Assembly: GCF_035084215.1 (NCBI RefSeq) | Contig: NW_027138407.1 | Span: forward strand, 992,001 to 1,056,000 | Length of the DNA: 64,000 nucleotides | Direction: 5' to 3' | Source: Heptranchias perlo | Taxonomy: Eukaryota | Shown here: one piece after another, positions 1 to 64,000 of the stretch | How the letters are laid out: each line of letters begins with the position of its first letter | Position numbering within the stretch: position 1 is the first letter of the stretch | The notes under the pieces: model-generated | The model's database searches: none | The model's input: only the letters and a program-made list of their open reading frames with translations | Told to the model about the DNA's origin: nothing | Position numbers and translations under genes: made by a program

Positions 1-562
1 CATGTGTTTATCTAGCTTCCCCTGAAATGCATCTATTCTATTCACCTCAACCTTTCCAAGCGGTAGCAAGATCCACTTTCTTGTTGTGTATATAGATATG
101 TATATATATATATGGCAAGAAAGTGGATATGTATATATATGTATAAACAAATCAGATATATATATATATATGAATGATGGGTAGAGAAATACGCCTTTTC
201 GGGCAATACATCCGATATTATCAGCTCTGGCAAGTCTTTGATTAATGTTATTTGTTGTCCGATAGGGCCATTCTCTCGCTCAAACCCATAAATCTGAACT
301 GCAATATTGTTATAGTTTAACTCGGTAACGACCTGACCCGCGAGCAGAGAGCGACCGGGAGAAGTGAGCCCATCTGTGGTGGGGTACCTCACCTCGCCGT
401 GACGATCGCAGTGGATTCCCTATAGTCTCAGACACATAACCGCAAGGGCCTTAGAATTACCATTCTGACAGTTTTGGGTAAAGATGCCTGGCAGGTGGGT
501 CTGAAATTCCTGTCTGCGCTATCTTAGTAAAGCGGTTAACTCGCTTCAACATCAACAACTGC

Positions 563-2410
563 AAAAATTTGCATTTATATAGCGCCTTTAACGTAGCAAA
601 ACGTCCCAAGGCGATTCACAAGAGCGATTATCAAACAAAATTTGACACCGAGCCACATAAGGAGATATTAGGACAGGTGACCAAAAGCTTGGTCAAAGAG
701 GTAGGTTTTAAGGAGCGTCTTCAAGAAGGAGAGAGAGGTAGGGAGGCGGAGGGGTTTAGGAAGGGAATTCCAGAGCTTAGGGCTTAGGCAGATGAAGGCA
801 CGGCCGCAAGTGGTGGAACGATTAAAATCGGGGATGCTTATGAGGCAAGAACTGAAGGAGGCAGAGATTTCGGAGAGTTGTAGGGATAGAGGAGGTGACA
901 GAAATAGGGAGGGGAGAGGCCATGGTGGGATTTGAAAACAAGAATGAGAATTTTAAAATCGAGGCGTTTCCCGGCCGTGAGCCAGAGTCGGTCAGCGAGT
1001 AAGGGGGGTGATGGGAGATCGGGTCAGAGTTTTGGATGAGCTCAAGCTTGTGGTGAGTGAAAGATGGGAGGCGAGCCAGGGGACCATTGGAGTAGTCCAG
1101 TCTGGAGGTAACAAAGGCATGGATAAGAGTTTCAGCAGCAGATAGGAACATAGGAACAGGAGTAGGCCATTCAGCCCCTCGTGCCTGCTCCGCCATTTGA
1201 TAAGATCAAGGCTGATCTGTGATCTAGCTCCATATCCCTTAATACCTTTGGTTGCCAAAAAGCTAGCTATCTCACATTTAAATTTAGCAATTGAGCAAGT
1301 ATCAATTGCCGTTTGCAGAAGAGAGCTCCAAATTTCTACCACCCTTTGTGTGTAGAAATGTTTTCTAATCTCACTCCTGAAAGGTCTGGCTCTAATGTTT
1401 AGACTGTGCCCCCTACTCCTAGAATCCCCAACCAGCGGAAATAGTTTCTCTCTAAACATCCTATCTGTTCCCTTTAATATCTTATAAACTTCGATCAGAT
1501 CAACCCTTAACCTTCTAAACTCTGGAGAATACAACCTCAATTTGTGTAATCTCTCCTCGTAACAACCCTTGAAGTCCGCGCATCATTCTAGTAAACCTAC
1601 GCTGCACTCCCTCCAAGGCCAATATGTCCTTCCGAAGGTGCGGTGCCCAGAACTGCTCACAGTACTCCAGGTGCGGTCTAACCAGGGTTTTGTATAGCTG
1701 CAGCATAACTTCTGCCCCCTTGTACACCAGTCCTCTAGATATAAAGACCAGCATTCCATTAGCCTTATTGATTATTTTCTGCACCTGTTCATGACACTTC
1801 ATTGATCGATGTACCTGAACTCCTAAGTCCCTTTGGACATCCACTGTTTTTAACTTTTTACCATTTAGAAAGTACCCTGTTCTATCCTTTTTTGATCCAA
1901 AGTGGATGACCTCACATTTGTCTACATTGAATTCCATTTGCCATAGTTTTGCCCATTCACCTAAGCTATCAATATCCCTTTTCAATTTTATGTTTTCATC
2001 TACATTGTTTACATTGCTACAAATGTTTGTGTCATCGGCAAACTTAGAAATTAGACTTTCTATGCCTTCATCTAATCTGAGACAGGGGCGGAGACAGGTG
2101 AGGTTACAGAGGTGGAAGTAGGCTGTCTTGGTGATGGAGTGGATAAGGGGTCAGAAGCTCATCTTAGGGTCAAATAGAACGCCAAAGTAGTGAATGGTCT
2201 GGTTCAGCCTCAGGCAGTAGTCAGGTTGCCGGATCGTTGCAGCGGGGACCAAAGACAATGGCTTCAGTATTCCCAATATTTAGATGGAGGAAATTTTTGC
2301 TCATCCAGTACTGGATGTCGGACAAGAAACGTGACAAATGAGAGACAGTGGAGGGGTAGAGGGAGGTGGTTGTGAGGTAGAGCTGGGTGTCGTCAGCGTA
2401 CACGTGGACT
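563..2410 (-). mobile_element. L2-clade LINE 3' fragment, interrupted by a nested CR1 insertion
   Basis: Minus-strand peptides YADDTQLYL (2221-2403) and AETLIHAFVTSRLDYSN (822-1196); L2-type tail reads ttgcatttatatagcgcctt on + at ~568; split by CR1 at ~1143-2075. Confidence 0.85.
1143..2075 (-). mobile_element. CR1 LINE 3' fragment (RT C-terminus and 3' UTR)
   Basis: Peptides WQMEFNVDKCEVIHFG, LYKTLVRPHLEYCEQFWAPHL and RSRGHSLNIRARPFRSEIRKHFYTQRVVEIW; tail ...gaatggcctactcctgttcctatgttcct. Confidence 0.9.
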
Positions 2411-3189
2411 CTTACAATAAATGGATTAGCTCTTCCGGTAGATTATGGGGAAAGAACACTCCGAGTAACTCGTAAGTTAGTATCCATCATGCAGTTTCAG
2501 CGCCCTGACTTATAATCCATGCCTTTGCCTCGGTGCGCAGGGCAGCTTCACTATCAACGCAGTTTGGTCTATTTGATTCAGAACGGCATAATCAGCCTGC
2601 ACTCCTTTTTAATGAGAGAGATCACAGATTCATAGAATCTTAGAAGGAGGCCATTAGGCCTACCGTGCCTGTGTCGACTTTTGGAACGAGCTATCCAATT
2701 AGTCACATATCTTGGCTCTTTCCCCATAGCCCTGCAAATTTCCCCCTTCAAGTATTTATTCAATTGCCAAGAAGGGAGACAGGGCCTAGTTTAATACACA
2801 CAGAGACAAAGTCTAGTGCAGTAATGTCCGAGACAGGACCTAGTATAATATATACTCAGTCACGGGCAATTACAGTCATAACTGAGACAGGGCAGAGTGC
2901 AATATAAACAGAGACAGGGTCTGCCGTAATGTGTACACAGACATAATCTACTGCAGTGGTAACTGAGACAAGACCTGGTGTAACATAAACAGAGGCAGAA
3001 CCTAGAATATTAATAGCTGAGACAGGGTCTAGTGTAATAGAAACAGAGGCATGCCGAGTGCAGTAATAACTGAGACAGGGTCTAGTGTAATGTAAACAGA
3101 GAAATGATCTACTGTAGTAATGACTGAGACAGGGCCTAGTGCAATATAAATAGGGACATGGGCTAGTGCAGAAATAAGTGAGACAGAGA

Positions 3190-3258
3190 TGGAGGATGTG
3201 GGCAACAAATGCTGGCCTTGCCAGCGATGCCCACGTTCCATGAAAGAATAACAAAAAG
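3190..3258 (+). mobile_element. 3' tail of the Zenon-like LINE/SINE family inserted in the satellite
   Basis: gggcaacaaatgctggccttgccagcgatgcccacgttccatgaaagaata matches the tails at ~26990-27050 and ~52365-52420. Confidence 0.75.
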
Positions 3259-6200
3259 AGCATAGCGTAATATGAACGGAGATATGATCTAGTGCAATAT
3301 TAGTAGAGACACGGTATATGCAGTAATTGCTGAGACAGGGCCTAATGTAATATCAACAGAGGCATGGGCTAATGCTGGAAAAACTGATACGGGCGTTGAG
3401 TAATATAAACAGTGGCATGGCATAGTGTGATATAAACAAAGAAATGGTCTTATGCATTAATGACTGAGACATGGCCTAGTGTAATATAAACAGAGGCATG
3501 GTCCAGTGTAATAGAAACAGAGACAACACCTACTGCATTAACTGAGATAGAGCCTAGTCTAATATAAACAGAAACATGGTCTTGTGCAGTAATAACAGAG
3601 AAAGGGCCTAATGTAATATAAACAGAGACATGGGCTATTGCATTAAAACTGAGAAAGGGTCACATGTAATTTAAACAGAGATTTGGTCCATTGTAATAAA
3701 AAAGAGACATGGGCTAATGCAGTAATTACTGATTCAGGGCCTTGTGTAATATAAAAAAAACATGGTCTGGTGTATTATAAGCAGAGACATTGGCTAATGC
3801 AGTAAAAACTGAGACAGGGCGTAGAGTTATTTAAACAGAGACATGGTCCAGTGTAACACAAACAGAGATATGGCCTACTGCATTATAAAGAGAGACATGG
3901 TCTAGTGCAGTAATAAGTGAGACAGGGTCTAATGTAATATAAGCGGAGGCACAAACTAGTGTAATATAAACAAAGAAATGGTCGAGTGCAGTAATGGCCG
4001 AAATAGGTCCTTGTGTAATATAAACAGAGACATGGGCTAGTGCAGTAATAACTGAGACAGGGCCTAGTGTAATATAAACAGAGACATGATCTAGTATAAC
4101 ATGAACTGAGGCAAGGTCTTGTGCCGTAATATCTGAGACATGGTCTAGTGTAATATAAGCAGAGGCATGGTCTCGTGCAGTAATGATCGAGGAGGGCTTA
4201 GAATAATATAAACACAGACATGGGCCGGTGCAGTCATAACTGAGACAGGGCATAGTGCAATATAATCTGAGTCATGATCGAGTGCAATATAAACAGAGGC
4301 AGGGCCTGGTGTAATATGTACAGAAACATGGTCTAATGCAGTGGTAACTGAGGTAGGGCCTGGTGTAATATGCACAGAAGCATGGTCTACTGCAATGGTA
4401 ACTGAGGCAGGATTTCGTGTAATATATACAGAGGCAGGACCTAGTACAGTATTAGCTGGGATACAATCGAGTGCAATATGAACAGAGACACGGGCTAGTT
4501 TAGTAATTGCAGAGACGGGGCGTAGTATAATATAAACAGAGGCAAGGTCCATTGTAATGCAAACAGAGGCAAGGGTACAAGGTAATAAAATCAGAGTCAT
4601 GGCTAGTGCAGTCATTACTGAGACGTGGTCTCGTGTAATTGATGCAGAAGCATTGTCTAGTGTAATATAAATAGCGAAATGGTCTAGTGCAGTAATGACC
4701 GAAAGAGGGCCTAGTATAATATAAACACAGGCATGGGCCAGTGCAGTCATAATTGAGACAGGGCAGAGTGCAATATAAACGAAGTCATGATCTAGTACAA
4801 TATAAAGAGACAGGGCCTCGTGTAATATGCAGAGAAACATGGTCTACTGCAGTGGTAACTGAGACAGGACTTAGTGTAATATATACAGAGGCAGGACCTA
4901 GTACAGTAATAGCTGGGATACGATCTAGTGCAATATAAACAGAGACACGGTCTTGTGCAGTAATTACAGAGACAGTGTAATACAAACAGAGGCATGGTCC
5001 AGTGTAATGGAAACAGAGGCAAGGCCTACAAGGTAATAAAAGCAGAGTCATGGCTAGTGCAGTCATTACTGAGACTGGGTCTAGTGTAATATAAGCAGAA
5101 GCATTGTTTAGTGTAATATAAATAGCGAAATGGTCTAGTGCAGTAATGACCGAGACAGGGCCTAGTGTAATGTAAAGAGATAAATGGGCTAATACAGTAA
5201 TAACTGAGACAGGGCCTAGTGTAATATAAACAGATACATGATCTAGTGCAGTAATAACTGAGAAACGGTCTAGTGTAATAAAAACAGAGACACGGGCTAG
5301 AGTAGTAATAGCTGGGACAGGGCCTATTGTACTACAAACTGAGAAATGTTCCAGTGCAATATAAACAGAGACATGGTCTAATGCGGTAATAAGCGAGACA
5401 ATATCTACTGTAATATGAACAGAGACACAGTCCAGCACAATAATAACTGACACGGGGCCTTGTGTAATATGAACAGAAGTATGGCATATTGCATCACTAA
5501 CTGAGACAGGGTATAGTATAATATGAGCAGTGACATAGTCTAGTGCAGCAAAAACCGAGGCAATGCCTAGTGTAATAAAAACATAGATATTGTCTAATTT
5601 ATTACTAACTGATACGTGGCATAGTGTAATATAAACAGAATAATGCTCGAGTGCAGTAATAACTGAGACAGAAGCTACTTAACAGGGACATGGTCTAGTG
5701 CAGTAATAACTGAGACAGGGTACTACTGTAATGCAATCAGAGGCATGGCCTAGTTCAGTAATGACTGAGATATGGTCTAGTGTAATAAAAGCATAGATTT
5801 AGTCTAATTCATTATTAACTAAGACAGGGCCTAGTGTAATATTAGCAGATATATGGTCTAGTTTAACATAAACAGAGACAAGCCTAGTGTAATGCAAATA
5901 AAGAAACGGACTAGTGTAATACAAACAGAGACATGGTCTAGTGCAGTAATAATGGAGACATGGCCTCGTGTAACATAGACGGGGGCATGGTCTAGTGCAT
6001 TAATAACTGGAACAGTGTCTGGTGTAAAATGAACAGAGGCGTGGTCTTGTGTAACATAAACAGAGGAACAGTCTAGCGCAGTCATAACTGAGACAGGGCC
6101 TGGAGTGATGTAAAAAGACGCATAACCTAGTGTAATATCAGCAGAGGCATGGTCTACTGCAGTAATAACTGAGTCATCTTCGAGTGTAATACAAAGAGAA

Positions 6201-6271
6201 ACATGATCTAATGCGGTAACTGAGACAGGGTCTACTGTAATGTAATCAGAGGCATCGTCTACTTCAGTAAT

Positions 6272-6349
6272 GAATCTTACAACACCAGGTTATCTAAGAT
6301 TCCTTATATTTGTCCACCCTAGTCCATCACCGGCATCTCCACATCATGG
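6272..6349. mobile_element. Short Penelope-like retroposon relic with 13-bp TSD inside the satellite
   Basis: Flanked by ctacttcagtaat at 6259-6271 and 6350-6362; contains an inverted copy of ataacctggtgttgtaag, also seen at ~40301. Confidence 0.55.
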
Positions 6350-7600
6350 CTACTTCAGTAATAACAGAGACATGGTCTAATTCGGTAATCACTGAGACAG
6401 GACTTACTTTAATATAAACAGAGGCAGGGCCTTGTGCAATAATAACCGAGACAGGGTCTACTGTAATATAGAGACATGGTTTAGTTTAAAATAAACAGAC
6501 ACATAGCCTCGTGTATTGTATACAGAGACATGGACGACTGTAACGGATTTTTGTTAGTTAACTGAAATGTAGCTATGGTGGGTAAATTAAGCTGAGTTGG
6601 AGAACGTCCATGGTGTGATTGAATGGTGGAACAGGCCCGATGGACGGAATGGCCTCCTCCTGTTCCTAAGTAACAGGCTCGAGGGACGGAATGGCTTATT
6701 CTTGTTCCTATCTGCCAGCAGCAGCGGGGCGGGGGAACACGTTCGGTCCCCGTGCGGGCGGCAGCGGCCTGCACTAGCCCAGTGAGCATCGATTAATCTT
6801 CAGGTTGGTTTCATTTTCCAAATTGAGGCCGGGCGCTGCTCAGGGAAAGAATCTCCTTGACTGAAATTAACTGGTGCAAAAAGGGAAAAGGTGCATTCGG
6901 ACCAAATATTAGCAAAGGCTGTTTTATTGTTTTTTATATGTAAGTACCGAATAGAGGAAAAAGTGACAGGACATTAACAGGTTAGTTGCTCCAAGCTGCC
7001 GATTATCCCGTTATGAGGGAAAAGATGAATATTCCGCCCTCAGGACGTGTCCTGCTCCACCGTGGATAGGCTCCAAATTATAACTAGATCTGCTCTGATG
7101 GATATGTTTTTTCCAAAGATGATTCGGCATCGCGATATTAAGTATTCGAGGGTTTAAGAAACACATAGAAAAGAAACACAGGCAGAATTTGGGAACTGGA
7201 TCCTATCCGATTAACGGAGCGGCCAGCAGGGAGTTTGTGGCGGTATCAGCAACCTCTTCTTTGGAGCTGATCTGAACATCGATCCAGGGCTTTAAGGGGG
7301 AAAACAGATGATCAGAAGCAGAAAGTACAGTTCAACCAGTCGATTCATTCTTTGATCGATCTTTCAGAGAGATTGGATTCTGCAGTTTAATTTCTCGGCC
7401 GCTCCTGGAAACACCTGGGCGACAGTTTGATCCGAGGTTAATTTGTTTACCTCTCGTTTTGTGTTTCAGCGCCTGACAGCGCACTGCACATTGTGGTTGC
7501 ATCTGCCCTCGATTCTACACAACTCTCCGCAGCCAGGGCCTCCGGCCTACAGTCCAACGGCAGTTTTTGTACAGGGGTGAGACTGATTTCCATCACTGTG

Positions 7601-8649
7601 ACTCACTGAGAGAGCAGTAATACACGGCAGCGTCAGTCAGCAGCAGCCCGAAGATGGATAAAGTGGTGAAGGTGTTGGAGGGCTGGAGCTCAACAGAGAA
7701 ACGGATTCCGAAACCTTCTCCTTTCTGTTCCTGTGTATCCCAAGACCTTCTCCGCGCTACAAACTGAGGCTTCGTCTCTCTTTGTTGCCGGTACCAATAT
7801 AAATAATAATTTTTGGCTGTGGTACTATAAATACATTCCATAATCACCGATTCACCTTCTCTTCTGCTCTCTGTAGACTTGGACTGATTAACAGATTCTC
7901 CATGACTCTGGTCTGTAACATGTTGAGGAACAAGTTAAGATCAAGTATCAAAAGGTATCAATGAAATAATATTGTATAGAATGTTCAGCGGAGAAACACG
8001 CCAACCGGGCTGATCCGCTGTTTATGCTCCATACGAGCCTCATCCCACCAATCTCCATCTAACCCTAGCAGCAGAACCTGCTATTGCTTTCCCCCTCGTG
8101 TGTTTATCCAGCTTCCACTTAGATGCATCTGTGCACTCTCTGGGTAAAGACGTTTATCCTGAATTCCTTATTGGATGTATTAGTAACTATCTTATATGTA
8201 TGGCCCTCAGTATTGGTCTCCCCCGCAAGTGCGTAACATCTTCTCTACATCTACCCTATCAAAGACCATCGTAATTTTAAAACCTGTGTTAGGTCACCCC
8301 TCTCCCTTCTCTATTCTAGCGAAAAGAGCCCAGCCTTTTCAGTCTTTCCTGAGAGTTATAACCTCTCAGTTCTGGTATCTCGATTGTAAATCTTTTTTAT
8401 TTGCGCCTTCTCCAGTGCCTCGATATCCTTTTTGTAAGATGGAGATCAGAACTGTTCACTGCACTGCAAGTCTGGGCTAACCAACGTTCGATACAAGTTG
8501 AATATAACTTCTCTGCTTTTCAATTCTATCCCTCTAGAAAAGAACCCCAGTATTTTTTTTTAATATTAACACATTAGTTTGAACACGACATGATTGGAGT
8601 CATCCTTACCGAAAATAAATGCCCCAAACACAAGCCAGAATATCCGCAT
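7601..8649 (-). CDS. TRAV/TRDV: TCR alpha/delta V segment, apparently functional (leader 8610-8649, V exon 7601-7912)
   Basis: MRIFWLVFGAFIF|DQSHGESVNQSKSTESRREGESVIMECIYSTTAKNYYLYWYRQ...DAAVYYCSLSE; GT/AG splice sites; RSS CACAGTG-23-ACAAAAACT at 7600-7562. Confidence 0.93.
7975..8550 (-). mobile_element. CR1 3' fragment in the leader intron of the V at 7601
   Basis: CR1 RT-end and 3' UTR similarity to the other CR1 copies in the window. Confidence 0.75.
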
Positions 8650-8907
8650 GGCCGCTGCCGAGCCCGAACCTGTCAGTCCAGTTAAAAGCCCAGTACCGGA
8701 TCCGAATCGTCTCCGTCATGGCTCTTATTGGTTGAACGTCACTTCCGGATCTCGTTTTTCCCCAAATGGCGTAATCTCCAATACACCCGCCATATATGTA
8801 AATATGCTTCAAATGAGGGTCCCAAGGAAACAAACTCAATCATGTTGTGCACGTGCTTAACACAACTTTTACATCATAGTCCCGAATATGTTGGCAGCAT
8901 TTTAGAG

Positions 8908-9451
8908 ATGGCGCCGCTTGGTCTGTTCCTGATGTCCCTTTTAATAGGTAGATTGTGATATGTGTTCCCTGTGCTTGTGTGAATGCCCCTGATGTCCCCT
9001 GTAATAGGCAGATCGTGATAATTGTTCCCTATGCTGCTGTGAATGCTCCTGATGTCCCTTTTAATAGTTAGGTAGTGATATGTGTTCCCCATTCTGGTCT
9101 AAATGCTACAAATTAAGAAAGGAATTAACTGATGATTTAAATCATTTATTACAGGGAAAATCCAAGGGAGTTCAGTGACGCAGCCTCAACGTGAGCTGCG
9201 GGTATCTGAAGGAGATAATCCTGAATTGAATTGCAATTACAACACCAGTTTGGCTGATCCGGATCGTTACTGGTATCGACTGTACCCGAACCAGGCATTA
9301 CAGTTTATATTATACCGTGATAACGCCAGGCGAAAGGATGCCGATTTTGTGAAAGGAAAATTCGATGCTCGTCACTTCAATAAATATCAAGTTTTTCCTT
9401 TATCACTTTCTGCAGCAGAGACTAAAGACAGCGCCGTGTATTTCTGCGGCA
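8908..9451 (+). CDS. TRAV/TRDV: TCR alpha/delta V segment, intact ORF with a short 3' end (leader 8908-8947, V exon 9155-9451)
   Basis: MAPLGLFLMSLLI|GKIQGSSVTQPQREL...LNCNY...YWYRLYP...DSAVYFCG; RSS CACAGTG-24-ACAAAAACC at 9452-9491. Confidence 0.9.
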
Positions 9452-10384
9452 CACAGTGCTGCAGAGATACAGCGAATCCCATACAAAAACCTACACCGAG
9501 AGTTCCAGTTATTGCTCGCCAGAAGGCGCTCCCACACCGATAAACAGAAGCTATAATTGAACCACCACAGTGAGAGTCACAAGGGACCTTCTTAAAAAGG
9601 ACTACAAACCACAACACTCAACAAGAGCAGGTAAGGTCCACTTATGGATTCATGTTAGTTGGTGATTTCAACGTGAATTTATAATAAAAATGAACTTCAC
9701 AATTCCATCTGTGGTGCCTTGACTCCCCTTTGTCTTTTGATGCCCTTTCCATGCCGACTGCAATATTGTGGAGCCCTTTACACACCTCCCCTGTCAGTTA
9801 TCCGGACCCTTTGATCGTGGCCTGTACTCAGATTTCACAAGGTAGTGATTGTGCTCTTCAAAATAAGCCACAAGCACAGACTTCCCCCAATGTCCATTCT
9901 CCTTCAGGATGTCTCCTGAACGCTGGAATGTTTTCTGACACCATTAACAATCGCTGTGCTTCCTGGTTACAATAAACAAACAATGGCTTAATCCGCACCC
10001 CGGTCTCTAAAAGAGAATCCATTTCCCCTATAAGGGGACTGTAGCCCAGCTCGGGGTGAGTTCATTCACTGGCAGCCAGCTCAACACCTATCGGTCTCAC
10101 AGCACCACCGGGGAAACCAGGAAGTGAGGTGAGAGCATATTGAGACACGGTAGCAGAATATTTAGGGTGAGGATTAGAACGGGTGTCTTCAAATATCCAA
10201 CCCCCTTTTACAGAACGAACAGCGACAATACAGCTATTGGACATCTGGATTGTGTGGTGGCCATTTCTGACAGAAATTGTGGACCAAACACATTTAACTT
10301 TTTCTCTCATTTCCAAACACGATTTGAGTCTAAATTTTAAACACGCGCTGATTTGACCTTTTCCTGTTTGAACATGTTTTTCAG

Positions 10385-10690
10385 ATCTAAGTCATTGAGA
10401 TTCTGTCACTAAGCCGCTGTCCTCAGGAGTTAAGACAGAAGGAGAAGCGGTGACTTTAAACTCTCCCTGTGATACTACATGGGGCGGCTATAATACATGT
10501 TGGTACCGGCAACACTCAGACAAAAGAGCCCGAATTTATATTGAGGAAAGATTGAGGAGGTAATGAAGATGAACCGGAGTTTGCTGAAGGCCGTGTCTTT
10601 GTTCATTTCCAGAGGGCCAACAAATTCTCCAGTTTAACCATATCGGGTCTACAGCTGGCCGACACTGCAGTTTATTACAGTACCGAGATT
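10385..10690 (+). pseudogene. TCR V pseudogene
   Basis: Splice acceptor; remnants EGEAVTL, WYRQH and LQLADTAVYY; in-frame TGA and frameshifts; heptamer CACAGCG at 10691 with a decayed nonamer. Confidence 0.8.
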
Positions 10691-10814
10691 CACAGCGATG
10701 GAAACAAGTTAAACCCTCGGCCAGCAACTCCCACCGCTTTGTAGATTAGAGGCTTTGCCTGCTGAAGCCGGTTATAACGGCGGACAGTTGCTGACCAGGT
10801 GCGGAGTGCCGCTC

Positions 10815-10926
10815 CTTCACCGGCTTAACCATCAACGAGCTGCATCTGAGTGACACTGCCGTGTATTACCGCGCCCTCTGGGACTCACAGTGATGGAAAG
10901 CAGACGCACCCACCCCTACAGAAACT
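10815..10926 (+). pseudogene. 3' fragment of a TCR V with RSS
   Basis: LTINELHLSDTAVYYRALWD then CACAGTG-25-ACAGAAACT (10886-10926); the 3' flank is an inverted paralog of that of the V at 7601. Confidence 0.75.
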
Positions 10927-11159
10927 GCTGTTGGACTGTGGGTCGGAGGCCCTGTCTGTTGGGGGTTGTGCAGATTCGCGGGCAGATGAATACACACTGT
11001 GCAGCGCGCTGTCAGGCACTCAGGCACTGAGATTAAACCAAATTAACCTCGGAAAAAACTGTCACCCAACTCATTCCAGCAGTGGCCCAGAAACTAAACT
11101 GCAGGATACAATCGGTCCGAAAAATCGACCACAGAGGCTTGAGCAGATAATCTAGGCTG

Positions 11160-11410
11160 ACATTCCCACAGTCAGTACCGAAGGAATGCTGCACTGTCAG
11201 AGATGCGGTGTTTCGGATGATACATTAAACCGTCTGCCCTCTCAGGTGGACGTAAAATATACCACAGCCACTTTTGGAAGAAGAGCAGGGGAGCTCTCCC
11301 CGGTGTCCCGAGGACAATATTTATACCTCAGCCAAAGGATTAACTGGTCATTAGCACATTGTTATTTGTGGGATCTTGCTGTGCACAAATTGGCTACCGC
11401 GTTTCTTACA
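11160..11410 (+). mobile_element. Deu-domain SINE (SacSINE1/AmnSINE1-like) fragment
   Basis: gctgcactgtcagag...ctctcaggtggacgtaaaa...gaagagcagggg...gtgggatcttgctgtgcacaaattggct; related copies at 25640, 27265 and 62500. Confidence 0.7.
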
Positions 11411-12079
11411 AACAACGTCAAACTGTATTTTTCTTGAGAAAAGGTTCATTGCAAAGTGGGCGATTGGATGTACTTTGTGTCCACGAATCTCAAAGGAAAA
11501 ACGTTCACACGTTTAACAAGGATAATGCCCCTGAACGGGCTTCTAATTCACGATACTTTAAATGAAAGTAAACTTATTTTTCCATCGGAATGAACAGACA
11601 GAGAGAAATTAAACCGTCGCTTCCTGCAGTGCGATTTCCTCAACGCCGCCAATCCGCGTGCACAGACAACATCACGTGCCAACTGTAAGATTCCGGCGGT
11701 TTAACCTCTGCAGGTGGTGCAATAGCTGATTTCTACTTCACAATTCTGCAATCTGACAAGAGCCGTTTCCAAGTGTACTGTTTTTAAATTGTGTTATTTT
11801 CTACCCACGCCAATGTAAACGGTGCCTGAATTCACCGTTTACATTGGCAAGTTCACCTTCTTATGCTTCTCAATGGCTGCATCTGGGAGAGAGAGTGAGA
11901 AAGGGAGAGAGGCAGAAATAGAGATGAAGAAAGAGGATCACAGAGAGAAAGAGGGAGATTAGAAGATCGTCACAGATGTATTGCAGTAGGAATGTTTAAG
12001 ACGTGAGGCAGAGAAATAAGAGAGATAGAAGTAGTAAAATGGAGATAAAGAGATGGCGATATTTCACTATTCTGCTGCG

Positions 12080-12595
12080 GGTAGAAGTTGAGGAAGGCCT
12101 TCGAGAGGGTGCAGAAAAGATTTACTGGAATGGTCCCAGGGATGAGGGACCTCCGTTACGTGGATAGACTGGGGAATCTGGGGTTGTTCTCCTTGGAGCA
12201 GAAGAGCTTGAGAGGAGATTTGATGGAGGTGTTCAAAATCATGAGGGGTCTGGACAGAGTAGATAGAGATAAACTTTTTCCATTGGCGGAACGGTCGAGA
12301 ACAAGAGGACACAAATTTAAGGTGATTGGCAAAAGAACCAAAGGCGACATGAGGGAAAACGTTTTTACCCAGCAAGTAGTTATGATTTCAATGCACTGCC
12401 TGAAAGTGTGCTGCAGGCAGATTCAATTGCGGCGTTCAAAGGGAATTGGATAAGTAGTTGAAGGGAAAATATTGCAAGGCTGCGGGGAAAGGGCAGGGGA
12501 GTGGGACCAGCTGGATTGCTCTTGCAAAGATCTGGCACGAGCTCGACGGGCCGAATGGCTTCCTTCTGTGCTGTAACTATTCAATGATTCTATGA
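12080..12595 (+). mobile_element. CR1 LINE 3' fragment
   Basis: ERVQKRFTGMVPGMRDLRYVDRLGNLGLFSLEQKSLRGDLMEVFKIM...SRTRGHKFK. Confidence 0.9.
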
Positions 12596-13001
12596 CTCTA
12601 ACAGAGGCAGAGGTAGAGAGGGACAGATACAAAAAGGAAGAGAGAAATAATAAGAGTAGGAAATGGAAACAGAGACAGAAACATAAGAGAAGTGAGACTG
12701 TGTTGGAAAAAGAGATATCAAAAGAGTAGGAGACCCACTGGACAACAACTGGGCAACTTATTAACTGGCAGAAAAGGCGCCATCAACATAGTTTTAACAA
12801 TGTGCAGTTAGCGGCAATAATTAAAGTAAATCCTCATTACTTAACCTAACAGGAATATGTTTCGTAACAGAAAAATGGCACAGAAGATCTTCCTACAGCA
12901 TTTGTAAAGCAGGGCGAGTCTCGCCGCTCTCTCCCCACAGCCCCCCACTACCCTCGAGGCCAGGTTTTTGCACAGCCGTACAGCTCATTGCTGTCACAGT
13001 G

Positions 13002-13254
13002 AGTGCCTGGATCTCACAATAATAGACCATGGTGCCCGGCGCCTCCACCCTTCTGAGAGCCAAATAGCCTCGCTTTTCGGCAGTTTCGAGCATGATCTCC
13101 AATCACCCGACGATATCTTTGCCGCTCCTTGTGCTGATCATGACGCGCTCCAGCCGTCGATTCGGGCCCTCCCTGCAGTCAAATTGCGCCCGATGTCCCT
13201 GCTGGACTGTTTTGGAAACCGGCGACTGCAGCACTTCATCTGCACGGCAACCGT
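13002..13254 (-). pseudogene. TCR V pseudogene (CDR1/FR2 deleted, internal stop)
   Basis: DEVLQSPVSKTVQQGHRAQFDCR...G*LEIML...TMVYYCEIQAL; RSS CACTGTG-23-GCAAAAACC at 13001-12963. Confidence 0.8.
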
Positions 13255-13972
13255 CTGAGGAAACATAGGAAATATGATCAATAATGGTCTAATGATTATC
13301 GATAGAGAGTAAAAACCAATAGGTTGGGTATAATCACTGAAACACGCTGCAAATCAACAACAGTAAAGATGCAGACGCATAATAATAAGGATGAGATAGA
13401 ACTATAAACTTTTCAACGCAGCAGAAGGCTGCATCGTTTCAGCGCTGACTCTCGGAAAGAGTCACGTGCCCGTTCCCTTTCCGTGGCCTTCGATCCTTGG
13501 GACAATCAGCGCCTCGCGGGCCCTCTGAAAGCCCCTTCCACTGAGACTGATACCCCCGACTTTCAGCACGCTCTGTTATTAGTTCCATCTTTTATATATA
13601 TATATTTATCAGCATCCATCTTGGAAATTATTACGATGATCTGAATTTCACGCCCTCTTGTTACCGACATAACGCAGAATGAAAGGTTTTCCACAAATTC
13701 CTTTCTCACGACCTGTTACAACGTTCAACGCCTCTATCAGATCTCCTCTTAACCTACTTTGTTCCAATGAAAAGAGCAGCAGTTCGCCTTTTCTGTACTT
13801 ATAACTCGAACAGCTCAATCCTCGTGTTATTTCAAGAAATCTCTTTTACACCCCACCAATTACCGAATGTGATTATATAGATATGTAGGGTAGGATGTTT
13901 CATCGGCTTAGATGTGCATTTCTACTGTGCTCTATTTTTATTACGGATTTGACACATTCGCCCATTATTCCT

Positions 13973-14134
13973 NNNNNNNNNNNNNNNNNNNNNNNNNNNN
14001 NNNNNNNNNNNNNNNNNNNNNNNNNNNNNNNNNNNNNNNNNNNNNNNNNNNNNNNNNNNNNNNNNNNNNNNNNNNNNNNNNNNNNNNNNNNNNNNNNNNN
14101 NNNNNNNNNNNNNNNNNNNNNNNNNNNNNNNNNN
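13973..14134. other. Run of N (assembly gap or masked sequence)
   Basis: N run. Confidence 1.
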
Positions 14135-14885
14135 TATAAGAACATAAGAAATAGGAGCCCATCGAACCTGCTCCGTCATTCAATAAGATCATGGCTGATC
14201 TTCGACCTCAACTCCACTTTCCTGCCCGGTTCCCTATCCCGTGATTCCCTCAGAGTCCAAAAATCTATCGATCTCAGTCTTGAATGTACTCAACGACTCA
14301 GCAACCAAAGCCCTCTGGGATTGAGAATTCCAAAGACTCACAACCCTCAGTGAAGAAATGCCTCCTCATCTCAGTCTTAAATTTCCAGCCCCTTATCTTG
14401 AGACTATGCCCCCTTGTTCTACACTCTCTAGCCATGGGAAACAACCTCTCAGCATCTACCCTGTTAAGCCCCCTCAGAATGTTTTATGTTTCAATGAGAT
14501 CACCTCTCATTCTTCTAAACTCCAGAGAGTACAGGCCCATTCTACTCAGCCTCTCCTCAAGGGACAGCCCTCTCATCTCAGGGATCAATCTAGTGAACCT
14601 TCATTGAACCGCCTCTAAGGCAAGTATATCCTTCCTTAGATAAGGAGACCAAAACTATACACAGTGCTCCACATAAGGTCTCACTGAAGCCGTGTACAAT
14701 TATAGTAGGACTTCCTTACTCTTGTACACCACCCCCTTGTAATAAAGGCCAACATTCCATTTGTCTTCCTAATTGATTGCTGTACCTGCATGCTAACTTG
14801 TTGTGTTTCTGATACGAGGGCACCCAAATCTCTCTGAACACCAACATTTAATAATTTCTCACGATTTAAAAAAATCTGTTTTTCT
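14135..14885 (-). mobile_element. CR1 LINE 3' fragment
   Basis: (ataagaac)n tail on + followed by CR1 3' UTR and RT end in reverse. Confidence 0.85.
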
Positions 14886-14889
14886 TTAT

Positions 14890-15080
14890 TTCTATCTATC
14901 TATCTATCGATCTATGCATCATCCATTTCTCTGTCTTTCGATCTATCTATCTATCTATCTATGTATCTATCCATCTTCCGTCTGTCTGTCTGACTATCAA
15001 TCTGTCATCCGTCTGTCTGTCTGACTGTTAATCTGTCTATCTGTCTATCTATCTATCCATCTACCTATCATCCTCTCTAT
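14890..15080. repeat. TCTA/TCTG microsatellite
   Basis: Direct tetranucleotide repeats. Confidence 0.9.
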
Positions 15081-15177
15081 CGTTTGTGAAAGGGAGTACT
15101 TGTGCCTCACTGATTCAAATAGGGTACAGATAATAGTCTAACTCTATAGCGTAATCATAAGCGTATAAATTAAGAAA

Positions 15178-15300
15178 AGGAAAATGCTGAAATCTGAAAT
15201 AAAAACAGAGAATGCTAGAAAACACTCAACCGGTCGGGCAGCATCTGTAGAGAGAGAAACAGAATTAAAGTTTCAGTTCGATGAACTTTCATCAGAACTG
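15178..15300 (-). mobile_element. Penelope-like retroposon relic with a minimal hammerhead motif
   Basis: Minus strand: CTGATGA-a-agttc-atc-gaact-GAAA-ctttaa then ttctgtttctctctctacagatgctgcccgacc. Confidence 0.6.
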
Positions 15301-15410
15301 TAAACTAAGAATGCAGTTTGGGAATTAAGACGACCTCTGCATCTACTCCCACGGCTTCCTGCGCAGACAGGGGTTTATGTACAGCCACTGCCGTATCTCC
15401 TCTCACAGTG

Positions 15411-15846
15411 TCTTTCAACTGCGCAGTAATAGACGGCGGAATCTGCTGGCACCGAATCTGTAAGGCTAAACTGGCAGCGTTTATCAGATTTGGTGAGCTG
15501 AACTATAAACGGCCCCGTGCGACCTTTCCCGTTCGTCGACTTGCTTATTATCCAGTCTAGCCGTCCGTCTGATCGCTGTCTGTACCAGTGCAAACTGTAG
15601 AAGTTGGATACCGTGTAACTGCAGAGAATGTGTGCGGACCGCCCGACCTGAACTGTGCTGGACGGAGGAGATTGACGGACATCAGCGGCGTGGCCAAGGC
15701 CTGTTAAGATATTGAAATTGTAAAAGGACAATGGTATCAATCATTCCCAACCCCCACCGAGAGTGTATAGTGACTAACAATTACCTACACAATAAGGTGA
15801 TCGCAATCGCTGCTAACAGAACCATCCCCACAGTCCAGAAGTTCAT
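15411..15846 (-). CDS. TRAV/TRDV: TCR alpha/delta V segment, apparently functional (leader 15789-15846, V exon 15411-15700)
   Basis: MNFWTVGMVLLAAIAITLL|CLGHAADVRQSPPS...ILCSYTVSNFYSLHWYRQ...DSAVYYCAVER; RSS CACTGTG-23-ACATAAACC at 15410-15372. Confidence 0.92.
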
Positions 15847-18104
15847 TCAGTCTCAAGACGGATGAACGATCACTCGGTGTTTCTCTGTCCCCATAGGACA
15901 ATGCTGCCCTGATCTTTATCTGTGTGTGATACAATATCACTCTCTGATTATTTCTGACACCAGCGGAAACAGATTAAACCCCGCCCCTTCCATAGAAGCT
16001 CGACAACGCTGATTGGTCAATTTAGCAAGCAACTTGGGACAAATATTTATGTCTGTTCGCTATATGCAGCGAAATCCGCAACCCCTTCGTCCTGTACTGG
16101 TTGAGCAATTTGCTAAACCCTCGGGACAAAGTCGTTACTTACCCTTCATTTTTGTTTGAACATTGGATTCAATCTATTGCTTTATTGGGGGAGGGGGTGT
16201 TACGAGAACGCAGAGCTTTCAACCCCACAATGCCCCATCTCCCACTATCCTCTTCCTTCCTAAACACCAATCTCTTCCCCATTCACCAGCGAATTAGCTT
16301 CTGATTCCTCCATCCCCCTTTCCAATCGCAGCTCGTATCGCCACTTTATACTCCGTCAATCGTCACTCTGCATCCTCACCCTTTCTCACGCTGGTTTAAT
16401 GTTCGTTCCGGACTCTTTCCATTCTAGCTGCAATTTGCAGACATTATTTCCCTACTCCTTGAATATGCTCCACCTCGCCATCTCCTTCTCTGCTTTGAGA
16501 AGTGAGGCGAAATACACCTTTACTTCGACTGGACATTCGACCGTTCCACATCGTTATTGATGATATTTTTCGTTTTGTTTTGTAAATAGTTGTGATGCGA
16601 GGGCATTAACGGTAACGAGGGTGAAATACGGACATCTGTGGCCCTGGTGCACGGGACCCACAAACTGGCCTAAATTTTACCGTGATTACAGACGGAAATT
16701 TTCAATAGACTAAAGCAGGATTGAGGAAATCTAATTCACCAAGCATGACACGTTCTGTGCGTGTTAAGCTCTGCATTGTAAATGAAGAATAAAGTTTGAT
16801 ATGTGTCTAAAATTGAGAGTAGCGGTGTATAGGGTGTGGTCCCAAGGGAATATAAGTTTCTTCACGGTTACAGGCAAAAATACCAATAACAATATCAATA
16901 CATTACGAATAACAATAGCTATAATAATACCAATAACACCAATATCAAATGTAATAATAATAATAATGGAAGAAGAAAAACAAGAAGAAATTGTAGAACG
17001 TATTGGAATGTTATGCCAATTTGTAATATAAATTAGTTGGAAGATGACTCGAAAATCGACGCATAGCCCTGCCCCCTTGAAGTGGTGGGTAAAGCGGAAT
17101 ACATCCTTGGGCAACAGTGCCACCTTCAGGTCGTAAACTAGGTTTTGTAAATGAGTGTCAATTGAATTGTGCATACATGTTGGACGTATTAGTGATGGGG
17201 AAATTAGTTGACAAAATGACGTCATACCAGCCCCTTATTTACTTATGCTCCAATATCCCAAGCATTAAGGTCAGGGTTAGGGCTATGCTGTCAAGGTGTT
17301 TTATATTGGTTACATTTGACAATAATTGAGTGAAATTTCTTCTGGTCCCTATCAACTCTTATCTCTACCACAAGCACAGTGGGAACATTTTCTATAACGG
17401 GTTGCCAATCGGCCCCCCGTGATAGAAACCGCCTGATTTTCCTTTCAATTGATTGCATCCAGTTTACGCCGGGCCAGCAAGTTGGGATTTTAGCCCAAGG
17501 TTTGGTGATCGTGTGTTTTTTGCCACCAGGTGATGCAAAATTTGGAGTTGGTGACGATGGGATCACGAGAGGACACAGGGAGCGAGCTGGTGTACAGATT
17601 CAGTCATTCATCATTCTGAACAAGGATATATTGTACCGCATGAAATCGGGACCTATTCCACACTGATCCATTTCTTCATTAAGCAAAATCCTGAAACGCC
17701 CTTTTACAGTTTCGTCATTATATGCTGGTTGGTGGTTCGGAGATTCTCTGTATTAAACATGCTGTCCCCAGCTTTTAACGTGGTATTGCACTGAAATTGA
17801 GCCTTTCCCCGGTAGGTGTTAACAGCGGAAGGAATTGAGATATCTTTGTTTCACACAAAAAGCCAGAGAATGCAAAAATGAGAAGGTTTAGCGGCAGAAA
17901 ATAATTATAATGCGACATAACAGCAGATGAATGGAACGTGAATAAAAATAAGAACGGCAAGAAAGAAAGACAGAAAGAAAGAAAGAGAGAAAAAGAAAGG
18001 ATGAAACAGCTCAACGAAACTGATGTTTAATTCGTCTTTTTAAACAGGTGTCAAAATAATATCAAGCCAGTCCTTCAAACGGTCCGACTCTAATATCTCA
18101 ATTC

Positions 18105-18930
18105 AAGAGAATGGGAGTGTAATTGGCAAATGAATTTCAATATCGATATCTGTGAGGTGGTGCATTTTGGTCGGAAGAATTAGGAGACCACATACTGCTT
18201 GGAAAATGAAAGGCTAAATGGGATGGAGGAGCAGAGGGATCTCGGGGTACACAAATCATTTAAAATAGCGTCGCAGTTTGGTAAGGCCATATAAAGGCAA
18301 ACCAAACACTGGAGTTCATTTCTAGAGGGATAGAATTGAAAAACAGAGAAGTTATATTCAACTTGTATAGAAGCTTTGTTAGACCACACTTGGAGTAATG
18401 TGCACAGTTCTGGTCACCATATTATAAAAAGGAAATAGAGGCATTGGGAAGGTGCAAAATAGATTCACAAGGAGGATACCAGAACTGAGAGGATATACTT
18501 AACAGGAAAGGCTCAACAGGCAGGGGATCCTTTCTCTAGAAAAAGGAAGGCTGAGAGGTGAACTGATAGAAACATTTAAGATAATAAAATGATCTGATAG
18601 GGTAGGCGTAAAGAAAATGTTTCCACTAGCGGGGGAGTCCAAAACTAGAAGTCATCAATATAAGATAGTCACTAATAAATCCAATAGGTTATTCAAGAGA
18701 AATTTCTTTAATCAGAGACTGGGAAGAATGTGGAACGCGCTATCAGAGGGAGTCATTGAGGCAAAAAGCATTGATGCATTGAAGGGGAATTTAGATCAGC
18801 ACGTGAGGCAGAAAGGAATAGAAGGATATGCTGATAAGGTATGATCAAGAAGAGAGGGAGGTGGCTCGTGTGGAGCATTAACGCCGGCATACACCTGTTG
18901 GGCCGAATGGCCTGTTTCTGTGCTGTAAAT
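18105..18930 (+). mobile_element. CR1 LINE 3' fragment
   Basis: Decayed RT end (MFPLAGESKTRSHQYKI...FFNQRLGRMWNAL) and CR1 tail. Confidence 0.85.
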
Positions 18931-19363
18931 AACTTAAAGCATCGGACCGTCTTTCACTTTCATTTCCTTGGAGGATAATGGTGGGCGATTTCATCTGGTC
19001 AATATAATTATTTAAGGACATGATACCCAGAGCGGGAAGATTGCTCCTGATTGGAATGTCCAATGATGTTTCATGAGTTTAAGAACGGATATTTTGATAA
19101 CACAAACAGCAAATGTGAGAATTTGCAGTGCCCCGCTATCGTTATCTCTGAGACAACGTCACGAGAGGAACATTTCAGCCAAAATTCCTCCATTTGATCC
19201 ACGTGTGAAAATTCCCTTAAAGCGCCCCGGATGAAGGAAGAACTGTTTACTAAGCGACCGATATGTGTTGCTTTTGGGTAGCGGTTTGACTGTGATCCAA
19301 TCCACCAAGACTTTGCTCAGAGAGGAGTTTTGCACAAAAGCTGCGTCTTTGCTCCACACCGTG

Positions 19364-19520
19364 GCTCAAGGCACAGCAATAGATTCCTGTATCCGCCAAC
19401 TTTGCCTGATCAATGCCGAGTGTGCTCAAACTTTGATCGCGGTCGGGTGTACATCTTCAACCGGTCTTGGTGACCCTCTCCTTTCGCACGTTCAGAATCA
19501 CACCGAGGACATCACCACTT
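19364..19520 (-). pseudogene. Decayed TCR V pseudogene (3' part)
   Basis: STLGIDQAKLADTGIYCCALS then CACGGTG-23-GCAAAACTC (19363-19325); the 5' part is not readable. Confidence 0.65.
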
Positions 19521-20877
19521 TACAGATGCACACAGTTGTAATCGTCCATAGCGATTGGTGTCCGTTCACTCTGGTCGAGGAATCGGGTCCGTGCATTGGT
19601 TTCGCAGCAATCCTTTCACTCCTGGGACTCTGTGTTCAAATCTAGCCGAGACAAAGGGGATGGGACTCTTCCTTTCTTGTGGGCGACTGGTGTGTGAAGT
19701 GCGTCAGACAGATTACCTTATAAGGCACTCGGCTGTACCGAATACCAGGGAGAAATGGATATTAGCGGTCCCGTTAAGAGGACTCACCCGCCCAAGAGAG
19801 AAAAATAAAGCAGACAATTATGACAGATGAAATTTAATCTTGAAAAGTGTAAAGTATTGTACATAAGAAGGGAAAGTAGGCAAAATACATATTCACCAGT
19901 TATGTTGAAAGCGCCGACGATTAATTTGAAAGAGGGCGGGGAGTCTAAAGGTCCTAAACCTACAGGAAATGCAGTGCAGCGCAGTGGGATACTCGCCAGG
20001 GTCTGGGAACACTTTACAGTGGATGTTCGCATTGACATGGTTAAACGGATTTAATATTTGTTGACACCGTTTGTTTAACTGCAACATTCAGCTGATTAAC
20101 ATATGTACAATGTAAGAAAATAGCTTTCATAAGAATGTACCTTTTGGATATTCTATAATTCTGATTCACGATAAGAACCGTGTTATCCCCAGGCTCACAA
20201 AAGGAATCAGCTACAAAAATCTTCATCACTGTGCTGGGATAAAACTATGATGTAAGCAGATATTGGAAAATGTAATAAAATCCCAGCCTATTCTGAAGTT
20301 AATTGTAATTAGTAATGATGACGTTCTTTAATTCTAAATAGTGTCAACTGAAGGTGACCAGTTCGTTTACAGTCAGCTAATATGTGAAATTATTGAATTG
20401 TAAGGAAGTGATACATATTAATGAGCCAAATCTGAGAGTTGAAAAATAATTTCTAGTTAATTCATATTAAAACAAACGTTAGCCGGTATTGGTTGATGCA
20501 ACGTGACCGGCTGTGGGAAACAGCGGTCTGTCATCGCCACCTGGTGGCCGGGGTTAAAGTATTTTCATTGAACTGCTCTCAGAACATTGCTCTCTGTTTG
20601 TGTTCTCTCCCTTTCCATTTCCTGGCTGATTCAGGATGACGCGCTGAAGCTGCGGTGCATGCGTTCTCATCACACACCCCACCCCCGACCCGCCCCACCC
20701 CCTCATCGCTGCTGAGCCTGGATCTCCCCTCACAGGTTCACTCTGTAAGTCACAGAGGCCAGTGTGTGACCGGCGCAGTGTCGTGGTCTTGGGCTCAGAT
20801 TAGTACTGCCTTGTCCTGGAGTCCCTTTGGGCCTGGATCTGCCGACACTTACTTTACACAAGTCGATAGGATCCGAA

Positions 20878-21369
20878 ATGAAGCTGAGCTTCACTTTAGT
20901 GTTTATCTCTCTGGGCGTTTTACTCTCCCCTCCATGTGAGTATGGTAATAATCTCTAGCTGTTCAGGAATATTTTGTACCATATTCATTTACATATATTT
21001 ATAAATATATGATATTAATTAGATGATATTATGTTGTATTATGTAATATTATATTGTATTATAATGTATTATATCATATCTACATATGGTTCGCAGATGC
21101 TACTGGCAGTGCCGAAGTAACGCAGTCTCCCGAGTGGATGGTTGTTACCGAAGGAAAGACTGCATCGTTGAACTGTGTCACGACAGTCACAGGACAGCTC
21201 TTACGTTGGTACAGACAATACCCGAACCGAACCGTGCAGCACCTGGCGACCGGTACGAGCGAACAGAACAGGATTAAGGCTCGGTTCAGTTCAGCAGAGA
21301 AGCGCGGTGCTCTGACTGTGAGCGGCGCTCGAATGACAGATACCGCCACCTATTTCTGCACGGTGGAGA
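20878..21369 (+). CDS. TRAV/TRDV: TCR alpha-type V segment with short CDR2, apparently functional (leader 20878-20935, V exon 21097-21369)
   Basis: MKLSFTLVFISLGVLLSPP|YATGSAEVTQSPEWMVVTEGKTASLNC...WYRQYP...DTATYFCTVE; RSS CACAATG-23-ACAAAAACT at 21370-21408. Confidence 0.93.
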
Positions 21370-21594
21370 CACAATGCAGCAAAGATCGGTAGAGACCGTA
21401 CAAAAACTTGCCGGGAGGTGCTGGGCGCTTCCATGCTGTCCCGTTGCCAAAGCGCTGGGCGTTTTATAACACTGTAGCTGGGAAACACCCTTCAGTTTCC
21501 CAGTAAGTGAAGCTGCCTCTGATCTGAGTTCTCTATAATATCAGGCTAGGAGGGTCAATTCCGCTATTTTCTGCCGAACTCCAAACCGGACACC

Positions 21595-21975
21595 ATGTGC
21601 ACCTTGTGTTCCTTACTGATAATAATTGTGGGACTGCCCTGCGAGTCTATGCTTAAATAGTCATTGTATGTTTCATGGGTTATATTTACGAACATATTTT
21701 TGACACATTCTGCATTTTGTTACAGGAACGAATGGCGAAGATTCAGTGTCACAGGATCTGTCCGAACTAATGGTTCAAGAAGGACAAGACCATAATACTG
21801 AACTGTGGCTTGTCGACAAGAAACACTGCCCCGACTTTCTTCTGGTACATCCAGTATCCCGAGGAAGCCCCGAGATAATCACTGAGCAGATACGGCTCGG
21901 GGAAGCAGATCAATCTCCAGATTTCCCAGACCGATTCTCTGCTGATTTGGACAATGACAAGAATACAATTCTTTG
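21595..21975 (+). pseudogene. TCR V pseudogene, 3'-truncated paralog of the V at 34545
   Basis: Leader MCTLCSLLIIIVGLP with GC donor; SPDFPDRFSADLD; frameshift; no YYC or RSS. Confidence 0.85.
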
Positions 21976-22118
21976 ATATCGATACCAGACAGTCTTTGGT
22001 CTTCGTGGGTTTGGGGTTAAACTATCCCGACAGATAAAAGCACCAAAGATCATTTAATGAAGCTATAAATACTCGCCAACATTTTTGTACAAGGCCTTTG
22101 CTTTTATCTGACGCTGTG

Positions 22119-22387
22119 CGTCACTGCACAGTAATAGACCGCCCCGTCCTCCACACTCAAGCCGCTTATATTGAGGTAACCGTACTTTTTAGACATATCA
22201 AAAGCCGCCATACATTGTCCTGAGATTTAGTCTCCCTTCAATCCTGCTGCTTTACTAATTATCAAGCTTGGAGCCTGTGCCGGTTTCTGCACGGTGTAAA
22301 TGTCCAGAGTTTTATAACTGCACCGAACCCCCTTCTGAAATGGCCATTGTCAACGGGAACTGAATTACTGGATCGCACATTGTCCGC
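22119..22387 (-). pseudogene. TCR V pseudogene (paralog of 47205-47508)
   Basis: KYGYLNISGLSVEDGAVYYCAVT; stops and deletion in FR1-FR2; RSS CACAGCG-23-ACAAAAATG at 22118-22080. Confidence 0.85.
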
Positions 22388-22699
22388 CTATAAAGATAGA
22401 GAACAAAAAGAATAGAAGGTTAAACAAGATCTATCTAAACTTGTGTCTCTCTGTGTGAGTGCATGTCACCTTTCATCCACCCAGCTGTCCATCATATGGA
22501 TATTACTGATTGTTAATCGCACTAAATCCCTGCAGAAGCTCTTTGCATCAATCGGCTAATCCGTGTTCTTTAACATAATACATTACTTACTGTCCTACAT
22601 GGCCGCTTATATGGTTAGAAACACACCTGACTGGATCCCTCACTGTGACTGGGAATTGAGTGACGAAGACACTGGGAAGGAGGGAGGTAACCCTGTTCA

Positions 22700-22985
22700 C
22701 GAGCACCATCAAAATAAGAAAGTCCCTAATAAATCAAGCATGGAATCCAGGAAAAAACTTCTTTACCCAGAGAGTGGTTAGAATGTGGAGCTCGCTGCCG
22801 CAAGGAGTAGAGGCGAATAGCATAGATATGTTTAAGGGGAAACTAGATAAGTACATGAGAGAGAAAATAATAGAAGGATATGCTGATGGGGTTAGATGAA
22901 GAAGGGTGGGAGGTGGTTCGTGTGGACCATAAACAATGGCATGGCTCTTTTGGGGCGAATGGCCGACTTCTGTGCTGAACATAAG
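22700..22985 (+). mobile_element. CR1 3' end fragment
   Basis: FFTQRVVRMWSSLPQGVEANSIDMFKGKLDKYM plus tail. Confidence 0.85.
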
Positions 22986-23408
22986 ATGTAATTCTATGAA
23001 ATCCTGTTTCTCTATCTGTTTTTCTCTCTCTCCGTTTCTCTGTCCGACTCCCTCTCTGTCTGTCTCTGTCTGACTTTCTCTATGTCCACCTATGTTTCCC
23101 TCTCTGTGTCTCTCTCTCTCATTCTAATCTACTTTCCTGTTCCATTTTCGCGCACTAACCTTAACTTTAGAATGTCAAAAGATGCATTTCTACATTTTTT
23201 AGTTCAGATTCCGACATTCTGAAATGTCATTTTACTTCTGCCATCTTTTTCTCCGGATACAAACCCACAGCCGGAAATTGTCTGTATCTGATTCTCGTCC
23301 TGTCAGTAATGAAGTCTCACTGTACATAAATTGAACTCCCTTCACGCAGGCAATGCTACTATCCAGCGAGAGTTTCTGTACGGCACCTATATCAGTTGCA
23401 GCACTGTG

Positions 23409-24430
23409 ATCTCCAGCACACAATATTACACCGCACTGTCACCCAGCTGTAAATCTGTCAGGGTTAAACTGAAGAAACGATTGGATGCTCGGAGGGTAGA
23501 AGAGAATCGGCCTCCCACACGGTCTGTTTTCTGTTCTTCTCCCGCAGGACTACTTTTGATTAAAAACACCGGCGCCTCCCCCTTTCTTTGTCGATACCAG
23601 AACAGATCATATTGGTGGCTGTCCGTGGAGTATGAACAGGGCGATACCATGCGTTCATTCTCCAAGCATGGTACTGACGCTGTTGGTTGATTGATTGTAT
23701 TCAAATGACACAGCGCTGCAAATGGTAAATAAACAGAAAACAAATAGAGGCTCAGATACTGGAGACACCAATATCCGCTCACTCGCTTTCTTACTCTGTC
23801 CGAGCAAATGATCAATTAAATCAANNNNNNNNNNNNNNNNNNNNNNNNNNNNNNNNNNNNNNNNNNNNNNNNNNNNNNNNNNNNNNNNNNNNNNNNNNNN
23901 NNNNNNNNNNNNNNNNNNNNNNNNNNNNNNNNNNNNNNNNNNNNNNNNNNNNNNNNNNNNNNNNNNNNNNNNNNNNNNNNNNNNNNNNNNNNNNNNNNNN
24001 NNNNNTCGTCCTTCTGTCCATCCATCTGTCAATCCGTCCATCCGTCCTTCCATCCATCCAGCCATCCACCATCCATCCGTCCGTCCGTCCATCCATCCAT
24101 CGGCCTGTCGATCCATCCACTTATCCATCCTTCAGTCCGTCCATCCGTCCATCNNNNNNNNNNNNNNNNNNNNNNNNNNNNNNNNNNNNNNNNNNNNNNN
24201 NNNNNNNNNNNNNNNNNNNNNNNNNNNNNNNNNNNNNNNNNNNNNNNNNNNNNNNNNNNNNNNNNNNNNNNNNNNNNNNNNNNNNNNNNNNNNNNNNNNN
24301 NNNNNNNNNNNNNNNNNATCCCTCCATCCTTCCGTCCATAATGCAAATATTTAGCTCCAAACATGTATTTTAACGACTCACCCATTTTCAGAACAAGAAT
24401 TACAACTAAAGCCCCGTAATCCTTTGACAT
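23409..24430 (-). pseudogene. TCR V pseudogene with a single premature stop (leader 24382-24430, V exon 23409-23715)
   Basis: MSKDYGALVVILVLKM|...PCSYSTDSHQYDLFWYRQ...LQLGDSAV*YCVLEI; RSS CACAGTG-22-ACAGAAACT at 23408-23371; the intron holds a (TCCA)n repeat and two N gaps (23825-24005, 24154-24317). Confidence 0.88.
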
Positions 24431-25639
24431 TTTGGCCGTTCTTTCCCTGAGAATCAGATTCTCTTCCCTACTTTGAACTTCACTAGAAGGCGAACTGGAA
24501 GCGAACTTTTGCCATCTTCGTCAAGGTCCCGCTATCTTGAAACGACATTCTGTGCGGTTAGAACGGCCATCTGGTACGATCGATCACTATCTCCCTTTCA
24601 TTGAAAAGGAACTCAGGCTGAATTTGCTGTTATGAATAAAACAGGAAGTAAAACGACCGAAATGCATCCATAGCGAAACTGCCCTGCGTGATGAGGTTAT
24701 AAGTGCGGCCGGTGAAACTGCAGGATGGGATTCCAGCTTACTAATTAAGTAAAGCATCAGCTTCGGAGTGCTCGTTCCCCATATTGTAGCGGAGGTGCTA
24801 ATCCATTTACTTGAAGCGAATTAACCCCTTAGCTGAGATAGCGGAGAAAGGAATTTCAGACCCAACTTTTAAGCAATGTTACACAAAGCTCTCAGTGTGG
24901 TAATTCTAAAGCCCTTGAGGTAATGCGGCGGTGCCTACAGGACTCCCAATGCGATAGTCACAACGATGTGAGATTCCGCACCAGTGATGGACTCGCGTCT
25001 CCTGGCTGCTCTGTGCTCCTGGGTCAGGTCGCTTCCGAGTTAACCTCAACTCTAAGGCCCTTGGAATTTACGTCTATGAATTTGCATGAGAGAATGACCG
25101 TAACAGACAGGTAATAAACACAACAGAAGGTCAAATATTGGAAAATTAGGAGTAAAACTTCCGCGGGATTTCCGCTGAAATTCCACCAACCTTACGGCGT
25201 GTGATCGGGAGAACAGCCGACGGAATGACTGACGTTAATCTTTGGGCACTGAGGGCACATAACGGTCTCTTTATTGTTTCACCGTAATTGACCGGTTATG
25301 CTCAATCTTCATCTTGTTGATGTCATTGAGTTCACTCGGTGCAACTATGTAGTTGCTTCCGGGAATCACCTGGCTGTACTTGGGCTGCCGGAGCGGAGCA
25401 TAGCAGACATCGTGTGATCCCGCGGAAGTGCGGTGTAAACGGGCGCGGCCTTTGCTTTTCTGCGCTGTGGACACTTTCAAACCCCGAAACCCCGAGGCTG
25501 TGATCGGAGCCGGAAGGGAGCTTCTAACAACCGTCCAACAGCTGTCGTTGGAAGGCTCCGGAAGGAAACAAGTCTGCAACACAGCAGCAACGTATAACAT
25601 CTTAAAATGGATAATATTATGAATGATAATAAAAAGGAA

Positions 25640-25930
25640 AGAAAGTCTTGCATTTATATAGCCCCTTTCACGACCTCAGGATGTCCCAAATCGCTTTATA
25701 GTCAATGAAGAGCTTTTTGAAGTCTAGTCACTGTTGCAATGTAGGAAACGCAGCAGCCTATCTGTGCACAGCAAGATCCCACAAACAGTAACGTGATAAT
25801 GACCAGATAATCTGTTTTTTAGAGATAGTGATTGGGGGATAAATATTGACCAGGACACCGGATAGAACTCGCCAGCGCTCCTTCGAAATAGTGACCACGG
25901 GGTCTTTTACGTCCCCGTGGGAAGGCAGAC
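25640..25930 (-). mobile_element. Deu-domain SINE with L2-type tail
   Basis: ttgcatttatatagccc...ctgtgcacagcaagatcccacaaacag...; abuts the 5'-truncated V downstream. Confidence 0.75.
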
Positions 25931-26070
25931 ATCCGTTTCTCTGCAGAGCTCCAAACCTCGACTAAATTTGCCAGTTTAACCTCTCGGGGCTGCAGCTGAC
26001 CGACACTGCAGTTTATTACTGTGCCCTGAGTCTCAAATGGAAACCAATTAAACCCTCGTACAGAAACTCC
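25931..26070 (+). pseudogene. 3' fragment of a TCR V with a damaged heptamer
   Basis: RFSAELQTSTKFASL..QLTDTAVYYCALS; spacer and nonamer (ACAGAAACT) match the paralog at 10691 but the heptamer core is deleted. Confidence 0.75.
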
Positions 26071-26696
26071 CACCGCTTTGTTGATCAGATCGGTGGTCAG
26101 GTGCTGACACGGTGCCGAATGACGCTCTTGTGAGTTAACACACACTGAGATGAACCCAAAGGGCAGCCCCTTGTGTGAAGGGACTCACAAGAAACTGATT
26201 TTGTAAATCTCGGAGGAATGTCCTGCACAGCCAATCAATCGGATAGGTTGAGTTTTTCGGTCAGTTAGACGAGGCAGGAGATGGGCTGGAGATAGCGTCA
26301 CATCGGGCCCTGAACAAGAGCAAAATAAACCACCGGAAATCTGTTTGTACCTGTGCATTAGCTTCTATTGATTTGTGCACCTGAACACCAAAATCGATTT
26401 ACACCCCCACAGGAGTGTGAGTCAATAACACGTTCTGGAAGATAATTCCACATTCCCACGTCCCTCTATGCAAATAATGTTTTCTAACCATAAAAATGCC
26501 GTCTTATATTAAAAGCAGGTGCTAACGAGGTTAATGCTGCCGTATTTCCATTGAATGATTAAGCAATAAATGGAGACCATTTCTGATGGTACTCGGTTGA
26601 ATTCATATCTTTCATCATGGAAATTGCTTTTATATTAATACAACTGACAACCTATGGTTTTCTTTTTTTTCATAAACGTAGAACTAGGTAATCTAG

Positions 26697-27050
26697 GTAG
26701 GATGCACTGCAGCAATTCGCCAAGGCTTCTTCGACAGCACCTCCCAAACCAGCGACCTCTACCACCTAGAAGGACAAGGGCAGCAGGCACATGGGAACAA
26801 CACCACCTGCATGTTCCCCTCCAAGTCACACACCATCCCGACTTGGAAATATATCGGCCGTTCCTTCATCGTGGCTGTGTCAAAATGCTGGAACTCCCGA
26901 CCTAACAGCACTGTGGGAGAACTTTCACCACACGGACTGCAGCGGTTCAAGAAGGCGGCTCACCACCACCTTCTCAAGGGGAATTAGGGATGGGCAACAA
27001 ATGCTGGCCTTGCCAGCGACGCCCACATCCCATGAACGAATTAAAAAAAA
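26697..27050 (+). mobile_element. 3' fragment of the Zenon-like LINE
   Basis: Near-identical to 52078-52420 (HCSNSPRLLRQHLPN...), ending in an A-rich tail. Confidence 0.9.
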
Positions 27051-27264
27051 TCGAATGTCCTGTTTTGTAGGATATGCGTAAAGAGAAGACGGAACAGAGT
27101 GATGATGCAGTTTAAACTTAAAGGGGAAGGCGAGCTGCTCTGGGCTGAGTCCTACCGGTTCGGTAATGTTGTACACTCAGAAGTAAACAGCTTTTAAGAA
27201 TCTGGGAGTTAATTCAATTGGCTAACTGGAATTTCAACATCACATTAACTGAGAATTGTTAGAA

Positions 27265-27690
27265 AGAAAGACTTGCATTTATATAGCGCCTATCACGACC
27301 CTAGGACATCCCAAAGTCCCACTTTTGAAGTGTACTCACTGTTGCAATGTAGGAAACAGGGTAGTCAATAAGCGCCCAGCGAACTCCCACACATAGCAAT
27401 GATATAATCCTTTTTAGTGGATTTGGTTGAGGGGTAAATATTGGCCAGGACTCTGGGCAGGCCTCCCTTGCTCTTTTTCGAAATAGTGGCCCTGGGATCT
27501 TTTATAACCACCCGAAAACTTCAACGTCTCATCCGAAAGACAGCACCAATAACAGTGTAGTTCTCCCTCAGTGCTGGTACGGAGAGTGTCGGAATAGATT
27601 ATGGGTTTAAATCTCGAGATTGGGACTTGAACCCACAAGCTTCTGATTCAGAGGCGAAAAAGCTAACACTGAGCCACGGTTGATAGCTAG
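27265..27690 (-). mobile_element. Deu-domain SINE (SacSINE1-like), near full length
   Basis: tRNA-like head (gtgggttcaagtccc on minus), Deu core, L2-type tail. Confidence 0.75.
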
Positions 27691-27788
27691 TGACAAGAGT
27701 GGGTTCATTTGAACTGGTCGCACAGTCTGCGGCAGCTTTATTTTGCTGAGGTTTTTGTACAGCGAGAGATGAGTTTTAAAACGCTGTG

Positions 27789-28231
27789 AGTCTCAGCCCG
27801 CAGAAATATACGGCGGTGTCCTGGATTTCCGTTCGAGTGATCGTTAAAGGAAACTTCTTTGCTGAGTTGGCCTGGCCGGCTTCGAATCTTCCCTTAGCGA
27901 AATCCGCCTCCTGTTTTGCGCTGTTATCCCGATATAAAATAAAACGTGGAGCCTGGTTCGCGTGCGACCGGTACCAGTACAGATCGGGGTTATTGTGGCC
28001 TATAGTGTAGCTACAGTTTATTTTCGCATCATTTCCTTCAGCGACATAGAGCGCGGTCTGAGGTTGCGAAACCGAATCTGCCTGAATCTCCCCTGAAATA
28101 GAAGTAAACTTAGGGTTGAATACAAAACTGATTTAGAAAGTCTATTAACGCCACATTTATGCAAACAAATATAAGGCATGGTCATACCTACCGAGCATAA
28201 ACCACAACAACACGAGATGATGGTACGACAT
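27789..28231 (-). CDS. TRAV/TRDV: TCR alpha/delta V segment, apparently functional (leader 28192-28231, V exon 27789-28092); missed by the ORF track
   Basis: MSYHHLVLLWFML|GEIQADSVSQPQTALYVAEGNDAKINCSYTIGHNNPDLYWYRSHANQAPRFILYRDN...DTAVYFCGLR; RSS CACAGCG-23-ACAAAAACC at 27788-27750. Confidence 0.93.
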
Positions 28232-28764
28232 GGGTTCTATTATATGTTCTATTGTATGTACACCAGCAATCCCTTGGAATGTCAGTTATAATTCCTGTTG
28301 CAATAAGTTATAGTGAGTAAAATAAGAAACTGTTCGACAGGAAGGTATCACAGAAGGTGACGAAGTATCTATTGCTATTCTGCTCCTGGTAAAAGGTACC
28401 GAATGTATTAATTGGGTAACAACATTTTAACAGGAGCGTTGATTCGTCAGATGTATTTCGTCTACTTCCTCTCCGCATCATTCAGAATGTCACTCAACAG
28501 ATTAAAGGAAGAGAGGTACAAATTAGGGAGGGGCACTACTTTAGGCGGTATTTCTGTTTGGTTATGCATTCCTCACTCCACACCTCCCGACCGCTCTTGT
28601 TCAAAAAAATAAAATATTCGGGGGTTGCAATATAAATATTGATCGTTTTTTTCATCTCCTAGAAAGAAAAGTAATGAAAAAACGTGAACGAGAGAAAGAA
28701 AGTGGGAGAGAGGAGAAACAGAATGAAATAGAGAAAGGATGAAAAACGATGGCGAAAAAAGGAA

Positions 28765-30935
28765 ACAAACAGGCCATTCGGCCCAACTGGTCCATGTCGG
28801 CTTTTATGCTCCACCCGGGCCTACTCCCACCCTTCTTCAGCTTACCCTATCAGTATACCTTTCTATTCCTTTCTCCCTCATGGGCTTATCCAAATTCCCC
28901 TTAAAAGCATCTATGTCATTTGCCTCAAGCCTCAAGTATTCCTTGTGGCAGCGAGTTCCACATTGTCACCACCCTTTGGGTGAAGAAGGTCCTCCTGAAT
29001 TCTCCAATGGACTTATTAGCGACTATCTTATATTTATGACCTCTAATTTTAGACTCCCCCACAAGTAGAAACATTTTCGCTACGTCTACCCTGTTAAACC
29101 CTTTCATTATCTTAAAGGCCTCTATTAGGTCACCCATCAGCCTTTTCCTTTCTAGAGAAAGGACCCCCAGCTTGTTCAGCCTTTCCTGATAAGTGTATAG
29201 TTTCAGTTCTGGTATCATCCATGTTAATCTTTTTTTTACCTTCTCCAGTGCCTCTATATCCTTTTTATAATATGGAGACCAGAATTGTGCACAGTGCTCC
29301 AAGTGTAGTCCAAACAAGCTTCGTCACAGTTTAGCATAACTTCTTTGCTTTTCAATTCTATTCCGCTAGAAATGAACCCCAGAGCTTGGATTGCATTTTT
29401 TACATCCTTAATAACCTGCGTCGCTACTTTTAGTGATTTGTGCATCTGTATCCCTAGAATCCTTTGCGCCTTTACCCAATTTAGAGTCTTATTATCCAAG
29501 CAATATGTGGCCTCCATATTCTTCCTTCCAATGTGCAACAACGCATCCTTATCCATATTAAAATTGATGTGGCAATTACACGTCCATTCTGCAAGTTTAT
29601 TGATGTCTGCTTGTATTTTGCCACATTCTCCCTTTGTATTGACTACACCCGTCATTTTGCTGTCATCCGAAGTCTTTGAAATTGTACTTCCGATTCAGGT
29701 GTACTAGTCGTTAATAAATTGTGAGCAACAGGGGTCCCAGCACCAATCATTATGGAACACCACTTCCCACATTTTGCCGGTCGAGTAGCTACCCTTAAAC
29801 CCTACTCTTTGTTTTCTGTTTTTGTAGCCAGCTTGCTATACATTCTGCTTCGTGCTCTGACCTTACCCACGAGTGTACAATGTGGTACCTTATCGAAGGC
29901 CTTTTGACATTCCAGATATATAACATGTACTACATTACCCTTGTCTACTTTTTCTGTTACTTCGTCAAAGAATTCAATAAGTTTGGAGAAGCATGACTTT
30001 CCCGATGACAAAGTCAGGATGGCATGTGAGTTATGGAATCATAGAATCATATAGAATCATAGAATCATAGAAGTTTACAAGATGGAAACAGGCCCTTCGG
30101 CCCAACATGTCCATGTCGCCCAGTTTATACCACGAAGCTAGTCCCAATTGCCTACACTTGGCCCATATCACTCTATACCCATCTTACCCATGTAACTGTC
30201 CAAATGCTTTTTAAAAGACAAAATTGTACCCGCCTCTACTACTGCCTCTGGCAGCTCGTTCCAGACACTCACCACCCTTTGAGTGAAAAAATTGCCCCTC
30301 TGGACCCTTTTGTATCTCTCCCCTCTCACCTTAAATCTATGTCCCCTGGTTATAGACTCCCCTACCTTTGGGAAAAGATTTTGACTATCTACCTTATCTA
30401 TGCCCCTCAATATTTTATAGACTTCTGTAAGGTCACTCCTTAACCTCCTACTCTCCAGGGAAAAAAGTCCCAGTCTATCTATATAGCACAGGTGGAGGAC
30501 ATTAGGCCCACCGTTTCTGTGCTGGCTCTTTGAAAGAGATATACAATTAGTCCCATTCTCCTCCTCTTTATCCACAGTCCTGAATTATTTCCCTTTCAAG
30601 TATGTATCCAATTCACTTTTGAAAGTTATTATTTAATCTACTTCAACCACCTTTTCAGTCAGTGCATTTCAGATCATAACAACTTGCTGCATAAAATAAA
30701 TTCACCTGATTCCCGACCTAGATTTTTTTGTCAATTATCTTAAATCTCTATCCTCTGGTTATCGACCCTACTGCCAGTAGAAACAATTTCTCCCCTTCTA
30801 CTTTATCAAACATCCTCATAATTTTGAACACCATTATTAAATCTTCCCTTCTGCTCTAAGGAGAACAATCCCATCTTCTCCAAGCCCTCCGCATAACTGA
30901 AGTCCCTCATTCTTGGTACCACTCTGGTAAAATAT
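28765..30935 (-). mobile_element. Cluster of at least three CR1 LINE fragments
   Basis: Peptides KAFDKVPH, LHLEHCAQFWSPYYKKDIEALE and GHRFKVRGERYK...FFTQRVVSVWNELP; (atagaatc)n tail at ~30035-30070. Confidence 0.88.
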
Positions 30936-31107
30936 GACAGGTGTTTTTTTCACGATTCCCTCAATGACAAATATTTTTCCATGATTTGCTCGACCGCAGA
31001 TGTTCTTTCATGATTCGCTCGATCACAGTTGTCTTTGTTTAGCTTGTGGGATGGTATTTAGTTTGGCGAGATTTTTGTGCAGAGTGGAGCCATTTTGAAA
31101 TACTGTG

Positions 31108-31645
31108 ATCCTCATGCCGCCGTAATACACGGCGCTATCTTTCGTCTCTGCTGCAGAATTTGATAAAGGAAAAACTTGATATTTATTGAAATGACGAACA
31201 TAAAGTCGGCACCCTCTCGCCTGGTGTTATCACGGTATAATATAAACTGTGGTGTCTGGTTCTGGTACAATCGGTACCAGTAATGATTGGGATCATCTGA
31301 ACTGGTGTTGTCGATACAACTTAATTCATGATTATCTCCTTCAGATGCCTTCAGCTCACGTTGAGGCTGCGTCACCGAGCTTCCTTGGATTTTACCTGTA
31401 ATAAATGATTTAAATCATCAGTTCATTCCCCTCTTCATTAGCAGCATTTAAACCAGAATAGGGAACACATATCATTACCTACCTATTACAAGGGACATCT
31501 GGAGCATTCACACCAGCATAGCCACACATATAACAATTTACCCATTACAAGGGACATCAGGAGCATTCATAGACGCACAGGGAGCACATATCTCAAGGTG
31601 TCTATTTAAAGGGACATCAGAAACAGGCCAAGCGGCGCAATCTCT
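31108..31645 (-). pseudogene. TCR V pseudogene, inverted paralog of the V at 8908
   Basis: VTQPQRELKASEGDNHELSC...FILYRDN; start ATG>ATA, frameshifting deletion, YYC>YYG; RSS CACAGTA-22-ACAAAAATC at 31107-31070. Confidence 0.9.
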
Positions 31646-32352
31646 ATTATGATTCTAACATATTCAGGTCCCTGATGTACAAGCTGTGTTAAACATGTGC
31701 CCAACACAGTTGAGCTTTTCTTCCTTGGGTCTAAAGCAGGCCAATTATACGCCTTGAAGCTATTGTGTTGCAAACAGCAGCAATGGCCACGTGACATCAA
31801 ACAAAGGCACTTAACGTCTGTCATGTTGGATGGCATAGATCGCTTCTGTGCGTGTTTACATCAGCGATTGAATGGGGGGATAGGGGCAATAGGCAGAGGC
31901 AAGGATTCCCAGGGGATCATGGAATCATGCCACGTTGTTCTTGAAAATACTGATGTGTAGAGTGCAGCAATTTTCAGATCAAAATTTGAGTTGTGCTCTT
32001 AAGTCAATTACACTTCCATGGAAAATATGCGTCTTTCCTTTTATCTATCTAACTAAATATCTATCAATTCATTCGTCTACCTATCTATCTATTTATCTAT
32101 CTATGTAACTACCTATCTATTTCTATGTGTGCGTGAGGCCCTTGTCTGTCCATCTATTCACTCTGTATGTTGTACAACCAAACATAGGAAATCTCAGTTA
32201 ATAGGTTTCGCTGCAATTTATTTGTAGTATATCTATAGGATTTTCTAACTTTATCCAGGTGGAAGTTCAATTGTGAGAATGTAGCATTTCTGAATATCAC
32301 TGGCATTTCTAAGTGATCGCAGTGTCTTTTTTCTGGAGTTCAGACTGGAAGC

Positions 32353-32815
32353 ATGGAGGTGAAACTGTGCCTGACTCTGTTTATTGTCCTGAACACAGGT
32401 CGGTGATATTGGAACCTTCCTACAACATTTCCCAATCCTCATACAATTTCCCATCTCCATCTCCATGTGATTATTCATTCTCTGTTACTCCGTCTAACCA
32501 ACTGTGTATCCGCTGTTTATTTCAGAGATGAATAATGGGGACTCAATGTCCCAGTCAGAACAATGAATTAGATCAGAAGAGAATGCAGATTCAGCAAAAA
32601 GCTGCAGTTACTCTGTATCCGGTTCAGCTACAGTCTATACCTGTTCTGGCACCGCCAGTATCCCCAGAAAACTTCTTTGTATCTGCTCAGAGCTGATAAT
32701 TATTGGAATAACGAGACGTCTCCAGGCTTTGAACACGTCAGTGGGAATCTCAACCGGACACAAGTTACTTTTCACCTATCCATGAAAGGCTTGAAGATCA
32801 CAGTTAGCGCCGTTG
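32353..32815 (+). pseudogene. TCR V pseudogene (3' truncated, no RSS)
   Basis: Leader MEVKLCLTLFIVLNT|gt; GDSMSQSEQ*...; paralog of 33028 and 39011. Confidence 0.8.
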
Positions 32816-33027
32816 TGTTTGTATTTCCAATGATCTATTTGAGACTCATACTGTCCACAGGAGGGCGGTCTCTGATCGCCATCTGCAGGAAATGATTGTT
32901 TAGAGAGTCACAAATGGGCAGAAAAAGAAATCCCAGAACATTTAATGAGATCATTTTGTTCTTTTCGTGTCTCCCATCCCAGGCCCGGTAAAGGCAGTCT
33001 TTTGTTTCTGGAGTTCAGACTGGGACC

Positions 33028-33507
33028 ATGGAGATGAAACTCTGCCTGACTAGTTATTGTCCTGTTCACAGGTAGGTGAAATTGGAACCTTCCTGCAATA
33101 TCCCTCAATCCTGATACATTTTTCCATCTCCATGTCTGGCTGATTATTCTCTTCCTGTTAATCCGACTAACCCGCTGCGTATCCGCTATTTATTTACAGA
33201 GATGAGTAACGGAGACTCGGTGTCCCAGTCTGAATAAGGAGTCGGATCAGAAGGGGATGCAGATTCAGCAATAACCTGTAATTACCCCGAATCGGGTTCA
33301 GCTACAAACTATTACATGTTCTGGTACCGCCAGTTACCTCAACGAGCCCCGCAGTATCTGTTCAGCGCCGAGAGTTATGGGTATAACGAGGCGGCTCTGG
33401 CCTTTGAACACTACAGCGGGAATCTCAACCAGATGCAAGGGACTTTTTACTGATCCATGAAAGGCTTGAGGATCACAGGCAGCGCAGTGTATTACTGTGC
33501 TCTGAGT
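33028..33507 (+). pseudogene. TCR V pseudogene (tandem copy)
   Basis: GDSVSQSE*GVGSEGDADSAITCNY...MFWYRQ...YYCALS; decayed RSS (cccagcg...acaaaagca). Confidence 0.82.
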
Positions 33508-34059
33508 CCCAGCGTGAATAAGGCTCCCTCTTTCGTCATACAAAAGCAAGGCACAGGTCGGCATCAAGTGTGGGCCCCAGGAAAATAATCCCAGAGAATT
33601 TGTGCGGAAAATAAATAGGAAAATACAGCCTGATTAGGGCAGTTTTCTCCCGTTTATATCAGTGTTGGGAAATGTGGCAATTCTATTTCATTCTAATTCA
33701 ATGTCAAAATTAGCCCCGCGTTTGCACAGACCAAACAACTCTCTGGAATGTGTAATAATATCAATCTGTAATTCAATGTCTTGGGTCTGCTCCATTTCAC
33801 CTTTTAAAAGGTATCGCACCTCAAAGGGTGGTTTCCGGGGCATGACATCTCAAAGCTTCCAGGATCAGAGTGGGAAGGACATTGTGACGGGCTGAAATAA
33901 GAGCCAGGTTTGAAGCTTTGACTCTACTTGCCATGTCCCTCACAAACTTAATGTAGCGGCTATTAATGGAGCTCACAGACTATGGAAGGAACTAGTGATA
34001 TCAGAGATTGAATCAGTTTGGATATTTCCTCGCTTTCCATCTTCATTGAATGTGAGCGA

Positions 34060-34320
34060 GAGAGACACATAGAGAGAGACAGACATAGAGGAAGAAATAT
34101 AGAGTCAGGGAGACAGACGGAGAAAGAGAGGTAGGGAGAGAGAAACCGAGACGTAGAGAGAGGGATAGGGAGGAGGTGACAGAGGTGGGGAGAGGCACAG
34201 AGAGAGAGAGAGAAAAAAACGAGAGGCATAGAGTATGTGTGTAAGAGAGAGACAGACAGAGAGAGAATAGGAGTAAGTGCATGAGGCAGACACACAAAGA
34301 AAGAGAGAGCGAGCGAGAGT
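34060..34320. repeat. GA-rich low-complexity tract
   Basis: (GA)n/(GACA)n. Confidence 0.85.
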
Positions 34321-34544
34321 GATAAAAATGGGCATTGAATAAGTTTGTTGAGAGCCAACAGTTTATTGGTGCGCAACTGGTGTCGGTTGTGAGAGACCAG
34401 TCAATCATAGCCTTGGGAAACGCCCCTCAGTCGCCCAATAATTGAAGACTTCCCCTGATCTGAGTTTAATCTTCAATATCAGACTAGAAGGGCCAACATA
34501 TTTAAACATTCTACTATTTTCTGTCCAACTCTAAAACAGGCACC

Positions 34545-34979
34545 ATGTGCTCCCTGTGTTCCTTACTGATAATAATGATCGTGCTGCCCGGTGAGTCTAT
34601 ATTTAAATGGTCAGTGTGTGTTTCATGGATTATATTTACTCCCAGCCTTTTAACGCATTCTGTATTTTGCTACAGGAACAAGTGGCGAAGATTCAGTATC
34701 CCAGGATCCATCTGAATTAACAGTTCAGGAAGGACAGACCATAATGCTGAATTGCAATTATTCGACAGTGTATACCCCAACTCTCTTCTGGTACATCCAA
34801 TATCCCGGGGAAGCTCCGAGATATTTACTGATGAGATATGGCTCCAGGCAGGGAGATAAGTCTCCAGATTTCCCAGACCGGTTCTCTGCTGATTTGGACA
34901 AAGAGAAGAAAACGGTCCCTTTAAATATCTTAGGGGCTCTTGTCCCTGACTCTGCCGTGTATCTCTGTGCACTGAGCCC
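34545..34979 (+). CDS. TRAV/TRDV: TCR alpha/delta V segment, apparently functional (leader 34545-34590, V exon 34676-34979)
   Basis: MCSLCSLLIIMIVLP|GTSGEDSVSQDPSELTVQEGQTIMLNCNYSTVYTPTLFWYIQYPGEAPRYLL...DSAVYLCALSP; RSS CACACTG-23-ACAAAAAAT at 34980-35018. Confidence 0.94.
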
Positions 34980-36349
34980 CACACTGTTACAGAGGCGCAG
35001 TCAGTCCGTACAAAAAATCAGCAAAGGCCTCTCGCCTGCTCTTACTGAATTGTGAACTGAAAATAGAACAGAAACTAAACTGCAAAGAGAAACAGATGGA
35101 TCCATAAATAGATGGGTAGATAATTAAATAGATAGGAAGGCAGAGAGATAAATAATCTCCCTATCCTGACTTTCTCTTTCAATCATCAAATCTCCTTTGT
35201 TTGAAAGTATCTATCCCATGCAGACAAAATAGAGGCCGTGTGAATTCCAGCTGCGCCGTCTGCGAGTGTAAAACGCGGAGTGTTTCGCGTCTCAGTAACG
35301 GGTTTGTTCTGGTTCATTTTGGAGCTGGACGATGAGATAGTTGGACACGAGAGCTGTTTCAATTATCACTCAGCGTGCCCGACCGCAGCGACACCAAAAG
35401 GTCCATCAGATTGCGAATCGGCTAAAAAAGTTAACTCGGAATATTACTTTAAATTAAACTGTGGAAGTAGCACCTGGGGTCACGTGTTCAAACTAGGACA
35501 GGTCCGTTTGGGAACTGATATCAGGAAATTCTTCAGACACTGGGAGAGATCAATGTGTGGAATCAGTTGCAGATGGAACGGCGAAGGCAAAAACCCTGGA
35601 ATCATTACAGAAAGTGATGGATGCTAAAATGGGGGAGAGGCAGTTAGGTTCTCTCTGGATGAATAAACTAAGAGGTTCCGAATTCTCTCTCCCATCCACA
35701 ACACGGGAATTATTCTGTGATCTCGCAGAATTGCACCTTGCATGTAGTCGCCACCAGAGGGCAGTGGGAAGATGCGTTCACTGTGTTAGTTTCAGTGTTG
35801 GGCCGAGTTACAGACTGAGAACATTGTTCAGTTACTTTATTTAAGAAAAGGGATTAAAGAAACAGGTTCGGAAATAAAGGAATTAATTTCAAATGGAAGG
35901 TGTGTTGTATTCTAAACATTATTATGAATTGTTAAGGCATTATTAATGACAACATGTTGTAAATATTTTGCGAAGCAGCTTACTCCAGTATCACTGAGCC
36001 CATCTGCTGTTCACACCGTCGCATTCTGCTCAAACCTGTCAGTGACTCCCCATTTTATTCATATAAAAGGCGGAGTCTGTCTAATTTACGACAACATTGT
36101 ATTCAAACCCCTTAGGACCGGCTAGCCTTCTATAAGCCCCCTTTGTATCGGTTGTGGATAGTTCTAATGTGTCAGCGAACAGCTCTTTTAATGGGAGCCT
36201 CCGGCACTGATACCAGAACAACAGTAACTATGTCCCTTCACTGTTCCACCTTTCAGATTGACCCTGTTAAAGGGCCAAGATTGGGTTTAACCCCCGTTCA
36301 ATTCTCTGTTGTGAGGAGAACAAGTTCGCTCCGTTCGCCGCTTCCCTTC

Positions 36350-36470
36350 TGACGTCATGAATCGGAGAACAAAGGAGCTGCGAGCTCATTGGATAAAATG
36401 GAGAACAAAGGACCTGTGAGCTGATTGGATGAATTAGAGAACAAAGAAGCTGTGAGTTGATTAGATGTCA
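36350..36470 (+). promoter_or_regulatory. V promoter: full CRE (TGACGTCA) plus 3 x 36-bp repeat carrying AACAAAG and ATTGG motifs
   Basis: TGACGTCA at 36350-36357; repeat units start at 36364, 36400 and 36436; ~130-250 bp upstream of the ATG at 36603. Confidence 0.65.
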
Positions 36471-36602
36471 CCTGCTGACTCTGTTAGGAATGAACCAATC
36501 GGCAGAGAGCCCGGATATTACTCACCATCTTCCCAACTCTTGACTAAAATAATTCCAGGTTCAACACGTTCTGTTCAAATCCACCATCAACTCTCTGCAA
36601 AC

Positions 36603-37132
36603 ATGTGGGGTGTTACTTTTTATTTATTCGTCACAGCTACAGCTCTACTCACTGGTAAAGTTTACAAGTTACACAATTTTCCTCTTGCGGGTGCCATTGA
36701 GATAGAAAATGTTTCTTTTACTGCTGTTTCCTCTCTATTTTCAAAGCATGCCGTCACCTTTACGGAATGAGTTATCATAAGATGATGATAAAAGCTTAAA
36801 GTTCTATATTTCTAAATTTCTGCAGGTGTTAATTGTGTAGACTCGGTCTCACAGTGGCCGGTTGCAGCGATGCACATTGAAGGAGACACGGTAACCATTA
36901 CTTACAGCTATTCTACCACTGATGTTTCGTATTCCTTACAACTGTACCGTCAGGACGGGGCCAACGCCCCCACATTCCTGATCTACAGCCCTTCCCACGG
37001 GGATGTTTTCAGAGCAGATGGCGTGGGTGCTCGATTTTCCGCATCTCTCGACAGTTCGAAAAGCGTGGGGAATTTCACCGTCCGCGACCTGCGATTGTCT
37101 GACAGCGCTGTGTATTACTGCGGGCTGAGAGG
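36603..37132 (+). CDS. TRAV/TRDV: TCR alpha/delta V segment, open ORF lacking the first conserved Cys (leader 36603-36654, V exon 36826-37132)
   Basis: MWGVTFYLFVTATALLT|GVNCVDSVSQWP...TVTITYSYS (Cys23>Tyr)...LQLYRQ (Trp41>Leu)...DSAVYYCGLR; RSS CACATTG-22-ACAAAAACA at 37133-37170. Confidence 0.85.
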
Positions 37133-37948
37133 CACATTGACAGGAACATAGGGTGCCTCGTACAAAAACACTGCCGGAATGTGACAACATGAATGGGATA
37201 GCGGGCAGTGTGGGGCGAAACGGGGACTGTCAGTACTTTTCACAGGAGAGTGTCGGTGTAAAAACAGGCAAATCCACAACAATCCGGCTAACAATACAGC
37301 ACAGGAATAATCATGTTCATTGTTATTAATAATAACCGTGCTGTTAATTTCATAATAAGAGGTTTGATGGGACTGTGCTTCCAATTCCTGTTCATTTAAT
37401 GGGCACCTTAACTTTCAACTTTAGGGAAACTAATATGAAACCAGTTCTCATTCTCTGTCTCAGGCCTTTTGTTGCAGTCGGCAGGAAATGAGCTGAATGG
37501 AGGCGACACATTCGGTACTGGTTCAATCTGCAGAGAGACCCTTAAATGAATGACAAGAACGGCCGAGAATCAGATCCCCGTTATTCCGCTCCTCAGCACA
37601 TTATGGGGAACACCAATGTTTTTCCGGCTATTTCTTTTAAGGTGCGAGTTAGGGGTTAGTTGCTCCCATTTCGATAAATTTCAAACCTCTCTGATCATGG
37701 GCTGAGATTTCTTCTGTCACGTGATCTCTGCCTTCCGTTGTGCCTGTTGAGGACGTTTGTCAAGAAGATCGGTCCGAGGACCGTTCTTCGACCAGGCAGT
37801 CTCTTGCCCAGGCGTTCTATTCTCCCTGAAAATGACGTTCGATGAGCTTTTAATTCCAACTGCACCAGGTGCTTTACTCTGGGTTAGACCGACACTTCCC
37901 ATCCAATAACCAGTTTTTCACAAGAGGCGATACAGTTCAGCTCAGACA

Positions 37949-38340
37949 ATGGCTCCCATGTTGAGTAGGATCATATTTGCTGTGCACGCGTTTTTTTGTT
38001 GTTACCGGCTGAGTATTTTACTTCAGTGATATGTAAAATGCATCTTAATCTTTTATTTTCCTATGTTTTCATGTATCCATTTTTTTTGACGACTCCAGAA
38101 GTCCAATTAATGAGGGCAATGTGACACAGACGGTGCCGTTATTACAGCAGACAGAAGGAGAGACATTAAAATCTATTTTTTTCCACAAGCTACAGAAACG
38201 ATGAGCTCGATTGGTACCGACAACATCCACAGAAAGGGCCGAAGCGTCTCCTGAAGAGACACATTAGTGATATTAAAGAGTAAACTCGGATCAGGGGCAG
38301 GGTTCACATTCTGGGAAACTGAGGGGCATTTCACAGGGAC
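37949..38340 (+). pseudogene. Decayed TCR V pseudogene
   Basis: Leader-like exon, acceptor at ~38098, EGNVTQTVPLLQQTEGETLK and WYRQHP; frameshifts and stop; no clear RSS. Confidence 0.6.
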
Positions 38341-39010
38341 ACGATTGGCTGGGTTCTCACAATTGACGCCATCCGTGCACCAATCACTGCTAGTCGTGGA
38401 ACGATTACTGCCGGATCTCTCCAAACTCGCTCCTTGCCCATTTGTGTCAATCTGTCTGTCTGTCTGTTTCGGTAGAACTCGGTCTCTTTCTCCGTCTCTT
38501 TCTCACTCCCTCCCCCTCTCTCTCATTGAATAGAAAAGTGAAACAAAATCTAACTGAATTTCAATCTCCGGTGTAATGGAATTCCCTCCACAGTCAATGG
38601 GCTCATATCATCGTCGTAGCCTCAAGACCAAGAGGGACATGATCAGCAGACACCCAGCACCGGGTGAGACAGCTTTTCAAAGATGTGAACGGACGGATCT
38701 GCATTAGATCCATGACTTTTACTTGTACATATTGATGCTGTTATTCATCTCAGAGATCTGCAGGTCTGTGCTAACAGGGGGCTGGAAATGTTTCATTTGG
38801 ACCCTGGATTAAAATGATTGAGAAATATTACTTATCGCAACACTGACAGCACTGACCTTAATGAGACAAAACCGCTCGTACTGTATTTTCCCATTATTTG
38901 CTGTACAAATCCCCTGTGATTCAATTGCTGATATATTCCTGGAGTCCACACTTGATGCCGACCTGTACTCTTTTTTACCAGAGGCCCGAGGGACCCTGAT
39001 TCCCTCTGGG

Positions 39011-39482
39011 TCTCAGGGCACAGTAATACACGGCGCTATCTGTGACCTTCAAGCCTATCATGGATAAATGAAAAGTGCCTTGTTTCCGCTTTAAATTCCC
39101 GCTGCAGTATCCACAGCCTAAAGACCTCTCCTTAATCCCATAACTATCGGCTCTGAGCAGATACTAAGGGTGCGCAGTGGGGATACTGGCGGCACCAGAA
39201 CAGGTTATAGCTTATAGCTGAATCCGATTCAGTGTAGCTGCAGGTTATTGCTGAATCTGCATTCTCTTCTGATCCGACTCCTTGATCTGAATGGGACACC
39301 GAGTCTCCGTTACACATCTCTTTCAATAATCAGCGGGTTAGACGGAGTACCAGAAAGAGGATAGTAACCCGGGGATGGAGATGGGAAATTGTTTGAGGAT
39401 CGGAGCATGTTGTAGGGAGATTCCGATTTCACCGACCTGTGAACAAGACAATAACCAGGGTCAGGCAGAGTTTCAGCTCCAT
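39011..39482 (-). pseudogene. TCR V pseudogene (inverted third copy of the 32353/33028 family)
   Basis: Leader MELKLCLTLVIVLFT|gt; GDSVSHSDQGVGSEENADSAITCSY...LFWCRQYP...DSAVYYCALR; frameshifts; decayed RSS. Confidence 0.82.
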
Positions 39483-40228
39483 GGTTCCAGTCGGCCCTTC
39501 AGAAACAAGAGGCTTTCTTCGCCGCCTTTACCTGGTCTGGAATGGGAGAAACTAAAACAGAGCGGGGATGTCATCAGATGTGCTGGGATTTCTTCTCGCC
39601 GCCCATTTGTATTTCTTCGAACAGTCACTTCCTTTAGATGGTGAACATGATTTTTAATAAGTGATCAGAGAGCGCCCTCCTGTGAACAGTACAAGCCTCA
39701 CACAGAGCAGTGGAAATATACACAAACAAATACAGACACACAGACAGACACACAAGGGAGCTGCCCGGGTCGTCGGTCCCGACAGACTGCGGGTGTTGTG
39801 TTGAGCGAGGAGAATCTCTGAGCAGATTGGATACCTAATCGGGAAAATCACAGGAGGTGTTGACCGGTCATCAACCCAACCGCCGAATGACAGATTGAAC
39901 CAAAGAAAAGGAAAGATGAAGCTCTACTGATCCCTGTGGAAACAGGCAGACTCATACATTTAACCCCTAGGGGGAAATATCACTCGGCAAATGAGATATT
40001 GTTATGGTGAGAAAACATTATTAACACAGAGGGCGGTGAGAATGTGGAATTCACTGCCAGGAAGTATTGGTGACTCAGACTGCATGAATTATTTTAAAGG
40101 GAAGTAGGAAAAGGACCTTGAAACAGGGTCCCTCTCTAGTGTCTGAGGGGCGGTCGGAAAGTGCAAACCTGATGGGTTTGGTCACCGTTTGCTGTGCTGT
40201 GAGATCCTAAGAATGTCTTCATTAAAGG

Positions 40229-40330
40229 GCTCCTGAACATTTACCTGAGGAAGGAGGAAGCCTCCGAAAGCTTGTAGATTTCAAATAAAAATTGTTGGAC
40301 TATAACTTGGTGTTGTAAAATTGTTTACCA
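40229..40330 (+). mobile_element. Penelope-like retroposon relic with hammerhead core and 11-bp TSD
   Basis: CTGAGGA-a-ggagg-aag-cctcc-GAAA-gctt; AATAAA; ttggactataacttggtgttgt; TSD ttcattaaagg at 40218-40228 and 40331-40341. Confidence 0.65.
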
Positions 40331-40669
40331 TTCATTAAAGGAGGCTGCAGTAAGACTAAGCTGCTCCAAGAAGATACAAGGACCATTTTTATCAATGAAT
40401 TTAGACACTTCTCACCAGGTCATCTTAAACCTGATTGTGAAGAATGAATGTTAGAACTCGTAGAAGTGGCCGGACTTTGTATGTTTTACCCAGGGACCAT
40501 AGAGTGACACAGAAAGAGCACGGAGAATCCGCTGCCCTGAGGACAGGTGAACTCACCAATTTAGCCCGAGTGATTTCTGGGAGGGTGATGTTATCTCCAC
40601 CCACCTTAGTTCAGCTGTTAATGACCGATTCTGTGTGTGAACTCCTGTACAATTTTCAAAGTGGTGCAG

Positions 40670-41750
40670 TGACAGAGTGACCTAGGGGTGTACGTACACA
40701 CACCTTTAAAGGTGGCAGGACAAGTTGAGAATACTTTTGAACAGGCATGCGCGATCCTTGGCTTTATAAATTGTGGCATAGGTTACAAAAGCAAGGAACT
40801 TAAGCTAAACCTTTGTGAAACACTGATTAGGCTGGAGTATTGTGTACAATTCTGGGGCCCCATACTTTAGGAAGATTGTCAAGGCGTTGGAGAGGATGCA
40901 GAGGAGATTTAATAGTTTGGTACCAGGGTTGCAGGTCTTCAGTTTTGTGGAGACTGGAGAAGGTGGGGTTGTTCTCTTTAGAACTCAGAAGGCTCAGGGG
41001 AGATTTGATAGAGGTGTTAAAACTCATGAAGGGTTTTGACAGAGTGAATGTGGAGAAATTATTTCCACTGAAAGGAGATAACTTGAAGACACAATTGTAA
41101 AATAATTGGCTGAAAAGCCAGGGGGAAGACGAAGAGAATTCTTCATACGTTGTTACGATCTGAAATTCATTGTGTAAAAGGGCGGTGGAAGCAGATTCAA
41201 TAGTAACTTTCAAAAGGAAATTGGATCTCAACTTTAAACGAAAAAAATGCAGGGCTCTGGGGAACGGGGCAAATTGTTAGAGCTGGCACAGGCCTCTGTC
41301 TGAGATTACCTAGACTAGGCTTGTATTCCCGAAAATATGGAAGGATAAGGTGTGGTTTGATGGAAGTTTTTAGGATTTTGAAAGAATTGATAGGGTAGAT
41401 AGGGAGAAACTTTTTCCCGAGGATGGGAAAGTCTAGATCAAGGGGGCATAGCCTCAAAATCAGAGCCAGGCCATTCAGGAAAGAAGTTGGGAAACATTTG
41501 TTCACACAAAGCTTAGTAGAAATGTGGAACTCTCTCCCTCAGAAAGCAGTAGCTGCTAACTCAATTAATAATTTTAAATCTGAAATCCTTAGAATTTTGC
41601 TAGCCAAGTGTATGAGGGATATGGAGCCAAGGTGGTTGAATGGATTTCGGATACAAATCAACCATGATCTCGTTGAATGACGGTACAAGCTAGAGGGGCT
41701 GAATGGCCTATTCCTATTCCTATGTTCTGTGCTGTATGATTCTATGATAA
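40670..41750 (+). mobile_element. Two adjacent CR1 3' fragments
   Basis: LFSLELRRLRGDLIEVLKLMKG and SRSRGHSLKIRARPFRKEVGKHLFTQ. Confidence 0.88.
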
Positions 41751-42062
41751 CCAGTTCCAGGCCAGCTGCAGGTGTGTGTATTCTCAGTGGGATTGGCGAT
41801 TTCCCTGAGATTCACAAATAAAACAGCACCAAATTCTTCCCTCACACAGTTAATGCAATAATCAGACGGAATCAGTATTCTATGTGAAAGGTTTCGTATG
41901 AGGTTGATGTGGTGTCCGCTCGGGGTCTGCGCGCACAGGAATGTATTCACGTGTCAATGATTGAGCCGCTGTAAAAAGAAACAGCCTGCACCAGACAGAG
42001 TCTGTGACCCAGAAACCTGCGGCAGTTAATGTACGAGGCATTAGTTCGTTCCCATCAACGTG

Positions 42063-43073
42063 AGACTCAGTGCACAGTAATACACCGCGGTGTCAGACAG
42101 CCGCAGGTCCGAGATGTTCAAACGGTACAACTTGTCTGACTGTCGGACTGCATCAGAAAACCGTTTTTTAGCGAAATCCGCCTGATATTCATTACCGCCG
42201 TACGTGTACCTCCGGACTGCAAACTCGGGCAGTCTGCCCGGGTATTGGCGGTACCAGAATAAGTAATAACCATCGTTGTTATAGGTGCAGGTTAAAGTGA
42301 CATCTTCACCCTCTGTCTGTGTGACCGAGGACTCCCTCTGGGTAACAGAAACTCCATCGCTCAGATCTGGAACACACGGTTAAAGAAGACAAAAATCAAA
42401 CATTAAACTTTCAAACTGAACTAAACTGACGGTGAAAATGCGGAGTGAGTTTTACATAGGATTACATAGAATTTACAACAGAGAAGCAGGCCATTCGGCC
42501 CAACTGGCCGATGCCGCTGTGTATGCTCCACACGAGCCTCCTTCCATCTTCATTTCACTATATCAGCATAACCTTTTGTTCCTATCTCCTCGTGCACTTA
42601 TGTGGCGTCCCCTTAAATGCATCCATGCTATTCGCTTTAATCACTCCATGGTCTTGCGAGTTCCACATTCTAACCACTCTCTGTGTAAAGGAGCTTCTCC
42701 TGAATTTCTTACTGGATTTATTAGTGACTATCTGATATTTATCACGCCTAATTTTAAATACTCCCATAAGGGGAAACATTGTCTCTACGTCTACTCTATC
42801 ATTTCCCTTCGTAATTTTAAAGACCTGTATTAGTTCACCCCTCTGCCTTCCCCTTTCTAAAGAAAAGAACTCCAGCCAGTTCAGTCTTTGCTGATAGTTA
42901 TAACCTTTTAGTTCTGGTAGTCCAAGTGAGGTCTAAGCAAGGTTCGATACAATTTAACATAACTTCTCTGCATTTCAAATCTTTTCCTCTAGCAATGAAC
43001 CCCTTTTAAAAGTTTTAACTTTCTTACCGAAAATGAATGTCACACACACCATAGTGAGAACAGAGAGCCGCAT
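42063..43073 (-). CDS. TRAV/TRDV: TCR alpha/delta V segment, apparently functional (leader 43028-43073, V exon 42063-42366); missed by the ORF track
   Basis: MRLSVLTMVCVTFIF|DLSDGVSVTQRESSVTQTEGEDVTLTCTYNNDGYYLFWYRQYPGRLPEFAVRRYTYGGNEYQADFAKKRFS...DTAVYYCALS; RSS CACGTTG-23-ACATTAACT at 42062-42024. Confidence 0.92.
42460..43005 (-). mobile_element. CR1 3' fragment in the leader intron of the V at 42063
   Basis: FTQRVVRMWNS... on minus; CR1 tail. Confidence 0.8.
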
Positions 43074-43251
43074 TGCTGCCGCTCCGGAATTCGAAGGACC
43101 TTTTGTGTCTCAGAAACCAACAGAACATCAAACGGAAAGAGATGAGATCGCCGGCTGGGATTGGTCTGATGTCATTTCCTTAACCACTGATATGTGTTTA
43201 TTTCAGAGAACGTCAGATCCTGCTGGGCAGAGGGCGAAAGACTCATCAAAA

Positions 43252-43365
43252 GAGAGAGTTTGATCTCTAATCGACCTAAGAGAGAGTTTGATCTCTAATT
43301 GATCTGAGAGACAGTTTGATCTCTAATTGTTCTGACAGACAGTTTGATCCCTAATTGATGTGAGG
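43252..43365. repeat. 4 x 28-bp tandem repeat in a V promoter region
   Basis: gagagagtttgatctctaattgatctga-like units. Confidence 0.85.
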
Positions 43366-44121
43366 GACGTCTCCTCAAAGTGACAAAAATAATGTTCGAA
43401 TATAGATGAAAATGTTCAGTTTATTTTACTCACTGTCACTAATCCGAGGTGATTGAAAGTGGTTCGGGTTTGATTAACTTTCTGCGGAAGTAGAAGATTT
43501 CCTGTAGTCTCTCTGTGTGTTAGCGACATGGCACACATAGCGGGAGATCTCCTCCGACCGCTAGATTAGTGTTTTCGTGAATGATTCTTTGAGAATGCGT
43601 TCACTGTGTCGCTAGAAATAGCGACCAGAGCAAATCTACTCCAGAGATTGGACACCTCGGTGTAGACACGAATGTTAGAGGAGAATGAACTTAATGCTCG
43701 CTGCGAGCTGTCACACACCGGCAGAAATGAAACAAACACTCAGCAAAGTGACGGGTTAGAGCCCGTTGAATAAAACCCCAAACCTCAGCAAAGCTGCAAA
43801 TTTTGTGTTGGTTTATGTGATGTAAAAAAGATGAAAAATGCAGTGAAGAGGGAAAACTTGAAATTGAACACACATTACACGTTGGCCCATTAAACGTGCG
43901 CGAGGTTTCTCCTGTTCATCCCTCACTGAAGAATGAATTAAATCTAAACTCGGACTCTTCAATTCAGACCTGATGGGAGCTGCCCTGTGGGGATATTGTG
44001 TGCTGACAGTAAATGTCCTGTTCGCGGCATCACAGGCGGGTAGTCCGGCCATACACACTGTTCGATTTACACACAGTGCTGCAGTTTTTGTACAGGACGG
44101 GCTCGGAGATGTGCAGCTGTG

Positions 44122-44565
44122 GGTCTCAGAGCGCAATAATACACAGCGCTGTCTGACAGCTCCGCCTCGGAAACTCTGAGATGAACCGTGCTCTCCTCTG
44201 TGTTCAGCTCTGCCGTAAAACGTTCCTTGGCGAAGTCTGCTGGGAACGTGTCATATTTGGCAATAAGCAACACGTTTATCGGCGCCCGACCGGGAAGATG
44301 CCGGTACCAGAAAATCCGAGGGTCTGCATCTGTTGTTTTAAAACTACAATTCAGCGTCACCGTTTCTCCTTCCAGCACCGTCCTGACCGAAGAGTCCTGA
44401 TGCACAGAATCGCCACCAACGCTGTCGGCTGGAAGAGAAATTGAACATTTACAAATATCCGCCCGACCAACCGAACCTATTCGTATTTTTTGTACTCGGG
44501 TTCCAAGTGTACTTACACAGCACAAACAGGGCCAAAAGCCCACTGAAATAAACAGGGAAACACAT
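44122..44565 (-). CDS. TRAV/TRDV: TCR alpha/delta V segment, apparently functional (leader 44517-44565, V exon 44122-44428)
   Basis: MCFPVYFSGLLALFVL|SDSVGGDSVHQDSSVRTVLEGETVTLNCSFKTTDADPRIFWYRH...DSAVYYCALR; RSS CACAGCT-23-ACAAAAACT at 44121-44083. Confidence 0.93.
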
Positions 44566-45399
44566 CACTGTCCGGGGGTCACAGTGTGAGCATTGGCCTC
44601 TTCGTTGCTAAGTAAAAATTGCCACGAGTAGCAGACCAGGCTGAACTCTTTAACCCTGTGACAGACATAGAAAGTGAAAATATAACTGCGTCACATCCGT
44701 TTGTGAAGATGTGACGCCATCAAGAGGAGGGTGAGGGGAGGATTGTTCTGGTCACAATTTGAGTGTAGCAACATCCCAAATGTTTCAATGGAGATTCCTC
44801 TGGTCGGTATTTCTAGCGAAATCGTATTCTCTTTCCTTTCAAAACAATGTAATTTCACAAAGAACGTACTCAAGATTCATTCAGAGAGACCAGAGGAAAT
44901 ATTGATGGATTACGATTCGCTGCACTCAGTGAACAGCGACGTTCTACCCCCTTTCCCTCGGTTATTTCGTTCATTGTATGTAGTAGTGTAACTTTACAGA
45001 GATGAGAGTAAGTTGCCCTTGGCTTACCAGGGAGAGTTAGTGATTCTTTTTTACAGGACAATTGAATGAGTTTGAGCAGGTTCAGCCCCTGTTTTCGAAC
45101 TGTAACCGGTCTTATGGTTATGATGATTCAGGGTCACTACCAAATGCATTCAGACCGCATGAACTCACCCAAGGAGATAAATAGTGACCGCGGCTCAAGG
45201 GAAAGACTCCCATCCCTTCGGCCTCAGCTGGTTCCGACCACAGAACCGAACACACAACGTCAAGTCCGCAGCGTCACCCAGTGGCTGATATCCTGCTACA
45301 CACGATAGGGCAGTGTGTGTCTCCATTCGATGTGGAAAAGGTTATTAATGTATTTTTACCGGTCTTCAATTTCTCTGAGAACTAAATTAAATACACCAT

Positions 45400-45970
45400 C
45401 TTAGCAATCGAGTGCCTTGGCCCGACCCCATCTGGACTATTGCGTTCAGTTCTGGACACCACACACCATGAAGGACATATCGGCCTTGGAGGGGGTGCAG
45501 CGTATATTCACCAGGATAATTCCGTGGCTAAGAGGGTTAAATTACGAGAACAGGTTGCCTAAATTTGGCTTGTATTCTCATCGGTTAGAAGATTGAGGGG
45601 TGAACTAATCGAGTTGTTTAAAATATTAAAAAGATCCGACAGGGTAGATGCGGAGAAACCATTTATTCTGGTGAGGGAATCAAGAACAAGGGGGCACAAT
45701 CTTAAAATTAGAGCTAGACCGTTCACAAGAGAAATCAGGAAGCACTTCTTCACACAAAGGTTAGTGGAAACCATGAAATCTCTCCCCAGAAGACTGTGGA
45801 TGCTAGGGTTCAAATGAATATTTAAAGACTGAGGTCGATAGAATTTTATTCGGGAAGGGTATTAAGGGATGTGGATCAAAGACGGGTAAATGGAGTTAAG
45901 ATACAGATCAGCTATGATCTGATTAAAAGGCGGAGCAAGCTCGAAGGTCTGAATGGCCTCCTCCTGTTCG
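45400..45970 (+). mobile_element. CR1 3' fragment
   Basis: RGELIELFKILK...SRTRGHNLKIRARPFTREIRKHFFTQR. Confidence 0.88.
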
Positions 45971-47204
45971 TATGTGCCAGAGAACAGCAACATCCCATTG
46001 CGGTTCTGAGCTACGTGTTAACGCGTGAAGCCAAGCCCGTGTTGCCACGAGTTGGCGCTGAGAACTTGTAAAATTAGGTGTCAGAAAACGGGCAATGAGA
46101 GTTTATATTTGTGAATCTATCGTAAGTGGAAAACTTCCTTTGGATATAAGGGTATGAAACGGTATTTCTAGGTAAATCGTAATTGCTTTTTTGAACAACT
46201 AAATTTCAGAAAGAACGCATTTAAGATCCATTTCGAGATGGAGACCACAAGAAACCTTGGTGCAGGGATTTACGATTCGCTGCACTCAGTGATTAGATGA
46301 TTTATTCCCAACATCCCTCAGTTATTTCGTTCGTCGCATGTAGCAGTACAATTTTACATAGAATGTACTGAGCAGCTCTTAGCGATTCCCGGGATATTTT
46401 CAACGCAGCAAATGGGACCGAGAGACTGCAGAAATTCGTTCCACAGAGCCACCAAGTGGGCAAATCCTAGAATGACACGGTGACTGTTCTCCTGGATCAA
46501 AGTTACCACTCGTGTCCCTTTAACTGTTCTTCTGAATTCATTCCATGGAATCACAGAGTTCTACTGCACAGAAGGAGGTGGTTCGGTCCATCTTGTCTTC
46601 GCCGATTCTATGAATGAGCCACCCAATTAGTCACACTACCCGCACTTTCCACATAGCTCTGCACTATTTTCCTGTTCTAGTAAGTATCTACTTCCCTTTT
46701 TGGAATTCCTTATTAGATAGGAAGGCTGTGTTCCATAAAAGATTTGTGATATTGTACAGAGAGATGATGCAGCTGACTGGTTCTCGGAAATGGTTCGTCC
46801 TGTTCTGTATGTAATTGCGCGCCTCTATGTGTTCGTCTCTATCTCTCAATAATGTATATATACACATATATGAGAGTTAATTATATAGAAAAGATGAATA
46901 AAAGAGAGCGTGAAGGAGGATGTAAAGCTACGCTGTAAAATTTGAAAATAATTGTAAATTGCCCAATTGTAGGTGTTCCTGGTGACCTCGCCTCACGCGA
47001 GCTGTTTAAAATACAATCAAAATTGCCGTTTGAGACCTGTTGTGAATTTTTTGTGCAACTGAACCTTAGCAGTTGATAAAGAGACGGACACCACTGGTTC
47101 GCTAACCTGACGAAAGCTCACCAAAGACCAGTTAACTGTTCCCATCCAGACCCCTATCAAGCTGTAAATACTCGCTGACGTTTTTGCTTTTAGATGACAC
47201 TTTG

Positions 47205-47508
47205 CCTAACAGCACAATAATAGTCACCCTCCCCCCACTCCCGCCATCCACACTCAAGTCATTTATATTGAGGTAAGCGTACTTTTCAGGCGCCTCAACA
47301 GCCTTCAAATATTGTCCTGAAATTTGGACTCCTTTCAGTGTTGCTACTTTGCTAATTATCCAGCTTGGGCGCTGTGCCATTTCCTGCCGATACTTTGTAT
47401 GAGAGAAATAAACGGGGTTGTGTAATCGCAATCTAACTCTACCGAACCCTCTGCTGACCACGGCTATTGTCACCGGAGTCTGAGTTACTCATTCTCTACA
47501 TAGTCGGC
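47205..47508 (-). pseudogene. TCR V pseudogene (paralog of 22119)
   Basis: KYAYLNINDLSVDGG...; frameshift; heptamer CAAAGTG, nonamer lost. Confidence 0.8.
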
Positions 47509-48485
47509 CTGTGAAGAAAGGGGAACAGAAGAACAGGAGGTTAAACAGGATCGATCTAAATTTGTCTAACTGTGTGTGTGTGCAAACTTTCATCCACCCA
47601 GCTGCTCATCATATGCATATTTTCACCGGTAATTGCACTAACTCCCTGCAAAAGCTCTTTGCATCAATCTGCTAACCTGTGTTGCTTAATACAATCCAAT
47701 ACTTACTGTCCAACACAGCCGCCAGTAATATTAGGAAAGTGTCTGAATGAATCCCTCACAGTGACAAGGTATGGAATGAGACGGAGATTGAGATGGAGAG
47801 CGGTCACCCGGGGACAGTTCAGCTCATTGTTCCACACTCGCACTGGAGGGGCTGGGCCCGATTTGGACGTTGCTCAGGAGTCGACCGCTCTTGGCTTTAT
47901 TGCTTGCATCACGTGACTTTAGATTTTCTTGCTTGAGTTTGGCGCCTTCTGGTGGCGGATTCTGTTAAATCCGATTTAGAATGAGGTCATTGAGTGGATT
48001 TAGGATTTATGGATCGTATATAAAAACACGTGTGCCAAGGTATTGTGACTCAACGATCTAGATTAGAGATGATTCAACCCGCTCGTTATTTCTGATGCTG
48101 TGTCATCTCTTCATTTCACTCCCACTTCATTGGTTTCGAATGACATGATCAGCTAGCAGGATCAGTTTGTAAACTAACCTCTCCAGACATAACCATTGCC
48201 CTTTCCGCTCCATCAGCTTCAAGTGCAGCTGAGCGGCGCTGCACACTTTTTACTGTTGCACAGAGACTTGAATTCGCGCAATTTTGAGACTGCGGCAGCC
48301 CCGCCCACATTCTCCTTTTGCTGCTCTTGCACTGAGCCGCCTTGATTGCCCTGTGTTATTGGAGAGATTGCTGTAGCTTTTTCGCATTCGTCAGGTCAGC
48401 AGTGCGGTGGGGTGGGGAGGGGATTTGCATTTCTGCTCCGACAGAGGATTTCCCGGACTGCAGAATTACAGACTTTGAGAGCATT

Positions 48486-48957
48486 ATGCAGAACCGTCTC
48501 ACATCGCTCTTCATCATTATATCACTTCTCAGTAAGTATTTCTTTCCCAGTAACAATTCCGCCCTCACCTCACTGCCGTAACCCAGATTTTATTGGCAAA
48601 GTAAAGATGATGATGGTGATAATAATGGTGACTATTACTATTAATTTCTGTTAGAATTGAGTCATCAAGATCAAGACACAGTGGAACAGTTGCATCCTGA
48701 AATGATGGTTGAAGAGGAAAGTAATGTCACATTAACCTGCACCTTGAAAACAAACGATCCTAACCCTTATGTGTTCTGGTACAGTCAGCACCTCGAGCAG
48801 CCTCCACAGTACATGCTTCGTGTTATCGGAGTGAGCAGGAACACCGACAGCACTGGTCGATTCTCTTCTACCTTTAATAAAACCAGCAGGATTACCGAGC
48901 TAACAATCGGTAAAGCCCTGATCTCTGATACCGCCGTATATTTCTGTGCCATGGACC
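48486..48957 (+). CDS. TRAV/TRDV: TCR alpha/delta V segment, apparently functional (leader 48486-48531, V exon 48655-48957)
   Basis: MQNRLTSLFIIISLL|KLSHQDQDTVEQLHPEMMVEEESNVTLTCTLKTNDPNPYVFWYSQ...DTAVYFCAMD; RSS CACACTG-24-ACAAAAACC at 48958-48997. Confidence 0.92.
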
Positions 48958-49114
48958 CACACTGCTGCAGAGATAGCGCGGATCCCGTACAAAAACCCAC
49001 ACTGAGGGTTGCAGTTAGTGCTCACCAGAGGGCGCTCCCACACCGATAAACAGAAGCAATAATTCAGTCTCCACAGTGAGAGTCACAGGGGACCTTCCGG
49101 AAAGGGCAACAAAA

Positions 49115-52100
49115 GGGGTACGGCAGCATAGTGGTTATGTTACTGGACCAGTAATCCAGAGGCCTGGAATAAAAATCCGGAGTCATGAATTTAAATACTG
49201 CCACAGCACATAGTGAATTTAAATGCAATTAATTAAATTTAATTAATTAAATAAAAAATCTGGAATTAAAATACTAGTATCAGTAATGGTGGCCATAAAA
49301 CTACCGGATTGTCGTAAAAACTCATCTGGTTCACTTATGTCCTTTCGGGAAAGAAACCTGCTGTCCTTACCCGATCTGGCCAATATGTGACACCAGACCC
49401 ACAGCAATGTGGTTGATTCTTAATTGCCCTCTGAAATGGCCGAGCAAGCCACTCAGTTGTAAAATCTCGCTACGAAAACTCATAATAACAATAAAACCGG
49501 ACGGACCACTAGGCACCGGACACGACAACGGCAAACCAAGCCCAGTCGACCCTGCAAAGTCCTCCTTACTAACATCTGGGAAATTGTGCCAAAATTGGGA
49601 GAGCTGTCCCACACGCGAGTCAAGCAACAGCATGACATAGCCATACTCACAGAATCATACCTTTCAGCCAACGTCCCAGACACTTCCATCTCCATCCCTG
49701 GGTATGTCCTGTCCCACCGGCAGGACAGTCGCACCAGAGGTGGCGGTACAGTGATATACAGTCAGGAGGGAGTGCCACTGGGAGTCCTCAACATTGACTC
49801 TGGACCCCATGAAATCTCATGGCATCAGGTCAAACATGGGCAAGAAAACCTCCTGCTGATCACCACCGACCGTCCTCCATCAGCTGATGAATCAGTCCTC
49901 CTCCATGTTGAACACCACTTGGAGGAAGCACTGAGGGTCACGAGGGCACAAAATGTACTCTGGGTGGGGGACTTCAATGTCCATCACCAAGAGTGGCTCG
50001 GTAGCACCACTACTGACCGAGCTGGCCGAGCCCTGAAGGACATAGCTGCCAGACTGGGCCTGCGGCAGCTGCTGAGCGAACGAACACGAGGGAAAAGCTT
50101 ACTTGACCTCGTCCTCACCAATTTACTTGTCGCAAATGCATCTGTCCATGACAGTATTGGTAGGAGTGACCACTGCACAGTCCTCATGGAGAAAAAAGTC
50201 CCATCTTCGCACTGAGGACACCATCCAACGTGTTTTGTGGCACTAACACCGTGCTAAATTGAATAGATTCAGAACAAATCTAGCAACTCAAAACTGGGCA
50301 TCCATGAGGCGCTGTGCTCCATCAACAGCAGCAGAATTGTATTCCAGCACAATCTGTCACCTCGTGGCCCGGCATATTCCTCACTCTACCATTACCAACA
50401 AGCCAGGGGATCAACAGTGGTTCAATGCCGAGTGTAGAAGAGCATGCCAGGAGCAGCACCAGGCGTACCTAAAAATGACGTGCCAACATGGTGAAGCGAC
50501 AACTCAGGACGACCTGCATGCTAAACAGCGGAAGCAACATGCTATAGACAGAGCTAAACGATTCCACAACCAACGGATCAGATCAAAGCTGTGCAGTCCT
50601 GCCACATCTAGTCGTGAATGGTGGTGGACAATTAAACAACTAACGGGAGGAGGAGGCTCTGCAAACATCCCCATCCTCAATGATGGCAGAGTCCAGCACG
50701 TGAGTGCAAAAGACAAGGCAGAAGCGTTTGCAACCATCATCAGCCAGAAGTGCCGAGAGAATGCTCCATCTCGGCCTCCTCCCGATATCCCGACCATCAC
50801 AGAAGCCAGTCTTCAGCCAATTCGATTCACTCCACGTCACATCAAGAAACGGCTGAGTGCACTGGATACAGCAAAGGCTATGGGCCCTCAAAACATCCCA
50901 GCTGTACTGCTGAAGACTTGTGCTGCAGCACGAGCTGCGCCTCGAGCCAAGCTGTTCCAGTACAGCTACAACACTGGCTTCCACCAGACAATGTGGAAAA
51001 TTGCCCAGGTGTGTCCTGCCACAAAAAGCAGGACAAATCCAATCCGGCCAATTACCGCCCATCAGTCTACTCTCAATCATCAGCAAAGTGATGGAAGGTG
51101 TCGTCGACAGTGCTATCAAGCGGCACTTACTCAGCAATAAACAGCTCACCGATGCTCAGTTTGGGTTCCGTCATGACCACTCGGCTCCAGACCTCACTAC
51201 AGCCTTGGTCCAAACATGGACAAAAGAGCAGAATTCCAGAGGTGAGGTGAGAGTGACTGCCCTTGACATCAAGGCAGCATTTGACCGAGTTTGGCACCAA
51301 GGAGCCCGAGTAAAATTGAAGTCAATGGGAATCAGGGGGAAAACTCTCCAGTGCCTGGAGTCATACCTAGCACTAAGGAAGATGATAGTGGCTGTTGGAG
51401 GCCAATCATCTCAGCCCCAGGACATTGCTGCAGGAGCTCCTCAGGGCAGTATCCTCGGCCCAACCATCTTCAGCTGCTTCATCAATGACCTTCCCTCCAT
51501 CATAAGGTCAGAAATGGGGATGTTCGCTGATGATTGCATAGTGTTCAGTTCCATTCGCAACTCCTCAAATAATGAAGCAGTCCGAACCCACATGCAGCAA
51601 GACCTGGACAACATCCAGGCTTGGGCTCATAAGTGGCAAGTAACATTCGCGCCAGATAAGTGCAAGGCAATGACCATCTCCAACAAGAGAGAGTCTAACC
51701 ACCGCCCTTTGACATTTAATGGCATTACCATCGCCGAATCTCCCACCATCAACATCCTGGGGGTCACCATTGACCAGAAACTTAACTGGACCAGCCATAT
51801 AAATACTGTGGCTACGAGAGCATGTCAGAGGCTGGGTATTCTGTGGCGAGTGACTCACCTCCCGACTCCCCAAAGCCTTTGCACCATCTACAAGGCAACA
51901 GTCAGGAGTGTGATGGAATACTCTCCACTTGCCTGGATGAGTGCAGCTCCAACAACACTCAAGAAGCTCGACACCATCCAGGACAAAGCAGCCCGCTTGA
52001 TTGGCACCCCATCCACCACCCTAAACATTCACTCCCTTCACCACCGGCGCACTGTGGCTGCAGTGTGTACCATCCACATGATGCACTGCAGCAACTCGCC

Positions 52101-52423
52101 AAGGCTTCTTCGACAGCACCTCCCAAACCCGCGACCTCTACCACCCAGAAGGACAAGAGCATCAGGCACATGGGAACAACACCACCTGCACGTTCCCCTC
52201 CAAGTCACACACCATCCTGACTTGGAAATATATCGCCGTTCCTTCATCGTCGCTGGGTCAAAATCCTGGAACTCCCTTCCTAACAGCACTATGGTAGAAC
52301 CGTCACCACACGGACTGCAGCGGTTGAAGAAGGCGGCTCACCACCAACATCTCAAGGGCAATTAGGGATGGGCAATAAATGCCGGCCTCGCCAGCCACGC
52401 CAACATCCCATGAACGAATACAA
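49115..52423 (+). mobile_element. Near full-length non-LTR retrotransposon (CR1 group, Zenon-like; single APE+RT ORF broken by stops and frameshifts) with a tRNA-like 5' head
   Basis: APE motifs ILTESYL, GDFNVHHQEWLGS and SDH; RT motifs ALDIKAAFDRVWH, GAPQGSILGP and MFADD; TSD aacaaaa at 49108-49114 and 52424-52430; empty paralogous site at ~9600. Confidence 0.92.
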
Positions 52424-52785
52424 AACAAAACACTCAGAAAGAACAAGTGAGGTTCACTTGCAGAATTATATTAGTTGATTATTTCAACTCACATTTATAA
52501 TTAAAATCAAAAGTCACAAATCCATCTGTGGCGCCTTAACTCCACCGTTTGTATCTCAATGCCATTTCAGTTCTTGCCTGCAACATTGTGCATCTCTTTA
52601 CACATCTCCCCTGTCGGTTTTCTGGACCCTTTGATCGCAGCCTGCAAACATGATTTATTTGATCAAAGAATGTTGCTGGGTCTGAGGCAGTTTGTGCAGA
52701 AGGAACAGTTTTCAGAATGTAAAATAAGCCCCGAGCACAAAGTTCCCCCAATGTCCACTGTCATTCAGAATGTGTCTTTGAAGTT

Positions 52786-52985
52786 GTACGTCACAAAAAC
52801 ATGGCCGACTGTACGTCGTTCAAACATGGCCGATTGTCCGTCATGCAAGCATGGCCGACTGTCCGTCACGTTATATTGGCCGGCAGGAGGTCACACAAAC
52901 ATGGTCGACTGTACGTCACACAAGCATGGCAGACAGTACGTCACACAAACATGGCCGATTGTCCGTCACACAAACCTGGCCGCCG
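52786..52985. repeat. 8 x 25-bp CpG-rich minisatellite (gtacgtcacacaaacatggccgact)
   Basis: Direct tandem units. Confidence 0.9.
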
Positions 52986-53554
52986 CGATCGTTCAGCAGT
53001 GGATGACGACATTATTTTTTTTTGTGATATGTCAACACCGTGATTGGCTGTTTCTCCCATTTATTCAAGGTCAGTGGTCAGGGGCCGTCTCCAGCCTCCG
53101 CTCAGAGCAAAAGAACCCTAGTCTGTGCAGCCTTTAGCCCCGGAACTGGGGCGGTGACCCCGGAGGGCGGCAGGGGCCCTCTTAAAGGAACCCAGCAGGG
53201 GCATCTTAAAGGAACACAGCATGACCGAAACTGTTTCTGTCAATTTTAGTACTTAAAGACTGTGGTAGGACTTTGAATAAGGAAGGCAAGGACATCAACT
53301 CTTTTAATATCAATTAATTCAGTGATGTTGATTAATACCAGTTGTTTATGTCGACTCGTAACTAAGGATAATTTCCTGCAAGTACTATTGTAAAGTAGGA
53401 TCGATAATTTTGAAGGAGAACTGTGCATGGTGAGTGAGGCTCCTCACGCTGGAGAAGCCCATTTCCTGTCTGCACTCAATGATTAAAGATCTGAGCAATG
53501 TACCTGTGCAGGTCAATGATGTTCGCCTCGGTCTGTGCTGTTTGAGAGAGCTAT

Positions 53555-53860
53555 GCAACAGAGGGAGATAGATAAAGGTGAGAATGAATACCGTGAATGA
53601 TACAGAGCGAAACCAAAATAGGGAAATATATAAAGGTGAGACTGAGTACAGTGATACAGAGAGACATCAACAGAGGGAGATTGATAAAGATGAGACTGAG
53701 TACAGTAATACAGAGACACACCGACAGAGGGAGATAGATAAATGTGAGAATGAATGCCGTGAGTGAAACAGAGCGAAACCAAAATAGGGAAATATATAAA
53801 GGTGAGACTGAGTACAGTGGGTGATACATAGAGAAACCAACAGAGGGAGATAGATCCTGC
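53555..53860. repeat. ~55-bp degenerate minisatellite
   Basis: Repeated aacagagggagatagataaaggtgagactgagtacagtgataca. Confidence 0.8.
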
Positions 53861-54319
53861 CGTGTATCTGTAAATATAACAACAAAAAAAGGAACAGTTT
53901 AATTAGGGTTGTGCTGACTATTCCACCCATTAGAATGACACCCCCATGCCCTGCAGTGAGTTAACGGGATCCGCACTGTTCTGTGTAATATAAATGGACA
54001 ATGAGCGGGCTGATGAAAAACAGCCTGAGGTAAAGTAACTCACAAGGACACACAGAGAGAAACTTCAGCTGACTGAAGCTCAGTGATATGTAAGCACAGA
54101 CTGGAGGCTGCACGATGTCACAAGGGGGTAAGGGGATGGGTGGGAATTTGGGGATAGAAATGAAAACGGGGGAGATGGGGACAAAACAGCAGAAGGATTA
54201 GCAGAACAGATGGGGAAAAACATCACAAAGAGGGTAAAACAGGCCGGTTAACGGAAAAGGAACAGAAGGTTCAAATAAATGAAAGGAACTTATGAAACAT
54301 GACAGTTGAAGTGATTGAA

Positions 54320-55010
54320 TGAAAGGAAGATCTGTGGTATATGTACACAAGTCTTTGAATGTGGCAGGACAAATTGATAAGGCTGTTAAAAATGTGTACG
54401 AGATCCGTGGCTCTATAAACTGAGGCACAGAGTTCAAAAGCAAGGAAGTTATACTAAACCTTTATAAATCCCTGATTAGGCCCCAGCAGGATAATTGTGT
54501 CCAGTTCTGGAAATCACACTTTAGGAAGGATCGCAAGAATTAGAGAGGGTACAGAGGAGTTTTACTGGAATGGTGCCGGAGATGCGTGAATGCAATTATG
54601 TGGAGAGACTAGAGAAGCTGCGGTTGTTATCCTTGGAGCAGAAAAGGTTAAGGGGAGATTTAATAAAGCTGTTCAAAATCATGAAGGATGTTGATGGAGT
54701 AAATAAGGAGAAAATGTTTCCAGTGGCAGACGATACAGATTTCAGGTGATTAGCAAATTTACCAGAGGCGACATGAGGAAAACATTTTTTTACACAGCGA
54801 ATTGTTCTGATATGGAATAAACTGCCAGGATGAATGGTGGGAGCATATTCAGAAATAACTTTCAGAAGAGAATGGGATAAATACTTGAAAGGGAAAAATG
54901 CAACGCTGTGGGGAAAGAGCAGTGGAGCAGGAACAATTGGACAGGTCTTTCAAAGAGCCGGCACAGGCACCTTGAGCTGAAGGGCTTCCTTCTGTGTGGA
55001 TCATTCTCGG
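54320..55010 (+). mobile_element. CR1 3' fragment
   Basis: Decayed RT end and tail like the 12080 copy. Confidence 0.8.
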
Positions 55011-55069
55011 ACTCTATGAATTGATCCAAGTTGATCAGAGCTTTCAACACATGGCATCAAATTATTCAT

Positions 55070-55330
55070 GTTATAGTTATATTGCGATCATAGACTCCCC
55101 AATTTGCACCTGTGACCAAATATATATGTGTAGAGCTCCTTTAGAGCTGACTTCATTGCATCTGTCGTCGGAGTCAATCAATAGAATAATTTCAGTCTGC
55201 TGGCTGTCCATCGTCCACATCAGAGACCGTTCTGCTTGCTTCACTATAGCTGCAACCAATCACAGCATTTTTCATCATTCAAGCATGCTTCACACCCGAA
55301 TTCATGGTGTTCAATATTGGTATAAAGTCT
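55070..55330 (-). pseudogene. Possible very decayed V relic
   Basis: Minus-strand pieces NAVIGCSYSE, SLMW and SQVQIGES resemble FR1, FR2 and FR3; no RSS found. Confidence 0.25.
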
Positions 55331-56309
55331 TTAAATATGCTCTTCTTCAATTCCTTTGCCATCTCATTCAAGCCGGCGTCTAACCCCCTCCCATCCCCTA
55401 CTTGAAGAAGAACAAAATGACATTAAAAAAACATTTGAATATGAGGGCAGACAGTTGGAGCAAAATCAGATGCGATACAGTAACTTGCAACAATTCCCAC
55501 ATTGGCATCTTATTGCAATCATGTTGTACCTATACCTGTTTTCTGTGAAATTATAAAATGTCACACTGACCCTCAACAAGTCACACACAGAAACTACCAA
55601 CTTTTGAGAAGTAGGGTTCTATATTAACCTGATATCATGGAACACTGACTCGATAATGTTGACCAAAACTGTGATCGCAGTTCATCATATGCGGCACCTT
55701 CACCGACTCAGCACATGTCCACTCTAACCATATGTCTCCATGACGCTGACGCTATAACATCTACCTGAGCACATCTAACTGATGTGCTGACCTTACCCGC
55801 CCAACTCGTGAACATTTCAATCAGTGTATGAATTGACTGAATGGGAAGGCTCGGGGGAGTGTGGTTAAACGAGTTATGGATATTTGAATTTGCAACCACA
55901 ATGTGCAATACTAACGGGATATGTTTCGCTGTGACAATGGCTTTCAATTAATATTTGGCAGTAAAGAAAGTCACTGTTTATGCTCCTTTTATCCGTGGTG
56001 TTCAGATCCGGTTTAACTGCACGCATCTTCCAGAGGAGCAAGTATTAAGGCAGGGATTTGGAAAAATTAGGTGTCCAATGATCTGCTATGTTTCCACTGT
56101 GATTGAAGCAATTCGGGTGAGGAAACTTTGATTTACTTCTTGTACATTGACGGACTACATGTGCAAAAGCAAACATTTGTCTCTTCTCCACTCCGTCATG
56201 TCCTCGCTATATATCTTTGAAATGAAGAATCACCATCACCGAAGAACGATTATCAGTACCACATGGAAACCTTCAGGATTCTCTTGCGTTATCTTGCCTT
56301 ATTCTTGAC

Positions 56310-56810
56310 TTAGGAGCGGTGCAACGAAGGTTCACTGGATTAATTCCTGGGATGAGAGAGTTGTCCTATGAGGAGAGCTTGAGTAGAATGGGCCTATATT
56401 CTATGGAGTTTAGAAGAATGAGAGGTGATCTCATTGAAACAAATAAGATTCTGAAGGGTCTTGACAGGGTAGATGCTGAGAGGTTGTTTCCCTTGGCTGG
56501 AGAGTCTAGAACTAACGGGCACAGTCTCAGGATAAGGGGTTGGTCATTTAATACTTAGATGAGGAGGAATTTCTTCACTCAGAGAGTTGTGATTCTTTGG
56601 AATTGTTTACCACAGAGGGCTGTGGATGCTGAGTTGTTGAGTATATTCAAGGCAGAGATAGGTAGATTTATGGACTCTAGGTGAATCAAGGGATATGTGG
56701 ATCTGGTGGGAAAGTGGAGTTGAGGTCGAAGATCAGCCATGATCTGATTGAATGGTGCAGCAGGCTCGAGGGGCCGTATGGCCAACTCCTGCTCCTATTT
56801 CTTATGTTCT
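56310..56810 (+). mobile_element. CR1 3' fragment
   Basis: QRRFTGLIPGMRELSYEESLSRMGLYSMEFRRMRGDLIETNKIL. Confidence 0.9.
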
Positions 56811-58977
56811 TATGCTATTATATTCTTAGTGAAGTTAAGCTCTTTGTTTATCACTACCGTAGGGATTTACCTGATTCAGAAAATCAAAAAGAACTGGAGG
56901 TGCCATACTGATACAAATGCAGTAAAGGGGTTGCTTCACCTTAGGAAGTAGACCAACACAAACGTCGAACAGAATCTCTCTGGCCCATCTATCTGCCCAC
57001 CCATCCGTTCGTCATTCCATCCATTCATCCATTCATCCGTTCATCGGTCCATTAACAAAATTATTCAGAAATCCAACTATCCATGCATTCTTACATCCAT
57101 TCATCAATTCACGCAAACATGCATGTTTATGCATTTCAGGATATATCCTCTCTCTGAGGTCTTCTCTCTATCTATCTATCTATCTATCTCTCTATCCAGC
57201 CAACTATCGATCGATCATCTGTCAGCCTTTCTGTCTGTTGAAATCCGAACTCAAACTATGGTTCTGTTGCTCTTTATTGTATTTACTTTACAATTAAAAG
57301 TTTGTGATGTGCTTGACCGATCCTTCAGCTTGCTGGTGCTACTGTTAGGGTGTCTGACTCCTGGAAATCTGTGCTTAATTGAGACATGGATACGGTTGCA
57401 CACAGTAACGCAACTAAAAAAAATAAAATTAACTTCAGTACTGTTGCTGGGTAGATCTGTACATAAACAGGCCTCACTCACAATGTTAAGGGTTTGAAGT
57501 TGGCTTTCAGCCAAGCGGTCAGTAGTCAGGAAACAGATCTTTGATTTACTGCACAGAAACCCCAGATGTTTCCTGTAAATGGCATTGGGTGTTCGAGCCT
57601 CCCTGACGGCAGTGGGCTGGGTTGCTGCCAAATAATGTGTGGGGCAGATTGACTTGAATGTGAATGGCAAACAAGATGGGATTTTAAGTATTTGAACATT
57701 AAATTTTTCAGTAGCGCCCTTAAAAGAAACAAACATGTTATATAGTATAACTTCTGAAGAATAATTTTCGGTAAATGTCATGCTCACTACATCAGAATGT
57801 AGGATCAGAAAATAATAATTTGCTCCATATGCTATTTAATTTAAATTATTACCAAATACAGATAACTCTAGATTATTCCGGCCACATGTTCAGTAATGAA
57901 TGAAACGCTAGGGATATATTTTAATGACCCCATACCCACACTGTAAGGACATGAGTGGGAATTGCAAAGTAAATAAAAAATAGGCGGAATGGCCTTGAAC
58001 CCGCTGCACTTCCTTAAATATTCTCACAGACTTATGTGCCTCTTTTAAACTAAGGACCCTCTCATTACTGATCAGTCCCGGCGTACTGTAAAGTTCAATT
58101 TGTACTGATTTGGATTCCTTAACAAGCCTTCTGATAGCCCAGCTACCAATCCGTGGAGAAATGCTTAGTTTGCAATCTGTTTCAGGGGCAGATAAAACAT
58201 TTATTTTTGTGATATTCTGTAGCCTACCGCTAAGTCCTGATATAGTGTGTCCCTGATACCAGCCTGTCGCTATTAAAGTTCGATGCAAGGATTTGGATGC
58301 CGGGGAAATAGGTTTGCTGATCACGTTATCGGTTCTCTTTTTCAAAAGCTGATCAGACGCGGGCGGGCCGCACATTCTTATGTGTCTCTGTCGACTCACT
58401 CATTAATTATCGGGCAAGCTGATTTATTTTACACCTAATTTTCAAAGGCTGTCTTAGGATCACAGACTCAAGGGGCAGTTAGAGGAATGTAAGTGTAGAT
58501 ACTTGTAAAACGTTAGAGGTTTCCATACATCTCCTGATCCAAATCGTGTAGCTATAGCCGCCCACGCTATAAACAGAATCATGTTACCCATCTTGATTCT
58601 TAGAGACTCACATCAATAAAAGGCTTTTATTGATGGTCCACAATGTAATTAATTATGACTCAAACATTCTGAACTGCAGTATTACCATTTATTACCAAGG
58701 AACCATTGCATTGAAACTATACTGCCAATTAACCATCCCTGTATATAGATAAACAATCTACCTTTAACAAAAAACTAACGTAAAAATATGAGCGCATTCT
58801 GTTTGTGTGATGTGGATTCAGGCGCCGCCTGTATCAGGGAATTAGTGGGCGGCGCCTGTAACCTCGCCCCCTTCTACCGGGTATTTAAATTCCGGTCACC
58901 GGGACCGCAATACAACAGTCCGGGAGCCGTTTTGCTCAGTGAGTTCTCGCCAGAACCATTTCCCCCAAATGCCTCCA

Positions 58978-59458
58978 ATGATGAGGTCGGCGATTTCTCT
59001 CAGTCTGTTGCTGGCTTTCTTAGCCCGTGAGTAGTTTTTATTGTCCAAGTCTCTCACTGTTACTGTCTTTGTTTTAGTCTGTCACTGGAATGTTACAGGG
59101 TCAGGAAGCATTTCATCAGAATTAATCCTCGGGGTTTCTGATTTTTTTTACAGGTGTCCAGTCGGACGTCGTGTTGACTCAGCCTGAGGCAGAGACCAGT
59201 AGTCCCGGAGGGTCCCTGAAACTGACCTGTAAAACCAGCGGGTTCAATCTTGGCACCTACCACATGTTCTGGGTCCGACAGGTTCCCGGGCAGGGGCTGG
59301 AGTGGCTGGTTAGATACTACAGTTCATCAAACAATGCTTACGCCCCAGGGATTCAGAGTCGATTTACTGCGTCCAAAGACACTTCAAGCAACATCTTCGC
59401 TTTGGACATGAAGAACCTGAAGACCGAAGACACCGCCTTCTATTACTGTGCAGGAGAC
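58978..59458 (+). CDS. IGHV: Immunoglobulin heavy-chain V segment, shark IgM type, intact (leader 58978-59026, V exon 59154-59458)
   Basis: [16 protein letters not shown]|[102 protein letters not shown]; RSS CACAGTA-23-TCAAGAACA at 59459-59497; TATA-like tatttaaa at ~58882. Confidence 0.96.
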
Positions 59459-59907
59459 CACAGTAAGAGGAAACAGACCTGGACCCGTTCAAGAACAGAT
59501 GGAGGAGACATCTAACAAGATCCATCATAGCTTGACGGTCAGTAATTGTATCAAATGCAATATTAACGGCAGTGTTCAGCACCAGACCGCAAGCCGCTTC
59601 TTAGAAAACGAATACACTGAAAATCAATGGTAAAATCTGATATACTAACTGATGTACTGAGGAAAACGCTTGCTAAGGCTTAAGTTTTCTGTTGGCTGTG
59701 TCAGAAATTGGAGACCCGGCTGGAACCAATATAGTTTAACCCTGGCACGGTGCCGAGTAGAATTCTGTTCCGTGTGTGTCGCTTGGCGAAAAGTCTTGGT
59801 TCAATTCTTATCCAGATCAGGAGGAAATGTTTATTTCAAAGGGAATGTTGAGAGACAGCGTTGAACAGAGAGTGTGTGCAGTATATGTACGGGGATGTGT
59901 CACTGTG

Positions 59908-59919
59908 ACTACAGTGGGT
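59908..59919 (+). other. IGHD: IgH D1 segment (actacagtgggt) with 5' 12-RSS and 3' 22-RSS
   Basis: agtatatgt-12-cactgtg (59880-59907) | D | cacggtg-22-acaaaaacc (59920-59957); the canonical shark D1 layout. Confidence 0.93.
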
Positions 59920-60288
59920 CACGGTGCTGGACAGAGCGAACTCCTCGTACAAAAACCCCAGACGGGCAAGCTGCTGAAACCGGCTATCAGCGGCAGTATG
60001 ACTGGCAGCAAAATTCAATTAACTCACATTTAGTTATTGATTAGAAATAACGTGGTTTTACAAGACTGGAAAAAGCTCACGTGAAGTGGCGGGTTTATAT
60101 TGTGTGTAAAGTCTCTACAGTTGCATTAACGCCCGTTTTAAAGATAATGACTTGTTCTTACTGATACAGCATAGTGAATCATCACTGATGAATATGAATA
60201 GAGATCATGAACCCAAATTTGGAATTCTATATTTGTCGAACAAAGGTATAGGTCCGCAGGGGTATTTGATACGGTGAGTATCACTGTG

Positions 60289-60301
60289 ACACAACTGGGG
60301 T
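60289..60301 (+). other. IGHD: IgH D2 segment (acacaactggggt) with 12/12 RSSs
   Basis: ggtatttga-12-cactgtg (60261-60288) | D | cacagca-12-acaaaaccc (60302-60329). Confidence 0.93.
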
Positions 60302-60694
60302 CACAGCATTAACTGTCAATACAAAACCCCCCACAACACTAATAGAGTGATTCTGGCTCATTGCTGTGTGTGTTTTACCCAACCCTGTATGTAAAGCATT
60401 TTAGTTTGATTCATTGTTAAAAGGAACTCCAGCTCTAACAGGATTCAAGCAAATAAAAGGCACATATTATTAATTAATCCGTTGCCGTACTGTGGAAATG
60501 TTCGTCCATTAATTCATAAAGACCAATGCAATTTTCAAACAACTAAATATATCCATAAGGGGATTAATATTATTATGAAAATCTATTGTTTACTTTTGCT
60601 CTGTGCTGGTGAACATTTGAAATAATATGTGTATTGTTCTATTCTACACAGAGCCCGTTACAGTGTGACCCAGCCCAGGGAATGTAACACTGTG

Positions 60695-60742
60695 ATGCCC
60701 TTGACTACTGGGGACAAGGAACCATGGTGACGGTGACTTCAG
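60695..60742 (+). CDS. IGHJ: IgH J segment (ALDYWGQGTMVTVTS)
   Basis: WGXG motif; donor g|gtaaga; heptamer cactgtg at 60688-60694, 23-bp spacer, weak nonamer cgttacagt at 60656-60664. Confidence 0.95.
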
Positions 60743-62499
60743 GTAAGAAATATGTGTTGAATTAGTGGCTGTGCTATATTTGTGCCTTTATCTTACATCT
60801 CGTTTTATTGTGATAATGAATTATTTCAGTGTTTCTATGGAGAGGAAGGATTCTCTCTGAGTTTGAGTGCAGTGTTAATCCTGCTTGATCAATTGATAGT
60901 TTATGTTCCATAGCTGAAGTTACCCTGTGATTTAACCTCTTATTCGTGCTTATTCTTGATTTTTTTTTACTGAGATTGCTTAGGTGGGTTACTTTGGTAG
61001 TAAATTGTGTGGAATTTACTAACAGTTCATTCTTGGTTACATTTAGATGTAGATAGTGTTGGACAGAGCTTGTAACTAGTTCTGACTATTATAGATCAGT
61101 GCTTGTCTGCGAGAGCATCGAATGTTGTGTGTAGAGTTAGGGGAAGTGAATCTTATTGTGTTCGGGACATATTTAAACTCTATAAGATGCGGGCTGCCCC
61201 CTTGGAAACAATGATAAAAATTTAACACAGTCCACTCCCGATTGAATCCCCTCAATTATACGTTGAGAAAATTAGTTCATTTCACGTCAGTGGGCTTAAG
61301 AAGCTCAAGAGATTACAAATTGGAATTATAGAACAGGAATATTATCGGTCAGAGAAAATCTTAAAGTAATTAAACGCCTATTTTCTTTTCAGTTGAATAA
61401 CTATTAATATCTGATTATGATGTTCAGTCTGTTAATATTTAATAAACCGTATGTTGATATAATTTATGTAAAATCCAAGATTACAGCGAGAAGCAGGTTT
61501 TAGATTAAATCAACGATTATTATAATACAATATAACATCGATTAGTATCAATCATCATAGTATGTAACAGTTCACGAGGAGACCATTCCGCCCGTCGTGC
61601 ATGTGCCGGCTCTTTGAGCGAGCTATCTCATTCCCCTCATCTTTCCCCATCTAGCTGCGTAAATATTTTCCTTCAATTGTAATATAAATTGTATCTAGTA
61701 TAACTCCGTCCTCCAGGACTGCGAGATAACGGGACTGGATTCGTGTCGAATCAATATTTTAGAGAATGGAACGTGTTTTGAATTATGTCTAACATTGATT
61801 TAATAAACACATTATTCTCTCAGTCCGGTAAAGTGTCACTGCAGATTTTAATTCCGTTCTCTTTCTGTTTTACATTGATGATTGCACCGATTGTATTTAC
61901 TATCAAATTCGACTAATTCGATGAATTGCGGGTTTTTAATATAAGTGTTCCCCCGGGTTATTAAATGATTAATCTGTCTGTGAGATTGTGATTAAGTCAG
62001 TAAAATGCGTTCTTTAGATATGATTCATTTAGCAACGGTGAGACACGCCTGACTAAACATTTGCACAATTAATGAGATTGCAGGCAGAAAGGAAGGAATG
62101 GCGGAAAGCCGAAAGTATTGTGAAAATTATTATTGAATTCAACAAAACGCGGATTTTATTTCATTAATCTATCTGTAAACTGTAAGCTGCCGGTTTTCAA
62201 TTGAACAGATCTGCTGGTTAAGAGCCTACTCGACAGCTGAGGCCGTGTAACTGACAGATACCCGCGCCCAACCGTGAAATCTTATCTAGTATTTTCCAAT
62301 CAAATCTGGGATAATGAGACGGAATTTAACAAACCAGTCTGACATCGTTTACCTTTCTGCCATTTGTTCAGTTCATTAGGTTTCTGCTAATTTAATGAAT
62401 TATTATCTTGCTGCTTTACACTAATTGTAGTGGAACTTAATTTTAGTAAAGCTCAGGTGCTAATTAATTAAATTACGTGCAACAAGTGAAGTGCAGAAA

Positions 62500-62915
62500 A
62501 AAGACTTGCATTTAAACAGCGCCTTTAACGACCTCGGGACGTCACAAAGCGCTTTACAGCCAACGAAGTACTTTTTGAAGTTTTGTCACTGTTTTCATAT
62601 TGGAAACGCGGCAGCCATTTTGTACATAGCAAGCTCCCGGAAACAGCAATTTGATAAATGATCAGATAATCTGTTTTGGTGATGTTGGTTGAGGGACAAA
62701 TATTGGCCAGGACACCGGGGAGAACTCTCCCGCTCTTCTTCCAATCGTGGCCGTGAAATCTTTTACATCCATCTCAGAGGGCAGACGCGGCCTCGGTTTA
62801 ACACCTCATCCGTAGACGGCACCTCGGACAGTCCAGCACTCCCTCAGTACCGGCGCCGGAGTTTCGGCCTGGATTGTGTGCCCCAGTGTCTGGAGTGGAA
62901 ATTGAATCCACAACC
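62500..62915 (-). mobile_element. Deu-domain SINE (SacSINE1-like)
   Basis: Same family as 25640 and 27265; L2-type tail gacttgcatttaaacagcgcc on +. Confidence 0.75.
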
Positions 62916-63249
62916 TTTACTAAATAGGTTATTTCTGCAGAAGACTTGAGTTATTGACCGGAGACTAGCGGTCGACTTGAAAAGATACGTAAACCTTTTT
63001 TGTCGTTAGTGAGGGACAATGTTTACGATACGACTCCTTTGCACCTGTGAGTCTCGCTTTCTCAGAGACTTTATTCTAACCCATCTGTAGTTCTTGAGAT
63101 GTGACCCGGGCGACCGTAAACACAGAACCACACGGATACAAGGACTGGTGAACATCACGCTGCTAAACTGTGCAGGAGGATGGTGCCTCAGACCCGGGCA
63201 CCAGTCAGTCAACATTTAGTGCTCTCGGATAGCAGATTATAGACAAGAC

Positions 63250-63725
63250 ATAGGGACATCAGAACACAGGAACAGGAGGAGGCCATTCAGCTCCTGGAGC
63301 CTGTTCCGCCGTTCACTTCGATCACAGCTCATCTGCATCTTAACTCCATCTACGCGCTTTGATTCCGTCATCCTTAATACCCTGGCCCATCAATCACAGT
63401 TTTGAAATTGTCAATTAACCCCCAACATCAACAACATTTTTTTGGATGGGCGGGGGAGTTTGGGGGGGGGGGGTGAATTCCAGATTTCCACTAACCTTTG
63501 AATGAAGAAGTGCTTCCTGGCATCAACCCGAAAGTTCTAGCTCTAATTTTAAGGTTATGCCTCTTATTCTGGACTCCATCATCAGATGAAATAGTTTATC
63601 TCTAACTAACTTATCAACCCACTTTAATCATTTTAAGCAATTAGGCCAGCCCTTAATCTTCCATGTTCATGGGATTACAAGTCTAGTCTATGCAACATGT
63701 CCTCATAATTTAAACCTTTTAAACC
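63250..63725 (-). mobile_element. CR1 3' fragment
   Basis: caggaacaggaggaggccattcagc tail and RT end in reverse. Confidence 0.75.
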
Positions 63726-64000
63726 CGGTGTCATTAGCGGTCCAGGTATTTTCCTATGGGGTTCCGTGCCTGCAATATCTCCTTGGGAATTAATCTATTC
63801 CTTGGGGATTGAACTGAGACCAATCCGGGTCTAAACTCACCCATGTTAAACCCAGGCCTTTCCCGATTGACACGTTGTAGCGTGGTGACAGCAACACTTT
63901 AAACACTGAGAAACTGAGACCTGTGCGTGTTTGCAAGGGAATGGAAGGGAATTAAGTGCAGGGATAGGGAGAGGGAGGGGGACAGAAGTGGGGGGGGGGG

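What the first reader, a model, noticed from the sequence alone, without database searches (positions are those of the whole stretch)
7562..60329. 12/23-compatible substrates for TCR-V to IgH-D-J chimeric rearrangement in cis
Seen: every intact TCR V here has a ~23-bp RSS, and the IgH D1 5' RSS and both D2 RSSs are 12-bp. The 12/23 rule (established) therefore allows plus-strand TCR Vs (e.g. 48486, 34545, 20878) to join D1 or D2 by deletion, and minus-strand Vs by inversion. Inference: this could give antibody heavy chains with TCR V domains, the reciprocal of the known IgHV-TCR delta chimeras.
Basis: inference. Interest (0 to 1): 0.7.

Follow-up and report, generated by a model that had tools for sequence, protein, structure and literature searches.

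The report
IgM gene nested among TCR Vs
A complete, working shark antibody (IgM) gene sits inside the T-cell-receptor gene array, and its joining signals would allow a neighbouring T-cell-receptor variable piece to be fused onto it, but no such fusion was seen and it is likely at most a rare by-product, most plausibly in developing T cells.

Summary
Ten open-frame TCR alpha/delta V genes carry 22-24-bp RSSs (7 exactly 23). D1 is 12/22 and D2 12/12, far above shuffled background. The D segments belong to an intact IgM minilocus (L-VH-D1-D2-JH-Cmu1-4-secretory-TM), one of two nested mid-way in a TCR V array whose J/C genes lie 187-357 kb away on the minus strand. RNA-like contigs from one animal show leader splicing, VH-D1 and VH-D2 joints, VH-JH joints and JH-Cmu1 splicing. 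No TCR V was seen on D or JH, but the test was weak: 6 of 7 foreign-V contigs were unresolved, and the TCR-side lay was swamped by repeats. 12/23 compatibility is generic. Nurse-shark IgH rearranges within miniloci, also in thymocytes, where no Ig transcripts were detected (PMC2435157). IgH-TCR linkage is published (PMC12227049). The best chimera candidate is V48486: nearest, deletional, with an IgM-facing CTCF-like motif 24 bp past its RSS. Verdict: a known arrangement with a permitted but unshown by-product. The scan raised the same idea in another genome (e1-8602384).

The parts
7562..8649 (-). TCR alpha/delta V, open frame, 23-RSS (heptamer 7600)
8908..9491 (+). TCR V, open frame, short 3' end, 24-bp-spacer RSS (9452)
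15372..15846 (-). TCR V, open frame, 23-RSS (15410)
20878..21408 (+).
27750..28231 (-). TCR V, open frame, 23-RSS (27788)
34545..35018 (+).
36603..37170 (+). Atypical TCR V (first Cys and Trp replaced, a family trait), 22-bp RSS (37133); leader splice seen in X1
42024..43073 (-). TCR V, open frame, degenerate 23-RSS (42062)
44083..44565 (-). TCR V, open frame, 23-RSS (44121)
48486..48997 (+).
49022..49035 (+). CTCF-like motif (recalled consensus, 1 mismatch) 24 bp past the V48486 nonamer, pointing at the IgM cluster; also present in 3 of 3 paralogs; binding untested
58978..59026 (+). IgM VH leader exon, spliced 59026->59154 in RNA-like contigs of X1, X2, X3
59154..59497 (+). IgM VH exon and its 23-RSS (heptamer 59459, nonamer with 3 mismatches), used in joints; 78% identical to a Triakis IgM V
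59880..59957 (+). D1 (59908-59919) with 5' 12-RSS and 3' 22-RSS
60261..60329 (+). D2 (60289-60301) with 12-RSS on both sides
60656..60743 (+). JH with 5' 23-RSS (heptamer ends 60694); spliced to Cmu1, which lies just beyond the window (Cmu1-4, secretory tail and TM exons at +65.2 to +73.6 kb)

Best explanation
The window ends in an intact, expressed shark IgM minilocus nested in the TCR alpha/delta V array; it joins its own VH, D1, D2 and JH, while a TCR V joining to D1 or D2 is allowed by the signal spacers but is likely at most a rare by-product, most plausibly in thymocytes, and likely not an antibody class. Shown: the segments, RSS spacers and orientations, intact C exons, and spliced and rearranged RNA-like contigs of this cluster. 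Inferred: the cluster's own VH (450 bp from D1) out-competes TCR Vs 11-52 kb away. In B cells the TCR Vs are likely closed. In thymocytes, where nurse-shark IgH clusters are cut by RAG and TCR Vs are open, occasional deletional joins of plus-strand Vs (V48486 first) would form. Such a chain would lack a light-chain partner in a T cell and would likely be retained or degraded. The TCR Vs' normal partners are the Ddelta, 10 Jdelta-like and 79 Jalpha-like segments on the minus strand. Minus-strand Vs distal to the clusters would delete both IgM clusters when they join Jalpha.
For: Intact Cmu1-4, secretory and TM exons. One search shows 15 of 24 joint rows: 11 VH-JH, 2 VH-D, the leader splice and a germline cryptic splice. 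The two VH-D contigs run on into this cluster's own D1-D2 and D2-JH spacers, so they are cluster-specific. No loose end is shown in front of D1 or D2 (18 of 21 rows shown). All 11 readable V domains on shark Cmu1-bearing database proteins are VH type. Nurse shark: rearrangement within miniloci; 1 of 58 thymic VDD-J clones was interlocus; IgH rearranged in thymocytes with no Ig transcripts detected (PMC2435157, passages and section 6). TCR J/C map. The same RSS layout occurs in an IgM cluster on another contig.
Against: The chimera was not really excluded. All four runs are one sample, 'RNA' is a guess, and contigs drop rare variants. 9 joint rows and 3 loose-end rows were hidden, and 6 of 7 foreign-V JH contigs had no visible V. 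Some short-sided VH-JH joints may come from other IgM clusters, whose VH ends and D1 resemble them. The TCR-side lay showed no junction letters. V48486 has features that would favour capture in the mouse RAG-scanning model: convergent RSS and a CTCF-like motif just 3' of the RSS facing the cluster, like proximal mouse VH genes (PMC7930373 passages). The cluster's own VH nonamer is weak. The reciprocal IgHV-TCRdelta chimeras are real in sharks (PMC5931798, PMC12227049 passages), so this region is leaky in at least one direction.
Confidence: 0.75

Rival explanations
1. TCR Vs next to the nested IgM clusters are used regularly in B cells and give secreted or membrane IgM with a TCR alpha/delta V domain, the reciprocal of IgHV-TCRdelta chains.
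For: Compatible RSSs and five deletional plus-strand Vs; intact, expressed acceptor locus. V48486 has an RSS-adjacent CTCF-like motif facing a leftward motif 22 kb beyond the cluster. It alone of 4 family members has a perfect octamer 56-63 bp before its ATG.
Against: None seen or among 11 Cmu1-linked V domains. Long-distance IgH recombination is 'rare, if it exists' in nurse-shark B cells (PMC2435157 section 6). Octamers are at chance level in the window (6 vs 4.0 expected) and none lies before the cluster's VH. The CTCF-like motifs are traits of TCR V cassettes, not of IgM. The TCR Vs have a light-chain-like FR2 rather than the VH 'GLEW' motif, so pairing with a light chain is doubtful (inference).
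Confidence: 0.07
2. The IgM clusters are effectively insulated, so TCRV-D joins do not occur at a detectable level in any cell; a loop anchored just outside the last TCR V RSS would confine RAG to the clusters.
For: No CTCF-like motif with 1 or fewer mismatches lies between 49035 and +95.2 kb. A rightward motif at 49022 and leftward ones at +95.2 and +139.1 kb bracket both clusters, with no TCR V detected between. RAG activity is confined to convergent CBE loops in mouse (PMC7930373 passages). No chimera was seen.
Against: The motifs are predictions from a recalled consensus and are cassette-borne. An RSS-adjacent CBE promotes rather than blocks V use in mouse IgH (PMC7930373). One interlocus IgH clone and rare IgV-TCR cDNAs are reported in nurse-shark thymus (PMC2435157).
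Confidence: 0.15
3. In thymocytes, TCRV-to-D joins and distal Valpha-Jalpha joins serve to delete the VH or the whole nested IgM clusters, so nesting would be a way to silence these Ig genes in T cells.
For: Geometry: many distal TCR Vs are on the minus strand, so joining Jalpha removes both clusters; a plus-strand V-D1 join removes VH and its promoter.
Against: 11 of 13 IgM clusters lie on another contig and cannot be removed this way. Thymocytes already show no Ig transcripts from rearranged IgH (PMC2435157), so deletion is not needed.
Confidence: 0.03

Closest known systems
Elasmobranch antigen-receptor complex: IgH miniclusters linked to TCR alpha/delta (Flajnik 2025, PMC12227049; sections 6 and 15 and passages read, table S1 not readable)
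   Same: IgM miniclusters beside the TCR alpha/delta translocon, with TCR-type V exons between IgH clusters; proximity is proposed there to allow trans-rearrangements. A catshark IgM gene model also runs into a TCR V of a family found here (61% identity).
   Different: The sections read discuss VH-to-TCRdelta joins and do not describe the reverse direction. Here two complete IgM clusters lie in the middle of the V array, with TCR Vs on both sides and opposite in orientation to the TCR J/C genes.
Nurse-shark IgM minilocus VH-D1-D2-JH-Cmu (Malecek 2008, PMC2435157; passages and section 6)
   Same: One VH, two Ds and one JH within 2 kb; partial VD intermediates; joining within the cluster.
   Different: The nearest foreign 23-RSS is 11 kb away and belongs to a TCR V; the nurse-shark miniloci studied were at least 120 kb from each other.
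Shark IgHV-TCRdelta chimeras and TAILV (seen as passages in PMC5931798, PMC6795676, PMC5192425, PMC12227049; the primary papers Criscitiello 2010, Deiss 2019 and Ott 2021 were not held)
   Same: Ig and TCR segments joined under the 12/23 rule in this region; IgH-like Vs sit next to Ddelta here too.
   Different: Known chimeras put a VH on TCR D-J-C in T cells. The proposed product is the reverse, was not observed, and would need TCR V access in B cells plus light-chain pairing.
Human interlocus hybrids, including inv(14) IgV-TCR C fusions (PMC2191748: abstract passages and reference titles only)
   Same: RAG-made hybrid receptor genes arising as rare by-products.
   Different: In mammals the loci are far apart; here the join would be a short cis deletion of 11-50 kb.

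Membership tests
Elasmobranch IgM minilocus | One VH, two Ds, one JH within about 2 kb with 23/12-22/12-12/23 RSSs | tested here: met
Elasmobranch IgM minilocus | Four Cmu exons, secretory tail and TM exons, open frames | tested here: met
   Cmu4 plus tail matches IgM constant chains in the PDB; Cmu1 is 80% identical to a horn-shark Ig heavy C region
Elasmobranch IgM minilocus | Somatic rearrangement within the cluster and J-to-Cmu splicing | tested here: met
   VH-D1 and VH-D2 contigs continue into cluster-specific spacers; JH-Cmu1 loose ends in all 4 runs; one sample only
TCR alpha/delta V array | V-set exons with 23-RSS linked in cis to Ddelta-Jdelta-Cdelta-Jalpha-Calpha | tested here: met
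   the window Vs fall outside the VH clade
TCR alpha/delta V array | Window Vs joined to TCR J in transcripts | tested here: inconclusive
   V36603 leader spliced and contigs stop at its 3' end, but junction letters were crowded out by repeats
Ig-TCR chimeric receptor (reciprocal type) | 12/23-compatible RSSs in cis | tested here: met
Ig-TCR chimeric receptor (reciprocal type) | TCRV-D-JH coding joints exist in lymphocyte DNA or RNA | tested here: inconclusive
   none seen (low power, rows hidden, 6 of 7 foreign-V contigs unresolved); uninformative; 0 of 11 database V domains on shark Cmu1
Ig-TCR chimeric receptor (reciprocal type) | Chain pairs with a light chain and reaches the surface or is secreted | not testable with these tools
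   needs protein work on lymphocytes or expressed chains

The most novel reading that the evidence does not exclude
V48486 is a TCR alpha/delta V being co-opted by the neighbouring IgM cluster. It is the nearest V, lies in deletional orientation, has a mouse-VH-like CTCF site just 3' of its RSS that faces a convergent site beyond Cmu, and alone in its family carries a promoter octamer. Shark B cells would then make IgM heavy chains with a TCR V domain, a living version of the TCR-to-Ig V transfer proposed for the origin of IgNAR.
Probability: 0.07. Interest if true: 0.8.

Novelty: new member of a known kind. Interest (0 to 1): 0.3.

Why it matters
If TCR V domains were used on IgM, the Ig/TCR V pools of sharks would be shared in both directions, giving a direct route for the V-domain exchange invoked for IgNAR and NAR-TCR. 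If they are not, this locus is a clean test of what keeps B- and T-cell recombination apart when compatible signals lie 11 kb apart on one DNA molecule: lineage-specific access, simple proximity or CTCF loops. Either answer needs only a few PCR or bait-sequencing experiments. The arrangement itself is already described in outline for other sharks.

Tried and rejected
No RNA holder was on record; four runs guessed to be RNA, from one sample, were used. Laying them on 33500-49300 was swamped by repeat contigs: 512 loose-end rows were hidden and no TCR V junction letters were shown. The lack of cover over V43073, V44565 and most of V48486 is therefore not counted as evidence. Searches for longer proteins containing V34545 or V48486 gave one hit each, both read-through gene models without a C domain; weak evidence. 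The idea that the second cluster pairs an IgW V with Cmu was rejected: its V groups with the VHs of the off-contig IgM clusters (99/88). An IgM-specific 3' insulator was rejected: the leftward CTCF-like element has 4 copies on the contig and two lie upstream of TCR V cassettes. A looser CTCF scan (2 mismatches) was near background, 15 vs 8.9. Octamer enrichment was rejected. A D-like 11-mer seen in foreign junctions was found in 0 of 100 loci. A V tree did not resolve whether the window VH is sister to the Ddelta-proximal IgH-like Vs. No structure or complex job was run, because a V exon without its J strand is not a fair model of the chimeric domain. Literature searches listed no report of TCRV-DH-JH-Cmu chains, but the primary shark chimera papers were not held and table S1 of PMC12227049 could not be read, so absence from print is not established. 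PMC10322711 and PMC3964593 (passages) added only general linkage context.
Full report
Observation. A heptamer/nonamer scan of the window found 17 sites with 22-24-bp spacers and 4 with 11-13-bp spacers, against 1.15 and 0.53 in 40 shuffles. Ten TCR V genes have open frames and plausible leaders, five on each strand (Pfam V-set). Their spacers are 23 bp in 7, 24 bp in 2 and 22 bp in 1. D1 has a 12-bp 5' and a 22-bp 3' signal, D2 is 12/12, and VH and JH have 23-bp signals with poor nonamers. The deletion/inversion rule applies only to the 5' signals of D1 and D2; D2's 3' signal reverses the geometry.

Context. The window is G000:C240:992001-1056000. I mapped 884 kb around it (motif scans 13, 20, 30, 46). 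From the left, all on the minus strand, lie Calpha-like (-357 kb), 28 Jalpha-like hits, a second Calpha-like (-274 kb), 51 Jalpha-like hits, Cdelta (-200 kb), 10 Jdelta-like hits and Ddelta (-187 kb). Three IgH-like Vs follow, then TCR Vs on both strands up to window 49 kb. Two complete IgM clusters lie on the plus strand (VH at +59 kb and +100 kb). TCR Vs resume at +145 kb and run to at least +463 kb, mixed with NAR-TCR units. Cmu4 search gives 13 copies at 83% identity or more: 2 on this contig and 11 on another. Cluster 1 has four Cmu exons, a secretory tail and TM exons with open frames. Its VH is 78% identical to a Triakis IgM V.

Expression and recombination. Four runs guessed to be RNA, all from one sample, hold the cluster. 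On 58500-61500, 15 of 24 joint rows were shown: the leader splice, 11 VH-JH joints with inserted letters, a VH-D1 joint, a VH-D2 joint and a cryptic splice of the unrearranged gene. The two VH-D contigs continue into this cluster's own spacers, so this locus does rearrange. JH is spliced to Cmu1 in all four runs. Some short-sided VH-JH joints may come from other IgM clusters, whose VH ends are similar. A TCR V could appear here only as a loose end in front of a D or JH. Of 21 loose-end rows 18 were shown; none lies in front of D1 or D2, and three lie in front of JH (7 contigs). One of these reads as the cluster-2 VH; six show no V letters. A second lay over five TCR Vs showed the V36603 leader splice and cover of the V34545 bin in run X1, but repeats hid the junctions. 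So the chimera was not seen and not excluded.

Databases. A search with Cmu1 for longer proteins gave 15 hits. I read the 11 with a V-set label: 10 have a VH-type V and one has none. Of 4 further representatives read out of 150 listed, one has a shark Cmu1 with a VH-type V. That makes 11 of 11 VH type. One catshark gene model runs from Cmu2 into a TCR V of a family present here (61% identity), which suggests that the adjacency is shared with other sharks.

Mechanism. Shown: anatomy and rearrangement within the cluster. From the literature: nurse-shark IgH rearranges within miniloci, long-distance events in B cells are rare if they exist, 1 of 58 thymic VDD-J clones was interlocus, and thymocytes rearrange many IgH loci without detectable Ig transcripts (PMC2435157). 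Inferred: VH at 450 bp out-competes TCR Vs at 11-52 kb. The cell in which TCR Vs and IgH Ds are open together is the thymocyte, so any TCRV-D join is most plausibly a thymic by-product without a light-chain partner. The TCR Vs have light-chain-like second frameworks, which makes pairing with a light chain doubtful (sequence; the structural reading is recalled).

What keeps the novel reading alive. Four CTCF-like motifs (recalled consensus) occur in the window against 0.42 expected. One lies 24 bp past the V48486 nonamer and faces the cluster. No such motif follows until leftward ones at +95.2 and +139.1 kb, about 22 kb beyond each cluster. In mouse IgH, a site just 3' of the RSS promotes use of proximal VH genes, while convergent sites also confine RAG (PMC7930373), so the pattern cuts both ways. 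The motifs are cassette traits: three paralogs of V48486 share the site, and the leftward element also precedes TCR V cassettes elsewhere. V48486 alone among 4 paralogs has a perfect octamer before its ATG, but octamers are at chance level and the cluster's VH has none.

Comparison. Linkage of IgH miniclusters to TCR alpha/delta, with TCR Vs between clusters, is published and is used to explain VH-to-TCRdelta joins (PMC12227049). The IgHV-TCRdelta chimeras were seen as passages in PMC5931798, PMC6795676 and PMC5192425. The primary papers were not held, and table S1 of PMC12227049 could not be read; either may bear on novelty. Seven searches listed no report of the reverse chimera. The scan noted the same idea in another genome with the same verdict (e1-8602384); that is not independent support.

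Verdict. The locus is a new member of a known arrangement. The reciprocal chimera is permitted, unshown and likely rare. Interest 0.3; probability of a functional TCRV-IgM class about 0.07.

Noticed in passing
window 59536 -> 60651: All four runs carry the unrearranged gene spliced from a cryptic donor behind the VH RSS to a cryptic acceptor before JH, then to Cmu1. The VH frame stops at about 59516, so it is likely a sterile transcript; cluster 2 seems to do the same (X4 record 22).
   Followed up: partly
G000:C240, window coordinates -357 kb and -274 kb: Two Calpha-like genes, each with its own Jalpha array (28 and 51 motif hits), lie in tandem.
   Followed up: no
   Followed up: no
window 20534, 35751, 47942, 49022 and loci L024-L040: CTCF-like motifs are enriched around TCR V cassettes, pointing away from the V on both sides, and are absent over the IgM clusters.
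   Followed up: partly
window 48423-48430: Perfect octamer 56-63 bp before the V48486 ATG; the three paralogs differ at two positions, two of them with a TATA-like word there.
   Followed up: partly
window 60289-60301 and L022:2575-2590: IgH D2 and the TCR Ddelta share an 8-nt core, so a D match alone cannot tell the source of a junction.
   Followed up: yes
window 36603-37132: A TCR V family lacking the first Cys and the conserved Trp (3 members on the contig) is nonetheless spliced in RNA-like contigs.
   Followed up: no
window 59130-59470: The nested VH is single-copy; its DNA is closer to the IgH-like Vs beside Ddelta (72-74%) than to other IgM/IgW VHs (68-69%), though the protein tree leaves the relation open.
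   Followed up: partly
G000:C383:33081-38768: A 43-kb contig repeats the Ddelta-proximal IgH-like Vs of C240 with identical match scores; likely a duplicated haplotig.
   Followed up: no
window 49463-52365: A near-full LINE-type element (endonuclease and reverse transcriptase frames, broken into pieces) lies between the last TCR V and the IgM VH (family label recalled).
   Followed up: no

Follow-up and report, generated by a model that had tools for sequence, protein, structure and literature searches.

Activity of RAG in the germline is accepted for the immunoglobulin (Ig) clusters of sharks, in which germline-joined clusters are standard (PMC4279169), and the germline light-chain joints of these animals show deletion with little N addition or TdT activity (PMC2193156). 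For a germline joint of another kind, the hybrid joint, Lewis and Wu (2000; PMC2193153) describe one example, in which D1 and D2 of horned-shark IgH are joined by inversion (from Kokubu et al., 1988). On this single documented case the swapping of RSSs by hybrid joints has long been put forward, in the same paper too, as an evolutionary force on antigen-receptor loci. Marsupial TCR-mu contains a germline-rearranged V in a TCR locus, in the form of a complete V(D)J exon that is thought to have been retrotransposed (PMC7615758, PMC3457774). Hybrid and pseudo-hybrid joints, in which a coding segment is joined to an RSS, are also described as products that are somatic or made ex vivo, and joining against the 12/23 rule, such as 12/12 joining, is seen ex vivo as a minor product (PMC1820826).

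Here we describe a V segment in a TCR alpha/delta locus of Heptranchias perlo in which the body of one V family (family A) is fused at the heptamer to the RSS and 3' flank of another (family C). Like the horned-shark IgH hybrid joint (PMC2193153), this chimera is an inherited junction of a coding end with a foreign signal end in a shark antigen-receptor locus, with the RSS swapped. The horned-shark case, however, is a 12/23 inversion within an Ig cluster that retains both joints, whereas the chimera is a V-to-V junction of 23/23 class between unrelated families, lies in a TCR alpha/delta array and has no reciprocal joint. With the germline-joined Ig genes of cartilaginous fish (Lee et al., 2000, PMC2193156; PMC4279169) it shares a trimmed coding end and little N addition, but those genes are coding joints in Ig clusters from which the RSS has been removed, whereas the chimera keeps a foreign RSS of working appearance in a TCR locus. 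The leader intron and the genomic flank are kept, which indicates an event at the level of DNA, unlike the retrotransposition thought to lie behind TCR-mu. In pseudo-hybrid joints (PMC1820826) the RSS side is the one trimmed and N bases are added, neither of which is seen in the inherited chimera. A search of the literature, most subscription journals lying outside it, turned up neither a hybrid joint in the germline of a TCR V array nor a NAR-TCR joined in advance.

The window is the whole stretch of 64,000 nucleotides analysed here (C240:992001-1056000, C240 being the contig that contains it), and the survey of the locus covered C240 from 600 kb to the contig end together with contig C383. 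On C240, V segments extend from ~817 to 1,600 kb, 126 of them on the minus strand and 57 on the plus strand, J arrays occupy 644-767 kb and 793-804 kb, and a constant-like exon is found at 635 kb. The V segments lie upstream of D-delta, J-delta, a J-alpha array and a constant exon, with NAR-TCR and IgH-like cassettes inside the array. The window is part of a shark-type TCR alpha/delta V array, the shark type being indicated by the VNAR-like cassettes and by family-level relatives in Heterodontus francisci.

The chimera, on the plus strand, has the parts of a TCR alpha/delta V segment. From 5' to 3' these are: 1) a leader exon of family-A' type (8908-8947), which runs from the ATG to a GT donor at 8948, is open in the spliced frame and is paralogous to the 31642-31600 region; 2) an intron (8948-9154) with ~60-nt tandem repeats that are common to the pseudogene at 31115-31729; 3) a V exon with a family-A body and an open frame (9155-9451), in which the Cys codon (9445-9447) is followed by a coding tail of GGCA (9448-9451); 4) a family-C RSS of the 23 class (9452-9491), consisting of a heptamer (9452-9458), a 24-nt spacer (9459-9482) and a nonamer (9483-9491), with the junction at 9451/9452; and 5) a family-C 3' flank (9492-11935), sister to the block at C240:976098, which holds a decayed downstream V at ~9845-10779. 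The V exon has an Ig V-set fold (Pfam V-set match, E=4.6e-12), its best PDB matches are TCR delta V structures, and the junction reads TGC GGC A + CACAGTG + 24-nt spacer + ACAAAAACC. As the reading frame is open and the consensus heptamer and nonamer are kept, the chimera is predicted from its sequence to be a usable V, which would give ~two fewer residues to CDR3. In run X5, which behaves as RNA because it contains a spliced leader at the gene at C240:1166070 (see below), a contig covering 9155-9538 at a depth of ~3 runs unrearranged straight through the chimera RSS, with a single difference in the chimera (G>A at 9332) that may be an allele or an error. No rearranged chimera transcript was seen in this run, which says nothing on the use of the V.

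The composition of the chimera, as given in the original prediction, was borne out by paired alignments and diagnostic bases. On the body side, window 8821-9451 matches 31729-31115 at 82% over 632 nt, in agreement with the claimed paralogy of leader, intron and V exon to the pseudogene at 31108-31645. This family-A' pseudogene (31108-31729, minus strand, heptamer at 31107) is the closest relative of the chimera body, and it has a full tail, a native TTTCAAAA RSS and a flank that is single-copy in the genome. The V at 27789-28087 (minus), also named as a relative, is a family-A V with 51% amino acid identity to the chimera, a full tail and a native TTTTAAAA 23-RSS. Genome-wide, family A has three members besides the chimera, and 3/3 have an 11-nt tail and an RSS of the TTT(T/C)AAAA spacer type, so the 24-bp RSS is not native to this family. 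Their tails end GGC ATG AGG AT, GGG CTG AGA CT and GGG CTG AGC AG, and relative to these the GGC A of the chimera is 7 nt short, just as had been claimed. Two family-A relatives in Heterodontus francisci end in YFCGLSS and YFCALSS, which are full tails, and a short-tail ortholog was found in none of the nine of 150 HMMER matches listed, which are family-level relatives with at most 50% identity.

On the flank side, the 24-type RSS copies besides that of the chimera (7/7 on C240 and one on C383) are all on family-C bodies. The flank had been matched to the V at 48486-48997 (plus), a family-C V with a native 24-bp RSS (heptamer 48958) whose flank is broken at ~49100-52412 by an insert that we take to be a near-complete LINE (window 49100-52412, with ORFs that have endonuclease- and RT-like motifs). 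Both sides of this insert do match, window 9432-9591 to 48932-49097 (84%), 9597-9824 to 52413-52644 (77%) and 9860-9915 to 52721-52776, but the closest flank relative is C240:976098 (83% over 379 nt), located 16 kb upstream of the window. Homology to the latter extends in pieces to window 11935, so that the family-C flank measures ~2.5 kb, and in the flank tree the two form a group with 80/86 support. In a ten-row alignment, A-diagnostic bases extend to TGC GG, CA and the heptamer are common to both families, and C-diagnostic bases start at the first spacer base, with no C-derived base upstream of the chimera tail. The breakpoint is thus not well inside FR3, a position that the original prediction had named as one that would speak against it.

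The stretch 8700-10100 is spanned by one 2,640-nt contig in each of 2/2 DNA runs, with no differences and no joint, the two runs representing one sample that is possibly the assembly's own source. Parent copies of high identity are absent, the nearest body being 82% identical and the nearest flanks 83-87%, and both a somatic event and a mis-join of copies present in the genome are thereby excluded. An assembly chimera, or a somatic T-cell rearrangement caught in the assembly, might be suspected in such a repetitive locus and with DNA from a single sample, but given the two spanning contigs and the lack of close parents we consider it exceedingly improbable. Contigs that span the junction, taken together with the absence of a near-identical parent, point to an old germline event. 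The chimera is real, inherited and unique in the locus and has lost the A-type RSS and flank; the event may be old enough for the junction bases to have drifted.

We propose, with moderate confidence, that the chimera is the product of a one-step RAG hybrid joint in a germ cell, between a trimmed A coding end and an intact C signal end. In this scenario two V segments would have been cleaved by RAG, and the family-A end, once trimmed, would have been ligated to the intact family-C signal end. If the A and C genes were in the same orientation, the joint would have deleted the A-type RSS, the intervening DNA and the C body, and such a deletional joint would therefore leave no reciprocal product. 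A separate inversion, with ends lacking an RSS, may have turned the joined piece, because the upstream neighbour at 8563-8821 (minus) is an inverted paralog of C240:979297-979555, the sequence that follows the flank in the 976098 block; it marks a separate inversion boundary without an RSS-like motif.

The anatomy of the junction fits a hybrid joint in that an A coding end is joined to the heptamer of a C segment's RSS, CACAGTG is complete, and the tail is 4 nt long against 11 nt in 3/3 family-A relatives. Neither added bases nor P nucleotides were seen in the junction alignment, and none are expected at a trimmed end. The signals, however, do not form a 12/23 pair; the lost RSS is of the 22-23-nt class and the gained one has a 24-nt spacer, so both are 23-class, as had been stated. 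A 23/23 pairing would be needed, either as a rare event or by way of several steps, their other products having since disappeared. The chimera is not a canonical hybrid joint; it works like one, or is a rule-breaking one. Of the RAG hybrid joint originally suggested, the germline status and the anatomy hold, whereas the mechanism is likely rather than proven: the 12/23 rule is broken, and neither P nucleotides nor a reciprocal product nor a signal joint was found.

The reciprocal joint, a C body on an A-type RSS, had been put forward as something to look for, and a search across 12 family-C bodies was run and yielded none. One member is left without a partner in the body tree, and one in the flank tree. 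A candidate at C240:966230-966533 (minus), a family-C body that has lost its RSS and ends 4 nt after the Cys like the chimera, was rejected as a separate deletion, on account of its junction with a tandem repeat through ~6 nt of microhomology, differing likely original downstream neighbours and an unresolved body tree. Three other truncated family-C bodies break mid-exon. An origin as a RAG transposition product was also rejected, as a second RSS end is lacking; RSS-like motifs are absent both at the far boundary (11850-12850) and at 8700-8950. Signal joints numbered 0 in the 1.1 Mb of C240 examined, and none of the 98 J motifs on C240 is in a germline V-J joint (96/98 have an RSS and the other two are not V-joined).

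These last two counts bear on whether RAG acted instead by a 12/23-compliant or multi-step route, such as a re-cleaved signal joint (pseudo-hybrid), V replacement at a cryptic heptamer in FR3 of a C gene, or exchange followed by open-and-shut trimming. Signal or V-J joints would be expected from rule-keeping routes, and none were found. Materials for such a route do exist, since 12-RSS D segments lie at window 59908-60302, 50 kb from the chimera, TTCTGTG occurs in FR3 of the C genes, and pseudo-hybrid joints from re-used signal joints have been described in lymphocytes (PMC1820826). In that description, though, the usual pseudo-hybrid joint has lost bases from its RSS side and gained N bases; moreover, V replacement would need ~17 nt of trimming, and the cryptic C site is without a good nonamer. 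We regard such a route as improbable.

A rival that dispenses with RAG is homology-directed exchange, by ectopic crossover or microhomology annealing, in register between AVYFC and the heptamer, with an unrelated 7-nt deletion before or after it. Across the heptamer and the 26 coding bases before it, the parents agree at 22/33 nt; of 9,576 unrelated pairs, 19% are at least as similar, so this agreement singles out nothing in the A/C pair. Such an exchange involves no 12/23 violation, and deletions and inversions are abundant in the locus, where 52 derived junctions were listed. If the ancestral tail ended in CA, a CA-to-CA slip would give exactly GGCA+CACAGTG. Both ingredients are present locally, in a CACAG junction at C240:951472 and a 7-nt deletion in the tail region near the Cys at C240:1192550. 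Against this, two rare events would have had to fall on one spot, the chance of a 4-10-nt deletion confined to the tail being estimated at ~0.1-0.4% per lineage; in 12 pairs of paralogous flanks, taken as neutral, the 3,679 aligned bases contain only 10 indels of this length. Full-tail swaps should then be hundreds of times commoner than trimmed ones, but there are 0 full-tail inter-family swaps among the 183 V segments with an RSS, and the chimera has no C-derived base upstream of its tail. The lack of full-tail swaps and the scarcity of such indels lead the census to favour one-step trimming of the coding end over a crossover with a later deletion. We consider homology-directed exchange possible but unlikely; were it right, the chimera would be an unusual but ordinary recombination scar.

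Across 16,653 pairs of the same 183 V segments, the chimera is the only clear inter-family swap of body and flank, other discordant pairs (three checked) being explained by a shared repeat that starts 70-110 nt downstream, by deletion in the flank or by diverged flanks of the same family. Its tail, 4 nt after the Cys, is the shortest of 136 open V segments; the next shortest is 9 nt, 128 have 9-14 nt and seven are longer. It is also the only one of the 52 derived junctions, a list that still holds copies of two events and omits at least the junction at C240:951472, in which both ends are at a heptamer with the polarity of a hybrid joint. Breakpoints fall within -12 to +7 of a heptamer in 5/104 cases against 0.97 expected when the chimera is counted, and in 3/102 against ~0.95 expected when it is not (P ~0.07 by hand, for a range picked after looking); enrichment with the chimera removed is weak.

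Random breakage would place both ends at heptamers with a probability of ~8.5e-6 per junction, or ~4e-4 over 52 junctions. This tells against a one-step deletion through CA microhomology (giving GG+CACAGTG) followed by duplication of CA, and against plain non-homologous breakage, as nothing in either would aim both breaks at heptamers; the processes able to target V ends are two, RAG and homology. The string GG-CA-CA-CAGTG does contain a CA repeat, and other deletions in the locus use 2-7 nt of microhomology, yet we think an origin of this kind very improbable.

At the C240:951472 junction (minus), the first third of a V exon is joined exactly at the RSS heptamer of the next gene, with CACAG shared (5-nt microhomology), the result either of a deletion through microhomology or of joining at a cryptic signal. 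A break that lands on a heptamer by microhomology means that heptamer precision alone is no proof of RAG. Orphan RSSs or V tails with the V body deleted were also seen (C240:1535598, 1542613, 1516089, 1556273 and the 1221082 group), their breakpoints lying between -20 and about +20 relative to the heptamer and several being duplicated copies of one event.

A second probable germline joint is found 165 kb away, at C240:1166070 (minus; L044:6064-6400), in one of six cassettes that we take to be NAR-TCR-like from their layout, which is that of NAR-TCR, the cassette V being VNAR-like. In the assembly, V of this cassette is fused in frame to D while J is unjoined, whereas the five paralogs are split, the nearest of them being 87% identical. 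The 22-nt-spacer RSS of the V, ~390 nt and the 5' 12-RSS of the D are gone, and the 3' 12-RSS of the D and the J are untouched. What has been lost is thus a facing pair of 23-class and 12 RSSs with the DNA between them, and the coding ends are fused, as in a germline coding joint. Neither a contig bridging the V-D junction nor an unjoined allele is among the matches listed. A deletion without RAG would be allowed by 6-7 nt of microhomology, AAGTAC(T), between the V tail and the 5' RSS of the D, but a further loss of 3 nt and ~3 substitutions would then be needed, and we judge it very likely that the V-D join is a RAG joint. It resembles the partly joined 'VD-J' IgH clusters (PMC2193156; PMC4279169). 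The join has the appearance of a regular 12/23 coding joint and makes germline RAG activity at the locus more probable a priori.

Taking both junctions together, we put at about even the chances that germline RAG has acted on this shark TCR alpha/delta translocon on two or more occasions, in one case making a V-to-V hybrid joint against the 12/23 rule and in another pre-joining V and D in a NAR-TCR cassette. On that combined reading, an RSS with 2.5 kb of flank would have passed from one V family to an unrelated one through the V-to-V joint, and the resulting V would be intact and transcribed. Were this correct, germline recombination in sharks would extend to TCR loci as well as Ig clusters and would be among the forces that reshape V arrays, and rule-breaking 23/23 products could become fixed. 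It would also provide a signature that can be searched for in shark assemblies, namely a V body and an RSS flank of different families with a trimmed tail between them.

Several further features of the locus were recorded. Spacers of 24 nt are native to a second family, the supporting V segments of the NAR-like cassettes, which have 24-nt tails and 24-nt spacers (C240:1163269, 1206754, 1290889, 1388697, 1434356 and 1473233). IgH-like V-D-D-J cassettes lie inside the TCR V array at window 59100-60750 and C240:1092178-1093400, with the signals V 23; D 12/22; D 12/12; then a J-like segment, and the latter copy has a DYWGQG motif. Two J-like segments without a clear RSS, 78 nt apart, occur in the J-delta region at C240:802641-802719 (minus). 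Contig C383 (43 kb) carries V segments nearly identical to those at C240 817-826 kb and 887-937 kb, and is either a second haplotype or a collapsed duplicate. A long degenerate tandem array occupies window 2770-6540. Finally, window 5500-23000 and C240:971931-991078 are old segmental duplicates of ~72-82% identity, in which several inversions have scrambled the order.
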